DNA of 64,000 nt. It comes from an uncultured virus (IMG/VR IMGVR_UViG_3300042465_006264) (taxonomy: Duplodnaviria > Heunggongvirae > Uroviricota > Caudoviricetes). The DNA lies in IMG/VR virus record IMGVR_UViG_3300042465_006264; one strand, given 5' to 3'. Made by a program: the position numbers and the translations under genes. The notes below the pieces were generated by a model. It was not told where the DNA came from. It ran no database searches and was given only the letters and a program-made list of their open reading frames with translations. Shown here piece by piece: positions 1 to 64,000 of the stretch (position 1 is its first letter; each line of letters starts with the position of its first letter).

Positions 1-671
1 AAGGGCCAGAAGCTCAGAATGTACCGAGTGCACCATATGACCCTATAGAAGTTCCCGGACCACATTGGTATCAGACACCATCACCAAACCCTAACAACCC
101 ACCACCAAATGAAAATGCACCTCCAGACCCAATTGATTGGGAGGATATAGATGACAGATTCAGAGATGCCGAAGATGACATAAGACAACTTCTCAGAACT
201 TTAAGTGGTCTTTCTTGGGAACAAATTGTTAAATTTTTACAAAAACATTTTGGTGTAAACATACCAAATGATGCAGATTTATTTTTCTGGTTAAAAAACA
301 GAATAGAAGAACAAATGCAGGATTGGTTTGAAAGAACATACCCAAATTCTACCAATGAACAATTCCTAACCTATCAAGAACTTCTTCAGCAATGGTTTCA
401 AAGATTTCAATTTGATATTTTTGACGAATGGAGAGATCCAACCCAAAATCCTTCACCATACCCATATCCTCCCGGTGGACACCCACCAATAGATATTGGT
501 AATGAAGAAACTTGGCCAATGCCTTGGACAACACCCGGTCAGCGTGGAACTCCATACCAATCCCCAGATGTACCAGTAGAGCCATATTATCCCAGAGGTC
601 CAAATCGTTATTATCCAAGACCACCATCACCATACCCATATAATCCATATCCCGGAACTTATCAGGCATAA
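1..671 (+). CDS. Pro-rich hypothetical protein, 5'-partial
   Basis: Frame 3 is open from the window edge (GPEAQNVPSAPYDP...) through the listed 315..671 ORF to TAA. Confidence 0.75.
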   Translation, partial: GPEAQNVPSAPYDPIEVPGPHWYQTPSPNPNNPPPNENAPPDPIDWEDIDDRFRDAEDDIRQLLRTLSGLSWEQIVKFLQKHFGVNIPNDADLFFWLKNRIEEQMQDWFERTYPNSTNEQFLTYQELLQQWFQRFQFDIFDEWRDPTQNPSPYPYPPGGHPPIDIGNEETWPMPWTTPGQRGTPYQSPDVPVEPYYPRGPNRYYPRPPSPYPYNPYPGTYQA

Positions 672-673
672 AA

Positions 674-796
674 ATGAAAAGATTCATACAATTTTTAGAA
701 AATTATGATGTCTACCTTGATATGCCTATGGGGTTTAACAAAGAGGAAACCATAGAGTCAGAGGAAGAGGAAACTGAGGAAGAAGAGGAAGGGTAA
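674..796 (+). CDS. Small acidic protein (40 aa), possible internal head protein
   Basis: Manual translation MKRFIQFLENYDVYLDMPMGFNKEETIESEEEETEEEEEG. The N-terminus resembles T4 capsid-targeting leaders. Confidence 0.6.
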   Translation: MKRFIQFLENYDVYLDMPMGFNKEETIESEEEETEEEEEG

Positions 797-1100
797 AGAT
801 TGGGGAAGTTTGATGTGTTATAGGTAAAAGATTTTAAAGATTTTTAAGATAAGTTAGAGTTAAAGACCCTCTCACACCCTCTCAAAGGCCCTTTAAATGC
901 CATTACAGACGCTTTTAGACGCTTTATGGCCCGCAGCATGCCCAAATAGCCGACCTCCTATAAGCCATCCTAGGCTGTCAAGCAATTATTAATAAAATTA
1001 TTAAATATTTTGACAAATTTACAGCCTGTCCGCGACCCCCACGGTCTGCAAGGGGCCTCAGAGTGACAATTTAAGAAAATTTATAACAATTTTACATCTC

Positions 1101-1471
1101 GTCCATAATTTTTATCCTGTCCAGTAAATTATTCTTTATATCCCGTCCTAGGTCCTGTCCCAGCTGCACTGGGCCCCATAACCCGGATAGTAGTTATTAT
1201 TATTATCTTTATGGGGCCTGTCCTGCTGAATCCTGTCCCATAACCAGCAGGTAGCCCAACACCAAGCCCGATAACATAGCCAAAGTTATCAGCACCTGCC
1301 AAACGGGCCCGATAACAGTATAGCACAAAGCCCGATAACTGCAAGAGTTATCGCACCACCGAACATCGATATTATGGGTCTCAGGACTACGTGTATTATG
1401 GGGCTCAGTGATCAACGTCCCATAACTATAGCACGCAGGTCCTATAAGTCAAGGATCCAGTGGCCAATAAC
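1101..1471. repeat. Cluster of about 12 short CC(C/G)ATAA(C)-type motifs in both orientations
   Basis: gcccgataac at 1266, 1307, 1330; gtcccataac at 1235, 1417; gccccataac at 1173; reverse-strand variants at 1209, 1285, 1347, 1372, 1396. Confidence 0.75.
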
Positions 1472-1580
1472 TTGGACCAGGCTCCCAGGCACCAGAGCTC
1501 GGAGCTCTGAGTCATCCGGTCCAAGAATATTATTATTCTTTGCGGGATCCGTCCCGTCCAGCCCGTCCCAGGCCGTCCAG

Positions 1581-1628
1581 CTACTATCCAAGAAATCCGG
1601 AAGGGAAAGGCACCCTTCCGGATAGTAG
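1581..1628. repeat. Bulged hairpin element, copy 1
   Basis: CTACTATC-caagaa-ATC-CGGAAGGG-aaaggca-CCCTTCCG-GATAGTAG. Confidence 0.85.
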
Positions 1629-1709
1629 CCGGTGCCCCCCGCCAAAGACATAGGACCAGTCCAGGCTCTCTCCTTCCTGGCTGGTCCTATGCAATTGACT
1701 AAGCTTTAG

Positions 1710-3896
1710 TTAGGCGGTAAGCCCTCCGAAGGCAGAGAGGGAGTAGAGTCCCTGATCCATCTTGCGGAGGGGCTGACCCGCGATGATGTCCACATACTTG
1801 GAGAGGAACACGCGGCTACCCCCACGCTGCCCCATCGTCTTGACAAAGGTGTTCTTCACCTTGACGAAGGAACCCTTCTCGGCAATCGCGTCCTCGTCCT
1901 TGACGATCTTGGGAGTCTTGATGAGGAAGAACGCATCAAATCCGGGGAAGGCATCGTCCACGACGAGGATGCAGCCGTCCTTATACTGCTCACGGGCCTT
2001 CAGGTAGCGGGGAGCGTCCTCAATGCGGTAGGAGCGATCCCGGACACTCACCCACTCCTTCTGAGTGACGCAGAAGTTTTGGTAGTCGTGTTCGGAGAGG
2101 TTACGCTGACCGACGAACATCCCGACGATCCGGGCATTGAGGGTAGACCGCAGAGACTCCATGATCGTGGCGATCACGCCATTCGGCAGAGTCACGGCGT
2201 AGTTCTCGCAGGGGAACCGAATCACGGTATCGCTGATCTCATTGATGACCGTGAGCGAAGTGTTCTCCCCGGTTCGGTAGAACATCGTGCCCGCCTTGCT
2301 ATCGTCCATCACGCCGATGCTGTTGGGCTGACCATCCGTGACGAGCATGAGGGTCGGGATCTGAATGTTGTTCGCAGTCACCCACTCCTTCATCAACTGC
2401 GACACCATCATCATGGCCTCAACGGTGGGAGTACCGCCCATCGGCAGGAAGCCACGGTGGCCCTCCTTGCAGTACGAGGTATAGAGTCCCGCGAGAATCT
2501 TGTCCCGCTTCTCCTTGCTGTCGGCAGACGAGGCGAGGTTCACCAACTTGCAATTATAAACTCTAACCGAAGTCGGGGAGGGATTGACGAGGATGGGATC
2601 GGAAGGGTGCGTGAATCCGACACCCGCGTAGTCATCGGGGTTCTTCTTGTAGTATTCCTTCTGCGCCTGCTCCCGGTCACGGGTGTAGAGCGGGTGCGCC
2701 ATGTCCGTGAAGGCGTACACCTCAAACGGAATCTTGGCCTTCTCGCAGAACCAAACCAACTGAAGCACCTGAAGGATGCAATTCCCGATGGACGAAGCCA
2801 TCGACCCGCTGAAGTCGATCACGAACATGATGCCGTGATTCTTGCCCTCCTGCTTGATGATCTTGGAGAGGAAGATATCGTCGTGAGTCCGGTACTGATG
2901 CAGGCGATCAAGGTCGAGCATCCCGGTCTGCTTGGGGCGCTCACGACGAATCTCGTCTGCTGCCTTACGGCGCTCAAACTGCGCGACCAACTGCCGCACA
3001 AACGCATCGGACTCGCTGACGAACTGACGGTAGGGCGGGAGCGGGTCGATGCCAAAGACATGGCGCTGGCCCATGATCTCCATGAGGTCGGTGGTGCTGA
3101 CGATCTGCTTGTCCAAGTTGGCAAGCGGGGAGAGCGTGATGGTCGAAGCGTAGAAGTTGTCCCCGTCCTTCTTGCCGATGGCAGAGGACATATCAAGGAG
3201 TTCACTTCCGGGATCACCTTCCCCGGTCATGGAACTGCCCTCACCGGGAACGACCTTGCCCGTCTTGTCCCCCTTGCCATTGCCCTGCGCTGCAAACTTC
3301 TTCTTCAGCGCATCAACAGACTTGGCGAACTGCTGCGAACCGTACAGACGCTTGGCGAGGTCGATGACCTCATCGAAAGTCTCAACGGCAAGCACCTCAT
3401 CGACCACGGCCATCTCGTCCTCGCTCATGGCGAAGTTGAGGAATCCGGGAATGCCCCACTTGAGGTAGGTGTTGAGGCGGTTGAGGGCGGATGCCTTGCT
3501 GAAGTCCTTGCCCTTGAACTTGAACAGGTCGGTGTCGATGATCTCCTTGTAGCCCAAGAAGAAGTCCCGGCGCGTCCCCGGATACTTCTCCTTCATCAGA
3601 CGCTCAATGCGGACATCCTCAATGACATTCGCAATGACCTGAAGGGTCTGAATGCAGTAGCCCTCCTCGCCTGCCTGCTTGAGCAGCACCTCGGAACGCT
3701 CATAGGGAGTCCACAAGGCGTGGCTGATCTCATGCGCGACGAGCATGGACTGTAGGGTTTCGGAGACATTCCAAACGGGCATGACGAGGTGGCGGTTCTT
3801 GACATCGAAGGATGCCGTGCCAGCACTAGCGTCAAAGGCGAATGAAATGTTCTCGGTGGCGAGGGCGCGGGCAAAGATGGAGAGAGACTTGTTCAT
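1710..3896 (-). CDS. CobT-like protein: N-terminal HEXXH metallopeptidase-like domain and C-terminal VWA domain
   Basis: HEISH and downstream EDVRIE motifs; MIDAS motif DFSGS, GGTP and VTDG; lies next to a CobS-like ATPase as in T4-like phages. Confidence 0.85.
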   Translation of the reverse strand: MNKSLSIFARALATENISFAFDASAGTASFDVKNRHLVMPVWNVSETLQSMLVAHEISHALWTPYERSEVLLKQAGEEGYCIQTLQVIANVIEDVRIERLMKEKYPGTRRDFFLGYKEIIDTDLFKFKGKDFSKASALNRLNTYLKWGIPGFLNFAMSEDEMAVVDEVLAVETFDEVIDLAKRLYGSQQFAKSVDALKKKFAAQGNGKGDKTGKVVPGEGSSMTGEGDPGSELLDMSSAIGKKDGDNFYASTITLSPLANLDKQIVSTTDLMEIMGQRHVFGIDPLPPYRQFVSESDAFVRQLVAQFERRKAADEIRRERPKQTGMLDLDRLHQYRTHDDIFLSKIIKQEGKNHGIMFVIDFSGSMASSIGNCILQVLQLVWFCEKAKIPFEVYAFTDMAHPLYTRDREQAQKEYYKKNPDDYAGVGFTHPSDPILVNPSPTSVRVYNCKLVNLASSADSKEKRDKILAGLYTSYCKEGHRGFLPMGGTPTVEAMMMVSQLMKEWVTANNIQIPTLMLVTDGQPNSIGVMDDSKAGTMFYRTGENTSLTVINEISDTVIRFPCENYAVTLPNGVIATIMESLRSTLNARIVGMFVGQRNLSEHDYQNFCVTQKEWVSVRDRSYRIEDAPRYLKAREQYKDGCILVVDDAFPGFDAFFLIKTPKIVKDEDAIAEKGSFVKVKNTFVKTMGQRGGSRVFLSKYVDIIAGQPLRKMDQGLYSLSAFGGLTA

Positions 3897-3902
3897 GCGT
3901 GT

Positions 3903-3932
3903 ATCTTACCATACCGGGGTGCGAAATTGCAA
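3903..3932 (-). promoter_or_regulatory. Sigma70-type promoter, 18-bp spacer, leaderless
   Basis: TTGCAA-N18-TAAGAT-N6-ATG(3896). Confidence 0.75.
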
Positions 3933-3941
3933 GCCCATACT

Positions 3942-3969
3942 AAAGTTTTTTTAAAGTCCTATAACCGGC
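3942..3969 (-). repeat. Conserved upstream box, copy A
   Basis: GCCGGTTATAGGACTTTAAAAAAACTTT; near-identical copies at 5634 and 8887. Confidence 0.85.
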
Positions 3970-3991
3970 AGGGGGGTCCAGGGTGTCCGGG

Positions 3992-4035
3992 CTACTATCC
4001 GCGACCATCAAAAAGCAGCTGCTTTTTGATAGTAG
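3992..4035. repeat. Bulged hairpin element, copy 2
   Basis: CTACTATC-cgcgacc-ATC-AAAAAGC-agct-GCTTTTT-GATAGTAG. Confidence 0.85.
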
Positions 4036-4097
4036 TCTGCCGGTTCCTGGAGGGGACGGCGTAGCAGATGCCGTCCCCTCCACCGCAGAGCAACAGA

Positions 4098-4319
4098 TTA
4101 GGCCGGAACTGCGTTGAACAGAACCGTCAGGTCGTAGGTACGGGTGCTGACGCTGCTCTTGCACTCCTTCAGCACCCAAGTCGGGATGCCCTTCATGTTG
4201 ATGCTGTTTGCGACTGCAAGAAGATCGGACTTCTTGAACTCGTCAGCTTTGATGCCGTTGGACTCTGCGTGAGTCTTTGCGGCCTGAATGAAGCGATTGC
4301 GCTTGTTGAGGTAAGGCAT
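4098..4319 (-). CDS. Small basic hypothetical protein
   Basis: 73-aa ORF with a strong RBS (AAAGGAGG); directly downstream of the CobS-like gene. Confidence 0.8.
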   Translation of the reverse strand: MPYLNKRNRFIQAAKTHAESNGIKADEFKKSDLLAVANSINMKGIPTWVLKECKSSVSTRTYDLTVLFNAVPA

Positions 4320-4337
4320 TGTTAGTTCCTCCTTTCT

Positions 4338-5588
4338 TTAGGCGTTGAGGGCGTAGTTAGTGTTGGTTGCCTGCGGGGGCGCAGGGGGGTTAGTGTTCTC
4401 CATCCCCTCCGGGGCCGGGAGGATGGTCGGGTCGATCTTGGTGTAGAGGTTGAAGAACGCCTCCTGCGTGGACGCATCGAACCGCGTCAGCGTCAGGCGG
4501 ATCGCCTTCTGCTTGTCGTTGAAGATGGCAAACGCCTTGCAGACCTCCTCCAAACGGCGGGTCGTGATGATGTCATCCAAGCCGCCCTCCTTGAAGCCCA
4601 TACGGATCGTTTCCGCCCACTTGACGAGGTACTGCGCGAACTCCTTGTCGATCTTGCCGTAGTGCGTCATCTTGCGGATGATGATACGGGCCTCCACGGT
4701 ACGATCCGCGTACTCCTGCTCAAACCAATAGGAGAACCGATCCACGAAAGCCTCGTTCAAGCAGCGGGTTCCGACGAACCGATCAGACTCGCCCTTGCCC
4801 TTCGTGTTGGCCGTGGCGACCACATTGAAGCCCTGCGCGGGCTTGATGAACACGCCGATCTTCTTGATGAAGATGCCCTTGCCCTCAAGCACGGGCTGAA
4901 GGCACATCATCCGCTCCGTGCCCAAGTCGATCTCGTCCAAGAGAAGGACGGCACCGCGCTGCATGGCCTGAACCACACCACCGTAGACGAACTTCGTTTC
5001 GCCGTTGATGAGGCGGAACCCACCGATCAGGTCATCCTCGTCAGTCTCGGCGGTAATGTTGACGCGGATGCACTCGCGTCCCGTGGCCGCGCAAATCTGT
5101 TCGACCATCGTGGTCTTGCCGTTGCCCGACAGACCCGTAATGTAGACGGGCGCGAACTGCTTGGACGCGAGGATCGTGGAGATATCGTCGTAGTGTCCCC
5201 ACGGAACGAAAGTGTCGTTCTTGGCCGGGACGAGGGAGACTTCGGGCATGGACGCGATGAGGTTGTAGTTGCTGCTGCTCATGTTTGAAACGGTATCACA
5301 AGTTTCGGGTGCGGTCAAGGAATCTTCGGAAAGATTGTCAGAAGTTTCTGCATCCACGGAAACCATCTCCGGGATACGGTAGAAGCCACGGCCTGCACGG
5401 CGCGCAGGGTCTTGGACGAGCCAAGCCGGGAGAACCTTGTAGCAGTCGATCCCGGTCTGCTCACACTCAAGGAGAACCGTGACGCATTGCTGACGGCTGT
5501 AGACGGCATTAGCCACCGTTGCGGGTACGCCGTTGAACTTCTTGAGGACGGCGAGAAAGTTAGTCTTGCGGGTGTCAATGTTGCTCAT
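4338..5588 (-). CDS. cobS: CobS/MoxR-like AAA+ ATPase
   Basis: Walker A GLSGNGKTT, Walker B LLLDE, ATANTKGKG and NEAFVDRF motifs, typical of phage CobS-like proteins. Confidence 0.9.
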   Translation of the reverse strand: MSNIDTRKTNFLAVLKKFNGVPATVANAVYSRQQCVTVLLECEQTGIDCYKVLPAWLVQDPARRAGRGFYRIPEMVSVDAETSDNLSEDSLTAPETCDTVSNMSSSNYNLIASMPEVSLVPAKNDTFVPWGHYDDISTILASKQFAPVYITGLSGNGKTTMVEQICAATGRECIRVNITAETDEDDLIGGFRLINGETKFVYGGVVQAMQRGAVLLLDEIDLGTERMMCLQPVLEGKGIFIKKIGVFIKPAQGFNVVATANTKGKGESDRFVGTRCLNEAFVDRFSYWFEQEYADRTVEARIIIRKMTHYGKIDKEFAQYLVKWAETIRMGFKEGGLDDIITTRRLEEVCKAFAIFNDKQKAIRLTLTRFDASTQEAFFNLYTKIDPTILPAPEGMENTNPPAPPQATNTNYALNA

Positions 5589-5594
5589 GCCCCA

Positions 5595-5624
5595 ATCTTA
5601 CCACACTCCCCCTCCAAAAGTCAA
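5595..5624 (-). promoter_or_regulatory. Sigma70-type promoter, 18-bp spacer, leaderless
   Basis: TTGACT-N18-TAAGAT-N6-ATG(5588). Confidence 0.8.
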
Positions 5625-5633
5625 CAGCGGAGT

Positions 5634-5660
5634 AAAGTTTTTTAAAGTCCGATAACCGGC
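5634..5660 (-). repeat. Conserved upstream box, copy B
   Basis: GCCGGTTATCGGACTTTAAAAAACTTT. Confidence 0.85.
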
Positions 5661-5720
5661 AGTCTAGTTCCAGGTGCAGCTGGTACTACACCATCCCATC
5701 CGAAATTATTATTATGTCCG

Positions 5721-5768
5721 CTACTATCCGGAATCGGGATGGTCTAAAGCTGACCATCCCGATAGTAG
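5721..5768. repeat. Bulged hairpin element, copy 3
   Basis: CTACTATC-cgga-ATC-GGGATGGTC-taaagct-GACCATCCC-GATAGTAG. Confidence 0.85.
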
Positions 5769-5773
5769 TCCTC

Positions 5774-5810
5774 AAAAGAACAGGACACCGGGCTCAATGC
5801 CGGTGTCCTG
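5774..5810 (-). terminator. Intrinsic terminator
   Basis: CAGGACACCGG-loop-CCGGTGTCCTG followed by TTCTTTT on the minus strand. Confidence 0.65.
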
Positions 5811-5852
5811 AATATGAAGGAAGGTTTATCCCCCTAGCATCTCACTAGGGTA

Positions 5853-6122
5853 TTAGGCTTCCGTGTTGTAGTAGGCTGAAGTGTAAGGAGCCTTCTCCTT
5901 GTTGAGTGACTTGTGCATCGAATCAACGCTCTGAATCCTTCGATCCAAGTTTTCGCAGCGAGTGCGAACCCAGTCAAATTCCGCCTTGACAAACTCGGTG
6001 TTCGTTCTGATGTCCTCAAACACTTCACGCTTCATTGCCTGCATCGTGTGCATGATGTGTCGATACACCATGTACAGAGACAGGACTGCCGCGATGCCCC
6101 AACCGATGAACTGAAGTTCCAT
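5853..6122 (-). CDS. Hypothetical membrane-anchored protein
   Basis: Start MELQFIGWGIAAVLSLYMVY overlaps the upstream stop; N-terminal hydrophobic segment followed by a helical region. Confidence 0.7.
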   Translation of the reverse strand: MELQFIGWGIAAVLSLYMVYRHIMHTMQAMKREVFEDIRTNTEFVKAEFDWVRTRCENLDRRIQSVDSMHKSLNKEKAPYTSAYYNTEA

Positions 6123-6403
6123 TAGCGCGAACCTCCGTTCTCTCGGTTGATGACATTGGGAGCATCGTAACGCCTGCGAACCGTTGCGATGATGTTCTTG
6201 TACTGCATGGGCGTAGCAGAGAAGTTGATCTCGTTCCACTCTCCGTCATTGCCAATCTCGGTACGGAACCGAACATCGGAGTAACGCTTCTTCAGACCGT
6301 TCATGCAGCGGTAGGTGCGAGAGGTGTTGCTTGAAGCGTTGTCGCTCAAGTAGCCGATGGTGTAGTTGTACTTGCGAGTCTTGCTCTTCTTCTTAGTAAT
6401 CAT
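6122..6403 (-). CDS. Basic hypothetical protein
   Basis: Start MITKKKSK lies 7 nt after the -10 box TATACT. Confidence 0.7.
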   Translation of the reverse strand: MITKKKSKTRKYNYTIGYLSDNASSNTSRTYRCMNGLKKRYSDVRFRTEIGNDGEWNEINFSATPMQYKNIIATVRRRYDAPNVINRENGGSR

Positions 6404-6409
6404 GTGTCT

Positions 6410-6437
6410 AGTATACTCCAAGTTCGGGACAAGTCAA
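6410..6437 (-). promoter_or_regulatory. Sigma70-type promoter, 16-bp spacer, leaderless
   Basis: TTGACT-N16-TATACT-N6-ATG(6403). Confidence 0.7.
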
Positions 6438-6463
6438 GCAAAAAGATTCGTCTTTTTGCTGAA

Positions 6464-6539
6464 TGGGAAGGGCGGGAGTTGCACCCACATATTCGCGCTT
6501 ATAAGGCACGCGCTCTATCTACTTTTCAGCCACCTTCCC
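6464..6539 (-). tRNA. tRNA-Ile(UAU), atypical T-loop
   Basis: Acceptor stem GGGAAGG/CCTTCCC; anticodon arm CGTGC-CTTATAA-GCGCG; T-arm GTGGG-TGCAACT-CCCGC; no encoded CCA. Confidence 0.75.
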
Positions 6540-6641
6540 GAATCGCTAGTTTTACGGCTAGCGGTCAACCGTGCATTAGCAGAATGCCTCTGTGTGTTTT
6601 AGGGTTCCACCGAACCGTTTATAAAATAGTCATTGTGTTCC

Positions 6642-6821
6642 TCATAGGGAATCCTGAAGTTCGCCAAGCATCCTGATGACCTTGTCAAGTCGATCCCCGA
6701 TCTGATTGGGGGAGAGTCTGCCTTCATCGACATCGTTCCAAATCTCGCAGACATAATCATCGATGCGAGTCACCTTCTCGGAAAGCGTTTGGGCTTTGGT
6801 CTTCGTCTTGGTGTTTGCCAT
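6642..6821 (-). CDS. Hypothetical protein (59 aa)
   Basis: Manual translation MANTKTKTKAQTLSEKVTRIDDYVCEIW...QDSL; leaderless promoter upstream. Confidence 0.7.
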   Translation of the reverse strand: MANTKTKTKAQTLSEKVTRIDDYVCEIWNDVDEGRLSPNQIGDRLDKVIRMLGELQDSL

Positions 6822-6827
6822 GCGTTT

Positions 6828-6857
6828 ATCCTACCACACTCTGTGGTCATTTGTCAA
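6828..6857 (-). promoter_or_regulatory. Sigma70-type promoter, 18-bp spacer, leaderless
   Basis: TTGACA-N18-TAGGAT-N6-ATG(6821). Confidence 0.8.
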
Positions 6858-6858
6858 G

Positions 6859-6932
6859 CGTTCCCGGTTGGATTCGAACCAACGACCTGCTGCTTAGAAG
6901 GCAGCTGCTCTATCCAACTGAGCTACGAGAAC
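6859..6932 (-). tRNA. tRNA-Arg(UCU)
   Basis: Canonical cloverleaf; anticodon loop CTTCTAA; T-loop TTCGAAT; no CCA. Confidence 0.95.
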
Positions 6933-6935
6933 AAA

Positions 6936-7020
6936 TGGGATTGGTGGGACTTGAACCCACAAGACTTTAGAGGTCGGCAGATTTTGAGTCTGCTGCGTAT
7001 GCCGATTCCGCCACAATCCC
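6936..7020 (-). tRNA. tRNA-Leu(CAA)
   Basis: Cloverleaf with long variable arm; anticodon loop CTCAAAA; T-loop TTCAAGT; no CCA. Confidence 0.95.
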
Positions 7021-7029
7021 ATCGATTTG

Positions 7030-7058
7030 ATTCTACCACAGGTTTGGGGTATCGTCAA
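7030..7058 (-). promoter_or_regulatory. Sigma70-type promoter for tRNA-Leu/Arg, 17-bp spacer
   Basis: TTGACG-N17-TAGAAT with extended TG, 10 nt upstream of tRNA-Leu. Confidence 0.7.
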
Positions 7059-7446
7059 ATTTAAATTTCTGCTGAATTTTATTATAAAAATCAGCGTTTG
7101 CAGGAATGACAGACTCATGAAGACGACCTGGATTCAGGTGGTCATTGATGTCTGCCTTTGCATCCCAATAGGCTTCGATGAGTTCCTTCGGTGGGTTGGC
7201 ATTGCCCTCCAACCAAAGTTCCATGATGGCCTCCATGACGATGGCAAGGCGATCATATGCCTGAAGAGTCTTGATGTAGTGAGACTCGGGAATGGGGTTC
7301 AGACCACACTCCTCGTCAAGCTTTGCAAGGCGATCCAATGCCTCGTTCCGCTCCTTCATCAGACGCAGGGCATCATCTTCCCAACGGTCTGCCTGCTCGG
7401 TCAGGTCTGCGATCTTCTTATTGAGTTGTTCGATCTCGTCTTTCAT
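7033..7446 (-). CDS. Hypothetical coiled-coil protein
   Basis: ORF starting MKDEIEQLNKK just after tRNA-Lys. Confidence 0.7.
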   Translation of the reverse strand: MKDEIEQLNKKIADLTEQADRWEDDALRLMKERNEALDRLAKLDEECGLNPIPESHYIKTLQAYDRLAIVMEAIMELWLEGNANPPKELIEAYWDAKADINDHLNPGRLHESVIPANADFYNKIQQKFKFDDTPNLW

Positions 7447-7448
7447 AA

Positions 7449-7521
7449 TGCCTCCGGTGGGGTTCGAACCCACGACCAATAGATTAAAAGTCTACTGCGC
7501 TACCAACTGCGCCACAGAGGC
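7449..7521 (-). tRNA. tRNA-Lys(UUU)
   Basis: Canonical cloverleaf; anticodon loop CTTTTAA; T-loop TTCGAAC; no CCA. Confidence 0.95.
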
Positions 7522-7525
7522 GAAA

Positions 7526-7675
7526 CTAGGGACCCTGTTGAAGCCGGGTCCCAACCCGCGTACCCTTGATCTTACGGCAGTCATGGTCTTCGACTGCTAC
7601 GGTTGCCTGCCTACGGGGCTTCTCCTTGCGGAAAGGTATTGTCCCTAGGGGACACCAGCCGATTTACGGAAGGCT
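7526..7675 (-). ncRNA. Candidate structured ncRNA between a promoter and tRNA-Lys
   Basis: No credible ORF; several hairpins, a possible 8-bp closing stem CTAGGGAC/GTCCCTAG, and four CCGTA motifs. Confidence 0.45.
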
Positions 7676-7691
7676 ATTAGCTCATCCCCCT

Positions 7692-7721
7692 ATTATAACC
7701 GGGGGGACACGGTGCTGTCAA
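7692..7721 (-). promoter_or_regulatory. Consensus sigma70 promoter, 18-bp spacer
   Basis: TTGACA-N18-TATAAT-N6-ATG AGC TAA. Confidence 0.85.
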
Positions 7722-7722
7722 G

Positions 7723-8070
7723 TCAGTCCTCCTCGGATTCCTTCGGAGGGCCGAAACGATTCCTCTCCTCCTCACCTGCGTACTCCTCGTAGGTTTCGTT
7801 GATCTGCATGGTGACGAGCATCAGGACACCGGAAGAGAACACATCAAGTTCCTTCGCCATCTCCGGGTCGCGGATCATGTGCGCGCAGTACGACAGGGCG
7901 CAGCAGATTTCGAATCGGAGTTGGGCGTCTGCGTAGTACAGTTCACCCTTGTTGGCGATCACACCCAGCATCGACTCCACCACGGCGGGGATCGGCGGCT
8001 TGAAGTTCTGCACGCCCTTCGGCGGGGTCTTGGCGGTGAAGAAGTCGGCAAAGTCATCGGAGGGGTTCAT
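7723..8070 (-). CDS. Hypothetical protein
   Basis: 115-aa ORF; start overlaps the upstream stop; RBS GAAGGA. Confidence 0.75.
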   Translation of the reverse strand: MNPSDDFADFFTAKTPPKGVQNFKPPIPAVVESMLGVIANKGELYYADAQLRFEICCALSYCAHMIRDPEMAKELDVFSSGVLMLVTMQINETYEEYAGEEERNRFGPPKESEED

Positions 8071-8306
8071 TCGGAGATTCCTTCGTTCAGGGTTGCGGTA
8101 ATGTTTTCGATGAGATTGAACTCCTCATCCGAAACATCCAACGGATGAGCAATCGTGGTGAGAATGCCTCTTGCGAGGGTCATGCGGTTGCGGATCACTT
8201 CGTCATCCGCCCAGTCCGGGTACTGCTCAACGCAGAACCGAATCTGATTCAGCAGGTCGCTGATCTTGCAGGTCGTTGGGGTTGCTGTTCGGTGTCCTCG
8301 GGGCAT
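8067..8306 (-). CDS. Hypothetical protein
   Basis: 79-aa ORF behind a leaderless promoter. Confidence 0.75.
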   Translation of the reverse strand: MPRGHRTATPTTCKISDLLNQIRFCVEQYPDWADDEVIRNRMTLARGILTTIAHPLDVSDEEFNLIENITATLNEGISE

Positions 8307-8312
8307 GGCTGT

Positions 8313-8342
8313 ATCCTATCACACGGGGGTCGGAGAAGTCAA
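8313..8342 (-). promoter_or_regulatory. Sigma70-type promoter, 18-bp spacer, leaderless
   Basis: TTGACT-N18-TAGGAT-N6-ATG(8306). Confidence 0.8.
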
Positions 8343-8624
8343 GCCCACCATGTCGAAATTGCGGGCAAGTCTGCGGTCAAAGTCCATCAGCACATCTTCC
8401 GGGCAGTCCGCGAACACCCACACCACGAACATGGTATCAGGGAGTTGTTCGCTGTTGTGAGTCTCTATGCAGAGAACCCACTCGGAAGCTTGGGAGAGAA
8501 CGCTACAAAGTTTAATAATCTTGTAGCACTCCTTGGACTTGCGGGTTGTCCATCCCCGGTTCATCTGCGGATGACGCAGCCAACCGGCGATCCGATGCAT
8601 GGGCTTTCCGATGGGACTAGTCAT
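8319..8624 (-). CDS. Hypothetical protein
   Basis: Probable start MTSPIGKP at 8624 with GAGGA RBS, overlapping the end of the upstream acidic gene. Confidence 0.6.
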   Translation of the reverse strand: MTSPIGKPMHRIAGWLRHPQMNRGWTTRKSKECYKIIKLCSVLSQASEWVLCIETHNSEQLPDTMFVVWVFADCPEDVLMDFDRRLARNFDMVGLTSPTPV

Positions 8625-8841
8625 TGTCCTCGTCCTCCGCGTCTGCCCAACTCGGAAGGTCATCCTCGTCGGGAATGTCATCGTCTGCCAGCCACTCCTC
8701 ATCCTGACTCATGGCGATCATGGCACGGGCTTCGTCCTCGGAGAAACCTTCGTCCATCAGTTCAGCCACAGCGTCATCGGTGTCGATGAGGTCGCTGTCG
8801 TCGTAGGTGTCGTTCTCGTCGTTGTCGTAGGGCTTGCTCAT
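8617..8841 (-). CDS. Very acidic small protein
   Basis: 74 aa dominated by Asp/Glu; leaderless promoter upstream. Confidence 0.8.
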   Translation of the reverse strand: MSKPYDNDENDTYDDSDLIDTDDAVAELMDEGFSEDEARAMIAMSQDEEWLADDDIPDEDDLPSWADAEDEDND

Positions 8842-8847
8842 GCGTGT

Positions 8848-8877
8848 ATCTTATCAGGTGGGGTGCGAGAAAGTCAA
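8848..8877 (-). promoter_or_regulatory. Sigma70-type promoter, 18-bp spacer, leaderless
   Basis: TTGACT-N18-TAAGAT-N6-ATG(8841). Confidence 0.8.
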
Positions 8878-8886
8878 GTAGGTGGA

Positions 8887-8914
8887 AAAGTTTTTTTAAT
8901 GTCCGATAACCGGC
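8887..8914 (-). repeat. Conserved upstream box, copy C
   Basis: GCCGGTTATCGGACATTAAAAAAACTTT. Confidence 0.85.
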
Positions 8915-8924
8915 GGGTCCGGGG

Positions 8925-8980
8925 CTACTATCCGCCAACCGTCCCAGAATCAGGGAGGGTCTGACCCTCCCTGATAGTAG
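8925..8980. repeat. Bulged hairpin element, copy 4
   Basis: CTACTATC-cgccaaccgtcccaga-ATC-AGGGAGGGTC-t-GACCCTCCCT-GATAGTAG. Confidence 0.85.
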
Positions 8981-8988
8981 ACGCCCCC

Positions 8989-9252
8989 TCACCCGTAGAC
9001 CTTCTCCCGTTCTACGTCCATCTTCTCTCGGATCATCCGCTCCCCTATAATCACGCCGGTTAGAATCGCGTTCAGACAATCCTTCATCTGGCGCTTGGTG
9101 ACGAATCCGGGGGTGATACCGTGGCTTCCGCCATCGACATCCTCCATCAGCTGCCAGCCTCCGTAGGCACCCTGAAGGTAGAACTTCCTACCCGTCATCT
9201 TGTTCAGGTTGTCCACGCGAAACTGTAAATCTTTCTTGGTGGTTCGGATCAT
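8989..9252 (-). CDS. Hypothetical phage protein (GAYGG motif)
   Basis: Start MIRTTKKDLQ at the leaderless position; contains LQGAYGGWQL. Confidence 0.75.
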   Translation of the reverse strand: MIRTTKKDLQFRVDNLNKMTGRKFYLQGAYGGWQLMEDVDGGSHGITPGFVTKRQMKDCLNAILTGVIIGERMIREKMDVEREKVYG

Positions 9253-9258
9253 GGCTTG

Positions 9259-9288
9259 ATTGTACCCGATGGGTGCGAAGTTTGTCAA
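9259..9288 (-). promoter_or_regulatory. Sigma70-type promoter, 18-bp spacer, leaderless
   Basis: TTGACA-N18-TACAAT-N6-ATG(9252). Confidence 0.85.
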
Positions 9289-9292
9289 GTCC

Positions 9293-9655
9293 TTAGTGGG
9301 CGATTTCCGGGCATTCCGCCGGGATGCTGATTTCGAACACATTGTCCGTGTTGAAGGACCGGATGCCTCCACGCGCATAGTCGTAGTAGAGGATGCTGGA
9401 GGTGTAGTGGTCGGAGAGACGCAGCGCCTGCAACTCCTCGTCCCCTGCGTAGTGGCGCACAATGGCCGGGTTCCGGGTCGCGGTGCGGGTCGTGGTCTGA
9501 CCGTTGGCGTTCCGGTAGGTGATCTCGATCCAGCCGTTGTTCAGCAGGCTGTAGAGGGTTTCGGCCCGAATCTTACGGGACACGGGGCCAAGCGACATGG
9601 CGCTGTTCGGAGCGATGAGGTGGTCCAACGGGATGCTGTTGCGGGTGATGCTCAT
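9293..9655 (-). CDS. WYL-like (SH3/Sm beta-barrel) protein
   Basis: IEITYRNANGQTTTRTAT...YYDYARGGIRSF matches the WYL/DUF2693 pattern. Confidence 0.7.
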   Translation of the reverse strand: MSITRNSIPLDHLIAPNSAMSLGPVSRKIRAETLYSLLNNGWIEITYRNANGQTTTRTATRNPAIVRHYAGDEELQALRLSDHYTSSILYYDYARGGIRSFNTDNVFEISIPAECPEIAH

Positions 9656-9661
9656 GGGTTC

Positions 9662-9691
9662 ATTGTAGCAGGTGAGGGTCGGGAAAGTCAA
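9662..9691 (-). promoter_or_regulatory. Sigma70-type promoter, 18-bp spacer, leaderless
   Basis: TTGACT-N18-TACAAT-N6-ATG(9655). Confidence 0.85.
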
Positions 9692-9801
9692 GGGGTCGAA
9701 AGAAATTTATTATAATTTGCAGCCCGAGGCCCCAACGAATCTAGCCGCCCCCGAAGGGCGGCAGGGCCGAAGCCTTTTCGATCCGTGGCGACCCCTCGCC
9801 G

Positions 9802-10143
9802 TTAGCTCAGATTCTGATGGTGCATTCCGGTGGCCTCGGCGCGCTTCGCGTTCAGGTTGAACCCCGGGCCACCACCGGGGCCGTAGATAATCTCGGCCAT
9901 CCGGTCTTCCTTCGCGCTGTCCACGGCGCGGAAGGCGTTCACGGTCTGCCGCAGCGCTGCGGCCACCTCGGGGCTAACCATGTTCGGAAAGCGCTCCGAA
10001 ACTTCCGTGATGGCCTCGACCTTCAGCAGCAGGCCAACCATGTACCCGTAGCACAGCGGGTAGAGGGTGTTCGCGCTCTGCGCGTTGGCGATGGCGGAAG
10101 CGGTGGCGGGAGGGAGCTGCACGGTGGGGGTCGGGGTGGTCAT
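9802..10143 (-). CDS. Hypothetical protein
   Basis: 113-aa ORF behind a leaderless promoter. Confidence 0.75.
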   Translation of the reverse strand: MTTPTPTVQLPPATASAIANAQSANTLYPLCYGYMVGLLLKVEAITEVSERFPNMVSPEVAAALRQTVNAFRAVDSAKEDRMAEIIYGPGGGPGFNLNAKRAEATGMHHQNLS

Positions 10144-10149
10144 GAGTTT

Positions 10150-10179
10150 ATTATATCAGGTCCGGGGTGCGAAAGTCAA
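10150..10179 (-). promoter_or_regulatory. Sigma70-type promoter, 18-bp spacer, leaderless
   Basis: TTGACT-N18-TATAAT-N6-ATG(10143). Confidence 0.85.
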
Positions 10180-10196
10180 GGCCCTAGGTGGAAAGT

Positions 10197-10763
10197 TTAC
10201 TGCGCCTTTCCGCGCACAATGATCCAGAGCAGGGCCTGCAGGGTGGCGGGGCTGATGGTGAGCGGGAGGCTGTCCGCGACCACGGTAACCGCGTCAGCGA
10301 TGGCCCGGTACTCGGTCTTGTTGGGCGCGTCCTTGCCGAGCCCCGCTGCACGGCACATCCACACATCCACCACCACCGCGTTAGCGTCTCCCGCGATGGC
10401 ACGGGCAAACGCATTCGTCTTCAGGCCCCGGAGGCCATCGAAGCCGTCCCGGCAGCAGCGGTCCGCCGCGACCACATGGGAGCGGAGGCCCTTCGGCGTG
10501 ATGCCCTGCGCGTACTGTAGGGCCTTAGCCTTATTATGGCCCCACGTCACACGGGGCGAGAAGGCCGACACGACAGACGCGGACACTTCAAGGGTCCACT
10601 CGGGGCGGATGATCCGCAGCGACTGCGCGAAGGAACGCGCTTCGGCGTACCACGACTCGGCAGCGCGCAGGTCATCACCCGTAGCGCGCTGCAGCAGGTC
10701 GAAGAAAGCGTTGATAGCGCGGGTGCGGGTGGCGTTGTAGCGGTTGGTGGCGGTGGGGGTCAT
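10197..10763 (-). CDS. Phage protein with HhH-GPD DNA-glycosylase-like motifs
   Basis: WY...SAFSPRVTW..N, GLKTNAF, VVVDVWMCR and PATLQALLW motifs; start MTPTATN at the leaderless position. Confidence 0.6.
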   Translation of the reverse strand: MTPTATNRYNATRTRAINAFFDLLQRATGDDLRAAESWYAEARSFAQSLRIIRPEWTLEVSASVVSAFSPRVTWGHNKAKALQYAQGITPKGLRSHVVAADRCCRDGFDGLRGLKTNAFARAIAGDANAVVVDVWMCRAAGLGKDAPNKTEYRAIADAVTVVADSLPLTISPATLQALLWIIVRGKAQ

Positions 10764-10769
10764 GCCCCA

Positions 10770-10799
10770 ATGATACCACAGCCACCGGCAGGAAAGCAA
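10770..10799 (-). promoter_or_regulatory. Sigma70-type promoter, 18-bp spacer, leaderless
   Basis: TTGCTT-N18-TATCAT-N6-ATG(10763). Confidence 0.7.
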
Positions 10800-10835
10800 C
10801 CCCCACGACGAAAGTTTATAAAGTTTGCTAGGCGC

Positions 10836-10865
10836 TTGCATTCCAGGGTAGTCGTGTGCTACAAT
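10836..10865 (+). promoter_or_regulatory. Divergent sigma70-type promoter, 18-bp spacer, leaderless
   Basis: TTGCAT-N18-TACAAT-N6-ATG(10872). Confidence 0.75.
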
Positions 10866-10871
10866 GGACGC

Positions 10872-11096
10872 ATGAGCAACCCCAACCATCACGAAGGCGA
10901 GTGCTGCGCGTGTGGCCGTGTGGCCCCGATTGACGCTACCGAAATGTGCGTCAGTTGCACCGAGGAAATGAACGCCGTTATCGATGAACGCGATGCGAAT
11001 AACGATTCCTTCGCGGATGCCTGCGGGCAGATGACCCGCGAGGATTGGGATGCCGATAACGATTGGCTCGCTTCGGCGGGATGGGGGGAAATGTGA
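10872..11096 (+). CDS. Small acidic protein with putative Zn ribbon
   Basis: MSNPNHHEGECCACG...MCVSC...DWLASAGWGEM; two CxxC pairs. Confidence 0.7.
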   Translation: MSNPNHHEGECCACGRVAPIDATEMCVSCTEEMNAVIDERDANNDSFADACGQMTREDWDADNDWLASAGWGEM

Positions 11097-11129
11097 AGAG
11101 CTAATAACAAACTACAACCGGCAGGTTGG

Positions 11130-11152
11130 GCCCCCGAACAGGGGGCTTTATT
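11130..11152 (+). terminator. Probable intrinsic terminator
   Basis: GCCCCC-gaaca-GGGGGC followed by TTTATT. Confidence 0.55.
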
Positions 11153-11387
11153 AATTTCAAATATTAATTTAGCTAAGGTTTCAGCGGTCCAAACAGTGAT
11201 TTGGGTCCCATAGACCGGGGAGTTATCGGAGCGGCTAGCCCACCGACCCCTCTAATAATTTTTAATTTTCTTCAAAAATACCCCACCCCCCCATGACCCC
11301 CTTTTTCAAATTACATGGGATGGTCAAAAAAATTTCCGGCCCCAAAAGAGCCGGAAAAGGTTCACTATAAAATTTTTATATTATTCT

Positions 11388-12146
11388 TTAAAAATTTCTT
11401 TTAATTTTTGATTTTAAAGATGTATCTATTGCAGTATTCAAATCCATTAGAGTTCTTCTTTTGGTTGGATCTATTGTTTTATTTCCTGATTTGAATCCAG
11501 CACGGATTTGTTGATCCAATTCATCTCTCATTGCTTTTAGTTCATCATAACTTTTTCCATAGAGAGATTTGGTATCACCTGTTCGGTTTAATGTATCCAC
11601 ATATGATTGTGCCCCTGCTCTTCCACCGAGGGGTCCTTTTCTGTCATCCAAAGTTTTTGATATTAAATTTTGTGTTGCTACACTATTTCTGTTCAATGCA
11701 GGGTTTACAGGAGAAATTGATCTTCCACCGAGAATTCCTTTTGATCTGTCATACTGAGCTTGTTGCATTCCCTTGAGTGTGGAGGTAGAAAGACCTGAAG
11801 CAATTCTTCCTTGCTTTTCGGGACCCAATGCAGTGAAGGCATCAAGATCACTTGTTGGGGTTGGAATGCCAGATCCAGACCTTGCTCGGCTCTGACTTGA
11901 AAATTCTATGTTGGCTGACAAGTTTGGCATGTTGGGAATGTTATAGGGTGCTTCTTCTTTTCTTCTTTTTTCAGCAAATGCCGCATCTGTCTGTGCTTTT
12001 AATTTTTTATTTTCTTCTCGTTCTTTTTTTCTGCGATCAAGTTCAGCAAGTTGTGCTTGAAGTTTTGGATCAAGAGCCTCCAAAAAATTTATTTTCTTTT
12101 CAAGTTGCTCACAAAGATCCTTGTAGTATTGGGTCAAATAATTCAT
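11388..12146 (-). CDS. Hypothetical late protein (putative internal virion protein)
   Basis: Start MNYLTQYYKDLCEQLE, 5 nt after a TATAAATA box at 12152-12159. Confidence 0.75.
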   Translation of the reverse strand: MNYLTQYYKDLCEQLEKKINFLEALDPKLQAQLAELDRRKKEREENKKLKAQTDAAFAEKRRKEEAPYNIPNMPNLSANIEFSSQSRARSGSGIPTPTSDLDAFTALGPEKQGRIASGLSTSTLKGMQQAQYDRSKGILGGRSISPVNPALNRNSVATQNLISKTLDDRKGPLGGRAGAQSYVDTLNRTGDTKSLYGKSYDELKAMRDELDQQIRAGFKSGNKTIDPTKRRTLMDLNTAIDTSLKSKIKRNF

Positions 12147-12185
12147 AAAAATATTTATAAACAAAAAATTTCAAAAAAATCTCAA

Positions 12186-12193
12186 TATAAATA
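12186..12193 (+). promoter_or_regulatory. T4-type late promoter
   Basis: TATAAATA 5 nt before ATG 12199; a divergent copy lies at 12152-12159. Confidence 0.75.
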
Positions 12194-12198
12194 ACTAC

Positions 12199-13320
12199 AT
12201 GGACTACATTACCAAATTCTACAAACAAAAATCCGAAGAACTTTCTGAAAAAGCATTCATTTTAGAACAGAAGTTAAATTATTTGATTGAGAGAGCAAAA
12301 CGGATGGATCCTTTGGAATTTTCTGCATATGCTGCCGAAGCAGGTGGTGAGTATAAAAAAGATTCAGGTAGCGGTTATTTACAAAGTGTTTATGAACCTG
12401 ATTATACTATGAATACAAGAAATGCTAATTTTAGACCATCAATGGATCCTACAGAGTTTTCTGCCAGAGCCGCAGAAGCAGGTGGAAACTATAAAAAAGG
12501 CCAAGGTGGTTATGTTCAAAGCGTCTTTGAACCAAACTATTCAGAAGCACCAGCAAGAGCCCAACCAAGAACGAGTGCTGACCAAGACATGATTTCCAGA
12601 ACAATGAGCATGCCCGGAAGCGTTGCTCGTCAAACATTTAGTCCCGGAACTTTGGGTGGAAATGCTCCTTCTTTGAGTGCAGTCAGACCAAGTGCAAATA
12701 CACCAGAAGCCCGTAAAGATTTGGAACAAAGAGCCATGGGAATGGGAAAATATGCCCCATCAGCACAAGCATCTGCTCCAGCGGCTTCACCGATGGCCCC
12801 TTCTCCAGTTAGAATTCAAACAGGTGCTCCAGCAACATCACAAGTTCCACCACCAGCATGGATTCCAACTTCACTGTTTGCAACACCACCAAGTGGTCAA
12901 TATACACCAACAAAGACCTCACTTGCAACTTCTAACCCAGCAATCGGTGCTCCAGTAACTGCTTCAGATATAAGCATTGATCCAAACAGAAATCAAGTTC
13001 AAAACCAAGTCCTACCTGTTGCCAAAGATACACTCAGACCACCTGTTGCTGATGTTGTAAATCCAAGATCCAGTGTTGTAAATCCTTCATTCAGAAAGCC
13101 ACCAGCCCAAGCACCAGTTCCAGCAGGTGAAGACTTCTCTGAATTCTGGAAGAAAAAGGGCCACGGTCAAGCCAGATTGCACACTGATAAAGAATTAGAA
13201 GAAATGATGTTCCGTAACAAGAGAAGCAATATGTTTGGTCCCGCTATTCCTGATGAGAAACAATCAGTCGAATATCGTGCTGCCAAAGCCGAATTGATGA
13301 AGCGCGGAAAACTTAAGTAA
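12199..13320 (+). CDS. Low-complexity Pro/Ala/Ser-rich late protein with an internal repeat
   Basis: 373 aa; shared MDY..xY leader; tandem repeat MDPxEFSAxAAEAGGxYKK...QSVxEPxY. Confidence 0.8.
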   Translation: MDYITKFYKQKSEELSEKAFILEQKLNYLIERAKRMDPLEFSAYAAEAGGEYKKDSGSGYLQSVYEPDYTMNTRNANFRPSMDPTEFSARAAEAGGNYKKGQGGYVQSVFEPNYSEAPARAQPRTSADQDMISRTMSMPGSVARQTFSPGTLGGNAPSLSAVRPSANTPEARKDLEQRAMGMGKYAPSAQASAPAASPMAPSPVRIQTGAPATSQVPPPAWIPTSLFATPPSGQYTPTKTSLATSNPAIGAPVTASDISIDPNRNQVQNQVLPVAKDTLRPPVADVVNPRSSVVNPSFRKPPAQAPVPAGEDFSEFWKKKGHGQARLHTDKELEEMMFRNKRSNMFGPAIPDEKQSVEYRAAKAELMKRGKLK

Positions 13321-13322
13321 AA

Positions 13323-13616
13323 TTAAGTTGTAGATGGCGTCTCAGGTTGAGGCAATGGTGCATCAATCTTTGGCTTTGGTGTGAGATCCAATTCTATTGC
13401 ACCTTCTGAAGATTTTTTATCACCTTGAATGAATCTTTTAGTGGCTGAGTATGATGGCTCTTTCACATTCTTTTTGAATTCTTTTACTACCTTATTCCAA
13501 TTCTTTTCATTTTTTTGTTCTGATTCTTGTGCAGTTGGAACAACATCTACTTCTTTAATTTGCGAAGTAGAAACTTTATTTTCTTGTTCTTTTAAAAATT
13601 CAATAAATTTCTTCAT
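13323..13616 (-). CDS. Hypothetical protein, possible internal head protein
   Basis: N-terminus MKKFIEFLKE resembles the T4 capsid-targeting leader; GATAAATA box upstream. Confidence 0.7.
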   Translation of the reverse strand: MKKFIEFLKEQENKVSTSQIKEVDVVPTAQESEQKNEKNWNKVVKEFKKNVKEPSYSATKRFIQGDKKSSEGAIELDLTPKPKIDAPLPQPETPSTT

Positions 13617-13653
13617 GGTATTACTATTTATCTAAATATTAAAAAGGAAACTT

Positions 13654-13824
13654 ATGCTCGCAAAAATTAAAAATTTGTTATCTAAAGTCACAATTATTGA
13701 ATGGGTTCTCTTTGGTGTTGCAGTAGCAGCCCTCGTAGTCGCCTTTAGCGCTCATGGAAAGCGTCCCGGACACAAGGGACCCCGTGGTGAGCATGAGGCT
13801 CCCAAGGCCGTAGAAGTCAAATAA
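13654..13824 (+). CDS. Small membrane protein (56 aa)
   Basis: Manual translation MLAKIKNLLSKVTIIEWVLFGVAVAALVVAFSAHGK...; RBS AAAGGA. Confidence 0.65.
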   Translation: MLAKIKNLLSKVTIIEWVLFGVAVAALVVAFSAHGKRPGHKGPRGEHEAPKAVEVK

Positions 13825-13843
13825 AAGGCTCCGTACAAAAACG

Positions 13844-13880
13844 AAAAAACCCAGACTTTTGAGGTCTGGGTTTTTTCTTT
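13844..13880. terminator. Bidirectional intrinsic terminator
   Basis: AAAAAACCCAGAC-loop-GTCTGGGTTTTTT between convergent genes. Confidence 0.8.
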
Positions 13881-13889
13881 GATCTTGTA

Positions 13890-14105
13890 TTAAATTTTTA
13901 TGTTAATTTTCTTGGCTTCACTCATTGCTTGCTTAATGGCTCGGTCTCTGGAACCTTTCCACTCATCGGTAGATGATTCAACTTTACCATCTCCATCATA
14001 ATCTTTCTTAGCCTTCTTCTTCTTTTTGGCTTTTGCCTCTAAAAGATTAATTCTTTCTTGAAGTTGTTCGCAAAGATTCTTGTAATAGTTTGTTAGGTAA
14101 TCCAT
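13890..14105 (-). CDS. Small basic late protein (putative internal virion protein)
   Basis: MDYLTNYYKNLCEQLQERINLLE leader followed by KKDYDGDGKVES...GSRDRAIK. Confidence 0.75.
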   Translation of the reverse strand: MDYLTNYYKNLCEQLQERINLLEAKAKKKKKAKKDYDGDGKVESSTDEWKGSRDRAIKQAMSEAKKINIKI

Positions 14106-14110
14106 GAAAT

Positions 14111-14122
14111 TATTTATAAATA
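14111..14122. promoter_or_regulatory. Overlapping bidirectional T4-type late promoter
   Basis: Palindrome TATTTATAAATA gives TATAAATA on both strands; ATGs at 14105(-) and 14128(+). Confidence 0.75.
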
Positions 14123-14127
14123 TTTGC

Positions 14128-14319
14128 ATGCAGAAAAAATCTTTAGAAGACACAATTAAACTTTTGCAACAAAAATACAAGAATGTTCCATCTCCGCTTT
14201 CAGACTCAGCATTAAAATTTAGAGAAAATATTGCTGTAACTCCACCACAAGTAACACCAAGACAAGATCCAAGAAATCAACTTATAAGTGGGTTTAGACC
14301 AACACCGAGATCTTTCTAA
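14128..14319 (+). CDS. Hypothetical protein
   Basis: ORF starting MQKKSLED after the late box. Confidence 0.65.
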   Translation: MQKKSLEDTIKLLQQKYKNVPSPLSDSALKFRENIAVTPPQVTPRQDPRNQLISGFRPTPRSF

Positions 14320-14561
14320 TGCAAATTAAAGAAACTTTAAAAAATGTTGTTATTCTATTGGATAAAGAAGAAGATTTTTTAAAAGATTCTATAGAAAATT
14401 TATTCATCAAAATTAAAGAATATAAAAAACTTCCATTTCATGAAATAATTTTACAAATGCCTTCAAGGTATTATGTAAAATTTTGGGAAATGCTCAGATC
14501 AAAAAAAGAAAATTACAAAGAAGCGGAAATCAAAAATGATATTTTCCGTATATCCTTTTAA
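14319..14561 (+). CDS. Hypothetical protein
   Basis: 80-aa ORF coupled to its neighbours by TAATG overlaps. Confidence 0.65.
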   Translation: MQIKETLKNVVILLDKEEDFLKDSIENLFIKIKEYKKLPFHEIILQMPSRYYVKFWEMLRSKKENYKEAEIKNDIFRISF

Positions 14562-15136
14562 TGGAAAACCCTGAAGAACAATTCCAGATGGATTTGTTAA
14601 ATGTATTTTTGAATACAGATTTAAATTATAGGTCATATCTTGGGCTACCAAAAGATTACATGACTTCTGAATTTAAAAAAGAAAAGTATAAAAAACTTGC
14701 AAGTGAAGATGATAATTTTCAAGAATACATTAAATTAAAATATGGGTCTTTAGAAAATTTTTATAAATTTAATCCTCAGTTAGAGGAAGAAAGAATTTAT
14801 GACCCATTGAATGATTATGATATGGAAGTAGAAATTGTAACTAAAGAAGAATATTTGAAAACTAACTTCATTTCAAGTCCAGAATTGTTTATGGAGGTCA
14901 TAGATGGTGTATCTACGATACAATATTTTAAAGTAGATGGAAACGCTGCACAGATGTTTGGAACTTTAAAAAAATCAGTAATCCCCTCTAGTCAATATGA
15001 AACCAGACAAAAGGCGTTTGGTTTTTTTGGTGGAAAAAGAATTTTATTGTGGGATGTTACAAAACAAGACTGGTCTTCAGTTTATATTCCAAATATAAAA
15101 AGATTTATTAGAGATGACACAACAGAATTGCAATAA
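14561..15136 (+). CDS. Protein with C-terminal WYL-like (DUF2693-type) domain
   Basis: IQYFKVDGNAAQMFGTL...LWDVTKQDWSSV. Confidence 0.65.
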   Translation: MENPEEQFQMDLLNVFLNTDLNYRSYLGLPKDYMTSEFKKEKYKKLASEDDNFQEYIKLKYGSLENFYKFNPQLEEERIYDPLNDYDMEVEIVTKEEYLKTNFISSPELFMEVIDGVSTIQYFKVDGNAAQMFGTLKKSVIPSSQYETRQKAFGFFGGKRILLWDVTKQDWSSVYIPNIKRFIRDDTTELQ

Positions 15137-15145
15137 ATATCATGG

Positions 15146-15319
15146 ATGGAAGAAGAAAAAGACGATGTTCCTCACATGTATGCGGTTCTCTTTAGAGAAG
15201 CCAAAATAATTATTTCTAATTATGAAGATTATTTGCGAGGAAAGATGACCTCTAAAGATCTTGCAAAAAAGATGTTAAATCTTCGTGATGCAATTCAAAG
15301 AATTGAAAACTCAAAGTGA
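15146..15319 (+). CDS. Hypothetical protein (57 aa)
   Basis: Manual translation MEEEKDDVPHMYAVLFREAK...RIENSK; fills the gap after an AATAAATA box. Confidence 0.6.
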   Translation: MEEEKDDVPHMYAVLFREAKIIISNYEDYLRGKMTSKDLAKKMLNLRDAIQRIENSK

Positions 15320-15322
15320 TTG

Positions 15323-15350
15323 TTGACTAACAATGTTTGTATGATATTCT
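15323..15350 (+). promoter_or_regulatory. Sigma70-type promoter, 16-bp spacer
   Basis: TTGACT-N16-TATTCT with extended TG; ATG at 15358. Confidence 0.65.
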
Positions 15351-15357
15351 TTTTAAA

Positions 15358-16392
15358 ATGATTTTGAACACTGAACCCAAATTGGATTATTCCGATGTGC
15401 TTATCATGCCGACCCTCTCGGATGTTAAGTCTCGCAAAGATGTAAGTCTTGAAGTGGAGACCACATTTAAATGTGGATCGAAATGGAAGGGCATTCCAAT
15501 CATGGCAGCAAACATGTCAACGGTTGGGACTCACAAGATGGCAGAGGTTCTTTCGGAATATGGAGTCGTAACATGCCTTCGAAAGGGTGGAAATTATTAT
15601 TCTGCTTTTGTGAATATGCACCCAGACAAAGAACAATATGTTTCTCTGACACTTGGATTGGATTCCGACAGCAAACTGTTCGTTGATACCTCCGAGATTC
15701 ATGACCCGACTTTCATTTGTCTTGATGTGGCAAATGGTTACATGACAGAGTTTCACAATTTTACAAGAAAGGTAAGAGAAAAATGGCCGAAGTCAATATT
15801 GATTGCAGGGAATATCGTGACCCCAACGGGGGTAGAGGCATTGTCAAATGCTGGAGTAGATTTGGTAAAGGTGGGAATAGGATCGGGGTCGATGTGTCTG
15901 ACCCGGCGAGTGGCAGGCGTGGGTTATCCACAACTATCGGCGGTTATAGAGTGTGTAGCAACAGCCGAAGCATGCGGTATTGGGATCGTTGCTGATGGTG
16001 GAATAACCTATCCCGGTGACTTTGCAAAAGCATATGTTGCTGGTGCTGCATTTGTTATGGCGGGTGGAATGTTAACGGGCCATGATGAGTGTGGTGGAGA
16101 AATTAGACACAAAGAGCACGGAGAGCTTACAATGTTGCATTATGGAATGAGCAGCAGAACTGCAAATGAAAAATACAACGGTGGACTTTCAGATTATCGT
16201 GCTTCAGAGGGACGTACTGTGGAGGTGCCTTACCGTGGATCTGTACGAAATACGATACAAGAAATTTTTGGTGGTATTAGGTCAGCTTGCTCTTATGTTG
16301 GCGCTTTTAATTTGCCTGACCTTTATTCGCGTGGTATGTTGATACAAGTTAATCGAACAATCAACAATATTTTTGAAAACAACGAAATATGA
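15358..16392 (+). CDS. guaC: GMP reductase
   Basis: LDYSDVLI.P, PIMAANM, CLDVANGY, KVGIGSGSMCLTR, GVGYPQLSA and YRASEGRTV motifs. Confidence 0.93.
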   Translation: MILNTEPKLDYSDVLIMPTLSDVKSRKDVSLEVETTFKCGSKWKGIPIMAANMSTVGTHKMAEVLSEYGVVTCLRKGGNYYSAFVNMHPDKEQYVSLTLGLDSDSKLFVDTSEIHDPTFICLDVANGYMTEFHNFTRKVREKWPKSILIAGNIVTPTGVEALSNAGVDLVKVGIGSGSMCLTRRVAGVGYPQLSAVIECVATAEACGIGIVADGGITYPGDFAKAYVAGAAFVMAGGMLTGHDECGGEIRHKEHGELTMLHYGMSSRTANEKYNGGLSDYRASEGRTVEVPYRGSVRNTIQEIFGGIRSACSYVGAFNLPDLYSRGMLIQVNRTINNIFENNEI

Positions 16393-16955
16393 ATATTTTT
16401 GTTTTGGATAATGATGCTGCTACCGCTGCTCGCATGATGTGTGACAAGCATGTGGTTAAAATGATTCTTGAATCTTGTCAGTTGCTCTCAACTGCTCACC
16501 ATGTTCTTGACGGTGATGCAGTTATGACCAAAGGTAAGAAGAGAGAATATAAGACTTATAGCAATGGCAACACAAACATCTGCCGTTGCACTATGATCAA
16601 CCATCCTTGCACGATTTGGACTCGGGCTAGTCGTAAAAATTATCTTTGGCTGTGGAAGCATGCTCATGCTTTGTGCAAAGAATACACTAGGCGTTATGGC
16701 AAAGTCCATGTAATGGAAAAGATGTTGATGGATGGACTATATAATCCACCAAAAAATATTACTAAAACCTCTGCTATAACTCCATTTGCACAAGCCATGC
16801 CCGATGAATACAAAGATGGTGATGCAGTTGTTGCTTATAGAAAGTATTATCTGGGCGAGAAGACTAGATTCGCTAAATGGCAGTATAGTGAAGAACCAGA
16901 ATGGTTCACTGCTAAAGATCCATACAATATGCTATATGAACCAGTTCCTTTTTAA
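16389..16955 (+). CDS. Pyrimidine-dimer DNA glycosylase / endonuclease V-like family protein
   Basis: MNIFVLD...CDKHVVKMILESCQLLSTAH, NHPCTIW, EYTRRYGKVH and AYRKYY motifs. Confidence 0.8.
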   Translation: MNIFVLDNDAATAARMMCDKHVVKMILESCQLLSTAHHVLDGDAVMTKGKKREYKTYSNGNTNICRCTMINHPCTIWTRASRKNYLWLWKHAHALCKEYTRRYGKVHVMEKMLMDGLYNPPKNITKTSAITPFAQAMPDEYKDGDAVVAYRKYYLGEKTRFAKWQYSEEPEWFTAKDPYNMLYEPVPF

Positions 16956-17740
16956 TTTGGAACTTTAATTTTTTGACCGGGCTTTATCTTATTTGGATCT
17001 AAGCCAGGATTTAATTGTTTAATTTTTTCAACACCAGATGCTCCACCGCCTATTTTCCAAACGGTATCACCGGGTTTTACTTCATATTCTTTTTCAGTTG
17101 ATGTTTGTGTGGTTTCAGGTTCTTCAACTGGTTTAGTTTCTTCTGGTGCTTTTCTAAGTTGACCTTCTCTACGCATTGCATCGGCAAGATTTCTCATCCT
17201 ACCAGCGATTCCAGTTTTTTCTTGTACTGATTTTCTATAATCTTCGGCATTTAAAAACTCTGTTGCAGCACCTTCAAAGTCACCTGCTCTTAAAAGTTTC
17301 ATCGCAGTTGGTGATTTGCCAACCATCCCTCTAAAATACTCTGAAGTAAGTTCAGCTTGTAGTTCTGGTGAATAAGTTTCAAATTCCGGGGCAATTTGTT
17401 TTACTTTTGGTAAACGAACTTTAACATCTCTTTCAAATAATCTTTCAACTTGTTCTGGTGTCATTTTTGTTTGACCAGATAAAATTTGTTTAGCAAAATC
17501 TGGATTTCTCTTTTGCTCTTCTGGAAATACTTCAGAAAATATTGATTCAGATTTTGGTGTAATTAAATGACCATGACCAATTGTAAGAAGTCCTTTGCTA
17601 TCTTTATATGGACTTTGAATTTTTTCTGAAACTTTTCCAGAAGATTCATACCCTCGGATAACAGTGCAAATGTTGTTGACATCACACTTAATTGTTTCTT
17701 GCTGTTCGATTAAAAATGTTTTAAAAGATTTTAGAGGCAT
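16952..17740 (-). CDS. Phage-lysozyme-like muramidase with C-terminal LysM domain
   Basis: YE...PYKDSKGLLTIGHGH catalytic motif; LysM YEVKPGDTVWKI...LNPGLDPNKIKPGQKIKVP. Confidence 0.85.
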   Translation of the reverse strand: MPLKSFKTFLIEQQETIKCDVNNICTVIRGYESSGKVSEKIQSPYKDSKGLLTIGHGHLITPKSESIFSEVFPEEQKRNPDFAKQILSGQTKMTPEQVERLFERDVKVRLPKVKQIAPEFETYSPELQAELTSEYFRGMVGKSPTAMKLLRAGDFEGAATEFLNAEDYRKSVQEKTGIAGRMRNLADAMRREGQLRKAPEETKPVEEPETTQTSTEKEYEVKPGDTVWKIGGGASGVEKIKQLNPGLDPNKIKPGQKIKVPN

Positions 17741-17745
17741 ATTAT

Positions 17746-17773
17746 TTGTATATCCTAAAAGAAGGGTTATAAT
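17746..17773 (+). promoter_or_regulatory. Sigma70-type promoter, 16-bp spacer
   Basis: TTGTAT-N16-TATAAT. Confidence 0.6.
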
Positions 17774-17795
17774 CACAGAACATAAAGGATTCAAC

Positions 17796-18104
17796 ATGAA
17801 CGTAAAAGTATTTAGACTAAACTCAGGCGAAGAAATTTTAGCAAGATTTGAAGAAAAAGAAACCACTTGGCTTCTAAAGGATCCAGCAATTCTGGTTCCA
17901 GTTGGTCAAGGTCAAATTGGTTTGATGCCTTGGATGATGTATACTAAGGCTTCGAAGGGTGTTGAAATTTCTAAGTCTTTTATTGCTTTTACTATTGAAC
18001 CTCTTGATGAACTCAAGTCGCAGTATGATGCGAGTTTGAATAAGGGACTCGTCACTTCAACCAAGGCTGTGAGCAATAAGCCGGGATTGAAGTTGACGAC
18101 GTAA
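17796..18104 (+). CDS. Conserved T4-like Sm-fold hypothetical protein
   Basis: MNVKVFRLNSGEEILA...GLMPW; RBS AAAGGA. Confidence 0.75.
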   Translation: MNVKVFRLNSGEEILARFEEKETTWLLKDPAILVPVGQGQIGLMPWMMYTKASKGVEISKSFIAFTIEPLDELKSQYDASLNKGLVTSTKAVSNKPGLKLTT

Positions 18105-18107
18105 TGA

Positions 18108-18482
18108 ATGAATATAGAAACTGTTATTGAAAATTACATGCCTATTGCCAAGCCTCTGTCTATGGCAATGGAGCGACAGAAGAAGCATATCTCTCTCATA
18201 ATTCATAAGCGAAAAGTCATCTCGGTGGGTCAAAATGTTTTTAAGACCCACCCAGATGCTGTTCGTTTGGGTTATAAGTTTGCTGAAATGCATGCAGAAC
18301 TTGATGCATATCGAAAGATTCCCAAATCTCTTCGGGGTGAAAAACTCATATTGTTGAATTTTAGATTCAATAGATTTGGTAGTTTTAGAAATTCAAAGCC
18401 TTGCTGTGTATGTGAAAAATGGTGTAGTGAAATTTTTCACAAAATTTATTATACCACGGATGATGGAATAATTCGACTCTAA
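18108..18482 (+). CDS. Zn-dependent cytidine-deaminase-fold protein
   Basis: HAE...SKPCCVC motif (HxE-PCxxC); C-terminal KIYYT. Confidence 0.75.
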   Translation: MNIETVIENYMPIAKPLSMAMERQKKHISLIIHKRKVISVGQNVFKTHPDAVRLGYKFAEMHAELDAYRKIPKSLRGEKLILLNFRFNRFGSFRNSKPCCVCEKWCSEIFHKIYYTTDDGIIRL

Positions 18483-18509
18483 ATAATCTAGTAATTACTA
18501 GGTTATTTT

Positions 18510-21500
18510 ATGTCAAAGAAAAAATGTTGCTGTGGTGATAGATTAATATTAGATGAATGGTGCAACCATGAGCATTATGGAATTGATTTTTGGGCTTTAG
18601 CAAACCAACCTGGAATTCCCAATAATCCAAGTTATGGAGTTGGGGATGCGCCATGCAAACAACCTAATTGGAAATCTACTGGAACTCTAACAACAGAGTT
18701 GCCTAGCATAGGACATCCAATGACTGGATATCTGCCATGTAATGGAGATGAACCATTTCCAAATCCCGAATCAGGTAGGTATGAAGAAATCCCACCAACA
18801 AACCCAATACCTATTTTAAGAAATTCTTTTAGAACTCCCTCTACTGGTTTATTAAATAATCAATTTTTATGGGGTCCTGCTGGATATTATGGTGATCTTT
18901 CTTCATGTTGGTTTAATGGAATTAACATGACGAATATAGAAAATGAAGACGAATCATTTTTTAATATTACTTTCAAATTAAAAATAGAAAAATTAGTTGG
19001 TTCTCAATTTCAAGAAATAATTGATACACAAGTTTCTGGACCAGCACGAAATTTGAGACCACATCCCGATGCTGTTAGATCTTATAATGTTGCAACTGAT
19101 CATGCAAACTATAGTTTAGCATCACAATGCGATGTATTTTTTGATGATTTTGAAGGGGGGGAACCAGAACCATGTTATCAAGATTTTGCAAGAATGCCAA
19201 GAGGACCTTGGCCTTACAGATTTAAAAGAAAATTATCAATAGATTTTGATAATACAAATTGTTTTTCAAGAGATCAAGATGGTAACATTGATCAGCCTTA
19301 TACAATTGAACAAGCATTGGCGTTAGGATTAACAGAATGTGTAGTGGAAGGAGTCTGTAATCAATTAGATCCCGATGACCGAGCCAATTGTTGCCAAGCA
19401 TCATACATGCCACGAAATCAATATTGCACACAATTAGATCCAGAAAAAGGAACTCCTTTTGGGTGGGAAGATTGTCCATATCAATGTCAAATTTATTCTA
19501 ATAATTCTGTAATAGGAAACACAGGAGCCCTAAGATTTTTTGGTTGGTTGGAACCAGCAAATAGATACACAACACCAGAATGGGATGTGTATTATGATGG
19601 TGATAATAGTAGAAAAATAAGTTTAAATGTTTTAGTGCCAACTCAATTTAAAGAATCCACGGCATTTTGTTCACCTGATATTGCCGAGGGTAGATCATTT
19701 GGCGAATGGTCTTTTGGAATGGATTGTGAAGCGACAGAGGGTGAAATATCGGCTTTGGAATCAGCTGGCTTTCCTTGGTCAGATGGCCGAGAAAAAGATG
19801 GTATCTGGTTACACAAAACACCAACAAACGCTTTAAGACTTTTATTTACATTGGATCATGCAGATATAGATCAAGGAAAAGTATGGCGAGTATTTAAGGA
19901 TTGGAATGTAAAAGTAACAAATTATGTTAAAACATTTAATGCTGGAACAGACCAAGAAGTTAAATTTAGAATAAACATAGAACAAAAATTAGAAGAAACA
20001 TTTCTTTCTAGCCTTGGTTGTGATTGTCCTTCTGGATATAAAATATCAGACGATGGTACTTCTTTAGAAAGAATAACACCAGCAGGATGTAATGACCAAC
20101 TTCCTGGTTTAGAAACATTTGGAAATCTTAATGATTGCAGTGATGGTTTTAAAACAGGACCAGACTTTCATTGTATGAATTCTTTGAATGGAACAAAAAT
20201 ATCTTTTTGTGAAAGAGGACCACTTGTTCTAAAGGTAGATTTTGAAGCCTCTAATTTTGGATGTATAAATTGTGAGAATCCCAATACACCTAATCCCACT
20301 TGCCAAGAAAGTCCCAGTGGTACTACTGAGGTACAAGGATATGAAGAAAGTCAAAAGGGATTGAAGATGATTGTAAATTCTGGTCCCAATTCGGCAAATT
20401 ATTTACCAATAGAAACAAATCACAGACCATTAGAATTTAGTGGTATATATTTTGGTCAACAAGGTGGTTGGACAGAATTTGATGGAGTCAGTCCCTGTGG
20501 TGCTCGTTCTCTTGGTGGTCTAGAACCAAATTGGGCATTTCCTGCAATCGGTGATAACAGAAAAGCACAAAATATACCAAGTTCCACTTATAATTTATAT
20601 TATGAACATGGATCTAGGTATCTAGGTGCATTGGCTGACATACCATTCCCAGCTGGACACCATGGTAGTCCAGTTTCTGGAAAAAGATATAGAAATAATT
20701 ACAGCGCAGTACAAGGTGTTGACGAATTAGATGTAGAAGATTATTATTATGGTTGGGCTCCCTTTGGTTTTTATCCACATCTTTATGGTGATTCTGTTTG
20801 TCGCTGGACTTCACAAAATTGCCAACAACCAGATTATCCAAATCCTCAATCGTATGCTGTTCCTTCTTTTGCATCATTTAATGTAAAACAATGGCCAGAA
20901 AGCGCGCCAAAGTATAATTGTGAACTTAGATGTGATGAGTGTATTTTACCACCCAGAGGATGTCAGGATTGTAGTGGACCACCAAACGGTGGAGGAAATC
21001 TATGTGTATGCCGATCATGTTGCGATTGCAATGATATATCTCCAGATCAATGTCCTGAACAAGTATCAATAGGATTTAATGGACTGCCATGTGATCCTCC
21101 GTGTCCAACACAACCAGGAACAAATCTAGTAAATTGTTGTAATGACAAACCGCCAAATTGTTGCGCATGTCCCTGTGATTTATTAGATCCTCTTTGTCAA
21201 TACCCTTCAGCAGACGCAGCCCAAATTGGTCCTTATTTAAATCCAAAATGGGAGTGTGGAGAAAACATTGGAAGATTTGATGGTAGGGGACCAAGTGATC
21301 CTTATTGGACTTGTTATCCAAAATGGCCGGATGGTGAAATACTTCCAACAGGTTTCGGAGAAGGACCCGCTGGTGGACAAGATCCTGAATATTTCTTTGG
21401 TATGGATTCAGAAAGATTTTATTTTAAACCTCTTGGTTCTAGTAATACTCAAGCAGGTAACGGTGATACTAATTGTTGGGATGCTGTTAGTTGTAACAAT

Positions 21501-22013
21501 AAAACTTCAGATTGCACTTGGAATTATTGTCCATGTGAAAATTGCTCTAGTGTTTCACCTGAGTTTACTTTCTGTGTAGACAGGGGATACCCATTCAGTT
21601 ATGGACCAAATGCAAATTTGTTTGTAAATTGGAGAAAATACTTATGTCAAAAGCGATTAAAAGAAAGTAATTGGAAACCTGAATTAAATGAAATTGAAAA
21701 TATGAGAATAAGATGCAGTACAGACAGCGGTGACTGTAATAATTCTACACCAAATCCTTCAGAATCTGACGCATGTGATCATATTTGGAAATTTGAATAT
21801 GTTTTCAATTCAGATAATACATCATTCAAACAATTTGGTTGTGGATCACAAACACAAAAATCAATAGATATAAAATTTTCAAAGTATGAAATGCCCACAT
21901 CTGGAAAATTTAATCAAGCTTGGAGACCATTTGAGACAAAATATCAACCTAATCCTGGACGGAATCTAGACAGAAGACATATTGTTATAACTGCAAGAGG
22001 AATAGATGGATGA
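18510..22013 (+). CDS. Large Cys-rich hypothetical protein (1167 aa)
   Basis: Starts MSKKKCCC; dense Cys/Pro/Gly clusters; CTAAATA box upstream. Confidence 0.85.
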   Translation: MSKKKCCCGDRLILDEWCNHEHYGIDFWALANQPGIPNNPSYGVGDAPCKQPNWKSTGTLTTELPSIGHPMTGYLPCNGDEPFPNPESGRYEEIPPTNPIPILRNSFRTPSTGLLNNQFLWGPAGYYGDLSSCWFNGINMTNIENEDESFFNITFKLKIEKLVGSQFQEIIDTQVSGPARNLRPHPDAVRSYNVATDHANYSLASQCDVFFDDFEGGEPEPCYQDFARMPRGPWPYRFKRKLSIDFDNTNCFSRDQDGNIDQPYTIEQALALGLTECVVEGVCNQLDPDDRANCCQASYMPRNQYCTQLDPEKGTPFGWEDCPYQCQIYSNNSVIGNTGALRFFGWLEPANRYTTPEWDVYYDGDNSRKISLNVLVPTQFKESTAFCSPDIAEGRSFGEWSFGMDCEATEGEISALESAGFPWSDGREKDGIWLHKTPTNALRLLFTLDHADIDQGKVWRVFKDWNVKVTNYVKTFNAGTDQEVKFRINIEQKLEETFLSSLGCDCPSGYKISDDGTSLERITPAGCNDQLPGLETFGNLNDCSDGFKTGPDFHCMNSLNGTKISFCERGPLVLKVDFEASNFGCINCENPNTPNPTCQESPSGTTEVQGYEESQKGLKMIVNSGPNSANYLPIETNHRPLEFSGIYFGQQGGWTEFDGVSPCGARSLGGLEPNWAFPAIGDNRKAQNIPSSTYNLYYEHGSRYLGALADIPFPAGHHGSPVSGKRYRNNYSAVQGVDELDVEDYYYGWAPFGFYPHLYGDSVCRWTSQNCQQPDYPNPQSYAVPSFASFNVKQWPESAPKYNCELRCDECILPPRGCQDCSGPPNGGGNLCVCRSCCDCNDISPDQCPEQVSIGFNGLPCDPPCPTQPGTNLVNCCNDKPPNCCACPCDLLDPLCQYPSADAAQIGPYLNPKWECGENIGRFDGRGPSDPYWTCYPKWPDGEILPTGFGEGPAGGQDPEYFFGMDSERFYFKPLGSSNTQAGNGDTNCWDAVSCNNKTSDCTWNYCPCENCSSVSPEFTFCVDRGYPFSYGPNANLFVNWRKYLCQKRLKESNWKPELNEIENMRIRCSTDSGDCNNSTPNPSESDACDHIWKFEYVFNSDNTSFKQFGCGSQTQKSIDIKFSKYEMPTSGKFNQAWRPFETKYQPNPGRNLDRRHIVITARGIDG

Positions 22014-22669
22014 AAACAATAACTTTACAGCAATATCATGTATGTGAGCGTGACAAATCAATTTTTTATAAAAAAATAAATTGCAAACATTGGACTGTTA
22101 CAGAAGATAGTTGTTCTCGTTTTTGTAATTTAAAAAAAATACAATGTACGGATTCTATTTGCTATAAGTGTGAAGAAAGAGAACCAATAAACAATGTTAT
22201 TCCTCAAGAAAATAAAAGAACAAACCCAATTGTTCAAGAAATGAGAAATAGATTTCCTCAGCACAATGTCTATAAGCCTGCACCTATGCCAGCAGAGGAA
22301 AATGAAAAAGAAAAATCTTTTGCAGACAAAGCAAAAACATATGCAAAAGCAGAAACATCACAAATGGTTCAAGGTAAAGTAAGCAAAAAGGTTTTTGAAA
22401 AAAGAAAAGCCATTTGCATGGCTTGCGAATATAGAGTAGAAACAGCAAAAAATAATAAAGATGAAATCGGTTGGTGTAAAGGTGGTTGTGGTTGCACTGT
22501 AGGAAATCCAAGAGCAGCACTTTCACAAAAACTTTACATGCCTACTCTTTCTTGTCCTAAAGGTAGATTTGGTCCAGAAAAAGGAGAGGGGTTTAATATA
22601 TCAGACGTTGTAGATTCAGTTAAGGGAGTTATAACTTCTGTAAAGAATCTTTTTGAGAAAGATAAATAA
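22010..22669 (+). CDS. Cys-rich hypothetical protein
   Basis: RKAICMACE, CKGGCGC and SCPKGRF motifs; ATGA overlap with the upstream gene. Confidence 0.8.
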   Translation: MKTITLQQYHVCERDKSIFYKKINCKHWTVTEDSCSRFCNLKKIQCTDSICYKCEEREPINNVIPQENKRTNPIVQEMRNRFPQHNVYKPAPMPAEENEKEKSFADKAKTYAKAETSQMVQGKVSKKVFEKRKAICMACEYRVETAKNNKDEIGWCKGGCGCTVGNPRAALSQKLYMPTLSCPKGRFGPEKGEGFNISDVVDSVKGVITSVKNLFEKDK

Positions 22670-22673
22670 TTTT

Positions 22674-23036
22674 ATGAACTGCATACAAAAAATATTAAAC
22701 TTTCAGAATGAAATTAGGTTACATCATTGGGGGACACAATCATATGCTGCTCACGTAGCATTGGGTGGTCTTTATGAGGGATTAGATCCTCTTTTAGATT
22801 CATTTACAGAAACGTATATGGGTGTAAAGGGTAGATCTGAATTAAAAGGTATTGAAAATTTACAATTAAACGGAAGTTTTAAGATTAATGTAAATACTGT
22901 AATTGAATCGTTTGAAGATTATTTACAAAAGGAAATTGAAAAAGAAATTGGATCTGATGAAACAGCGTTGTTAAATATTAGAGATGAGATGCTGGCCCTC
23001 GTTCAGAAGACCAAGTATCTCCTCACACTGTCGTAA
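22674..23036 (+). CDS. Ferritin/Dps-like four-helix protein
   Basis: HHWGTQSYAAHVALGGLYE...DSFTE...LLNIRDEM...KYLLTL. Confidence 0.75.
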   Translation: MNCIQKILNFQNEIRLHHWGTQSYAAHVALGGLYEGLDPLLDSFTETYMGVKGRSELKGIENLQLNGSFKINVNTVIESFEDYLQKEIEKEIGSDETALLNIRDEMLALVQKTKYLLTLS

Positions 23037-23046
23037 GGAGACGATT

Positions 23047-23412
23047 ATGAAAATCCCTGAGCTAGTTTACGAAATAAGGAACTTGGCTCGCAAAGAAGAA
23101 GATCCTGTCAAAAAGGATCTTTTTTATCAATGCGCCAAGTCATTAGAGATTTTGGGAAATGTCGCAAAGATTGCTGATCTTGCTGTTGCAGAACATAATG
23201 CAGCAGAATCACCAGCAGTTAATACTGATGATGAAATAAAATGGAATATTGATGATGTTACATTAAAGATGCTTGAAGAGCATCTTGATGCACTCGTACA
23301 TTATCAATTTTTATGTGAAGAAGATCGTTGGCCTTACGGAGATCAACCATTCACAAAATTTGTTTCAAAGTATTTGAAATCTCAAATTGTGAATGACTCC
23401 AACATAGAGTAA
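23047..23412 (+). CDS. Hypothetical protein
   Basis: RBS TAAGGAG; start MKIPELVY. Confidence 0.75.
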   Translation: MKIPELVYEIRNLARKEEDPVKKDLFYQCAKSLEILGNVAKIADLAVAEHNAAESPAVNTDDEIKWNIDDVTLKMLEEHLDALVHYQFLCEEDRWPYGDQPFTKFVSKYLKSQIVNDSNIE

Positions 23413-23981
23413 ATCTTTGGTGGTATTGATCTGTGACTGAGGACTGCCATAGAAGATGGCATAATTTTTAGCACAACTGAACTTCTATATGGGCTCTTTT
23501 TGAAAGAATAAAACTTTCTTTTCTTTTCCATTAGGAAGTGGCTGTAGATATAGCAGTGTGCTCTTTTGGCATATAGTTTTACATCTATTTCAAGTTTAAA
23601 TTGTTTAATTACTTTGATTGCTCTTTTTTCACAGTCTCTTTCCATAGCACGAATAATGAAAAACGATCTACGTAATTTTTCTTTATCAAAATTTGTACCA
23701 TTAAACCAAGCATCAACCATTAAAATTGCTTTATCTGATTTGTTGTAAATTTTAGAATTACCGATATATTGTAAAAAATGAGAATATTCATGGACCAAAG
23801 TTTCGATAAAATTTGTTCCATGTCTTGCAATTTTAATTACTTTTTCTTTGTCTGAAAAATAACCTTCACAACGATAGCCACCACAATTTAACAATTTTCC
23901 GCGCCCTATTACAAGACGCATACCATACTGTGCCATATGATTTTTCACATGCCTGACAAACTGATGGTTCCTAGTGTTCAT
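23382..23981 (-). CDS. Putative zincin-type metallopeptidase
   Basis: TLVHEYSHFLQ with a downstream ERDCE motif. Confidence 0.65.
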   Translation of the reverse strand: MNTRNHQFVRHVKNHMAQYGMRLVIGRGKLLNCGGYRCEGYFSDKEKVIKIARHGTNFIETLVHEYSHFLQYIGNSKIYNKSDKAILMVDAWFNGTNFDKEKLRRSFFIIRAMERDCEKRAIKVIKQFKLEIDVKLYAKRAHCYIYSHFLMEKKRKFYSFKKSPYRSSVVLKIMPSSMAVLSHRSIPPKIYSMLESFTI

Positions 23982-24017
23982 AGGGAAATCCTCAGTCAGA
24001 ATTATTTATCATATTGC

Positions 24018-24045
24018 TTGACAGTCAAGAATTACATGCTATTAT
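24018..24045 (+). promoter_or_regulatory. Sigma70-type promoter, 16-bp spacer
   Basis: TTGACA-N16-TATTAT with extended TG. Confidence 0.7.
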
Positions 24046-24073
24046 ACTAAAACTTCTTAAGAAAGGAAATGTT

Positions 24074-24310
24074 ATGGAAATTACTACAGTTGATCGTCCT
24101 ACAAAGATTCAGAGAGTGTTCGATTTTATGCGTTCAGGTTCGCCACTGACTGCGGGAGAGGCCCGTAAGCGCTTCCGCGTTCAGAACATGCGCGCCACGA
24201 TGCACGACCTCCGAGAGGCGTTTGATCGCTTCGACATGAACTACAACGTAGTTCGTAGTTCACGTAATGGACGAAGTTACTACAGGCTTGTGAAGAACAG
24301 AACTCGCTAA
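24074..24310 (+). CDS. Small winged-helix DNA-binding protein
   Basis: TKIQRVFDFMRSGSPLTAGEARKRFRVQNMRATMHDLR...YYRL; RBS AAAGGA. Confidence 0.7.
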   Translation: MEITTVDRPTKIQRVFDFMRSGSPLTAGEARKRFRVQNMRATMHDLREAFDRFDMNYNVVRSSRNGRSYYRLVKNRTR

Positions 24311-24370
24311 GTTCTGTCAGTTTTTGTTTAGGGTCATGATCACTGCCTATGAAAATAGGCAGTGATTTTT

Positions 24371-25651
24371 TTATACACCTATTTGAAAGAATATTGTAGA
24401 CGGTCCTTGTAAAACACAATATAAAGTATTACTGGTTAAAATATTTTTTATTATTCCAAATGAATTGTTATAACCAATTACACCATATTTTTGAAAAGAA
24501 CTAGAACTAATTAGTGTTTTTCTGTTGGAATCTGTATAAATTGTTAAGTCATAATCAATAAGTGTTGGATGGCTTAAATCAATTTTTAAAGTTTTATTTG
24601 TTAGTGTTGGGATTCTTATAATTGTTGTACTATTTACAACAAACGAACCAGTTAAAGCGGAAGACACATTTGCTGTAGCACCATCCACAATTGAAAGAGA
24701 TATCAATGAATCAAATAAATCTCCAACTACAGCAAATGATTGAGGGCTGGCCTCTCCATAAACTAAATCCATGCAAGATTTGCAATTCCAAAATTGACCA
24801 GAATAAAGAAGTCTATTTAAATTTTCTGTTCTTAACGTTGCTTGATTTAAACTTTGATTTTCAAAACAATAACGCATTGAGTTATTAATAAGATCACTTA
24901 TTACATATATGCCTGTAACACTGGTAGTAATTGGTGCTTTTAAAGATTCGGGATTTCCACGAAGATAAAAATCTACATTACACTTTGTTAGACCCATATC
25001 TTGAAAAGTTCCGCCATTTAAAAAATAAAGAATTTCTTGACCATCTTTAAATTCGGAGCATCCCAAAATTTGTATTCTTTCGCCATTCTCACAAATTCCT
25101 GCAGATAGAGAAAGATATTCTTCTTGATCAAACGCATTACCTAAAACACCAGAAGATTTAAATGTTGAGAGTGCTAAATTTGGTAATGAGTTAATTAAAT
25201 AATAGCCTGTGAATGAAGCTGTATTTTCAAATACAAATTGGGGTGTTGCATTAAAATTTTCTTTTGTAAAGTAATCGTAAGAATTACTTCCAGAAATTCC
25301 ACTGATAATATCAGCAACTATTATATTAGTTCCGTAAAAGATTTTGTTAACAGAAAATGTTCCACCTAAATTTTTTAATATGTTTTTTTCTGCATCATAA
25401 TATTCGGTGGGAGTCATATAAAACGTAGCACCCACACCTAATTTTTTAAAAGTCTGATTAAAATACATTAAATCAGAAGTATTAAAAGTATGTGAATAAT
25501 CAATATAACAACTTAAACCTTTAATTAAAATATTTGGTCTAGTTTTTAACCAACCCTTTGAAAAAATAGGATCGGTAGTGTTTCCACTTACGTATAAACC
25601 ATAATTAATTACTGATCGAAGTTTGTTTAATGTAAATTTTGTTGCTGACAT
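24371..25651 (-). CDS. Hypothetical structural protein
   Basis: 426-aa beta-rich ORF co-oriented with the upstream Gly/Thr-rich gene. Confidence 0.7.
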   Translation of the reverse strand: MSATKFTLNKLRSVINYGLYVSGNTTDPIFSKGWLKTRPNILIKGLSCYIDYSHTFNTSDLMYFNQTFKKLGVGATFYMTPTEYYDAEKNILKNLGGTFSVNKIFYGTNIIVADIISGISGSNSYDYFTKENFNATPQFVFENTASFTGYYLINSLPNLALSTFKSSGVLGNAFDQEEYLSLSAGICENGERIQILGCSEFKDGQEILYFLNGGTFQDMGLTKCNVDFYLRGNPESLKAPITTSVTGIYVISDLINNSMRYCFENQSLNQATLRTENLNRLLYSGQFWNCKSCMDLVYGEASPQSFAVVGDLFDSLISLSIVDGATANVSSALTGSFVVNSTTIIRIPTLTNKTLKIDLSHPTLIDYDLTIYTDSNRKTLISSSSFQKYGVIGYNNSFGIIKNILTSNTLYCVLQGPSTIFFQIGV

Positions 25652-25653
25652 AA

Positions 25654-26637
25654 TTAAGACGCTGCATATGTCATTATTTGATTACCACTTGCGGATGTTA
25701 CGAATATTGTATTTGTGTTGTTTAATTTTAAGAATAAAGATTCTCCTGGATCTATGGAATATCCAAAAGATGCTCCAACTAAACCAGATGTATTACCAAA
25801 ATAAATCATATTTGTATTTGATGACAATGCTTTCAATTGTATACCATTTTGGCAACTAAATCCTGCAGGATCCATTTGTGTAACGCTTGCAGAAACAGCA
25901 GTTACTCTACCCGTCTTTAGCACGGATGGAACAGAAATTCCAAGAGTTCCTAAATTGGTATTAAGCGTTCCAAGAGCAGATGAAATTCCAGCTAAGTCTG
26001 TTCTAACATTATTAATATTAACATAGATTGCTGTCAATCCATTTGTAATGTTTGTGTCATTGATGGCCAATGTATTTCCATTGGTTCTAACAGAAATGGC
26101 TGTTGCACCCGAAATACCAAATACGGCCATGCTGGTGCCGATTGTTGCTTCAAAGGTAGCTCCTGTAATTGCAACTTTAATTGCATCACCTATTGTACCA
26201 ATTTCCCAACCAGTAGTGCCAACTAATCTTACTGGAAGAAATGTAGCACCACTTGGGCCATATACTGAAATAGAATCGGCTGTGGTATATAGTCTTCCAC
26301 CTGTAACTTCAATTTGGGAACCTGTAAATGTTTTAACATAAACAGGTGAACCTGTTATACCCGTTGCTATAATTGTTCCACTTACTGGAACAGGATACCC
26401 ACCAGCAGTGCCCTGAACTGTTATTAAACCACCTACGGTTGCTGTTACACCAGAAGTAAAAGCAACAGGTAGTGGATTTGAATTTGTAACTATACTGGCT
26501 GTTCCGCATATTCCATAGGCAAGCTTGAAAAATTGAAAATGTGATGTAGATCCACTAAATTGGACAACATCTGTTGCAATAGCTGCAGTTAAGCCGGAAG
26601 TTTCTATAATAATGTTGTTGTCTGTGTCAGAGGCCAT
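25654..26637 (-). CDS. Gly/Thr-rich structural (fiber/decoration-like) protein
   Basis: Many G-x-T/S motifs; C-terminal IQLKALSSNTNMIYFG...GYSIDPGESL domain. Confidence 0.7.
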   Translation of the reverse strand: MASDTDNNIIIETSGLTAAIATDVVQFSGSTSHFQFFKLAYGICGTASIVTNSNPLPVAFTSGVTATVGGLITVQGTAGGYPVPVSGTIIATGITGSPVYVKTFTGSQIEVTGGRLYTTADSISVYGPSGATFLPVRLVGTTGWEIGTIGDAIKVAITGATFEATIGTSMAVFGISGATAISVRTNGNTLAINDTNITNGLTAIYVNINNVRTDLAGISSALGTLNTNLGTLGISVPSVLKTGRVTAVSASVTQMDPAGFSCQNGIQLKALSSNTNMIYFGNTSGLVGASFGYSIDPGESLFLKLNNTNTIFVTSASGNQIMTYAAS

Positions 26638-26715
26638 TATTTGTTCCTATAAATAGTTCTAGAATATTTAGAAGGAAATAATATTGATTTTATCAGAGAG
26701 TGAGATATATTAGTC

Positions 26716-26949
26716 ATGTACATGGACGATTCAGCAAAAGAAAAATTTTCATCAAAAGTAATTGAACGAGTTAAATCTACAAATTTATCGTTCATGGAGT
26801 GTGTTTTGGAACTTAGTGATGAAATGGGATTAGACCCATCTGCATCCGGCAAACTATTAACAAAACCTTTAATAGAAAAAATTGAGATGGAAGCTAAAGA
26901 TCTTAATTTTATAAAAAAAAGAAAAACCAAAAAACTTCCTGTTGACTAA
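26716..26949 (+). CDS. Late transcription coactivator gp33
   Basis: FS..VIE.VK....SFMECVLE...KLLTKPLIEKIEMEA.DLNFI; lies upstream of gp32 as in T4-like phages; TTGATT-N16-TATATT at 26684-26711. Confidence 0.8.
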   Translation: MYMDDSAKEKFSSKVIERVKSTNLSFMECVLELSDEMGLDPSASGKLLTKPLIEKIEMEAKDLNFIKKRKTKKLPVD

Positions 26950-26969
26950 ACTAATAGTCATCGTATAAT
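26942..26969 (+). promoter_or_regulatory. Sigma70-type promoter, 16-bp spacer
   Basis: TTGACT-N16-TATAAT. Confidence 0.8.
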
Positions 26970-27009
26970 GATCTAACAAGAAAGGCCGAGGTAGACCCTC
27001 GGGAATATT

Positions 27010-27867
27010 ATGGGTAATTTTTCAGATTTTAAAAAGAAGAGTAAGAATTCAATCGCATCACTTTCGGAGAAACTTGAAAAGTTGTCTGCGAAGGACGGTT
27101 ATAAGGATGACCGTATTTGGAAGCCGGGAATCGACAAGGCTGGCAATGGATATGCCGTAATTCGATTCCTCCCTGAGATTGAAGGTGAGGACACTCCGTT
27201 TGTAGCGGTTTATAGCCACACCTTTAAGGGCAAGGGAGGCTGGTTGTATGAGAACTGCCCAACCACCATTGGTGAGAAGTGCCCAATCTGTGCTGCCAAT
27301 AGTGAACTGTGGAACAGTGGTATTGAGGATGATAAGAATATTGCAAGAAACCGTAAGCGTAAGTTGACTTACATTTCAAATATTCTTGTTCTTGAGGATC
27401 CTGCCAACCCAGAGAATAAGGGAAAGGTTTTCCTTTATCAGTATGGAACTAAGATCTTTCAGAAGATTCAGGGCCTTGCTCACCCTGAGTTCCAAGATGA
27501 AGTTGCAGTTGATCCGTTCAATTTTTGGACGGGTGCAGACTTCAAGATTAAAATTCGCAATGTCGGTGGTTATGTAAACTACGACAGAAGCGAGTTTGCT
27601 GCTCCAGCGCCTCTTCTCGGTGGAGAAGACAAGAAGCTGGAAGAGATCTGGAAGAAGCAGTATCCTCTCAAGCCTTTCGTTGATAAGAGTCAGTTCAAGA
27701 GTTTTGAAGAACTGAATGCAAGATTCAAAAAGGCTGTTGGTGATGACATCCGTGCTCAGTATACAGAGTCCAAGAGCATTGAGGACGATGTAGAGGAGAC
27801 TACAGTAACGGATGATGTGGAGGAGAAAGATCCACTGAAGTATTTCTCAGAAATGGATCAGGATTGA
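27010..27867 (+). CDS. Single-stranded DNA-binding protein gp32
   Basis: DDRIWKP..DKAGNGYAVIRFLP, ENCPTTIGEKCPIC, GADFKIK and an acidic C-terminus. Confidence 0.95.
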   Translation: MGNFSDFKKKSKNSIASLSEKLEKLSAKDGYKDDRIWKPGIDKAGNGYAVIRFLPEIEGEDTPFVAVYSHTFKGKGGWLYENCPTTIGEKCPICAANSELWNSGIEDDKNIARNRKRKLTYISNILVLEDPANPENKGKVFLYQYGTKIFQKIQGLAHPEFQDEVAVDPFNFWTGADFKIKIRNVGGYVNYDRSEFAAPAPLLGGEDKKLEEIWKKQYPLKPFVDKSQFKSFEELNARFKKAVGDDIRAQYTESKSIEDDVEETTVTDDVEEKDPLKYFSEMDQD

Positions 27868-27868
27868 G

Positions 27869-27893
27869 AAAGCCCCCGAAAGGGGGCTTTTTT
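27869..27893. terminator. Intrinsic terminator
   Basis: AAAGCCCCC-GAAA-GGGGGCTTTTTT. Confidence 0.85.
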
Positions 27894-27895
27894 AT

Positions 27896-28504
27896 TTAAG
27901 CCCACTCAGGGGGCATTGATGCTTCTTTGTTTTTTAGATCAAAGAAAAATTTTTGACTATTTACGGTTTTAACTGCTTCTTCATCAAAAATTTTTGAGTC
28001 CTGAATTAACATGTTATTTATTACCTCTTGAACAGCATCTATATCTGACTTCTGTTTATCATTTATTTTTTGATGAACTTTTAATTCTTCTTTTAACTTT
28101 TTTATTTCATCCACAAGAGTTTCAATCTCTGCATCCATCAAACCTATTTCTTTAGTTAAATCCGGACCAGATGTAGATGGTATTGGTGTTCCAGTTGCCA
28201 CAGTAGGCATAACACCACCAGTCCCACTAGTTGTTGTAGATCTAGGGTCTTCCATGGACAATCTGGTTATATTAGCCTTACCAGATAAAACATCCATTAA
28301 ATTTATATCTCTACCATCTTTAAAAACGGTTTTGGACATTTCATCTTTTATTAAACCTTCACCGGATTTAATACCCAAAACATCTGCTTCAGCAGAAGAA
28401 TCAATTTTTGTTGTTCTACCTAAATTCGGTTGTGGCGCAGATATATCATCGTATCTTGCAACTTGATCAAATCTGTTTTTATTATTTTCTGGTAAATCAT
28501 TCAT
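27896..28504 (-). CDS. Hypothetical protein of the baseplate-hub operon
   Basis: 202-aa ORF overlapping the gp51-like gene; predicted coiled coil. Confidence 0.7.
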   Translation of the reverse strand: MNDLPENNKNRFDQVARYDDISAPQPNLGRTTKIDSSAEADVLGIKSGEGLIKDEMSKTVFKDGRDINLMDVLSGKANITRLSMEDPRSTTTSGTGGVMPTVATGTPIPSTSGPDLTKEIGLMDAEIETLVDEIKKLKEELKVHQKINDKQKSDIDAVQEVINNMLIQDSKIFDEEAVKTVNSQKFFFDLKNKEASMPPEWA

Positions 28505-28688
28505 ATATGTTATTTAATGGGTTTTCTGAAAAACTATTTTTTATTTTTTTATTGTGTTGAATGAGAAGATTTGTATATATGTCTCTTTCCCAAAATAACA
28601 TATTTTCAATATCACCTAAATTCATGTTTCCAACATTCAACAAATTAAAATTAGTAACGTAATAATTTTTTAAATCAAAAAATTTCAT
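28497..28688 (-). CDS. Baseplate hub assembly protein gp51-like
   Basis: NYYVTNFNLL...DIENMLFWERDIY. Confidence 0.75.
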   Translation of the reverse strand: MKFFDLKNYYVTNFNLLNVGNMNLGDIENMLFWERDIYTNLLIQHNKKIKNSFSENPLNNIYE

Positions 28689-29344
28689 TGAAAGGTAAAA
28701 AAACTTAGAAAACCTGTTACCTCACTTTCTTCATTATCTACTTTTACTGAAAAATGAAGTTCAGGATGTTTTATTTTTTCTAACTCATTTAAAATATTTA
28801 AAGGCAAATTTTCTAAAAATTCAGATATTTCATTTGGAACAAACTTTTCTACATTGTAAATTTCTTTGTTTACAACAATTTCTTTAATTGATGCCAGTAG
28901 CATGTTCTTTCTTGACAGATCATTTAATTGTAAAATGTTTTTCACTTTTGGTGTTTCAATTTTTAAAACCAATTTTGGAGATACCTTTATTTCTGTATCT
29001 ACAAAATTATTTTTGGTTTCTATATTAAAGATATTAATTTTAACGTGATTATTGTTTACAACTAAATTTATGTTTTCTTCAACGCTCTTAGATCTTATAA
29101 GCAAAAATAGATATTCAGCATCCGCCAAGCAAAGATCTAAAGGATTAACCTTTACACAGCAATTCTTTAGAAGATCTACCATTGCTTTTAATGCAAGTTT
29201 TTTATTGTCTTCTTGAAGAATGATCGATATATTTTTTGAATCTTTTACTCTGAATGGTGTAAAAGATACTTCTTGTTTTGAAAATGGAAGAACTGCGTCA
29301 TATGTTGGCAACGACTCTTGTATTTGTTTTAATAACTCTTTCAT
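28685..29344 (-). CDS. Baseplate hub subunit gp26-like
   Basis: LPTY...LP.SK..V.F.PF.VK and D.EYLFL.IRSKSV.E motifs. Confidence 0.8.
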   Translation of the reverse strand: MKELLKQIQESLPTYDAVLPFSKQEVSFTPFRVKDSKNISIILQEDNKKLALKAMVDLLKNCCVKVNPLDLCLADAEYLFLLIRSKSVEENINLVVNNNHVKINIFNIETKNNFVDTEIKVSPKLVLKIETPKVKNILQLNDLSRKNMLLASIKEIVVNKEIYNVEKFVPNEISEFLENLPLNILNELEKIKHPELHFSVKVDNEESEVTGFLSFFTFQ

Positions 29345-29359
29345 ATATTATATCCACCT

Positions 29360-29947
29360 TTAAGCAATATTATATTGATAATCTCTATAACCAAATACCA
29401 CTGGATATGTTAAATAAGTGTTTTCAGTTTTCATGGAAAGAAGAAACGGCTGTGTTTCTACTGGAAATACTTCACTTAGCGTAATTGTTAAATTTGGATT
29501 TCCATTAGGATCTAAAATTGATATATCCATAAAAACAGGAAGAACAGCATCATCATAAAATGGTAAAATGTAATTTCTTGATTGGTTGACTCTATTATTA
29601 GCAAAGTTACTTGAATAAAAGTAATTAAACCACTGATCTATTAAGTCTAGTATAAATGAATCATTTGTGATAGGAAACGTGATAATAATACCACTAGTTA
29701 ATATTTTTTGATATCTTGGAACATATCTACCCGGTCCATATCCTTGCAATCCATCAACAACAGTTTCTAGCGATCTAGGAGGAAATACTACTTCTTGTGC
29801 TTGAACTACCGGGGATCTTCCATTTTGGTCTCTAAATTGAAAAGGCAGATTGCGAAATGCAACACTAAATCTATTACTTAATTGCAAACCATTGTGGTTT
29901 GCAAAGTATGTTTTTATTGTTTCTATTGAGTTATTATTCTCTGCCAT
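29360..29947 (-). CDS. Tail-tube-fold baseplate protein (gp54-like)
   Basis: NRFSV...V.FP.RSL, EVFPV and VVFGYR motifs; position next to gp4. Confidence 0.65.
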   Translation of the reverse strand: MAENNNSIETIKTYFANHNGLQLSNRFSVAFRNLPFQFRDQNGRSPVVQAQEVVFPPRSLETVVDGLQGYGPGRYVPRYQKILTSGIIITFPITNDSFILDLIDQWFNYFYSSNFANNRVNQSRNYILPFYDDAVLPVFMDISILDPNGNPNLTITLSEVFPVETQPFLLSMKTENTYLTYPVVFGYRDYQYNIA

Positions 29948-30359
29948 TTTTAAATATTTCTTTTTCTGTAATTATTTTAAATTCCATATTGTGTTTTTTA
30001 CAATAGTTTTCTGCGGCTTGCCATTTAGCTTGATTGATAATCCAAGTTAATTTTTCTTTTTTAGATGCGTTTTCTTTTAAATAAGTTTGTTTTGATGGCT
30101 TAACTTCAATCATCCAAGTAGTAGTTTTTCCTTTTTGATCAAATTCTATTAAAAAATCTGGAAAGTAATTGTGAATTTTTTTATCAAGAGGACTCATATA
30201 AGGAATGACGATTTCCTCAAATGTCCATTTTTTTATATTTGGATTTTCATCACAAAATTTACATATATTTCGCTCCCATAATGATCTACAGTTTATTTTT
30301 GATACATCACCAATATACTTCGACGTATTTTTGGGATTAAATTTTGTCTTGTAGGCCAT
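29934..30359 (-). CDS. Head completion nuclease gp4
   Basis: MAYK.KF.PKN..KY.GD, RSLWER, YFPDF and IEVKP motifs. Confidence 0.9.
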   Translation of the reverse strand: MAYKTKFNPKNTSKYIGDVSKINCRSLWERNICKFCDENPNIKKWTFEEIVIPYMSPLDKKIHNYFPDFLIEFDQKGKTTTWMIEVKPSKQTYLKENASKKEKLTWIINQAKWQAAENYCKKHNMEFKIITEKEIFKNGRE

Positions 30360-30385
30360 ATAAAATATTTATGATAAATATTTTT

Positions 30386-31216
30386 ATGCCAGTAAACTAC
30401 GCATATCCTTTTGCTCCGTATGTTCAAGATCAACCACTATTTTTAAAGTTTTTTGTTTCAACTTACTCCGTAAAGAATACAGAAAGAACAAGAAATTCAG
30501 TACAAAATCGTGCAGCATATACCATTACATTGCCTCTACCAAGCGATGTCGGTTATGCTGCAGCACATGAATTCGGCCAAGGCTGGACTCCTATAGCACC
30601 AATTACTGGGTTTACACCAAACATATTAAATAATGGTGGAAAGATGAAAAATGGAGAGATTGATACTAGCAACTATGACGCGGGAAGAGAATACAGTTCA
30701 GTATCTTTCATACAAGAGTTACAAAACCTTCAAAGTTCAACATTTAAAAAGTTTTCCAACGTAACCGAATTAACAATGGTATCCGAGGCTAGAAAGAGAT
30801 ATGAATTCAAATACATATTTGCTCCAAAAAATCAAAGAGAAGCGGTGACTGTTGAACAAATTTGTGGAACATTTAAAAAGACATCATATCCAACCGCAGT
30901 TGCTGGGTTACCAGAAAGAACATTCCCTCAAAATTTATGGTCAATGGAAATTATTCCAAATACAGGTTTAGTGGCTACTAACGTAGATTATACATCAGAT
31001 TGGTTGGGGGACCCACTAGTATGTGTATTAACATCTGTTACAGTTAAAAAGAACGATAAAGCAGACCCCGTAGTTCGTTTATTACCTACAGGGCATTCAA
31101 ATATAACTCTTCTTTCTGTGGCTTTTGAGGAATTTGAAACCGGAACATGGGATCCCGAAACACAATCTATTTTATCAAAGTCTGAACTTTCTGCAAAAGA
31201 ATTCCCCAATGATTAA
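30386..31216 (+). CDS. Baseplate tail-tube cap gp48-like
   Basis: ITLPLP, RYEFKYIFAPKNQREA, CVLTSVTV and LSVAFEE motifs. Confidence 0.75.
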   Translation: MPVNYAYPFAPYVQDQPLFLKFFVSTYSVKNTERTRNSVQNRAAYTITLPLPSDVGYAAAHEFGQGWTPIAPITGFTPNILNNGGKMKNGEIDTSNYDAGREYSSVSFIQELQNLQSSTFKKFSNVTELTMVSEARKRYEFKYIFAPKNQREAVTVEQICGTFKKTSYPTAVAGLPERTFPQNLWSMEIIPNTGLVATNVDYTSDWLGDPLVCVLTSVTVKKNDKADPVVRLLPTGHSNITLLSVAFEEFETGTWDPETQSILSKSELSAKEFPND

Positions 31217-32045
31217 TTATTTTAATAGTTTACCAACAAGATCTTATACAACAACAATAGGCAATTTTAATATTGTTGACATGACATCCTATTATACAGT
31301 AAACGATTCTAAATTTGTGTTGACAGAATTGGTAATCGATAGTAATGACACACTTATAGAAACATCTAAAAAAATTTATGATAACATTGATTCTTTTTGG
31401 CTATTTTTATTTGCAAATAAAAAAATAAATCCGTTTGATTTATTAGAACCTAACAACTCTGTACAAGAAAATACTGTAGCTGGATTTACTGGATTACAAC
31501 TTTTAGTTTATAACAGCGCTGAAGATGCAATTTTTACTAATGGATCATTGATATTTCCTCGCACAGAAAATACTGGTGCTAACTGGGAGTATGGTAGTAC
31601 AGGAGAATTTGATTTAAATGGTGGTTTTGCTTTGATTGAGTCTTACAATCCATTTTCAAAGCGAGCAGTAATAAAATATCTAGAAGGCTTTACCTTTGCA
31701 AATGCTAATGATATGGGTCCATTAAAGGGCATCGTAGGTTCTTCAACAGGATATACTTGGTACGACAAACAAGCAGGAATTTATGGAATAACCCAAGAAC
31801 TTGGTGTGGCCAGTAAAATTGAATATTCCTTTAATGACGTTAAAGACCTAATAAAAGTTAACTCTGAATATCCTCTTTTGAAAAAGGGAAGTGGTCAATC
31901 ACCATATGAACCAGTAGGCACAGGTGGGGTTGTTATAAGTAATTCAGAGACTATTAAAAATACTATTCCCAAAATACAAATGTATTTGAAGGGATCTCTA
32001 AAAGATTCTTTCTTCAAAAAAATAACCCAAAATTATAGAGTTTAA
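31209..32045 (+). CDS. Baseplate wedge gp53-like
   Basis: YFNSLP..SY and IYDNIDSFWLFLFANKKINPF motifs; follows gp48. Confidence 0.7.
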   Translation: MINYFNSLPTRSYTTTIGNFNIVDMTSYYTVNDSKFVLTELVIDSNDTLIETSKKIYDNIDSFWLFLFANKKINPFDLLEPNNSVQENTVAGFTGLQLLVYNSAEDAIFTNGSLIFPRTENTGANWEYGSTGEFDLNGGFALIESYNPFSKRAVIKYLEGFTFANANDMGPLKGIVGSSTGYTWYDKQAGIYGITQELGVASKIEYSFNDVKDLIKVNSEYPLLKKGSGQSPYEPVGTGGVVISNSETIKNTIPKIQMYLKGSLKDSFFKKITQNYRV

Positions 32046-32050
32046 TATAC

Positions 32051-34453
32051 ATGGCAACTAATCCTTTAACCTCGCAAATCAGTGATATTCTTTTAGTAAA
32101 TGATAAAGTTGATGGTCCCATTTCTGAGGCTGGAGATGAATTGACAAAAGGAATTAGATTATTTGATAGAAATAAAAATGTTTATTGTCAATTTGAAAAA
32201 ATAGAATTGATTGAAAGTGTTTTTGAACCATATCCTAAAGGGAGTTTAATACTTAGAGATATTCAAGATATAGTATCATATATCAAAAGTAATGAGATAG
32301 ATACTATAATAATGTTTGACGTAAATGGTAATCGTTGGTGTTTTTATATAACCAGCACAAGTTACATAAACAATGCTGCTGCAGAAACAGAACAAACATT
32401 TGTTTCAATTAATTTTACAAATTATATCTATAAACTGGCAGAACAATCTTCTTTTTCTCAAATTGAAGGTCCTGTTCCTTATTCAAGACCAATACATAAA
32501 AATTTTAGACTTGTTAGTGCTATATATGAAAGCGTTACAACCAGTGTAGATTCTCCATTTAGAAATTTTTCTTTAGACTTAAATTCACCAAATAGAAAAG
32601 AAGACTTTTTTCCGTACTTCGCGGATAAAACAGAAAATTTATCTTTTTATGTTGGGTTGAATGGAGTTGAAGATAGAACACACTATCCAATAGACAATAC
32701 AATTCAATATCTTTCGTATTTGAGTTCATATTCTATACCAAAAGCATACAATCCAGATGAACCAATAGAAGCAAAAGACTTAGGTTTTTTTACTCAAAAC
32801 AACATTTTTGTTGGAGAAATAATTTATGATTCAAATTTTCCAAGATTTTTATTTTGGACAGGTTGGTTTGAAACCATAATATTTAAATATTTTTATCAAG
32901 ATTTGAAAAAAGATAAAATAGCTCAAGCTAAAAGAAAAGTAAAAGAATTTAATTATGCTGTGTATGATTCAGATAATACATACATTCAAATAGAAGTTGA
33001 TGGAGAAGAAGCAAAGTTTAAAAAAATATATTCTTTGGCTACTAGTCCCGCAGATCAATTCATGTCAAAGAAATATTTTTATGTAAGAAAAACTCCTAAA
33101 TTTTTAAATGATGTAAGTGGTAACACTACATTTGACGGTAACACATTTGCTAAATTATCATTTCAATTCCAAGATGAAGGTCAAAAATATGATTATCAAA
33201 TTGTTTCTTCGGATGGGGTTGTAAATAAAGTACCTCAAGGAGCAAATGAATTAATTTATAAAAATTTTTGGGGTTTTTATGATTCTATGAATCCATTGGA
33301 TAATGTCAGTAACACTACTCATATAGGTAGAGATTTTGGTTATGGTGGTGCTTATTATGATACCAATTTTATGGGTGATACTGGATATATGCCTTATGTT
33401 GACTGTGCGGAAATGTGGAAAAATCAATTTGATTTAACTCCTGTAGATCCCAATTTGGGAGAAAAAATAAATTATGATGCTGGTGCAGTTTCAGGTGGGC
33501 CTGAATTAAATTATTTAAATCGAATTGCTTTAATACGTTATAATACTTTTGATAAATTAAAAGGTGTTTCAAAACAACTAGAACATATTAGAAAAATAGA
33601 AAGACAAAATTTTATTTCTTATGTTTTATGTTGTATCAAAGAAGCCAAGGAAGAAACTTTTTTTGCTGCTCTGTTAGGTAGAGACCAATCTGGTTGGGAT
33701 CCATATTTTAAACAAAAAGGTGTAAACGGGGAACCATTAAAATACAGATATGCTTGGGCAAAATTAAAATTAATAGATGATCCAACAGCAATCAAGTTAA
33801 ACTTAAAACAAACAGAGCCAGATTGGATGTATGGAAATGAATATGAAATATTTTCAACACCAGAAAATAGATTATGGGTTTTAGATGTGGGTGATCCGCT
33901 TTATGATCCGGTTACTAGAAAACCCAACGGAGAATGGTCTGGATGGCCTTTCCAAGATTTAAGATTCAATTTTGCTATTAATATAAGTGAAAGAACTAAT
34001 TGGTATTCTGCAACAGGATTAACTTATAGTGGATTTCCTTTATTCCCATTCTTAGGTCAAGGAACTACAGGAGATGAAGGTGGGTATTATTCTCCAAGTT
34101 GGCATGCACAAAGTGTAATAGATGAGGGATTCCAAAAAATAAAATATCGCCCAATCGGTCATCCAATAATAGATTTAACAGCAGGCACTATTAGAGTAGA
34201 ACCTAAAGGAATAACATTTCCTCCACTTTATAGTCAAGATGCGGCTGATGAAAAACAATTACCAGTATATCCAACAGGATCATGTGCCTTTTATGAATTT
34301 AAAAAATTACACATCGTTAAAATGTATAAAATTCCAGTTATAAAACTTTTGAGAGATTCAAATATAACAGATCAAGCCTTACTACGGTTCTATGATGGAA
34401 AATTTATTTATTGGTTTGATGCACAAAATATAATGGATGGGCCATGCGATTAA
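32051..34453 (+). CDS. Large baseplate-region protein; N-terminus resembles hub gp27
   Basis: IELIESVFEPYPKGSLILRD at the N-terminus; lies between gp53 and gp25. Confidence 0.55.
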   Translation: MATNPLTSQISDILLVNDKVDGPISEAGDELTKGIRLFDRNKNVYCQFEKIELIESVFEPYPKGSLILRDIQDIVSYIKSNEIDTIIMFDVNGNRWCFYITSTSYINNAAAETEQTFVSINFTNYIYKLAEQSSFSQIEGPVPYSRPIHKNFRLVSAIYESVTTSVDSPFRNFSLDLNSPNRKEDFFPYFADKTENLSFYVGLNGVEDRTHYPIDNTIQYLSYLSSYSIPKAYNPDEPIEAKDLGFFTQNNIFVGEIIYDSNFPRFLFWTGWFETIIFKYFYQDLKKDKIAQAKRKVKEFNYAVYDSDNTYIQIEVDGEEAKFKKIYSLATSPADQFMSKKYFYVRKTPKFLNDVSGNTTFDGNTFAKLSFQFQDEGQKYDYQIVSSDGVVNKVPQGANELIYKNFWGFYDSMNPLDNVSNTTHIGRDFGYGGAYYDTNFMGDTGYMPYVDCAEMWKNQFDLTPVDPNLGEKINYDAGAVSGGPELNYLNRIALIRYNTFDKLKGVSKQLEHIRKIERQNFISYVLCCIKEAKEETFFAALLGRDQSGWDPYFKQKGVNGEPLKYRYAWAKLKLIDDPTAIKLNLKQTEPDWMYGNEYEIFSTPENRLWVLDVGDPLYDPVTRKPNGEWSGWPFQDLRFNFAINISERTNWYSATGLTYSGFPLFPFLGQGTTGDEGGYYSPSWHAQSVIDEGFQKIKYRPIGHPIIDLTAGTIRVEPKGITFPPLYSQDAADEKQLPVYPTGSCAFYEFKKLHIVKMYKIPVIKLLRDSNITDQALLRFYDGKFIYWFDAQNIMDGPCD

Positions 34454-35223
34454 ATAATAAACCAAATCAAATTGTAACTGTTGGTGCAAGTGAAGTTCAA
34501 ATTGCAAACACCACTCTTTCATCGAAGCATTCTTATACATGTGCTAATGCACAAATAACAAGAGGTTTTACAAATCCTCCTATATCTATAACAGAATGTC
34601 TTGATAAATTTCCAAATATAAAAGTTATAGCCGATGCAATGGGTGTGTGTGGTGGTAACTATTGGTATGGACCATATGTAGAAGGATTTTGTGCGGCTAT
34701 AAGTCCATTTTACGACTTGCTTACTGGAATAACATCAGACGAATGTAATGAAATTACAGGTGGCACATTTCCACCATTTTATAGCGATAAAGATGGTGAG
34801 GTCATGTTGGGAACTGCATGGCTAGGATGTCTTTGGGGTTCTCCTATGGCTTCTTTCAGTTGCACATGTCCCGATATAGGAGAGAGATTTGCAGATTATT
34901 TAAAATTAAGATTGAATGTTGCGACATTTTGGAAAACACCAATAGAAGTACCAGCACAAAGACAAGAATTTTTAGATTCAGTCCAATATGGTGAGCGTGT
35001 TACAATTTCTATTGCTGGTGATTTATCTATATCACCAGGAGATATTGTTCGTCTTAAAGTAGATAACATGGCATCAATGTCAGGTCCATCTACATCCCAA
35101 CCAGGACAATCTGTGTTAACTAGAGATTATTACGTTTTATCTGTAAAAAATAACATATTAAATTCCGGCTCTCATACAACAACTTTGGAAATCTGTAATA
35201 TTAGAAAAAATGCCGAAGTATAA
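34444..35223 (+). CDS. Baseplate-region protein; C-terminus resembles a hub C-terminal barrel
   Basis: VTISIAGDLSISPGDIVRL...YYVLSVKNNI...HTTTLEI. Confidence 0.55.
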   Translation: MRLNNKPNQIVTVGASEVQIANTTLSSKHSYTCANAQITRGFTNPPISITECLDKFPNIKVIADAMGVCGGNYWYGPYVEGFCAAISPFYDLLTGITSDECNEITGGTFPPFYSDKDGEVMLGTAWLGCLWGSPMASFSCTCPDIGERFADYLKLRLNVATFWKTPIEVPAQRQEFLDSVQYGERVTISIAGDLSISPGDIVRLKVDNMASMSGPSTSQPGQSVLTRDYYVLSVKNNILNSGSHTTTLEICNIRKNAEV

Positions 35224-35256
35224 TAAAATAATACAAAACTCTTATAAATATTAAGA

Positions 35257-35637
35257 ATGTATAACAAAGATTTTAATATCCTAGGATTGCTAATAGATTC
35301 GTCTAATAATAAAAAAGACGTTTCTTTTGTTACAGATATCAATTCTTATGTTCAAAAAATAGAAAACATTTGTCGTTTACAACGTGGCGAAATACCATCT
35401 GCTCCGGATCTGGGTGTTGACTATTACTCATTTATTTTTGATCCTATATCATTTAAGGCTTCAATCGAAAACAGCATATCTGTTGCAATTAAAGCTGGCA
35501 TAAAAGATATTAGCAAAGCTAGAACACAAATTGCATATTATGATGATAATATAATAATTTTAAATGTTACATTTACAGCTGGAAACAAAATGCAACAAAC
35601 AACAACAACATGTAAAATCGAGGTAGAACTAGTATGA
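35257..35637 (+). CDS. Baseplate wedge gp25-like
   Basis: QKIENI....RGE.P..PDLG motif; TATAAATA at 35243-35250. Confidence 0.8.
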   Translation: MYNKDFNILGLLIDSSNNKKDVSFVTDINSYVQKIENICRLQRGEIPSAPDLGVDYYSFIFDPISFKASIENSISVAIKAGIKDISKARTQIAYYDDNIIILNVTFTAGNKMQQTTTTCKIEVELV

Positions 35638-36704
35638 CTTTGGACTTTAAAAAATTAAATGTGGTGTCTCTTAACTATAATGACATCATACGATCTCTAA
35701 AAAACTTTTTACGATCTGAACCAAATTTAAAATCTTTAGATTTTGATAATGACAGCAGCGCTATAAGCATGATTTGCAATATTCTTGCAACAGGAGCAGC
35801 ATATAACGGTGTGTATGCACAATTTGGATATCATGAATCCTTTTTAAGCACTGCAAATTTATTAGAATCAATATTTGGATTGGCTTCAAATAGTTCAGTA
35901 TTGCTAGAGGCTAAAAAATCTGCTAGTGTAACCAATACGGTTACAGTTACCGGAAGCACACTGGCACCATATACTCCAATACAAGCAATAACACCAGATA
36001 ATTCTACAATTTACTTTTTTAATTTAAAAGAAGTATCCCCAGATACAACTACATCATTAACTTTATATTCTGGATTAAATCTAGTTCAATATACAGACTG
36101 GGATTTTAATACTCAATCTCTTACAGTTCCTCTAACAGTTGATCCATCGACAATTTCTCTATACACTACCAACGTTATTGGAGAAGAAACTGTATGGGAG
36201 AGAGTAGACAAAACCGATTTTAATAGAGACATTGGTAATTACTTTACTGTCTTGAACACAGTAAATGGTTACTTAGTAACTGCTAAATTGCCAGAATCTG
36301 CAGACATTGCTGCAGATCAAACTGTATATGTCCGAGCAATTACAAGTAATGGAGTTCTCGGAAACAATGCATCTTTAAAACTTCCTTCAAATTTAAAATT
36401 TGAAACTTTTAATACACCAACTGGTGGATACGATTCACTAAGTGTAGAATTAGCAAGATCTAAAGTTCAATTCTCTATTTCTGCTGAAAATCGGTGTGTA
36501 ACATTGGCAGACTATGAAAATGCAATTTTACAATCTGGAATTTCAGGAACAGATGATATATCTAAAATTACAGTAGCAAATAATACAGTTCCAAGTCGAA
36601 TTAAAATTTTTGTCCAAGACTTGCCAGAAAATAGAAAAAATGAATTAATGATTTATCTCGGAACAAAAGCAGTTGCTGGTATCAATTTAATATATTCACA
36701 ATGA
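35634..36704 (+). CDS. Baseplate wedge gp6-like (short)
   Basis: LNYNDII.SLKNFL, ESFLSTA and ENRCVT..DY motifs. Confidence 0.8.
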   Translation: MTLDFKKLNVVSLNYNDIIRSLKNFLRSEPNLKSLDFDNDSSAISMICNILATGAAYNGVYAQFGYHESFLSTANLLESIFGLASNSSVLLEAKKSASVTNTVTVTGSTLAPYTPIQAITPDNSTIYFFNLKEVSPDTTTSLTLYSGLNLVQYTDWDFNTQSLTVPLTVDPSTISLYTTNVIGEETVWERVDKTDFNRDIGNYFTVLNTVNGYLVTAKLPESADIAADQTVYVRAITSNGVLGNNASLKLPSNLKFETFNTPTGGYDSLSVELARSKVQFSISAENRCVTLADYENAILQSGISGTDDISKITVANNTVPSRIKIFVQDLPENRKNELMIYLGTKAVAGINLIYSQ

Positions 36705-37321
36705 TTTTACTATTTAATAAAATACCTGTTAAGTTAAATAAAAAAATAGAGTTGATGATCTCTAAAGCTAAATCTATTTTAGGATCTGAATTTTTTAATG
36801 TTCAAGGATCAAGATGGTTTGGAGATAAACTAACAACAAATTCATTATTTCCAAAATGGATTATTAAAAAATCAAATGATGATCCAAATAGTGTTTTAAT
36901 TGTTCAAATTATAAAAAGTTATCAGCGATGGTTATTTGATGTTGAAAGAGGTTATGGTGCTGCAGTTCCTTGGGAAACTATTCATGTTCCACACAAACTT
37001 TCGGATAAAATGCTTTTAGGTTTGGCAGACTTATATTTTCCAGAACAAGATTTTTCTTCTGATAATTTAAAACCATTGTTACCAAATTTAAAAGTATTTT
37101 CCTTAAAAGTTGAAGAAAACTATTTTAGAAAAAAGGGAACACCAGACGCAATACAATATCTTTTAATTACTTTACTTGGTCTGCCTTACGATTTATGTGA
37201 AGTTGTAACAGGTAGCCCAGGTTTTATAATTGTAAGAGCAAATGTTCCTGATCAATATAAGGATTTTTTAAATAAATCTGTTTATCCAGCCGGGATGAAA
37301 ATTATTTATGAGAGTGTATAA
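36701..37321 (+). CDS. Baseplate wedge gp7-like fragment
   Basis: YFRKKGT.DAIQYLL and VYPAGMK motifs; follows gp6. Confidence 0.6.
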   Translation: MILLFNKIPVKLNKKIELMISKAKSILGSEFFNVQGSRWFGDKLTTNSLFPKWIIKKSNDDPNSVLIVQIIKSYQRWLFDVERGYGAAVPWETIHVPHKLSDKMLLGLADLYFPEQDFSSDNLKPLLPNLKVFSLKVEENYFRKKGTPDAIQYLLITLLGLPYDLCEVVTGSPGFIIVRANVPDQYKDFLNKSVYPAGMKIIYESV

Positions 37322-37323
37322 AA

Positions 37324-37764
37324 ATGTTCAGCAAAATAATGTCCTTTGCGATGGCTATTGCATCTAGAGGATTAAAAAACAATAAAATTGATGTTGAAAC
37401 TAAAAAATTAAGACATGTTTCTTGTTATGGTTTAAATGATATATCGCCTTGCAAATATCTAACAAAAAGCGATAAATCAAACCATTTTTATTGTAAAGCA
37501 TGCAATTGTGGAGATCACCCACACACTTGGCTTGAAAGAGAAGATGGAATTTACTCAAAGCTAGATTATCCACAACTTAATTGCCCTTTAAAAATGCCAG
37601 GATTTACAAACTATGATCCTAATTCTCCATTAGAAGAAAATGAAAGAAAAAAACAAATTGAAAGTATGAATTTTGATAATTTAAAATTGATAACACTTAC
37701 AGTCTCGGTTGATAAAGAAAAAGAAGAAATATTTGAACGAGTAAACAATATAATAAAAAATTGA
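37324..37764 (+). CDS. Cys-containing hypothetical protein
   Basis: R..SC, PC, YCKACNCG and LNCPL motifs, similar in layout to 22010..22669. Confidence 0.7.
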   Translation: MFSKIMSFAMAIASRGLKNNKIDVETKKLRHVSCYGLNDISPCKYLTKSDKSNHFYCKACNCGDHPHTWLEREDGIYSKLDYPQLNCPLKMPGFTNYDPNSPLEENERKKQIESMNFDNLKLITLTVSVDKEKEEIFERVNNIIKN

Positions 37765-37775
37765 TAAATATTTTT

Positions 37776-38603
37776 ATGCAGCCGACCACTAAACAGGAAT
37801 TCATAGACTATTGCTTTAGATCATTGGGTGCCCCCGTAATTCAAGTAAACATTGATCCGGAGCAAGCAGAAGATAGATTAAATGAAGCATTGGAATATAT
37901 GTATGAAAGACACTTTGATTTTAATCAAAGAGCTTGGTTTTTGTATCCAGTAACTGAAACCGATAAAGCGCGTGGTTATTTTGATACCTCGACATTTGGT
38001 GATGCGGTTGGCGCAAAAGGATTTACCTTTGCAAATGGAAATACAGGCATGTGGCCTGTTGCATCTGATATCAGAACAATTACCAAAGTTTACAGACCAT
38101 CAGATATTTCTGGTGACTATATGTTTGATCTTAGATATCAATTAACTTTGTTTGATTTCTTTGGATTGTACTTTAATCAAGGTGGACTCTCAACTGGACC
38201 TATGGCCCAATATATGGAGTCTATGAGTTATCTCAAATTGGTAAATGATGTTTTTAATTATCCTTGTTCGTATACTTTCTCCAGAACAACACAAAGATTA
38301 TTTTTAGAACTAGAAAGTTCCAAAATGATTCCGGGTCAATATATGTTAGTTGAAGCGTATGTTCAAATAGACCCAAGCCAATATTCAAGAGTTTGGAATG
38401 ATCGTATATTTAAAAAGTATTATACAGCGCTACTTAAAAAACAATGGGCTCAAAATTTAATGAAATTTGCTGGTGTACCGCTACCAGGTGGTGCCCAATT
38501 GAACGCTGGTGCAATAATGGCGGATGCTGTAAATGAATTGAATCAAATAGAACAAAGTCTGGTTAAAACGCAAGAATTGCCACCAGATCCTCTTATAGGA
38601 TAA
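37776..38603 (+). CDS. Neck protein gp13
   Basis: FIDYCFRSLGAPVIQVN and KKQWAQNLMKF.GV.LPGG motifs. Confidence 0.9.
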   Translation: MQPTTKQEFIDYCFRSLGAPVIQVNIDPEQAEDRLNEALEYMYERHFDFNQRAWFLYPVTETDKARGYFDTSTFGDAVGAKGFTFANGNTGMWPVASDIRTITKVYRPSDISGDYMFDLRYQLTLFDFFGLYFNQGGLSTGPMAQYMESMSYLKLVNDVFNYPCSYTFSRTTQRLFLELESSKMIPGQYMLVEAYVQIDPSQYSRVWNDRIFKKYYTALLKKQWAQNLMKFAGVPLPGGAQLNAGAIMADAVNELNQIEQSLVKTQELPPDPLIG

Positions 38604-38605
38604 AA

Positions 38606-39271
38606 ATGTTTAATTATTTTTATAATGAAAGTCTCAGAAAACTGGTAGTTGGATTTGGTACACTTTTTAATTCAATATATGTCGAACATGCAAATCCAGA
38701 TAATATAAATCAACCTGTAAAAATAAGAGTGCCTATAACCTATGCACCTCAAGAAAAATTTATTAGAAGATTATTGGAACCATCTTCTATTGCAAACGGA
38801 ACCAGAATCGAAACTCAATTGCCTAAATTGAGTTATATAATGACAACTATAAAACCAGATGCATCAAGAAGAAGAAACAAAACGTTACCACTGTCTTCAT
38901 CAACATTAGTTCAAGATGAGTGTTCAGGAACAGCAAATCAAATTTTTGAACAAGTTCCTGTAAACATTTCTTTTTCTTTGTTTATATATACAAGACACAT
39001 TGATGATACTCTGCAGATTGCCGAGCAGATAATCCCATATTTTAACCCAGATCATATAATTGAAATGGATTTGAATGCAGCGCAACAAAGTATAAGAATT
39101 CCAATTGTAATGTTAGATAACAATATTACTGAAAAATATGATGGAGATTTGACTACACGAAGAATAAATATTTCTTCTTTTAGTTTTCTAGCAAAATCAT
39201 ACATCTATGGTCCAGTAAGAAGTATTACCAAAATTACTGGAGTTGGTGACGTAGATATTGAAGAGATATGA
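38606..39271 (+). CDS. Tail sheath stabilizer / terminator gp15
   Basis: YFYNESLRKLVVGFGTLFN, RVPITYAPQEKF and QIAEQIIPYFNP motifs. Confidence 0.9.
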   Translation: MFNYFYNESLRKLVVGFGTLFNSIYVEHANPDNINQPVKIRVPITYAPQEKFIRRLLEPSSIANGTRIETQLPKLSYIMTTIKPDASRRRNKTLPLSSSTLVQDECSGTANQIFEQVPVNISFSLFIYTRHIDDTLQIAEQIIPYFNPDHIIEMDLNAAQQSIRIPIVMLDNNITEKYDGDLTTRRINISSFSFLAKSYIYGPVRSITKITGVGDVDIEEI

Positions 39272-39729
39272 ATATCAATAAAAATTTATCATCCTTTTTT
39301 AATGTGCCAAACGAAATCCAAAATAGTAAACCTATTTCGGGTGGAACTTTTGATTCTCAAAATTTTCAAAAAGATTATGAATTAGTACAAGGTAATTTTA
39401 AAAATTTATTGGGAACAGGTAATTTGGCTTTAGAAAGCGCTTTAAAAGTAGCAACAGAGTCTGATAGCCCGCGTGCCTTTGAAGTGGTTGCCATATTACT
39501 AAAGACAATGGCCGATCTGAATAACAATGTATTGGATGTTCATAAAAAAGCAAAAGATACAACAAATTCTAAAATTGAAGTCAAACAAACAAATAATTCT
39601 GTGTTTGTTGGTTCGACTAAAGATTTGCAAAACCTAATAAATAAAGAAAGAAGCACTGACAAAAATGTTGTGGAAGCAGAGGTAGTGAATAATGAACAAC
39701 AACCAACAAGGATATCGAAACAATCCTAA
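39268..39729 (+). CDS. Terminase small subunit gp16
   Basis: DYE.V..N, SDSPRAFEV and NNSVFVGST.DLQ motifs. Confidence 0.9.
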   Translation: MNINKNLSSFFNVPNEIQNSKPISGGTFDSQNFQKDYELVQGNFKNLLGTGNLALESALKVATESDSPRAFEVVAILLKTMADLNNNVLDVHKKAKDTTNSKIEVKQTNNSVFVGSTKDLQNLINKERSTDKNVVEAEVVNNEQQPTRISKQS

Positions 39730-41338
39730 TTTAAAACTTCCCGGTGTAGAACTTCAATATACCAAAGAAGAGTTAGAAGAATATGTCAAATGCGCCAATG
39801 ACCCTGTTTATTTTTGTGAAAAATACATAAAAGTTAAAACTCTTGATAAGGGCGTAGTTCCTTTTAAACTATACAATTATCAAAAAAAGTTTATAAATGA
39901 AATTCACAAAAACCGTTTTGTAATTTCAAAATGGCCCAGACAATGTGGTAAATCAACCTGCGTTACTAGTTACATTTGTCATTATGTGACATTTAACCAA
40001 AGTGTTAACGTTGCTATTTTGGCAAACAGATTAAAGACGGCCAAAGAAGAACTTTTTTCTAAATTGCAACTAGCCTATGAGAACCTACCTCATTTTCTTC
40101 AACAGGGGGTCGTAGAATGGAATAAGACGAGTTTTAAACTAGAAAACGGCTCCAGGGTCATGTGCGATGCAACATCGTCTACAGCCATTCGTGGTGGATC
40201 CTATAACCTGCTGCTACTTGATGAATATGCATTCTTACCTAGCCACGTAGCAGAAGAATTTTACACAGCAACATATCCGACAATTTCTGCTGGTACAACA
40301 ACAAAATTAATAATTGTATCTACACCAAACGGTCTTAATCACTTTCATAAACTTTGGGTTGATGCAAACAGGTCAAAAGATCACAAATTAAAAAACAAAT
40401 TTGTGCCGGTTGAAGTTGGTTGGAAAGAAACTCCAATTAGCCCCGGTAGGCCAGAGTTACGTGATGAAAAATGGGCTCAAGAACAAATAGCAAATACAAG
40501 TGCAGAACAATTTGAACAAGAATATGGTTGCAATTTTCTTGGTTCTGCAAATACACTTATATCAAGTACAAAATTAAATGTTCTTGCATCTGAAGAATTT
40601 TTATCAGAAGATTCTGAAGGATTGAGAATTTATGAAAATCCAAATAAAGATAAAATTTATTTTTTAATGGCGGATGTTGCTAGGGGGCAGGGGTCTGATT
40701 ATTCTGCATTCACGGTAATCAGTGGCAACGAAACCCCATATAAAATTGTTGCTACGTTTAGAAACAATACAATAAGCCCATTTGCCTTCCCAAATATAAT
40801 TAAAAAAGTTGGGGAACTTTATAACAATGCATATGTCTTAGTAGAAACTAATGACATTGGTGGACAAATTTCGAATATACTTTATAACGATTTAAACTAT
40901 GAAAACCTTTTAATGACAAAAATCATGGGAAGAAAAGGTCAAATACTTTCTCAGGGTTTTGCTAATGGAAAAAGTGAAATGGGTATCAGAACCACAACCC
41001 AAACAAAAAAATTAGGATGTGCAATATTAAAAAATTTAGTCGAACACGATAAAATTTTAATTAATGATGATAGAATTATACATGAGTTGATGGCGTTTGT
41101 CTCCAAATCAAATACATTTAAAGCAGAGGATGGCCATAACGATGATTTAGTTATGACTTTAGTATTCTTTGCTTGGTTGTGTAGGCAAGAATATTATTCA
41201 GATCTAATAGAAACGGCCAGTATGAACTACGAAGAGGCCAAAAACCCAGAAGAAGACGCAAATTTATTCATGTTAAATTCTAATGATAATGATGACGACC
41301 AATTTACCTCAAACGGTGTTGTTTGGTATCCTGCATAA
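39692..41338 (+). CDS. Terminase large subunit gp17
   Basis: PRQCGKST, LLLDEYAF, VSTPNG and DVARGQGSDYSAF motifs. Confidence 0.97.
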   Translation: MNNNQQGYRNNPNLKLPGVELQYTKEELEEYVKCANDPVYFCEKYIKVKTLDKGVVPFKLYNYQKKFINEIHKNRFVISKWPRQCGKSTCVTSYICHYVTFNQSVNVAILANRLKTAKEELFSKLQLAYENLPHFLQQGVVEWNKTSFKLENGSRVMCDATSSTAIRGGSYNLLLLDEYAFLPSHVAEEFYTATYPTISAGTTTKLIIVSTPNGLNHFHKLWVDANRSKDHKLKNKFVPVEVGWKETPISPGRPELRDEKWAQEQIANTSAEQFEQEYGCNFLGSANTLISSTKLNVLASEEFLSEDSEGLRIYENPNKDKIYFLMADVARGQGSDYSAFTVISGNETPYKIVATFRNNTISPFAFPNIIKKVGELYNNAYVLVETNDIGGQISNILYNDLNYENLLMTKIMGRKGQILSQGFANGKSEMGIRTTTQTKKLGCAILKNLVEHDKILINDDRIIHELMAFVSKSNTFKAEDGHNDDLVMTLVFFAWLCRQEYYSDLIETASMNYEEAKNPEEDANLFMLNSNDNDDDQFTSNGVVWYPA

Positions 41339-41367
41339 AAAATTATAAATAATTTGAAGGCGGAAAA

Positions 41368-42648
41368 ATGGCAAATCCATCATTAAATTCATTCATTTCA
41401 CCAAACTACTACAATAGAGAAAGAGCAGTAGCCCCCCTGTATGCTGCAATGTTGGCGGGGTCTACATTTAAAAGTCCAACTTTTGCTGGAGTTTCTGGTT
41501 CTGCCAGCACCAATCCGGGTGGTTTATTTGGTTGGTTGATATATTCTAGAACATCTTTGGCCACACCAACTAAAGGTAATACATACGATCCTTATATCGT
41601 ATACGACAATCCCTTTGATCTAGTAAATGATTTAAACAATTTGGCAGGAACTACTTATTGTTTGTTGACCCCCAATGCTGGTGGAACATTTGGATTTTTT
41701 ACATACAATGGAAATAACATAGTTGGGTTGACAAATGGTATGGACTTTATGTATGCAATAACATATTTGGCATACGGTGGAACTTTAGTAATTTCCGGAT
41801 CTACAGCAGGTTTAGTTTCATATGAATTGAATACCAACAACCCAATAGATGTTTTGATTGGTCAAAACGGCAGTGTTAGAGAATTGAATTACATTGAGTC
41901 TACACCACAAGTTATAGGAATTTTTGCATCTGTAAATGGCGGTGAAGGATTTACAGCTATTAATTTTGATTCTTTGTTTACAAATCCATCATTTGTTTCG
42001 GGATCAACATATTCTCAAAGAATATTTAATGTGTCGGGAACAAACACAAGAGATCTTGTGACAAGCACATTAAAAGAAAACAGTATGTATAAAGTTGTAA
42101 CATCTATGGTTAGTGATGCAGCAGGAGCATTTGTGCGTGCTAAAAATAATAATACTTTGTATTTTAGTATTGCTGGAAATTCTAATTCATATGTATTGAA
42201 TGGTGCGGTAACCACACCAATTCTATGGACAGAAAAAACTAAAAAAGAAATATATAAACAAAATAGAGTTAATTTTTACACAACATCCAATGGTTTAGAC
42301 TTTTTAGGTTTAGATCTTGTAGGGGCTACTGCAGCGGTTGGAAACACATATTCTACAAATGATAGAGTCGGTCCTTCTAAAATAAAGCAAGACATCGAAA
42401 CTGCTGTAAGAAATATTTTGCTTTTATATGTATTCAAAACAAACGATAGAAATACAAGAGCTGCAATATCTTCGCAAATTTCTACTTATATGAATAATTT
42501 AAGTCAATATTTGGATACAACTTATACTCAAATTTTCTGTGATGAGAGCAACAACACCGATTTTAGTTCTACAATCAATGCACAAGTTGTATTTAAGCCA
42601 CTAATAGCATCCGATGAATTTGTTATAAACGTATCAACAATATCATAA
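41368..42648 (+). CDS. Tail sheath protein gp18-like (short, divergent)
   Basis: YLAYGGTL and C-terminal IFCDESNNT...VVFKP...EFVINV motifs; sits between gp17 and gp19; TATAAATA at 41344. Confidence 0.75.
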   Translation: MANPSLNSFISPNYYNRERAVAPLYAAMLAGSTFKSPTFAGVSGSASTNPGGLFGWLIYSRTSLATPTKGNTYDPYIVYDNPFDLVNDLNNLAGTTYCLLTPNAGGTFGFFTYNGNNIVGLTNGMDFMYAITYLAYGGTLVISGSTAGLVSYELNTNNPIDVLIGQNGSVRELNYIESTPQVIGIFASVNGGEGFTAINFDSLFTNPSFVSGSTYSQRIFNVSGTNTRDLVTSTLKENSMYKVVTSMVSDAAGAFVRAKNNNTLYFSIAGNSNSYVLNGAVTTPILWTEKTKKEIYKQNRVNFYTTSNGLDFLGLDLVGATAAVGNTYSTNDRVGPSKIKQDIETAVRNILLLYVFKTNDRNTRAAISSQISTYMNNLSQYLDTTYTQIFCDESNNTDFSSTINAQVVFKPLIASDEFVINVSTIS

Positions 42649-42652
42649 ACAC

Positions 42653-43231
42653 ATGACCACACCATCATCGAATTCCATAGAAGCCTTTAAGAATGGGTTT
42701 AATGGTGGAACCCGCGCAAACAGATTTGCGGTTTCGTTGCTAAACGCATTTCCTAGTGGCACATTTGCTGTTGATAAACCAAACGAAAAAGAGAGTTTTA
42801 AAATATACGCGGCTAGTTTGCCCTCTGCAGAATTAGGAACTATTCAAGTACCTTATAGAGGCAGAATTTTAAACATAGCTGGTGATAGAAATTACGCCAC
42901 TTGGACAATAGGAATATACGATGACAACAACTCTGATAACTTGTGGCGAAGTTTTCAGCATTGGAAAGAGAGATTAGATGGACATATAACTCACCAAGTT
43001 GGTGGTTCAACCGCGATTAATATATTTAATTTTAAAGGATTACAAAAAGATTGGACGGTACATCAATTACCTTTGAACGGAGATACACCAATAAGAACAT
43101 TTGTATTAAAAAATTGTTGGCCAGAATTAATTACACAAATAAATTTAGATATGACTGCTGGTGGTTTTGTCAAGTTTACAGTAAATATGGTGTACGATTA
43201 CTATGAAATAACAAAAGGATTAGGTGCATAA
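42653..43231 (+). CDS. Tail tube protein gp19, copy 1
   Basis: GGTRANRF, ASLPSAELGTIQVPYRGRIL.IAGDR and CWP motifs. Confidence 0.88.
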   Translation: MTTPSSNSIEAFKNGFNGGTRANRFAVSLLNAFPSGTFAVDKPNEKESFKIYAASLPSAELGTIQVPYRGRILNIAGDRNYATWTIGIYDDNNSDNLWRSFQHWKERLDGHITHQVGGSTAINIFNFKGLQKDWTVHQLPLNGDTPIRTFVLKNCWPELITQINLDMTAGGFVKFTVNMVYDYYEITKGLGA

Positions 43232-43232
43232 T

Positions 43233-43781
43233 ATGGCTGAAATAACTATTTCAAGTTTTAAAGATGCATTTAATGGTGGTACGAGATCTAATAGATTTGT
43301 AGTAGAAGGAAATATACCACAGCCAAGTGGTACTGCCGAATTTAGTAAATTTCACATTCAAACCACTACAATACCTAGCGTAAGTTCTCAAAGAATTCAA
43401 TATGAATATTTTGGAAGAAAAGCATATTATCCGGGAGAAAAACAATATGGTCCTTGGTCTGTTATTGTTTTAGACGATATTGGAGAAGGAAAAGATATGT
43501 GGAAAATATTTTCTAATTGGCATAACTGGATCAACAATCACGTTACCAATACGAGCTATGTAATAGCAGGAAGCAACACTTATAAAACAGATTTTACTAT
43601 TAGACATTTAACGCTAAATGGGGAATCCAGCCCAAATGATCATAAAAAATTTATGCTTAAGGGCTGTTGGCCAAAAACAATTGAACCAATATCTTTTAAT
43701 ATGGAAACACCAAATAGTATTGTAAGATTTTCTGTAGTTTTTGTTTGTGACTATTTTGAGATACCGGGAATTACTGATTAA
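43233..43781 (+). CDS. Tail tube protein gp19-like, copy 2
   Basis: GGTRSNRF, YFGR....PGE, GCWP and FSVVF..DYFE motifs. Confidence 0.8.
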   Translation: MAEITISSFKDAFNGGTRSNRFVVEGNIPQPSGTAEFSKFHIQTTTIPSVSSQRIQYEYFGRKAYYPGEKQYGPWSVIVLDDIGEGKDMWKIFSNWHNWINNHVTNTSYVIAGSNTYKTDFTIRHLTLNGESSPNDHKKFMLKGCWPKTIEPISFNMETPNSIVRFSVVFVCDYFEIPGITD

Positions 43782-43810
43782 TGTTGATATAACTATTATA
43801 GAGATTAACC

Positions 43811-45382
43811 ATGGAAATAGAAGTATTTGGATTCGAATTTGGAAAGAAAGAAAAAACTAAACAAGAAGTTCAAGATATCGCATTGAAAAAAATAGCCGCA
43901 CCCGAGACATTTGACGGAACCGTTACTGTCGAGGCTGGTGGCTATTTTAGTTCTGCTATAGATTATACAGGAACACTAAAGGACGAGAGCAGTGCTGTAA
44001 TACAATACAGAAACATGTCTGTCTACCCTGAAGTAGACAATGCAATTGAAGAAATTATAAATGCTGCAATTGTAAAGGGATCTGATGTAAACCCAATAAA
44101 ATTGGATCTTAAAAATTTATCAATACCAGATTCAATTAAAGTAAAAATTTATAGAGAATTTGATAACATCTTGCATCTTTTAGATTTTAACCACAAGGGC
44201 TATGAAATTTTTAGAAGATGGTATATCGATTCGCGTCTTTTTTATAATATTGTAATTGATAAAGATAATCCTATCGATGGTATTAAAGAAATTATACCAA
44301 TTGATCCATTAAAAATTAAAAAGGTTCGTAAAGTTAAAAAAGAACAAGAAAGAACAAAAAGTGGTTCTGTCAGTTTAATAAAAGAAATTGAAGAATATTA
44401 TATGTACACTGATTCTGATAAAGAATCATTTTTAATGACGGGTCCTGCAGGTCTTCAACTTTCATTAGATAGCGTTGTTTATGTTCCATCGGGATTGATT
44501 GACATGAACACAAAGCGGGTTTTGGGGTATCTGCATAAGGCCATTCGACCTTTAAACATGCTTAGACAACTAGAAGATGCTCTTCTAGTTTACCGTGTAG
44601 CCCGCGCACCCGAGAGAAGAGTATTTTACGTAGACGTTGGGCAATTGCCAAAACAAAAAGCAGAACAATATTTACGCGATATGATGAGTCGTTTCCGTAA
44701 TAGAATTATATATAACCAATCTACTGGAGAGATAAGAGACGAAAGAAATCACCTCTCAGTTCTTGAAGATTATTGGCTCCCAAGACGAGAGGGATCTCAG
44801 GGAACACAGATTTCTGTTTTGCCTGGTGGCAACGCTATGTCTCAAATTGAGGACGTTGATTACTTTAAAAAGAAATTATATAACTCTTTAAATGTCCCAT
44901 TGAGTCGTTTGGTTGCGGAGCAAACTGGATTTAACATGGGTCGATCTCTAGAAATTACTAGAGAAGAAGTTAAGTTTTATAAATTTATTGATAGATTGAG
45001 ACACCATTTTGCTAAGTTGTTTGTAGACTTTTTACGTGTGCAATTGTTGCTAAAGGGTGTTATAACTGAAGAAGATTGGAATGTTTTAAAGAAAGATATT
45101 AAATTTGTATACAATACAGACAATTATTTCTGGGATCTTAAAGAGGCTGAAATACTGTCTGAAAGAATTAAAATGCTTTCTATTGTTGAACCTTATGTTG
45201 GTAAATATTTCTCAACTGATTATATAAAATCTAAGATTTTACGACAAACTGAAAATGAAATAAAAGAACTTGATAAGCAAATGGAAGTTGATAGAGAAAG
45301 AATGCGTCAAGAACAGATGATGTTGATGGCACAACAACAAGCCATGGCACAACAGCAAGCAGCACCAGAAGGACAACAATGA
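43811..45382 (+). CDS. Portal protein gp20
   Basis: YRVARAPERRVFYVDVGQLPK and EDYWLPRREG motifs. Confidence 0.97.
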   Translation: MEIEVFGFEFGKKEKTKQEVQDIALKKIAAPETFDGTVTVEAGGYFSSAIDYTGTLKDESSAVIQYRNMSVYPEVDNAIEEIINAAIVKGSDVNPIKLDLKNLSIPDSIKVKIYREFDNILHLLDFNHKGYEIFRRWYIDSRLFYNIVIDKDNPIDGIKEIIPIDPLKIKKVRKVKKEQERTKSGSVSLIKEIEEYYMYTDSDKESFLMTGPAGLQLSLDSVVYVPSGLIDMNTKRVLGYLHKAIRPLNMLRQLEDALLVYRVARAPERRVFYVDVGQLPKQKAEQYLRDMMSRFRNRIIYNQSTGEIRDERNHLSVLEDYWLPRREGSQGTQISVLPGGNAMSQIEDVDYFKKKLYNSLNVPLSRLVAEQTGFNMGRSLEITREEVKFYKFIDRLRHHFAKLFVDFLRVQLLLKGVITEEDWNVLKKDIKFVYNTDNYFWDLKEAEILSERIKMLSIVEPYVGKYFSTDYIKSKILRQTENEIKELDKQMEVDRERMRQEQMMLMAQQQAMAQQQAAPEGQQ

Positions 45383-45801
45383 CTAACATATCAGAAATAA
45401 TTTTAAAGAGTGGTTTACAGTCTTTAATTTATGAAAATGATGATGCATTCAAAAGAAGTTTAATAAACACTTTATCATTTAAACTTAATGAAGCACTCAA
45501 AGAAGTAAACAAATCACTATCTTCTAATATTTTATTTAAAGAGGAAAAAACTGAAATAACAGAAGATGTTAAAACATTAATAGAGTTTTTTGAAAATTAC
45601 AATCTAAAAACTAATTGTTCTTTAAAATTAAAAAATAATGTAAACATAAATATTTCAGAATCGGATGTAAGTAAACTTAAAAGACTATTTAATTCTTTTA
45701 ATTCAGAAAATAGAAAAATAATGGCAAAAGAATTGTTAGAAAATTCAGCAAAATTTAAAAACACTTTAAATTTTTATGAAAATGTAAAAGGACTAATATA
45801 A
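45379..45801 (+). CDS. Hypothetical protein (prohead-core region)
   Basis: Lies between the portal and protease genes. Confidence 0.7.
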   Translation: MTNISEIILKSGLQSLIYENDDAFKRSLINTLSFKLNEALKEVNKSLSSNILFKEEKTEITEDVKTLIEFFENYNLKTNCSLKLKNNVNINISESDVSKLKRLFNSFNSENRKIMAKELLENSAKFKNTLNFYENVKGLI

Positions 45802-46391
45802 TGAATAATAATATTAAACTAATGATAAAAAGTGTAGTGGAGGAGAATGCTATTGGTTTTAAGCAATCCACCCAAAACGCTTTATATGAAAAAATTTCTA
45901 GTAAATTAAAAGATGCATATAAAACTACTGCAAAAGGACTATTTGGAGACAATGGTTTAAAAGAATCAGCTCCAGCGATAGCAATGGGTGATACAACTGC
46001 TGTTGCTGGGGCTGAAAATGCTATGCAGGTTGATGGTGGACTTGGATTACCCCCAATGTCACCAAATGCAAACCAAGGTGAAGGTGCTCCTCCAATTCCA
46101 ACTGGGCCCAATGGTGAACAAGGAATGACTCTTGAAGAATTTGTTAAAAAATATCATAAAAAAAAGGAAGATTTTGATAGTCGAGAAGAATGGTCAAAAT
46201 GGTTGGAAGAGTATTATAGGCAATTTATTGAGATGATGCAGCAGTGGGATCGTGAAAGACGTTGGCGCGAAAGACGTGGAAGACAAGATGAAAGAAGTTC
46301 CCCAACTAGATTCCCATCGTGGAAAGAATTCAGACAAAGAGAAGATAATGGTCAACCACTTCCAAAAAGATGGTTAGAACAACCCGTTTAA
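45801..46391 (+). CDS. Hypothetical protein (prohead-core region)
   Basis: Helical N-terminus ending in L-K-E, then Pro/Gly-rich and charged segments. Confidence 0.7.
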   Translation: MNNNIKLMIKSVVEENAIGFKQSTQNALYEKISSKLKDAYKTTAKGLFGDNGLKESAPAIAMGDTTAVAGAENAMQVDGGLGLPPMSPNANQGEGAPPIPTGPNGEQGMTLEEFVKKYHKKKEDFDSREEWSKWLEEYYRQFIEMMQQWDRERRWRERRGRQDERSSPTRFPSWKEFRQREDNGQPLPKRWLEQPV

Positions 46392-46402
46392 GGAAACAAT
46401 CA

Positions 46403-47047
46403 ATGAAACTAATCACAGAACTAACAGAAGATATCAAATACGTAAAAGAAAACGTTGGCAATGGAGATAAAAATTATTTTATTGAAGGCGTTTTCATGCA
46501 ATCTGACGTTAAAAATAAAAATGGAAGAATATATCCAAAAAATATTCTCGCTAAAGAAGCCAATAGATACATTAACGAGTATGTAAACAAAGGTCGTGCT
46601 TTAGGCGAATTAAACCACCCAACAGGTCCTACTGTTAATCTTGATCGGGTTTCACATATCGTTAAAGAACTATATGAAGATGGAAAAAATGTTTATGGTA
46701 AAGCCAAAGTAATGGACACCCCAATGGGAAGGATTGTAAAAAATCTTATTGAAGAGGGTGCTCAACTTGGAGTTTCAACCCGTGGAATGGGCTCTTTAAA
46801 AGCCAAAAATGGTTATCAAGAAGTACAAGAAGACTTCATGCTTGCTGCAATTGATATTGTTGCAGATCCTTCGGCACCAAATGCATTTGTAAATGGAATT
46901 ATGGAAGGAAGAGAATGGATTTATGAAAGTGGTATCTGGCAAGAAAGAGAATTGTCAAGAGCCAAAAAAGTAATTCAAACATCTTCAAAAAGAAATTTAC
47001 AAAAAAACATTGTCAAGGTTTTTGAGAAATACTTTAAGGATATTTGA
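46403..47047 (+). CDS. Prohead protease gp21
   Basis: MKLITE, ALGELNHP, LGVSTRGMGS and DIVADPSAPNAFV motifs. Confidence 0.96.
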   Translation: MKLITELTEDIKYVKENVGNGDKNYFIEGVFMQSDVKNKNGRIYPKNILAKEANRYINEYVNKGRALGELNHPTGPTVNLDRVSHIVKELYEDGKNVYGKAKVMDTPMGRIVKNLIEEGAQLGVSTRGMGSLKAKNGYQEVQEDFMLAAIDIVADPSAPNAFVNGIMEGREWIYESGIWQERELSRAKKVIQTSSKRNLQKNIVKVFEKYFKDI

Positions 47048-47835
47048 TGCAAACTTTTGATCCCTATACTCAAAATATAATTAAAGGATTTTTGTCTGAG
47101 GGCAAAGGTTCTGGTATGGGTATGAAGGTTGATAAAAAAGCAAGTCAATCAAACATTCCTGTAGGAGCAGATCCATATCAACAATTAACTTGGTGGAACT
47201 ATGCTCAAACTGTGGAAAAAATGTTAGAAGGTATGACTGCTGGATTAGTTTCTGATGCTTTAAGAGGTGGTTCGTCTTTTCTTAATAGAGGTTTACAAAC
47301 CATAGGTGGTGGTCAAGGATTGTTAGCCGCTGCAGGACAAGGATTGGAAAAAGCTGGAAGCGGTGTGGCAAAAGTCGTAGATGTTGCTGGAAAACCAGTA
47401 GAATATGCAGTAAAACAAGCACTACGGACTACTCTAGCAAAAGCATATTTGGGCGCAGATGTAGACCCTATAGCAGGAATAGGTGGTATGTTTGAAAAAG
47501 AATTAGCATCATATAACATAGAAGTTCCAGATGCTGTAAAAAATTATTATAATGAATTAAAAAATATGGCTGGTAAAGTTCTCGATCCTGCTAATTTAGG
47601 ATTTGAACCAAATTTATTTGCATCTGGCAGAATGGGACCAATAGGAAAATATCAAGCAACACGATTAAGTCGTTTGGCTATGGCTGGTGAAAACCCACTG
47701 ACACTTTCATTAAAATCATTTGGCGCAGAAAATGCTGCGGATACGATAAGAAGATCTTATACAGACACTGCTCCATATGCAGAAACCGCAGGTGGATTTT
47801 TACAAAAAGGTAAGCAATTAGGAATTTATAAATAA
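47047..47835 (+). CDS. Gly/Ala-rich hypothetical protein inserted between gp21 and gp22
   Basis: 262-aa ORF; N-terminus contains FLSE, a possible protease site. Confidence 0.75.
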   Translation: MQTFDPYTQNIIKGFLSEGKGSGMGMKVDKKASQSNIPVGADPYQQLTWWNYAQTVEKMLEGMTAGLVSDALRGGSSFLNRGLQTIGGGQGLLAAAGQGLEKAGSGVAKVVDVAGKPVEYAVKQALRTTLAKAYLGADVDPIAGIGGMFEKELASYNIEVPDAVKNYYNELKNMAGKVLDPANLGFEPNLFASGRMGPIGKYQATRLSRLAMAGENPLTLSLKSFGAENAADTIRRSYTDTAPYAETAGGFLQKGKQLGIYK

Positions 47836-47857
47836 TAAAGATCAAGGATCTATTGAT

Positions 47858-48913
47858 ATGAAAAGAACAAAAAACACAATAAACGAACAAATGGAACAAG
47901 GTATGGGAATGGCTATGCCTGCCAATGGAGTTGCTTTCACTCCAGATGGTCGTGGTAATATGACTCCAATGCCTATTGTAACTGCTAACAACTACGCAAA
48001 GGCACAAGTCCCAACTACAATGGCTGCTATGGCTGGTGGTATGGGTGGTCCAATGGGTGGTGCTCCAATGTCTGCTCCTGCTCCAACACAAAATGAGCCA
48101 GAGGAACCAGTAGAAGAGGAAGAAGAAGAGGAAGAAGAAGAGGGGCCCGTCGAAACCAGTGAAGCAACAACAAAGTTTACTAACGCTTTGATCGAACTTC
48201 TTGGTGAAGAGGTTGCCGATTCAACTCTTGTAACTCAACTTGAAGCCATTTTTGAAGCTGCAGTACAAGAAAAAGTTAACTCTGAAATTTCAAAGACTAT
48301 TGTTTCTTTGGATGAAGGTGTTAAAAACTATCTTGAAAATGTAACAGGCAATTTGGTAGAAAAAGTTGATGATTATCTAGACTATGTTGTTGAAGAATGG
48401 ATGCAAGAAAATGCTGTCGCAGTTGAACAAGGCATCAAAACACAAATTGCTGAAAACTTCATCACAGGTCTCAAGAATCTTTTTGAAAATCACTACATTG
48501 ATGTTCCAGCCGAGAAGTACAACGCTTTGGATGAATTGTATTCACACAACGTTGAACTTACCAATACACTCAACAAAGCATTGAATGAAAATATTAATCT
48601 TCGTAAAGAAATGTCTTTGACAGAGTGTGCTGGTATCTTTGTTGCTGAAACCAAAGATTTGGCAGATACTCAAGTTGCTAAACTCCAATCTCTAATGGAA
48701 AATGTTGCTTTTACAACTCCAGAAGAATATAGAGAAAAATTAGTAACCATTAAAGAAAATTATCTAAATTCTTCACAATCTGTTGTTCGTGCTGCTCGTT
48801 CAGTACCTCAACAAATTAATGAAGAAATGACATTCTCACCAGTGGCAAAACCCGAAAACAACACTGTTGAGTCTTACGTAAATGTTATCGGAAAACTTAA
48901 CAAGAAACTATAA
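47858..48913 (+). CDS. Prohead core scaffold gp22
   Basis: IFEAAV, VDDYLDYVVEEW and FITGLKNLFENHYIDVP motifs; TATAAATA at 47827. Confidence 0.92.
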   Translation: MKRTKNTINEQMEQGMGMAMPANGVAFTPDGRGNMTPMPIVTANNYAKAQVPTTMAAMAGGMGGPMGGAPMSAPAPTQNEPEEPVEEEEEEEEEEGPVETSEATTKFTNALIELLGEEVADSTLVTQLEAIFEAAVQEKVNSEISKTIVSLDEGVKNYLENVTGNLVEKVDDYLDYVVEEWMQENAVAVEQGIKTQIAENFITGLKNLFENHYIDVPAEKYNALDELYSHNVELTNTLNKALNENINLRKEMSLTECAGIFVAETKDLADTQVAKLQSLMENVAFTTPEEYREKLVTIKENYLNSSQSVVRAARSVPQQINEEMTFSPVAKPENNTVESYVNVIGKLNKKL

Positions 48914-48960
48914 AAGGAAAATATCCTAAATAATTTTAACTCACAGGAGAAACTAAAAAA

Positions 48961-50409
48961 ATGAACTTTCAAGAAAACACACCATATGACATCTTAACTG
49001 AGAAATGGAATCCAGTTCTCAGCCACGATGCTCTTCCATCAATCGAAGACGACTATCGTAAAAAGGTAACAGCCGTTCTTCTAGAAAACCAAGAACAAGC
49101 ACTTAGAGCACAACACCTCACAGAGGATCTGACCTCAAACAATCTCGGAATGCCACAAAACTTCTCCAACAACGGTGGAGTCGCAGGCTATGATCCAGTT
49201 CTAATCAGCTTGGTTCGTCGTGCTATGCCAAACCTAATGGCATACGACATTTGCGGCGTACAACCAATGACAGCCCCAACCGGCTTGATCTTTGCAATGC
49301 GTGCAAACTACGGTGGTCAAAACTACACCTCCACAGGTGGTTACGCTGAAGCAATGTTCCAAGAACCACAACCAAACTACGGTGGTTCTGGATACACACT
49401 AAGCACAGACTTCAGAGGCTTTACTGCTGGTTACGGTCTTTGTGGTTCCTGCGGTCCAAACGCTGGAAATCCAAATCTAGTTCGCGCTTTGACTGCTGCT
49501 CAATTCAGCGCTTTCCGTGGTATGTTGACCAGTAGCGGTGAAAACCTTGGTGGCGCTGGTGTTGGTAACCCATACAGTGCATTTAACCAAATGGCTTTCT
49601 CAATTGACCGTGTTGCCGTACAAGCTCGTACACGCGCTCTATCCAGCAACTACACAATTGAATTGGCACAAGACCTCAAGGCTGTTCACGGTCTAGACGC
49701 TGAAGCTGAACTTGCTAACCTTCTCAGCACAGAAATTCTTGCTGAAATCAACCGTGAACTAGTAAGAACAGTTTACTACGTTTCACGCAATGGTTCACAG
49801 CAAAGAGATCTTGATGCACCAGGAACATATGATCTAAACACAGATTCAGATGGTCGTTGGTCAGCTGAAAGATTCCGTGGTCTTACTTTCCAAATTGAAA
49901 GAGAATGCAATGCAATCGCTAAGGAAACTCGTCGTGGTAAGGGTAACTTTATCATCTGCGATAGCGATACCGCTGCTGCTCTAGCAATGTCTGGATTTAT
50001 GAGCCTAAGCCCAGGAATCGCTCCTCAAATCAATGCTGATGATACACAATCAACCTTTGCAGGTGTCCTCAATGGTAAGATTCGTGTATATATCGACCCA
50101 TATTCACCAGCAGGAGTAAACTTCTTCTGCGTTGGATATAAGGGTGAATCACCATATGATGCTGGTCTCTTCTACTGCCCATACGTACCGCTACAAATGG
50201 TACGTGCAGTAGATCCAAATACGTTCCAACCACGTATTGGATTCAAGACCCGTTACGGAGTCGTAGCAAACCCATATGTTCTTAACGTAACTGCTGCAAA
50301 CGGTCCAGTACCAGACGGCGAAAACCTAACACAAGGTTTGAACCAATACTACCGCTTGACACAAATTAAGAACCTCCACGGTAACTGCCAATACATCCCC
50401 GGCAGCTGA
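48961..50409 (+). CDS. Major capsid protein gp23
   Basis: DPVLISLVRRAMPNL.AYDICGVQPM..PTGLIFAMR and YDAGLFYCPYVPL motifs. Confidence 0.98.
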   Translation: MNFQENTPYDILTEKWNPVLSHDALPSIEDDYRKKVTAVLLENQEQALRAQHLTEDLTSNNLGMPQNFSNNGGVAGYDPVLISLVRRAMPNLMAYDICGVQPMTAPTGLIFAMRANYGGQNYTSTGGYAEAMFQEPQPNYGGSGYTLSTDFRGFTAGYGLCGSCGPNAGNPNLVRALTAAQFSAFRGMLTSSGENLGGAGVGNPYSAFNQMAFSIDRVAVQARTRALSSNYTIELAQDLKAVHGLDAEAELANLLSTEILAEINRELVRTVYYVSRNGSQQRDLDAPGTYDLNTDSDGRWSAERFRGLTFQIERECNAIAKETRRGKGNFIICDSDTAAALAMSGFMSLSPGIAPQINADDTQSTFAGVLNGKIRVYIDPYSPAGVNFFCVGYKGESPYDAGLFYCPYVPLQMVRAVDPNTFQPRIGFKTRYGVVANPYVLNVTAANGPVPDGENLTQGLNQYYRLTQIKNLHGNCQYIPGS

Positions 50410-50432
50410 TAGATAACCGTGTGTAAATCACG

Positions 50433-50467
50433 AAACCCTCCCGAGAAATCGGGAGGGTTTTCTTTTT
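50433..50467 (+). terminator. Intrinsic terminator after gp23
   Basis: AAACCCTCCCGA-GAAA-TCGGGAGGGTTT-TCTTTTT. Confidence 0.88.
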
Positions 50468-50482
50468 ACCATAAATATTTCT

Positions 50483-51034
50483 ATGACAGCAAATCCATGC
50501 AACGATAATATAAATTTTTTATATGGAAATTATTTTCGATTGTTTATCAATCGAACCACAGACCCTTTAGAGTTAATGGTAACAAAAACAAATTTACCGG
50601 GTGTAAGTATACCAGATCAGAATCAACCTACCATTTTTGGTACAACAATTCCAATACCCACAATGGCAATTCAATATGAACCATTGTCGGTAGAGTTTAT
50701 AGTAGATTCTGATTTAACAAATTGGAAAAGTATTTATTCTTGGATGAGAAATATTACAAATATATCTGATTCTACTTCTCATAATATACCATATGCTAAT
50801 TGGCATAATGATTCAGCCCAACTTCAATTGATATCACCTTTAAATAAATATGAAACTTGTGTTGATCCTGTTTTAACAATTAATTTTTTAAATCTCATAC
50901 CAATAAAATTAAGTGGTTTAATGTTTCAATCAGATTCAAATGATTCTCCACACCTAAAAGCATCATGTAGTTTTAAGTATTCTTATTATAATATGGAACC
51001 AGATGCTCCATCAAATTTACAGCGTCAAATATAA
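50483..51034 (+). CDS. Tail tube terminator gp3-like
   Basis: NLPGVSI and YEPLSVEFIVDSDLTNWKSIYSWM motifs. Confidence 0.85.
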   Translation: MTANPCNDNINFLYGNYFRLFINRTTDPLELMVTKTNLPGVSIPDQNQPTIFGTTIPIPTMAIQYEPLSVEFIVDSDLTNWKSIYSWMRNITNISDSTSHNIPYANWHNDSAQLQLISPLNKYETCVDPVLTINFLNLIPIKLSGLMFQSDSNDSPHLKASCSFKYSYYNMEPDAPSNLQRQI

Positions 51035-51654
51035 TCATTTGGATTATCTGACCACCCCTCTGCGGTGTTTGGATTTGCATCTGGGTTGTATGGTAACTTT
51101 TTGGATTCTGGTCTAACTTTCTTCTTTTTCTTTGGCTTTATTTCTTTTTCTTCTGGTTCTTCTATTATAAATTTTTCTTCTTCTTCCTCTTCTTCGATTA
51201 TATTACCTTCATAATTTTCAATTAAATCATTTACAAATTCCACAAAATCTGCGTTTGTAAATAATTCATTTAATAATTCAAGACCTTGATTTTCTTGAAT
51301 AGCAGAAGAATCTTCTCCTGCAGAACTTATTATCATTTTTGGATCTTTTCTCATATACTCACAATATGTCAAATACATAATATGAAGTTCGTCATTTGGT
51401 TTACCTATAAAAATTGTAGCAGTGACAGGTAAAGATACCTTGTAATCATTTACCGAAGCAGCATAATTACTTAATTTAACAAATTCAGTCATTCCACCGG
51501 GACCTTTTCCACATTGAACATCTACTCTTGCTGGAAAAGATACGTTGTAAACTCCATTCTCTGTGCTAGTTAATATTCCCACAATTTCTTCACCCGTTAC
51601 CAATTTAATAACCTTAATATCCTCTGAAGAAACATTGTCGGGTTCGTCGGACAT
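51025..51654 (-). CDS. Conserved T4-like Sm-fold hypothetical protein
   Basis: IKVIKLVTGEEIVG; lies downstream of uvsW. Confidence 0.7.
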   Translation of the reverse strand: MSDEPDNVSSEDIKVIKLVTGEEIVGILTSTENGVYNVSFPARVDVQCGKGPGGMTEFVKLSNYAASVNDYKVSLPVTATIFIGKPNDELHIMYLTYCEYMRKDPKMIISSAGEDSSAIQENQGLELLNELFTNADFVEFVNDLIENYEGNIIEEEEEEEKFIIEEPEEKEIKPKKKKKVRPESKKLPYNPDANPNTAEGWSDNPNDYI

Positions 51655-51672
51655 TTAATGTCCTCCTTTAAA

Positions 51673-53181
51673 TTATTTATCTTCAGAGATATTTTTAAAG
51701 GTCATTGCGTGTATTGTATGATCAAATTTTTCTTTTTTGTAAATCTTTACACGCTCTTCAAAGTGACGGAAGATGTGATTCTTGTGTGACTTCCAACAAA
51801 GATCGTCAACGATGTCATATACTTTAAGATTTTTCTTTTTTGCAGATACTCTGAGTCCACGGCCAATACTCTGCAATAGCCTTATAATCGATTTAGTAGG
51901 TGAAGCAAAAATAATATTATCAAGATTGACAATATTGATGCCGGTGCTAGTCGTGCCAAAACTGGCAACCAAAATGGCATTTGTTTCTCTATCAATGACT
52001 TTGCGGATATACTCTCTTGACTCTGCTTCTGTTTTTCCGTGTATGAGATATATTTTGCGATCCGTTCCCGCTGCTTCCAAGAGAGCTGCGAGTGGTTTCC
52101 CGTGGTCTTCGACGTAATTAAAGAGCACAAGGGTATTCCCTTTGGTGCGGAGTGCAAGTTGTTTGATGAATTCGTTTCGTTGCTCATTCGTTACGATCCA
52201 TTTCAATTCATCGATATATTTTTGTTTTTTGATGAATTGTCTCTCCTCATCACTATATTTAAGAATTATACAATCTATACCAAGTTTGGCCAACAACCCT
52301 TTGTTCATTAGCCCCTTAGTCTGTATAAACTGCACAGCAGGCCCTAGGATGCCTTCTATGCTAAGTCTGTGTGCTTGTGCCTGATCTAGGGTTCCGGTTG
52401 TTCCAATGCGAAACCAAGCCTTTGAGAGTTTCTGTCCTATGAAGTTAATTGACTCTGCTTTTGCTTGGTGACATTCATCAAAAAATACAGCATCGAATTG
52501 ATCAAACCAAATTTTGGGAAGTTTGTAAATAGACTGCCAAGTAGAAACAATAATTTGTTTCTTTGTTTCTTTATCTGCTCCTGCTGAAATTTTATGTATA
52601 TTTTTACTTGAAGACCAAGATTTATCCAACTTTGAATAATCAAAGAAGTCAGATTCCATTTGGGTCACAAGACCCACCGTTGGCACCAGGATTAAAATTT
52701 TGCGATCTGATTTTAATACGGATTGAAGAAACCGAACCAAGGCGTATATTATCAAACTTTTGCCCGAACCAGTAGGAGAAATCAGCACGCATCTGTGACG
52801 ATTCAAAGCATGTAGTATAGCCTTTTGCTGATGATCGTGCATCTTCACTGCTTGTCCCTTCACGGAAACCTGCAATGAATCGTAGAACTGTGTAAGTTTC
52901 TCCTCCGTTATGCATAGAGGATTTTTGTTCTCCTTTATATTTATGGAGTATCCCCGGTCTTCGCAAAACTTCTGTAGATATGTTTTTAACCCTCTTGGGA
53001 GAGTACAAGACAGTATATCGAACAGTCGAATTTTACCATCCCATATTCTTTTTTTGAACATGGGCATATATTGTGCACCTGGAACCATAAAAGAAAAATA
53101 GTCCCTAAGTTCTTGTTTTAGTGCTTTTTCTGTTTTGATGTAGTAACGAACTTCATCAATAGATTCAACTTCAATATCCAC
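51673..53181 (-). CDS. uvsW: DNA helicase UvsW
   Basis: WDGKIRLF, SPTGSGKS, DECH and LQSIGRGLR motifs. Confidence 0.95.
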   Translation of the reverse strand: MDIEVESIDEVRYYIKTEKALKQELRDYFSFMVPGAQYMPMFKKRIWDGKIRLFDILSCTLPRGLKTYLQKFCEDRGYSINIKENKNPLCITEEKLTQFYDSLQVSVKGQAVKMHDHQQKAILHALNRHRCVLISPTGSGKSLIIYALVRFLQSVLKSDRKILILVPTVGLVTQMESDFFDYSKLDKSWSSSKNIHKISAGADKETKKQIIVSTWQSIYKLPKIWFDQFDAVFFDECHQAKAESINFIGQKLSKAWFRIGTTGTLDQAQAHRLSIEGILGPAVQFIQTKGLMNKGLLAKLGIDCIILKYSDEERQFIKKQKYIDELKWIVTNEQRNEFIKQLALRTKGNTLVLFNYVEDHGKPLAALLEAAGTDRKIYLIHGKTEAESREYIRKVIDRETNAILVASFGTTSTGINIVNLDNIIFASPTKSIIRLLQSIGRGLRVSAKKKNLKVYDIVDDLCWKSHKNHIFRHFEERVKIYKKEKFDHTIHAMTFKNISEDK

Positions 53182-53188
53182 ATAATAT

Positions 53189-53626
53189 TTAGACTATACC
53201 GTTCATCATTTTTTGCCAATCGATGGCAGATCGTATCACAAAGTTTCTGTTGTTGAGTGATTTTAAAAATTCTTCAACCATCTTTACTTTTGTTTCTGAC
53301 AAAGCAATTTTGAGTTTTAAATCTGTAAGTTGTGGATCTGCATCCATAAATTTATCTACATCAGTTTTAAGAATATCCAATTCAAATGGATCTTCTTTCC
53401 AAATTTCTAGTTCTTCTTTGGATGCTTTACCTGTATAAATTTTCCACTTACGAAGACGAAGAATAGCATACTCTTGCTGTTGCTTCGTCAAAAGCAATTT
53501 CATGTCTGTAAGTAAATTAATGTACTTACCGTGTATTTGTGGTATCTTAATAGCCTCCGTACCTAGTTCTGTAGAGTCTACTACAGAGTCTTTAGTAATA
53601 TGTTCTTTAAGGTTCTCTAGATTCAT
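53189..53626 (-). CDS. uvsY: Recombination mediator UvsY
   Basis: D..ID.TEL..E...IPQIHGKY, YTGKA and NRNF.I.SAIDWQK motifs. Confidence 0.9.
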   Translation of the reverse strand: MNLENLKEHITKDSVVDSTELGTEAIKIPQIHGKYINLLTDMKLLLTKQQQEYAILRLRKWKIYTGKASKEELEIWKEDPFELDILKTDVDKFMDADPQLTDLKLKIALSETKVKMVEEFLKSLNNRNFVIRSAIDWQKMMNGIV

Positions 53627-53647
53627 CTTAAGTTCTTTTTATAGAGA

Positions 53648-53713
53648 ACTATAAAGTAACTCTAGATAAAGTCAAATAAATATATTTGACATTTATTAAT
53701 AATACTCTATATT
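53648..53713. promoter_or_regulatory. Divergent sigma70-type promoters, both with 16-bp spacers
   Basis: Minus strand TTGACT-N16-TATAGT (53648-53675); plus strand TTGACA-N16-TATATT (53686-53713). Confidence 0.7.
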
Positions 53714-53729
53714 AACTGTGAGGACTCTA

Positions 53730-54362
53730 ATGATTATTGATTTGCGTGAAATTCCAGTTGTTTGGATAAATTTAGACTCCGCAAAAACAAATGCGGAAAT
53801 AATGGAAGAAAGATTTAAAAAATATGAGTTTAAAAATACTCATAGAAAGTCTGGTTTAATTATCCCACCACCAGAAGGGACAGAACAATCTATAGCCCAC
53901 TTTATGGGTTGTGGCAAATCACATACAGACATTTTAGCTGACAGCAAGTATGCTACACCACTTCTTATTTTAGAAGATGATATTGAGTTTGTTGAACCAT
54001 TTAACCCAGTGATTGAAATACCAGATGAAGCTGATGGGATATATCTTGGAATTTCTCATGGTAATGTTTTTTATAAAACAAAAAAATACAATGAAAATTA
54101 TATGAGAATAGGTGGTGTTCTTGCTGCACATGCAATTTTATATTTAAATCCAGAATATAGACAAAGAATGTGTGATGTAGGAAATTATTGTTTAGATGAA
54201 TTAAAAAGACCATGGGATCTTGGAACTGCGGCTTTACAAAATGATTATTTAATATTGACTCCAAATATTCCGATGATTTATCAATCTAATGCTAGAGAAA
54301 ATGCCAATAAATGGCAGTCTTTAACTGACAGCCCCCTATCAGATAGGAATAGTGAATTCTGA
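53730..54362 (+). CDS. Glycosyltransferase, GT25-like
   Basis: WINLD, GCGKSH and LILEDD motifs. Confidence 0.7.
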   Translation: MIIDLREIPVVWINLDSAKTNAEIMEERFKKYEFKNTHRKSGLIIPPPEGTEQSIAHFMGCGKSHTDILADSKYATPLLILEDDIEFVEPFNPVIEIPDEADGIYLGISHGNVFYKTKKYNENYMRIGGVLAAHAILYLNPEYRQRMCDVGNYCLDELKRPWDLGTAALQNDYLILTPNIPMIYQSNARENANKWQSLTDSPLSDRNSEF

Positions 54363-55150
54363 TGATTTCATTTAATATGATGGGAAGATATGGTCGATTT
54401 GGTAATCAGATGTTTCAATATGCTACGCTTTATTCGATAGCAAAAACTAAAAAGTATAAATTTGGAGTTCCGTATAAGATAAAATCAGACAATGCTTATT
54501 TAAATTTTTGTTTGGATGAGGCATTTGAAAAATTATCAGCCGAAGATAGCTCAACTTTTATTCCAATACACAGAGCACAAGAAAATGTATTTACATACAA
54601 TGCAGGTATTTTTGGAATACCTGATAATACAGATATTTGTGGATATTTTCAAAGTGAAAAATATTTTCAAAACTATAGAAACGATTTACAAAAAGAATTT
54701 ACTTTTAAAAAATCAATTTTAGAAAAAGCATCCACAGTAAGAAGTATTACAAAAGATCCTGTTATTTCTGTCCATCTACGAATTGGTGATTACAAAAACT
54801 TAGTTGGCAAACATCCAATTATGGATGAAAAATATTATAAAGAAGCCCTAGACTTGCTTCCAAAAGATCTATTGGTGATAGGATTCAGTGATGAACCGAA
54901 TGAAGCATCAAAAATTTTTGATTCATTAAACAGAAGTTATTTCATAACAGAGCCAGAAGATCAATACACAGACATGTGTACAATGACTTTATGTGATTAT
55001 CATGTAATTGCCAATAGTAGTTATAGTTGGTGGGGTGCGTGGTTGAGCGAGAGTAAGAAAGTAATTGCTCCACACAATTGGTTTGGTGACGATCCAGAAA
55101 TGCCAAAAAACTGGAGTGACATTTATTGCAAAAATTGGATTATTATATGA
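54362..55150 (+). CDS. Alpha-1,2-fucosyltransferase-like (GT11)
   Basis: GRFGNQMFQYA, GYFQSEKYF, VHLRIGDY and IANSSYSWWGAWL motifs. Confidence 0.88.
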   Translation: MISFNMMGRYGRFGNQMFQYATLYSIAKTKKYKFGVPYKIKSDNAYLNFCLDEAFEKLSAEDSSTFIPIHRAQENVFTYNAGIFGIPDNTDICGYFQSEKYFQNYRNDLQKEFTFKKSILEKASTVRSITKDPVISVHLRIGDYKNLVGKHPIMDEKYYKEALDLLPKDLLVIGFSDEPNEASKIFDSLNRSYFITEPEDQYTDMCTMTLCDYHVIANSSYSWWGAWLSESKKVIAPHNWFGDDPEMPKNWSDIYCKNWIII

Positions 55151-55980
55151 ATACAATGAACATTTTTACAAACGCATTTACAGATCATTCATGTTTGAAC
55201 AAACCACCAAAAAATTTTAAATGGATTTTTAACAAACGACCAGAAAACAATGAACCAGTAGTTTATTTTGATGATTTTATATTTAATTATATTGATGATG
55301 GATATACTGGGCCAAAATATGGGTGGCTCGGTGAATCAAGCGAAGTTATACACCATTTAATTGCAGCAATAGAAAGAAACATAGAATCTTTCAAAAAAGT
55401 ATATAAAAAAATATACACTAACGATAGAAGATTAATAGAACGGCATCCTTATTTTTTTGAATATAATCCACCCGCATCTAATATGACTTGGATTAAAGAT
55501 TGTAAAATATATGACAAATCTTTAACGTGTTCTTTTATAACAAGTTTTAAGTCTTTTACTTCGGGTCATATAAAGAGAGTCATGTTATATAGAGATCTAG
55601 AAAACAATCCAATGTTTAAAGGACATATTTATGGGAGAGATTGCAACCCATTAAAAGATAAACTAGATGGCCTTAAAGATTATCGATTTTCAATAGCAAT
55701 GGAGAACACAGTTTATCCAAAATATTATACAGAAAAAATTTTAGATTGTTTTGCAACAGGAACAGTACCAATTTATTATGGTGATCGTTCAATTGGTGAG
55801 GATTTTGATTCAAATGGCATAATCTTTTTAGATGATTTAAAATCATTTGAAGAGTTGACAGAAGAAAGGTATCTAAATATGATGCCTGCTATTAAACATA
55901 ACTTTGAAAAGGTTATGAACTTAAAAACATCTGATGATTGTTTATATGAAAGTGTGACTAATGATTCGACTAAGTATTAA
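55147..55980 (+). CDS. GT10-like glycosyltransferase
   Basis: YRFSIAMEN....YYTEKI.DCFATGTVPIYYG. Confidence 0.8.
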   Translation: MNTMNIFTNAFTDHSCLNKPPKNFKWIFNKRPENNEPVVYFDDFIFNYIDDGYTGPKYGWLGESSEVIHHLIAAIERNIESFKKVYKKIYTNDRRLIERHPYFFEYNPPASNMTWIKDCKIYDKSLTCSFITSFKSFTSGHIKRVMLYRDLENNPMFKGHIYGRDCNPLKDKLDGLKDYRFSIAMENTVYPKYYTEKILDCFATGTVPIYYGDRSIGEDFDSNGIIFLDDLKSFEELTEERYLNMMPAIKHNFEKVMNLKTSDDCLYESVTNDSTKY

Positions 55981-56827
55981 TAATTTTTGGCCAAATTTTA
56001 ATTATAATGAAAATATATTTATTTCAATTTTATCAGAAATATATGGAAATGATTTAATATTAACTAATGATGTTAATGATTGTAATTTATGTATTGTTGC
56101 AGAAAATTATGTTCCCCCAGAGATAGATAGGTCAAAAACAAAAATATTAACATTTATGGCTGAACCTAAACCAGTTCAGTATCAAGATGGGGATTATCAT
56201 TTATCATTTGACCCTGACAGAGAGGATCTTAAAAATATAAGATTTCCTGCTTGGTATTTTTATATAAATTTTTATAATCTTCAAAATCAAAAAAATCCAA
56301 TTCCAGCAATGAACCAATATGAGTTAAACAACAACAAATGGTTCAATACTGCAAAAGATAAATTTTGTGTAGCTCCGTTTTCTGCTATTCACAAAAATAG
56401 AGTAGACTTTTTTAATATTTTAAACACCTATAAAACAACTTATGGGTTTGGATTACCATTTGGTAATGGTGATAATGATAGAAATCAATTAAGAAAATAT
56501 GATGCCATTTGTTCTTTTAGATTTGCTATGGCATTTGAGAACACATATAAAACAGGTTATGTTACAGAAAAATTTTTACAAGCAAAGACAGCAGGATGTA
56601 TACCCATATATTGGGGTGATTCTTATGTGTTGAGTGATTTTAATCCAGATTGTTTTATCTATGTAAACAATTTTAAAACATATGAAGAGTGTTTAGAATA
56701 TATAAAATATGTTGATTCTAATGAGGATGTTTACCAAAGAATGAAAAATGCTCCTATATTCAAATATGATATATCACAATCATTAGATTCAATAAAACAA
56801 AAAATTAAAAGAACTATTCAACTATGA
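55961..56827 (+). CDS. Alpha-1,3-fucosyltransferase-like (GT10)
   Basis: FRFAMAFENT...GYVTEKF....AGCIPIYWG. Confidence 0.85.
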   Translation: MIRLSINNFWPNFNYNENIFISILSEIYGNDLILTNDVNDCNLCIVAENYVPPEIDRSKTKILTFMAEPKPVQYQDGDYHLSFDPDREDLKNIRFPAWYFYINFYNLQNQKNPIPAMNQYELNNNKWFNTAKDKFCVAPFSAIHKNRVDFFNILNTYKTTYGFGLPFGNGDNDRNQLRKYDAICSFRFAMAFENTYKTGYVTEKFLQAKTAGCIPIYWGDSYVLSDFNPDCFIYVNNFKTYEECLEYIKYVDSNEDVYQRMKNAPIFKYDISQSLDSIKQKIKRTIQL

Positions 56828-57588
56828 AAACCAGAGTAATAACTTTGACAGAAGCATTTGATAGACAGAAAAAAATAGATGAGTTATTTAAATCAAAAAA
56901 TATAGAATTTCAGTATAGATTGGGTGTAGATAATAAAAATTTAAAATTTACTAAACAACCTGGATTCATTTTTAAAGATAAGAACTATTTAATAAATACA
57001 CAAAATTTATTAAAATATACAAATAGACTTTGGATTCGTTTTGGCGAAGTAGCAGCGCTAATGGCCCATAAGAGCATATGGGAAGAATTGTTAAATGATG
57101 AAAGCAAATCAGCATATTTAATATGCGAAGATGATTGCCGCTTTTCAGATAAATTTACATTCGATTCTTTAAAATCTTTTGATCCAAATCATTATGATCT
57201 TTTATATTTACAAGCAGAAACAGCACACTATCAAAATAAAAATCACATAGTTGAAACCTATCCAACTGCAATTTGGGACAATCGGTTAAAAGTTATTAAT
57301 AAACAAAAAGGGTTAATGTTTGAAGGATTTGCAGGCTATTGTTTATCAAAGCAAGGAGCTAAAAAATTAATTGATTATGTTGAAGCAAATGGTTACGATG
57401 GTCCTATAGACAACTTAGTTTGTCATATTGACGATTTGTTGGCAGTATGTCCAGCAAATATAAATGATTATGTTTGTTTAGATTCAGATTCAAAATATTC
57501 GTTCACACATAGTGGAGATTTTATTCATGAATATATTTTAAATGGTATAGAACTACAGTCTAAAGAACCATTAAATATTATAAATTAA
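56824..57588 (+). CDS. Glycosyltransferase, GT25-like
   Basis: GEVAALMAH..IW, LICEDD, GY.LS..GAKKL and PID motifs. Confidence 0.8.
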   Translation: MKTRVITLTEAFDRQKKIDELFKSKNIEFQYRLGVDNKNLKFTKQPGFIFKDKNYLINTQNLLKYTNRLWIRFGEVAALMAHKSIWEELLNDESKSAYLICEDDCRFSDKFTFDSLKSFDPNHYDLLYLQAETAHYQNKNHIVETYPTAIWDNRLKVINKQKGLMFEGFAGYCLSKQGAKKLIDYVEANGYDGPIDNLVCHIDDLLAVCPANINDYVCLDSDSKYSFTHSGDFIHEYILNGIELQSKEPLNIIN

Positions 57589-57592
57589 TTAC

Positions 57593-57620
57593 TTGTTTTT
57601 TAAATTAAAAAGAGTACAAT
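57593..57620 (+). promoter_or_regulatory. Sigma70-type promoter, 16-bp spacer, leaderless
   Basis: TTGTTT-N16-TACAAT-N6-GTG(57627). Confidence 0.55.
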
Positions 57621-57626
57621 ACTATT

Positions 57627-58934
57627 GTGAAACATATTTTAAAATTAGTTGAAGAATATATAAATCAAAAAGAAAAAAAGACATGGATTCCCGGTCACGA
57701 TACAGTAAAATATGCTGGTCCTTATTTTACTGCGGAAGAATATGTTGCCGCTATAGAAGCACTTTTAAATGGATGGTTAGTGCTTGGGCAAAGTGGAATT
57801 AAATTTGAGAATACATTTCCAAAATTATTTGATAAAAATTTTGGAATACTAACAAATAGTGGAAGTAGTTCAAATTTAATAATGATGTCGGCAATGACAT
57901 CAAAGAGACTTTACAATTTTCCTAAAGGAACTAAAGTAATAACGCCAATAGCTGGATTTCCTACTACCTTAAATCCAATATTTCAAGTAGGATTTGAACC
58001 AGATTTTGTAGATATTGAATTAGATTCTTTAAATCTTAATTTAGATCAAGTAGAAGAAAAAGCAAAACAAGGGTCAAAAATTATAACGTTTGCCCATGTG
58101 CTGGGGAATCCACCCAACATGGATCAGTTAATAGATATAGTCAAAAGATATGATCTAATCCTCTTGGAGGATTGCTGTGACGCATTAGGATCAACCTATA
58201 AAGATAAGCCACTTGGATCGTTTGGACAATTCGCTAGTTGTTCTTTTTATCCAGCACACCATATTACAATGGGTGAGGGTGGTTTTATTGCATGCAATAC
58301 ACATGAGCAAGAGATTGTAATTAGAAGTTTTAGAGAGTGGGGTCGTGGATGCTATTGTGTAGGAGAGAAAGCAAATCTCCTAAAAAATGGTTGTTGTGGA
58401 AAAAGATTTTCAAATTGGCTACCGTCATTACCAGATGAAATTTTTGATCACAAATATGTTTATGATGAGATTGGCTATAATTTAAAACCAATAGAGTTAC
58501 AAGCAGCAATGGGATTAGTTCAAATGAAAAAAATCCCAGAGATAAATGAAAAAAGAAAAAAGAATCATGCTAGATTAGTAGAAATATTCTCACCATATGA
58601 AGAATATTTTATATTACCAAAAGCAACAGATCATTCCGATCCAAGTTGGTTTGCATTTGCTGTAACCATTAAAGATAATTCTAAATTTAAAAGAAAAGAT
58701 ATTGTTGAATTTTTAGAGAGTAATAAAATTCAAACAAGACCATATTTTGCTGGTAATGTAATGTTACAACCAGCATACGATGGATTAATGTCATCGGATG
58801 TGGTAATTAATAATTATCCAAATGCTAGAAAAGTAACTACAGATACTTTCTTTCTGGGAACAAGTCCAGTAATAACAGATGTTCAATTGAATTATATTGA
58901 ACAGACAGTACAAAACTTTTTTAAACAAATATAA
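57627..58934 (+). CDS. rfbH: RfbH/DdhC-like NDP-4-keto-6-deoxyhexose 3-dehydratase (DegT/DnrJ family)
   Basis: NSGSSSNL, EDCCDALGS, SFYPAHHITMGEGG (His in place of the PLP Lys) and the Cys motif WGRGCYC. Confidence 0.88.
   Translation: MKHILKLVEEYINQKEKKTWIPGHDTVKYAGPYFTAEEYVAAIEALLNGWLVLGQSGIKFENTFPKLFDKNFGILTNSGSSSNLIMMSAMTSKRLYNFPKGTKVITPIAGFPTTLNPIFQVGFEPDFVDIELDSLNLNLDQVEEKAKQGSKIITFAHVLGNPPNMDQLIDIVKRYDLILLEDCCDALGSTYKDKPLGSFGQFASCSFYPAHHITMGEGGFIACNTHEQEIVIRSFREWGRGCYCVGEKANLLKNGCCGKRFSNWLPSLPDEIFDHKYVYDEIGYNLKPIELQAAMGLVQMKKIPEINEKRKKNHARLVEIFSPYEEYFILPKATDHSDPSWFAFAVTIKDNSKFKRKDIVEFLESNKIQTRPYFAGNVMLQPAYDGLMSSDVVINNYPNARKVTTDTFFLGTSPVITDVQLNYIEQTVQNFFKQI
58855..58928 (+). repeat. 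74-bp direct repeat, copy 1 (3' end of rfbH)
   Basis: Matches 59730..59803 with 5 mismatches. Confidence 0.9.
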
Positions 58935-58942
58935 GGAAAAAT

Positions 58943-59569
58943 ATGTCTAGAGTAGAAAATTTAAAAAATGCAGTAGGCGAAGCGATAAAATCATATGAAA
59001 ATAAAAATATAACAGAAGATATTTTTGCTATAAAAGGATTTTCAGGAAAAGAGTATAAATTATTTGCAAATAAATTACTAGAACAACCAATAGTAAAAAA
59101 TTATTTGGAAATAGGTGTATGGCACGGATCAACTTCAATAGCAGCTTTAAAAAATAATACACAAAAATTAAATTATTGGGTGGTTGATAACTTTTCTCAA
59201 TTTGGATCACCAAAGCAAGAATTTATAAATAATTGGAAAAATTATATTGGATCTGAACCAAATTTAATAGATGAAGATTGTTTTAAAATTAACTTAGAAG
59301 AAAAAGGTCTTAGGGATATTGATGTTTATTTTTATGACGGTGATCACGAAGAAAAAGATCACTATCTAGCACTTCAATATTATTATCCAGCCATGGCTGA
59401 TTCTTTTATTTTTATGGTTGATGATTGGTGCTGGCCCAAAGTACAGATTGGTACATTTAATGCAATCAGAGATTTAAACCTAAAAACAGAAATGCATGTT
59501 GGGTTTTATGGAAATGAAGACTCAAATGGTTGGTGGAATGGTTGTGGAATTTTTATATTTAAAAAATAA
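58943..59569 (+). CDS. Class I SAM-dependent methyltransferase
   Basis: YLEIGVWHGST, YFYDGDH and MVDDW motifs. Confidence 0.85.
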   Translation: MSRVENLKNAVGEAIKSYENKNITEDIFAIKGFSGKEYKLFANKLLEQPIVKNYLEIGVWHGSTSIAALKNNTQKLNYWVVDNFSQFGSPKQEFINNWKNYIGSEPNLIDEDCFKINLEEKGLRDIDVYFYDGDHEEKDHYLALQYYYPAMADSFIFMVDDWCWPKVQIGTFNAIRDLNLKTEMHVGFYGNEDSNGWWNGCGIFIFKK

Positions 59570-59571
59570 AT

Positions 59572-59775
59572 ATGTCTAAACGAACATTAATAATAACGGG
59601 CACTACTGATTTTGGAAGAAGTCCTGATTCCACGGACAATACCATGGAAGAAGTTTTTGATTTAACACTTCCATCTAAAGAAAAATATGCTCAAAAACAT
59701 GGTTATGATTTTTTAGCAATGAGATCTTTTGGGAACAAGTCCAGTAATAACGGATGTTCAGTTAAACTATATTGA
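59572..59775 (+). pseudogene. Truncated glycosyltransferase-like gene fused out of frame to an rfbH tail
   Basis: SKEKYAQKHGYDF resembles a GT34-type N-terminus; the ORF runs into the repeat and stops after 67 aa. Confidence 0.6.
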
Positions 59776-59803
59776 ACAAACAGTACAAAACTTTTTTAAA
59801 CAA
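59730..59803 (+). repeat. 74-bp direct repeat, copy 2
   Basis: Diverged copy of the rfbH 3' end. Confidence 0.9.
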
Positions 59804-60474
59804 TGATTGATTTAAAAAATATTACACTATATTCATATAATTGTGTAAACCCAATTCAAAGTTTAAAGGCTTTGTTATATAGCTCCAAAAATATTAATTT
59901 TGGAGAAATAATTTTAATTAGCAATCAAAAACCAAATAAGATACCCGATAATATTAAGTTTGTTCATACTGAGTATACTACTCACAAAGAAAGTTCAAAA
60001 TTTACATACACACATCTACCTTATTTAATAAACACAGATTATTGTTTGGGAATTCATGATGATGGATTTGTGATTAATCCACATCTATGGGATAATGTGT
60101 TTTTTGAATATGATTATATAGGTGCACCTTGGAAATGGGAAGGTAGGCGAAACAGAGTTGGTAATGGTGGATTTGTTTTAAGAAGTAAAAAATTTTTAAA
60201 CCTTATAAAAAATATATCTTTTTTAGGATTTTGTGATGATGGTGAACAAACGAACATGTATTATGATTATTTTGTAGAAAATGGTTGTAAGTATGCTCCA
60301 GTAGAAATAGCGATGAAATTTTCTTTAGAGTCAAATATTCCTGAATGTGATTACGATTTAAATAAATGTTTTGGTTTTCATGGAAAAGGAAACCCAAATG
60401 ATGTTCATATTCATGATGGTAAATATGAACAATTTCAAGAAAAAATTAAATTGCTAGAAACAGTAGAACTATAA
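59803..60474 (+). CDS. DUF5672-like putative glycosyltransferase
   Basis: HDDGFVINP..W...F.EYDYIGAPW, VGNGGF.LRSKK and FGFHG motifs. Confidence 0.75.
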   Translation: MIDLKNITLYSYNCVNPIQSLKALLYSSKNINFGEIILISNQKPNKIPDNIKFVHTEYTTHKESSKFTYTHLPYLINTDYCLGIHDDGFVINPHLWDNVFFEYDYIGAPWKWEGRRNRVGNGGFVLRSKKFLNLIKNISFLGFCDDGEQTNMYYDYFVENGCKYAPVEIAMKFSLESNIPECDYDLNKCFGFHGKGNPNDVHIHDGKYEQFQEKIKLLETVEL

Positions 60475-60475
60475 T

Positions 60476-61432
60476 ATGCAAGACAAACTTCAAATAAATT
60501 TATTTTCTAGTTCACACAGAGAATATCGTTTTCCATTTACTGTGAAAATGATGAATGAACTACAAAATATTGTTAATAAAGACAAAGCAAAACTATGCAT
60601 TCACGCAGAAGAGTCTGTGATAAACCGCTGGAAAGAGTATTTTAAAAATAGTCCACCAAAGATTGAAACTTTTTATCTTCAATATTCAGATTCAAATTAT
60701 ATGAATAGGGTGAATAATTCTCATCAAACTGATTGCAAGTATTCTTGCAAACTTGATGATGATGTTTTATTTAGCAGGCATGTAATGGATTACATCCTAG
60801 AAAATTTAAATCACATAACCCCAGAACACCCAATTCTTTCTCCGATTCTTACTAATGGTATGCCTAGCACAGAACTCTTTATTGAAGATTTTTTAACTGA
60901 AGAAGATAAAAAAAGTGCATATGAAATATTTTTAAAAACAAAAATTGAAAATCATTTTCATTTAGATTATAGTGAGATCGATAAAAAAGTTCAATCTATG
61001 AAAGAATGGAATGACAAAGAATATTGGGATTTTGTTAGTACTGCTGATACTAAATGGGATAAATTAAATGTTCCTTGGTATTATTTTAATGTTCGTGGTA
61101 TTCATCCAGCCAGGTTGTCTTACGAATACAATATGTTTATTGCCCAAAAAATTATTAATAATAAAAATAAATTTTTTGATAAAAATGAATATAGATTTGA
61201 TACCTACAAAACCCCATACTTCACTAATAATGTTTTTATAAGCGAAACAAATTATTGGAAAGAAACTAGTAAAATGTACACCGATGGTTTTGATGAAGGG
61301 CAATTGAGTCTTAGAATGGAAATGGATAACTCATCAATTTTGTATATTAGAAATGGTTTTGGAATTCATATGGCATACGGACATACACATAATTCACGTC
61401 AACTTGAAAATTTTTATATAGAAAATCTATGA
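60476..61432 (+). CDS. Putative GT-A-fold glycosyltransferase
   Basis: KLDDD and DEGQ motifs; position inside the GT cluster. Confidence 0.55.
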   Translation: MQDKLQINLFSSSHREYRFPFTVKMMNELQNIVNKDKAKLCIHAEESVINRWKEYFKNSPPKIETFYLQYSDSNYMNRVNNSHQTDCKYSCKLDDDVLFSRHVMDYILENLNHITPEHPILSPILTNGMPSTELFIEDFLTEEDKKSAYEIFLKTKIENHFHLDYSEIDKKVQSMKEWNDKEYWDFVSTADTKWDKLNVPWYYFNVRGIHPARLSYEYNMFIAQKIINNKNKFFDKNEYRFDTYKTPYFTNNVFISETNYWKETSKMYTDGFDEGQLSLRMEMDNSSILYIRNGFGIHMAYGHTHNSRQLENFYIENL

Positions 61433-62241
61433 ACAAATATATTATTATTGATCCTCAAGGTTATTGTGGTATGTGTGGATATTTGTGGCAAACAATACGA
61501 GCCATATATCACAATCCAAATAAATTATACTACATAGATTTTTCTACAAGCATATATAAAACTAAAAATGAAAATGTTTGGGATTACTTTTTTGAACAAC
61601 CCCACACAACAAATAAACCATTACCAGATCAAATAGAAAAAAAAGTTGGAATAATTTTTGATCAAGAGAGTGAATTTGTTTGGAGAAATATACAACCAAA
61701 TACAATTGAAGAAATTCAAAAAAGAAGACATGCTTTTAGTGAAATAATAAAAAAATATATGGTCTTAAAGCCAGATATTCAAAATAAAATAGATAACTTT
61801 GTTAATAAAAATTTTAAAAATAAAAAAATTCTCGGGGTTCATTTTAGGGGGACCGACCATCCAGACAAAAAATCAATGGACTATTATTTACAAATAGTCA
61901 AAGAGATGTTGCCAAATTATGATGGCCTTTTTGTCTGCTCGGATGAATATGAAAGATTTAGAATGGCTGAAGTTACTTTTAAAAATAAAATAATTTCTTA
62001 TGATAGCATAAGAAGTAAAAATTTAAATCCTTTACACAGTCCATTTTATGAAACTCGTTTTCCTAGGAATGGTTCATTTGAATACCAATATAAAATAGCA
62101 GAAGATGTTATTATTGAAGCATTTTTAATGTCAAAAGTGGATTATCTACTTTGTTGTGAAGCATCAAATGTTAATTATTTGGCAAGAGCAATCAATCCAA
62201 CTTTAAAAGCCTTAGAAGTGAGTGATAAAATAAGCATATGA
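61429..62241 (+). CDS. NodZ/GT23-like fucosyltransferase-fold protein
   Basis: LGVHFRGTD, FVCSD, EAFLMSK.D and SNV motifs. Confidence 0.7.
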   Translation: MNKYIIIDPQGYCGMCGYLWQTIRAIYHNPNKLYYIDFSTSIYKTKNENVWDYFFEQPHTTNKPLPDQIEKKVGIIFDQESEFVWRNIQPNTIEEIQKRRHAFSEIIKKYMVLKPDIQNKIDNFVNKNFKNKKILGVHFRGTDHPDKKSMDYYLQIVKEMLPNYDGLFVCSDEYERFRMAEVTFKNKIISYDSIRSKNLNPLHSPFYETRFPRNGSFEYQYKIAEDVIIEAFLMSKVDYLLCCEASNVNYLARAINPTLKALEVSDKISI

Positions 62242-63101
62242 ATAACAAAATATCAATATTTGGTGGAAACGGATTTATTGGATCAAGATTTTGTTCATTA
62301 TATCCAGAAGATGTAATAAAAATTGACAGAAATGATTATACGGCTAAAACAAACAATATTTTATACTTTATTAGTACGGTTGATAATTATAATGTTCATA
62401 ACGATCTGCATATTGACATTGAAACTAATTTAAATGTATTAATGAATGTTTTAGAAAAGTTACCAAAAAATAATGATGTCACGTTTAACTTTATAAGTTC
62501 TTGGTTTGTATATGGTAAAAATTATGAAATGCCATTCAGGGAAGATTACTCTAAATGCAACCCAACTGGATTTTATTCAATTACTAAACATTGTGCAGAG
62601 CAACTTTTAATTTCTTTTTGCCAAACACACAATATAAAATATAGAATATTTCGTTTGGCTAATGTTCTTGGTATAGGTGATAATAAAATATCAAAGAAAA
62701 AAAATGCATTACAGTTTATGATAAAAGAAATTGTAAATAATAGGGATGTTCATCTTTATTATGGTGGAGAAGTATTGAGAGATTATATTAATGTAGATGA
62801 TGTTTGTCATGCTTTAAAACATTGCATGGATAAAGCGAGCTATAATGAAATAATAAACATTGGAAGCGGTAAACCACATAAGTTTTTAGATTTAATAAAT
62901 TTATCAATTGAGTATTCAAATTCAACTTCTAAAATTGTTCATATTAAACCAAGTTTATTTCATGATATAGTTCAAGTTAGACATTCTTACTTAGATACTG
63001 CTAAACTAAATTCTTACGGGTTTAGACACCAAAAAACTATAGATGAAACAATAAAAGAGTTAGTGGATTTTTACAAAAAAGAAAGTAATATAGTAAAATA
63101 A
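62238..63101 (+). CDS. NAD-dependent sugar epimerase/dehydratase
   Basis: GGNGFIG, SSWFVYG, YSITK, RDYI.V.D and NIGSG motifs. Confidence 0.88.
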   Translation: MNNKISIFGGNGFIGSRFCSLYPEDVIKIDRNDYTAKTNNILYFISTVDNYNVHNDLHIDIETNLNVLMNVLEKLPKNNDVTFNFISSWFVYGKNYEMPFREDYSKCNPTGFYSITKHCAEQLLISFCQTHNIKYRIFRLANVLGIGDNKISKKKNALQFMIKEIVNNRDVHLYYGGEVLRDYINVDDVCHALKHCMDKASYNEIINIGSGKPHKFLDLINLSIEYSNSTSKIVHIKPSLFHDIVQVRHSYLDTAKLNSYGFRHQKTIDETIKELVDFYKKESNIVK

Positions 63102-63102
63102 T

Positions 63103-63813
63103 ATGAATAATGTAATCTTTATACATGCCGGAAATATGGTTGTCGATAAATACGGATTTCCAAATGAAGATCGTTGTCAAAAAATTATTGACGAAATTTC
63201 TTTATATATTATACAATCTGAAATTTATAAAGATGTTAAATTTATTAATTTAGAATTAATAGGAAATAACAATATATCTTTTAATGTTCCAAAAGGAAAT
63301 ATATGTTATAATGGTCCTGACCATACTCAATATGAATTTGCAACATTACAAAAAATAATAGATTATTCAAAAAATAATCCAAATGATAATATTTTGTATA
63401 TTCATACAAAAGGATCTAGTAGTAGTAAAGATGGACATGAAAAGAACTCTTCTCCTCCTCCTTTTAAATGGATTGAAGATGTAAGAAATTATCAATTATA
63501 TCAAACGATAACTAGATATAAACTTTGTTTAAATATGCTAAAAGAATATGACACATGTGGTGCAGAATTAATCGACCATCCAGTTAAACATTATTCACAA
63601 AATTTTTGGTGGACTAAAGCAAAACATGTCAATACACTAGTTCATCCTTCAACAAGACCTATAATCTTTGATTATAGACATAATTGTGAATTTTGGATAT
63701 GTTCTAATCCCAATGGAAAATATAAAAGTATATGTAATCTGTATGATCATTTTGAAAATGCTATAGATTTTTCAAAAGAATTATATGTAAATAAAGAGAG
63801 TAATAATATATGA
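63103..63813 (+). CDS. Hypothetical protein of the glycosylation cluster
   Basis: YE..TL, LYIHTKG, HYS.NFWW and EFWI motifs. Confidence 0.65.
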   Translation: MNNVIFIHAGNMVVDKYGFPNEDRCQKIIDEISLYIIQSEIYKDVKFINLELIGNNNISFNVPKGNICYNGPDHTQYEFATLQKIIDYSKNNPNDNILYIHTKGSSSSKDGHEKNSSPPPFKWIEDVRNYQLYQTITRYKLCLNMLKEYDTCGAELIDHPVKHYSQNFWWTKAKHVNTLVHPSTRPIIFDYRHNCEFWICSNPNGKYKSICNLYDHFENAIDFSKELYVNKESNNI

Positions 63814-64000
63814 AAATTGTTTATATAACAGGTTGTTTAGGATTTATAGGATCATATGTAACTCGTCTATGCCTTGATAGAGGTTGGTATGTTAAAGGTG
63901 TTGATAAAATCACATATGCAGCAAATGAAGATTTATTAAAAGAATTTGAAAAGTATAAAAATTTTTCATTTGTTAAATGTGATATAAATGATTTAAAATT
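63810..64000 (+). CDS. dTDP-glucose 4,6-dehydratase-like SDR, 3'-partial
   Basis: Manual translation MKIVYITGCLGFIGSY...VDKITYAAN. Confidence 0.75.
   Translation, partial: MKIVYITGCLGFIGSYVTRLCLDRGWYVKGVDKITYAANEDLLKEFEKYKNFSFVKCDINDLK

Follow-up and report, generated by a model that had tools for sequence, protein, structure and literature searches.

Gene content and the GC-rich island

The window, i.e. the whole 64,000-nucleotide stretch of DNA analysed here, derives from an uncultured, T4-related lake phage. It carries a T4-like gene set (gp23, gp17, gp32, gp33, gp55, gp45/44/62, regA and uvsX/Y/W), and its terminase is of the T4 type (about 50% to cyanophage gp17). The gp23 gene lies at 49-50 kb and has a GC content of 0.46. 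A host search identified no host, its one match being a single MAG contig at 49%, and neither WhiB nor another host marker was detected among the 76 G002/G001 proteins and 36 window proteins scanned.

A GC-rich island of promoter-gene cassettes with four tRNA genes lies near the left end of the window (Table 1), and the corresponding island measures 11-12.5 kb in the five relatives with a full island assembly. The GC3 of island genes is 0.79 against 0.22 for the core, and the codons of the phage tRNAs are avoided by island genes (ATA, 1/131 in the island vs. 472/1152 in the core; AGA, 2/126 vs. 371/595; AAA, 2/117 vs. 960/1196). Because of this difference in codon use, an early timing of the island is supported independently of its promoters. 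The VWA-type gene, CobS and ORFs 4098, 7033 and 8067 were found in nine of nine relatives, and DUF7178 in seven of the nine. Database searches with ORFs 4098 and 8067, which are candidate regulatory factors, gave unnamed viral clusters or nothing.

The left border element is followed by a repeat-rich non-coding stretch of about 750 bp, up to position 1700. At the right border, two runs gave exact-match contigs of core depth that start at 11333 and 11337. Depth ratios over the island were 1.85, 2.16, 2.38 and 4.8x (4/4 runs, among the 32 longest of 1741 pieces), values that are fully confounded with GC content and, as the depth source warns, are not copy numbers. The roughly twofold depth, so confounded, hints at a terminal repeat of about 10 kb that would enter first. 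Such a repeat, if true, would be out of the ordinary among phages with a T4-type packaging motor. Of 44 border matches, all in contigs, two had a locus end no more than 200 bases away, and contig ends did not cluster at the island borders.

Promoter sites in the window

TTGACA-like and TAnnnT hexamers of the sigma70 type occur 16-18 bp apart upstream of genes. All 21 sites of an earlier sequence-only reading were recovered with the spacers it had given: eleven of 18 bp, eight of 16 bp in the AT-rich part, and the island sites 6410 (16 bp) and 7030 (17 bp). Of the 18-bp sites, ten are on the minus strand and one (10836) on the plus strand. Site 7030 had been taken as the only 17-bp site and 6410 as the lone 16-bp island site; both counts were too low, as a second 17-bp site with a weak -10 box lies inside the CobS gene and the island edge carries a further 16-bp promoter. 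Also overlooked was a weak site with a 16-bp spacer around 13636-13663. The earlier observation that four 18-bp promoters share TCGCACCC is correct in that the window has four copies, all within 18-bp spacers, but their offsets from the -35 box are 1, 2, 3 and 4, so that the register is not fixed. Nine gp55 late TATAAATA sites were found in the window.

Table 1. Features of the window. Promoters are cited by the plus-strand coordinate of their left end; orthologue counts refer to spacer lengths.
Feature	Position	Strand	Remarks
GC-rich early island, candidate ~10.4-kb terminal repeat	950..11335		GC 0.5-0.63, GC3 0.79; promoter-gene cassettes and 4 tRNAs; depth step
Conserved left border element	950..1020		Resembles a -35 box with too short a spacer on minus strand; aligned in 8 contigs
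16-bp promoter, island edge	1425..1452	-	No ORF behind; 16-bp counterparts in G003, G005, G008, G009, G010
18-bp leaderless promoter, VWA-type/peptidase gene (1710-3896)	3903..3932	-	Orthologues 16:5, 17:21, 18:3
17-bp internal leaderless promoter in CobS/AAA gene	5290..5318	-	Weak -10; counterparts in relatives
18-bp leaderless promoter, CobS-like AAA ATPase (4338-5588)	5595..5624	-	Orthologues 16:8, 17:17, 18:2
16-bp TATACT promoter, core-class promoter-gene cassette within island	6410..6437	-	
tRNA-Ile(TAT), Arg(TCT), Leu(CAA), Lys(TTT)	6464..7521	-	See codon use
18-bp leaderless promoter	6828..6857	-	17-bp in 3/3 other orthologues
17-bp promoter, tRNA-Leu/Arg	7030..7058	-	
18-bp promoter	7692..7721	-	Identical, also 18-bp, in otherwise 17-bp relative G007
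18-bp leaderless promoter	8313..8342	-	
18-bp leaderless promoter	8848..8877	-	TCGCACCC at offset 3
18-bp leaderless promoter	9259..9288	-	TCGCACCC at offset 4
18-bp leaderless promoter, WYL_2 gene	9662..9691	-	
18-bp leaderless promoter	10150..10179	-	TCGCACCC at offset 1; L293 spacer 17-bp, one base shorter, otherwise identical
18-bp leaderless promoter, DUF7178 gene	10770..10799	-	
18-bp leaderless promoter, divergent from 10770	10836..10865	+	
Conserved right border element	11187..11350		Aligned in 10 contigs
16-bp leaderless promoter, guaC-like gene	15323..15350	+	16-bp in 9/12 distinct orthologues; alternative registers 14/19
16-bp promoter, ORF 17787	17746..17773	+	Weak -35; 15/15 distinct orthologues include 16; no match at 7/24 loci
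16-bp promoter, conserved winged-helix gene	24018..24045	+	22/24 distinct orthologues include 16; alternative registers 19/20
16-bp promoter-like site, gp33	26684..26711	+	Weak -35; late TATAAATA at 26648; orthologue backing partial, no match at 42/88 loci
16-bp promoter, gp32	26942..26969	+	Distinct orthologues: 34/41 16-bp, 5 at 17, 2 at 21
16-bp promoter, uvsY-uvsW	53648..53675	-	16-bp in 7/8 distinct orthologues
16-bp promoter, sugar-gene cluster	53686..53713	+	6/6 distinct orthologues include 16
16-bp promoter-like site, DegT-family aminotransferase	57593..57620	+	Weak -35, leaderless GTG; seen in this phage

The 18-bp matches in the island (N = 11) far exceeded those in shuffled sequences (mean 0.44, maximum 3; 300 shuffles). 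In upstream regions of the core, five 16-bp matches were found against 0.62 expected (P = 0.002; 500 shuffles), a test run on those core ORFs (22 of 68) that had 25 or more non-coding bases upstream. Island and core differed in spacer classes (7:1 vs. 0:5; Fisher’s test: P = 0.005). The AT-rich part was flat when the whole sequence was scanned, and its 16-bp peak emerged once the scan was restricted to intergenic or upstream DNA.

Two promoter classes across the clade

A uniform promoter scan was applied to 15 contigs of the T4-like lake clade, all of them partial records (17-76% complete). Pooled counts leave out G001 (same species), and the distant CobS matches L016-L056 were counted once and then excluded, with L019 retained. 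The clade has two host-type sigma70 promoter classes, a near-fixed, short-spaced replication set and an island set with lineage-dependent spacing. In the 15 contigs the core class reads TTGACW-N16-TATAnT and stands before gp32, gp55, uvsY, dUTPase and guaC; the earlier suggestion that 16-bp promoters precede typical middle genes is borne out clade-wide by orthologues. In the pooled counts, to which lineages contribute non-independently, 16-bp spacers made up 115 of 251 core matches and 17-bp spacers only 14, and 124 of 191 island matches were 17-bp, the island promoters being leaderless and GC-rich. Among the 13 contigs with at least four calls in each part, the core mode was 16 in twelve and the island mode was 17 in ten, 18 in one and 16 in two; island spacers were longer than core spacers in 11 of the 13.

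The proposal that 18 bp is an early code did not survive this comparison. Distinct island promoters (N = 320) are mostly 17-bp (234), followed by 16-bp (67), and only 15 have 18 bp. The contrast of 18 with 16 is not a conserved code, because 18 is lineage-specific: all 19 island promoters of the nearest relative are 17-bp, and G015 has 16-bp spacers in both classes (11/11 in the island and six core sites). Island promoters of 16 bp were also found in L267 (5/5), L268 (3/3), L243 (4/5) and G012 (8/13), and a second 18-bp group comprises L223, L228, L233 and L238. As judged from the sequences, the invariant feature is a near-16-bp middle class without a MotA box.

Start codons peaked 6 nt after the -10 box in both classes, which confirms the register. 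The ATG is 6-7 nt from the -10 box in most island promoters (147/171), a distance that would fit a transcription start by host holoenzyme about 7 nt beyond this box; of the 33 core “18-bp” matches, 16 were +2 shadows with an ATG at 4 nt. The classes also differ in sequence, the island against the core having a TATA -10 box in 21/144 vs. 73/110, a G at -14 in 119/144 vs. 47/110 and a spacer GC of 0.60 vs. 0.35. They are still distinct in G015 (G at -14, 12/12 vs. 3/6; spacer GC, 0.63 vs. 0.45).

Spacer length tracks the genome and not the gene, since the frequency of equal length was 0.81 within genomes, above the null of 0.645 (maximum 0.708 in 10,000 shuffles), and 0.63 among orthologues. The 18-bp spacers of this phage show 41% mutual identity, and CGCACC occurs in them at four offsets, whereas it is at offset 2 in 20 of 28 17-bp spacers. 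A single sweep of one 18-bp template is disfavoured by this low identity and by the differing places of the extra base; the latter also point to selection on length and thus suggest that length matters. The spacer half near the -35 box was more alike among paralogues within a genome (0.41) than among orthologues (0.37), and the half near the -10 box tracked the gene (0.51 among orthologues vs. 0.40 among paralogues). Summed twist was 578 degrees for 16 bp, 610 for 17 bp and 646 for 18 bp whatever the class (two parameter sets), or about 34 degrees per base, and on these tables compensation by base composition is ruled out.

Control of the middle class

The -35 box of the middle class is TTGACA/T and is not replaced by a MotA box. 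TGCTT occurred in one of 115 core 16-bp promoters, and the 0-7 matches per spacing formed no convincing peak; the absence of a MotA box noted earlier holds, and a MotA-box reading of this class is ruled out. No motA or asiA (PF09158, PF09010) was detected in the 15 partial records, a weak absence in that the controls matched nowhere. One weak sigma region-2 match was found in each of 8 of the 15 records, which in G001 is gp55, and region 4 had no match in these incomplete records, so that no second sigma factor was seen. Middle transcription in SPO1-type phages is driven by a further phage-encoded sigma factor that has a region 4. The 16-bp class is not a general cyanophage trait, judging by Syn9, the sole outgroup genome scanned, in which 16 of 33 sigma70-like sites were 17-bp and only two 16-bp.

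Comparison with known phages

According to the available text on T4 (Hinton 2010, PMC2988021), both systems have promoters of three classes: strong early ones of the -35/TGn/-10 type, a middle class before replication genes and gp55 late TATAAATA sites. However, the middle promoters here have a consensus -35 box at 16 bp where T4 has a MotA box at -30, no MotA/AsiA match was obtained, and the early promoters lack leaders and are restricted to a single GC-rich island. T4-like phages described, in the portions of the reports available, as lacking MotA/AsiA and having host-like sigma70 middle promoters are Syn9 and other marine cyanophages, methylophage Melnitz and RB49 (PMC5780444, PMC9004378, PMC1524935). 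This group also shares the CobS and phrog_459 pair, and its gp23 and gp17 are about 50-53% identical. Syn9 differs in that its mostly 17-bp sites have leaders and its CobS pair lies among replication genes, not in an early island.

The island resembles the PeSL cassettes of RB49/phi1 (Arbiol 2010, PMC2839356, as far as its available text goes) in having one strong sigma70 promoter repeated before each small gene of a plastic, variable region where cassettes seem to have been exchanged. PeSLs, which also have a stem-loop terminator and form mini-circles, terminate in a Shine-Dalgarno sequence, whereas the cassettes here are leaderless and GC-rich, with no such sequence before the start. The T5 first-step-transfer repeat (bioRxiv 10.1101/866236) and the SPO1 host-takeover module (PMC3896407), in the parts of these accounts available, likewise have an early-gene block of about 10 kb under strong host promoters and, at one border, a repeat-rich stretch of non-coding DNA, and the depth is about doubled (GC-confounded here). 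In contrast to them, the present phage is T4-type with a T4-type terminase, and its terminal repeat is a candidate.

Spacing and the early-to-middle switch

The sequence-only reading proposed that spacer geometry encodes the early-to-middle switch, possibly read through supercoiling. Spacer length alone cannot act as the switch in G015, because both classes are 16-bp there. Long GC-rich against short AT-rich spacers do follow the direction expected for supercoiled against relaxed DNA (Forquet 2022, PMC9303308; Klein 2021, PMC8695583; both as partly available). However, the supercoiling readout is weakened, since the available text of the former, whose main text lacks the word “phage”, states 16-nt spacers as an exception to its spacer-supercoiling model. 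Spacing marks the two classes but is probably not, by itself, the switch.

The explanation that we consider best, with slightly better than even confidence, is that two host-sigma70 classes act besides the gp55 late promoters, the island first, with spacing as a marker and not the sole switch. The island class (class E) would head leaderless single-gene cassettes, with the ATG 6-7 nt after the -10 box, a G at -14 that is often TG, a GC-rich spacer and discriminator, a -10 box of mostly TA(C/G/A)nAT and a spacer uniform per genome but varying by lineage (17 usually, 18 here, 16 in some). The middle class (class M) would head replication, recombination and nucleotide genes as well as gp55, with an AT-rich spacer at or near 16 bp clade-wide. 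Both classes retain a normal -35 contact, which argues against a T4-style sigma appropriation. The island may be expressed first through strong composite -35/extended -10 promoters, codons fitting a GC-rich host and possibly the double dose of a first-entering terminal repeat. It would supply tRNAs and early factors, and the AT-rich core would then be read from class M. As a class marker, spacer length would stand beside the -10 sequence and the GC content; it may also make the shut-off of class E sharper.

This explanation leaves the near-invariance of class M at 16 bp unaccounted for, and this constancy suggests a reader whose optimum is 16 bp. Synthetic 16-, 17- and 18-bp spacers in E. coli have a common upper bound of strength, according to the part of Klein 2021 (PMC8695583) available. 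It is conceivable, though doubtful, that an early island product remodels host RNA polymerase or DNA topology so that only a 16-bp spacer fits, turning class M on and the 17/18-bp early promoters off. This would fit the constancy of class M (12/13 contigs and 34/41 distinct gp32 promoters, against mostly 17 in Syn9), the uncompensated turn of the helix with each base, the missing MotA box and the longer island spacers in most contigs, and the six conserved island genes could include such a factor. In the available part of Klein 2021 (PMC8695583), 18-bp and GC-rich spacers are reported to lose most of their activity on relaxation. However, it accords poorly with the 16-bp island promoters of G015, L267, L268, L243 and G012 and with five distinct gp32 promoters at 17 bp; E. 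coli 16-nt spacers act like long ones when supercoiling changes (PMC9303308, available text), and no candidate factor emerged among the island proteins searched.

It is unlikely that the spacing has no regulatory meaning, 16 bp being the optimum of the host sigma factor to which a host-like class M conforms, while island length drifts by concerted evolution of PeSL-like cassettes. Such drift would be tolerated because of the extended -10 element, and 9 of the 10 leaderless promoters with 18-bp spacers in this phage have TG. The contrasting behaviour of the two spacer halves is also what cassette recombination would give (PMC2839356, as partly available). Yet the dissimilar 18-bp spacers, with the base gained at differing places, do not resemble a single sweep, and strong early promoters would be expected at the host optimum but are mostly 17-bp. 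A composition artefact, by equal helical angle of AT-rich 16-bp and GC-rich 17/18-bp spacers or by an AT-rich background peak, is highly improbable: the flat whole-sequence scan would suit it, but it is largely refuted by the comparison with shuffles, by the sharp 16-bp peak of upstream-restricted scans, by orthologue conservation and by a twist set by length whatever the class.

A fuller scenario, which we regard as improbable, is that this T4-type clade has replaced MotA/AsiA: a GC-rich terminal repeat of about 10 kb would enter first with leaderless, host-codon cassettes of lineage-tuned spacing, and a conserved island protein would then reset the host sigma70 ruler to 16 bp, whereby all replication genes come on from ordinary -35/-10 promoters.

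How early and middle transcription are separated in T4-like phages without MotA/AsiA is stated as open in the available parts of the literature (PMC5780444, PMC9004378). Our literature search, whose coverage did not extend to the most relevant study (Doron 2016), found no paper describing a 16-bp class or a spacer split. Since the clade offers two sequence-defined sigma70 classes with natural 16/16, 17/16 and 18/16 variants, the role of spacer length is directly testable by swaps. The middle-class motif is a usable promoter signature for an abundant group of uncultured lake phages.

Individual island promoters

The ORF opened by the 7692 site has two codons, and the product of this promoter is probably a non-coding RNA together with tRNA-Lys; the candidate RNA had no Rfam family match and a fold z of -1.6. 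For the gene behind the 6410 promoter, orthologues were found in five of nine relatives, in each case outside the island edge.

Genome setting

The window is roughly half the genome of an uncultured T4-like phage. It encodes gp17, gp32, gp33 and uvsY/W of T4 type, and its gp23 showed a best identity of 53% in a search of a phage collection. Lake metagenomes were the source of all 24 of 24 runs listed for the phage. Two contigs of the same species, G001 (90-98% identity over window 10510-57567) and G002 (97% over 668-5314), contribute gp55, gp45/44/62, regA, uvsX, gp41 and gp61. GC is 0.50-0.63 at bases ~1000-11100 (the island) and 0.25-0.46 elsewhere (the core).

Features of the window
Feature	Position	Remark
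Island	950-11335	possible long terminal repeat
Non-coding stretch	960-1700	rich in repeats and palindromes
Promoter, 16 bp	1425-1452	
CobS-like AAA and phrog_459 gene pair	1710-5588	island
GTCCnATAAC boxes	3954, 5645, 8898	
Promoter, 17 bp	5290-5318	
Four tRNAs	6464-7521	
Probable non-coding RNA	7522-7686, minus	between promoter 7692 and tRNA-Lys
WYL_2 domain gene	9293-9655	island
WYL_2 domain gene	14561-15136	core
Late-promoter sites, TATAAATA	12159, 12186, 14115, 14118, 26648, 35243, 41344, 47827, 59224	
Winged-helix protein	24071-24310	candidate regulator

Two spacer classes in the window

The sequence-only reading had listed 21 sigma70-type promoters, with spacers mostly of 18 bp in the island and of 16 bp elsewhere. 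Every site was found with the spacer assigned to it, while one 16-bp and one 17-bp site had been overlooked (see table). The island had 11 18-bp matches where shuffled sequence averaged 0.44 (maximum 3, 300 shuffles), and the DNA ahead of 22 of the 68 core ORFs had 5 16-bp matches where 0.62 were expected (P = 0.002); the core spacer distribution was flat when the scan was not confined to upstream DNA. The spacer observation is real in the window. The -10 box ends 6 nt ahead of the ATG in ten 18-bp promoters, thus leaderless mRNAs are predicted. The eleventh, 7692, which is identical in the related record G007, lies upstream of tRNA-Lys and a probable RNA (fold z -1.6) that had no match in an Rfam search.

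Conservation of the 16-bp but not of the 18-bp class

A uniform scan of 15 contigs, excluding G001 (TTGAC + TAnnnT, at least 4/6 matches, spacers 12-23, an ORF of 50 aa or longer 3-45 nt away), gave 115 of 251 core matches at 16 bp, 14 at 17, 33 at 18 (16 of them +2 shadows of a 16-bp site) and 2-18 at each other length. The 16-bp class is therefore conserved in relatives, upstream of gp32, gp55, uvsY, dUTPase, guaC, DNA polymerase-region and sugar genes, names partly assigned by N-terminal likeness. Distinct gp32 promoters (n = 41, from 80 loci, 3 too short and 4 without a match) had 16 bp in 34 cases, 17 in 5 and 21 in 2. The winged-helix protein, 81-90% identical in six of nine relatives, has a 16-bp promoter in front of its gene every time, near gp33/gp32. 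Under a similar rule, the marine T4-like cyanophage Syn9 had 17 bp at 16 of 33 sites and 16 bp at 2, so T4-like aquatic phages do not share the class as a whole.

Spacers of 18 bp, in contrast, are not conserved. Island matches in the same scan (n = 191) were mostly 17 bp (124), with 39 at 16 and 8 at 18, the window supplying 7 of the 8; the 320 distinct leaderless promoters collected from the islands of 118 loci and of the window comprised 234 at 17, 67 at 16, 15 at 18 and 4 at 19. In a tree of 56 CobS proteins the window is sister to L002 and L219 (support 100/98), metagenome loci with 17 bp in 19/19 and 13/13 island promoters, respectively. Another 18-bp group (L223, L228, L233, L238) falls in the window's 12-row clade but not as its sister; therefore 18 was gained twice, reverted, or transferred by recombination. 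L207/G015 has 16 bp in 11/11 island and 6 core promoters, and the islands of L267, L268, L243 and G012 also tend to 16. Record G003 (L144-L150, 81333-93467) carries about ten additional 17-bp promoters, which are paired with the gene promoters and followed by a TACTTGGT-type word without an ORF.

The CGCACC word stands at four different offsets in the window, whereas 20 of 28 17-bp spacers have it at offset 2. A single base on the -10 side separates the 10150 spacer from a 17-bp spacer of L293. These positions indicate that the extra base was acquired at different places. Such separate gains argue for selection on length in the window lineage rather than a single copying event. Spacer length was shared within genomes, at 0.81 (null 0.645, maximum 0.708, 10,000 shuffles), but not between orthologues, at 0.63, for 17 loci that are not independent lineages; the paralogue-versus-orthologue pattern shows apparent exchange between cassettes as well.

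Spacer length as one marker among others

Island and core promoters also differ in a -10 beginning TATA (21/144 vs 73/110), G at -14 (119/144 vs 47/110), spacer GC (0.60 vs 0.35), discriminator GC (0.68 vs 0.34) and a start codon 6-7 nt away (147/171 vs 46/115). G-14 and GC distinguish them even in G015. Site 6410 is a 16-bp TATACT promoter in the island, whose gene has orthologues outside the island edge in five of nine relatives (all where found); thus the class moves with the cassette. The most likely mechanism, which we favor by a modest degree, is that two host-sigma70 promoter classes would follow one another chiefly according to their strength, their position and, possibly, the order of entry, spacer length being one marker of class.

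The early-to-middle switch first proposed, set by spacer geometry, seems unlikely even when softened: it would best account for the fixed 16, but the 16/16 lineages have to count as exceptions. For its supercoiling form, PMC8695583 backs the direction when GC-rich 18-bp spacers are compared with AT-rich ones, whereas PMC9303308 has 16-nt spacers responding as long ones. Summed twist of 578, 610 and 646 degrees at 16, 17 and 18 bp (two parameter sets) shows that base composition does not offset the geometric difference. A host optimum plus drift is less probable still.

The core 16-bp promoters have no MotA box (1 of 115), and MotA-C, AsiA and sigma region 4 were found in 0 of 15 records (MotA-C and AsiA searches without positive control). 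In arrangement the phage resembles the marine T4-like phages that lack MotA (PMC5780444, PMC9004378, PMC1524935) and the island PeSL arrays (PMC2839356); it fails, however, the MotA-box and Shine-Dalgarno features of the compared systems. No description of the 16/18 split was found in the literature searched (Doron 2016 outside coverage).

Signs of early timing

GC3 is 0.79 in island ORFs and 0.22 in core ORFs. ATA, AGA and AAA are nearly absent from the former and dominant in the latter, and three of the four island tRNAs read them. This split fits translation of the island on a GC-rich host's tRNA pool before phage tRNAs build up. The CobS/phrog_459 pair has host-like codons and lies in the early island; Syn9, by contrast, carries this pair between gp46 and gp45. 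A second leaderless promoter inside CobS predicts a shorter product. Many metagenome contigs (L217-L296) start 110-175 bases ahead of the CobS start, near the GTCCnATAAC box.

Island borders and ends

Among long contigs, depth inside the island exceeded that outside 1.85-, 2.16-, 2.38- and 4.8-fold in four of four runs (the 32 longest among 1741 pieces, with a single straddling piece scored as outside). The depth changes near 805-956 and 10422-11333, at the very places of border elements that 8 and 10 contigs conserve, and the island measures 10-12.5 kb in every full assembly. That this T4-type phage carries a long terminal repeat is conceivable, at somewhat under even chances. It is less sure because GC fully splits the depth set (inside pieces all at least 0.49, outside all at most 0.40), depth gives no copy number, contig ends show no clustering at the borders, and gp17 is T4-type. 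The non-coding stretch, with CCCGATAAC- and ATCCTGTCC-type words, is a candidate origin or injection stop; a conserved 16-bp promoter is directed into it, and most island genes are oriented toward this end. The T5 terminal repeat and injection-stop region (10.1101/866236) and the SPO1 host-takeover module (PMC3896407) resemble the island. Several of the nine late-promoter sites lie 3-6 nt 5′ of an ATG; two pairs of sites are divergent and either overlap or are adjacent.
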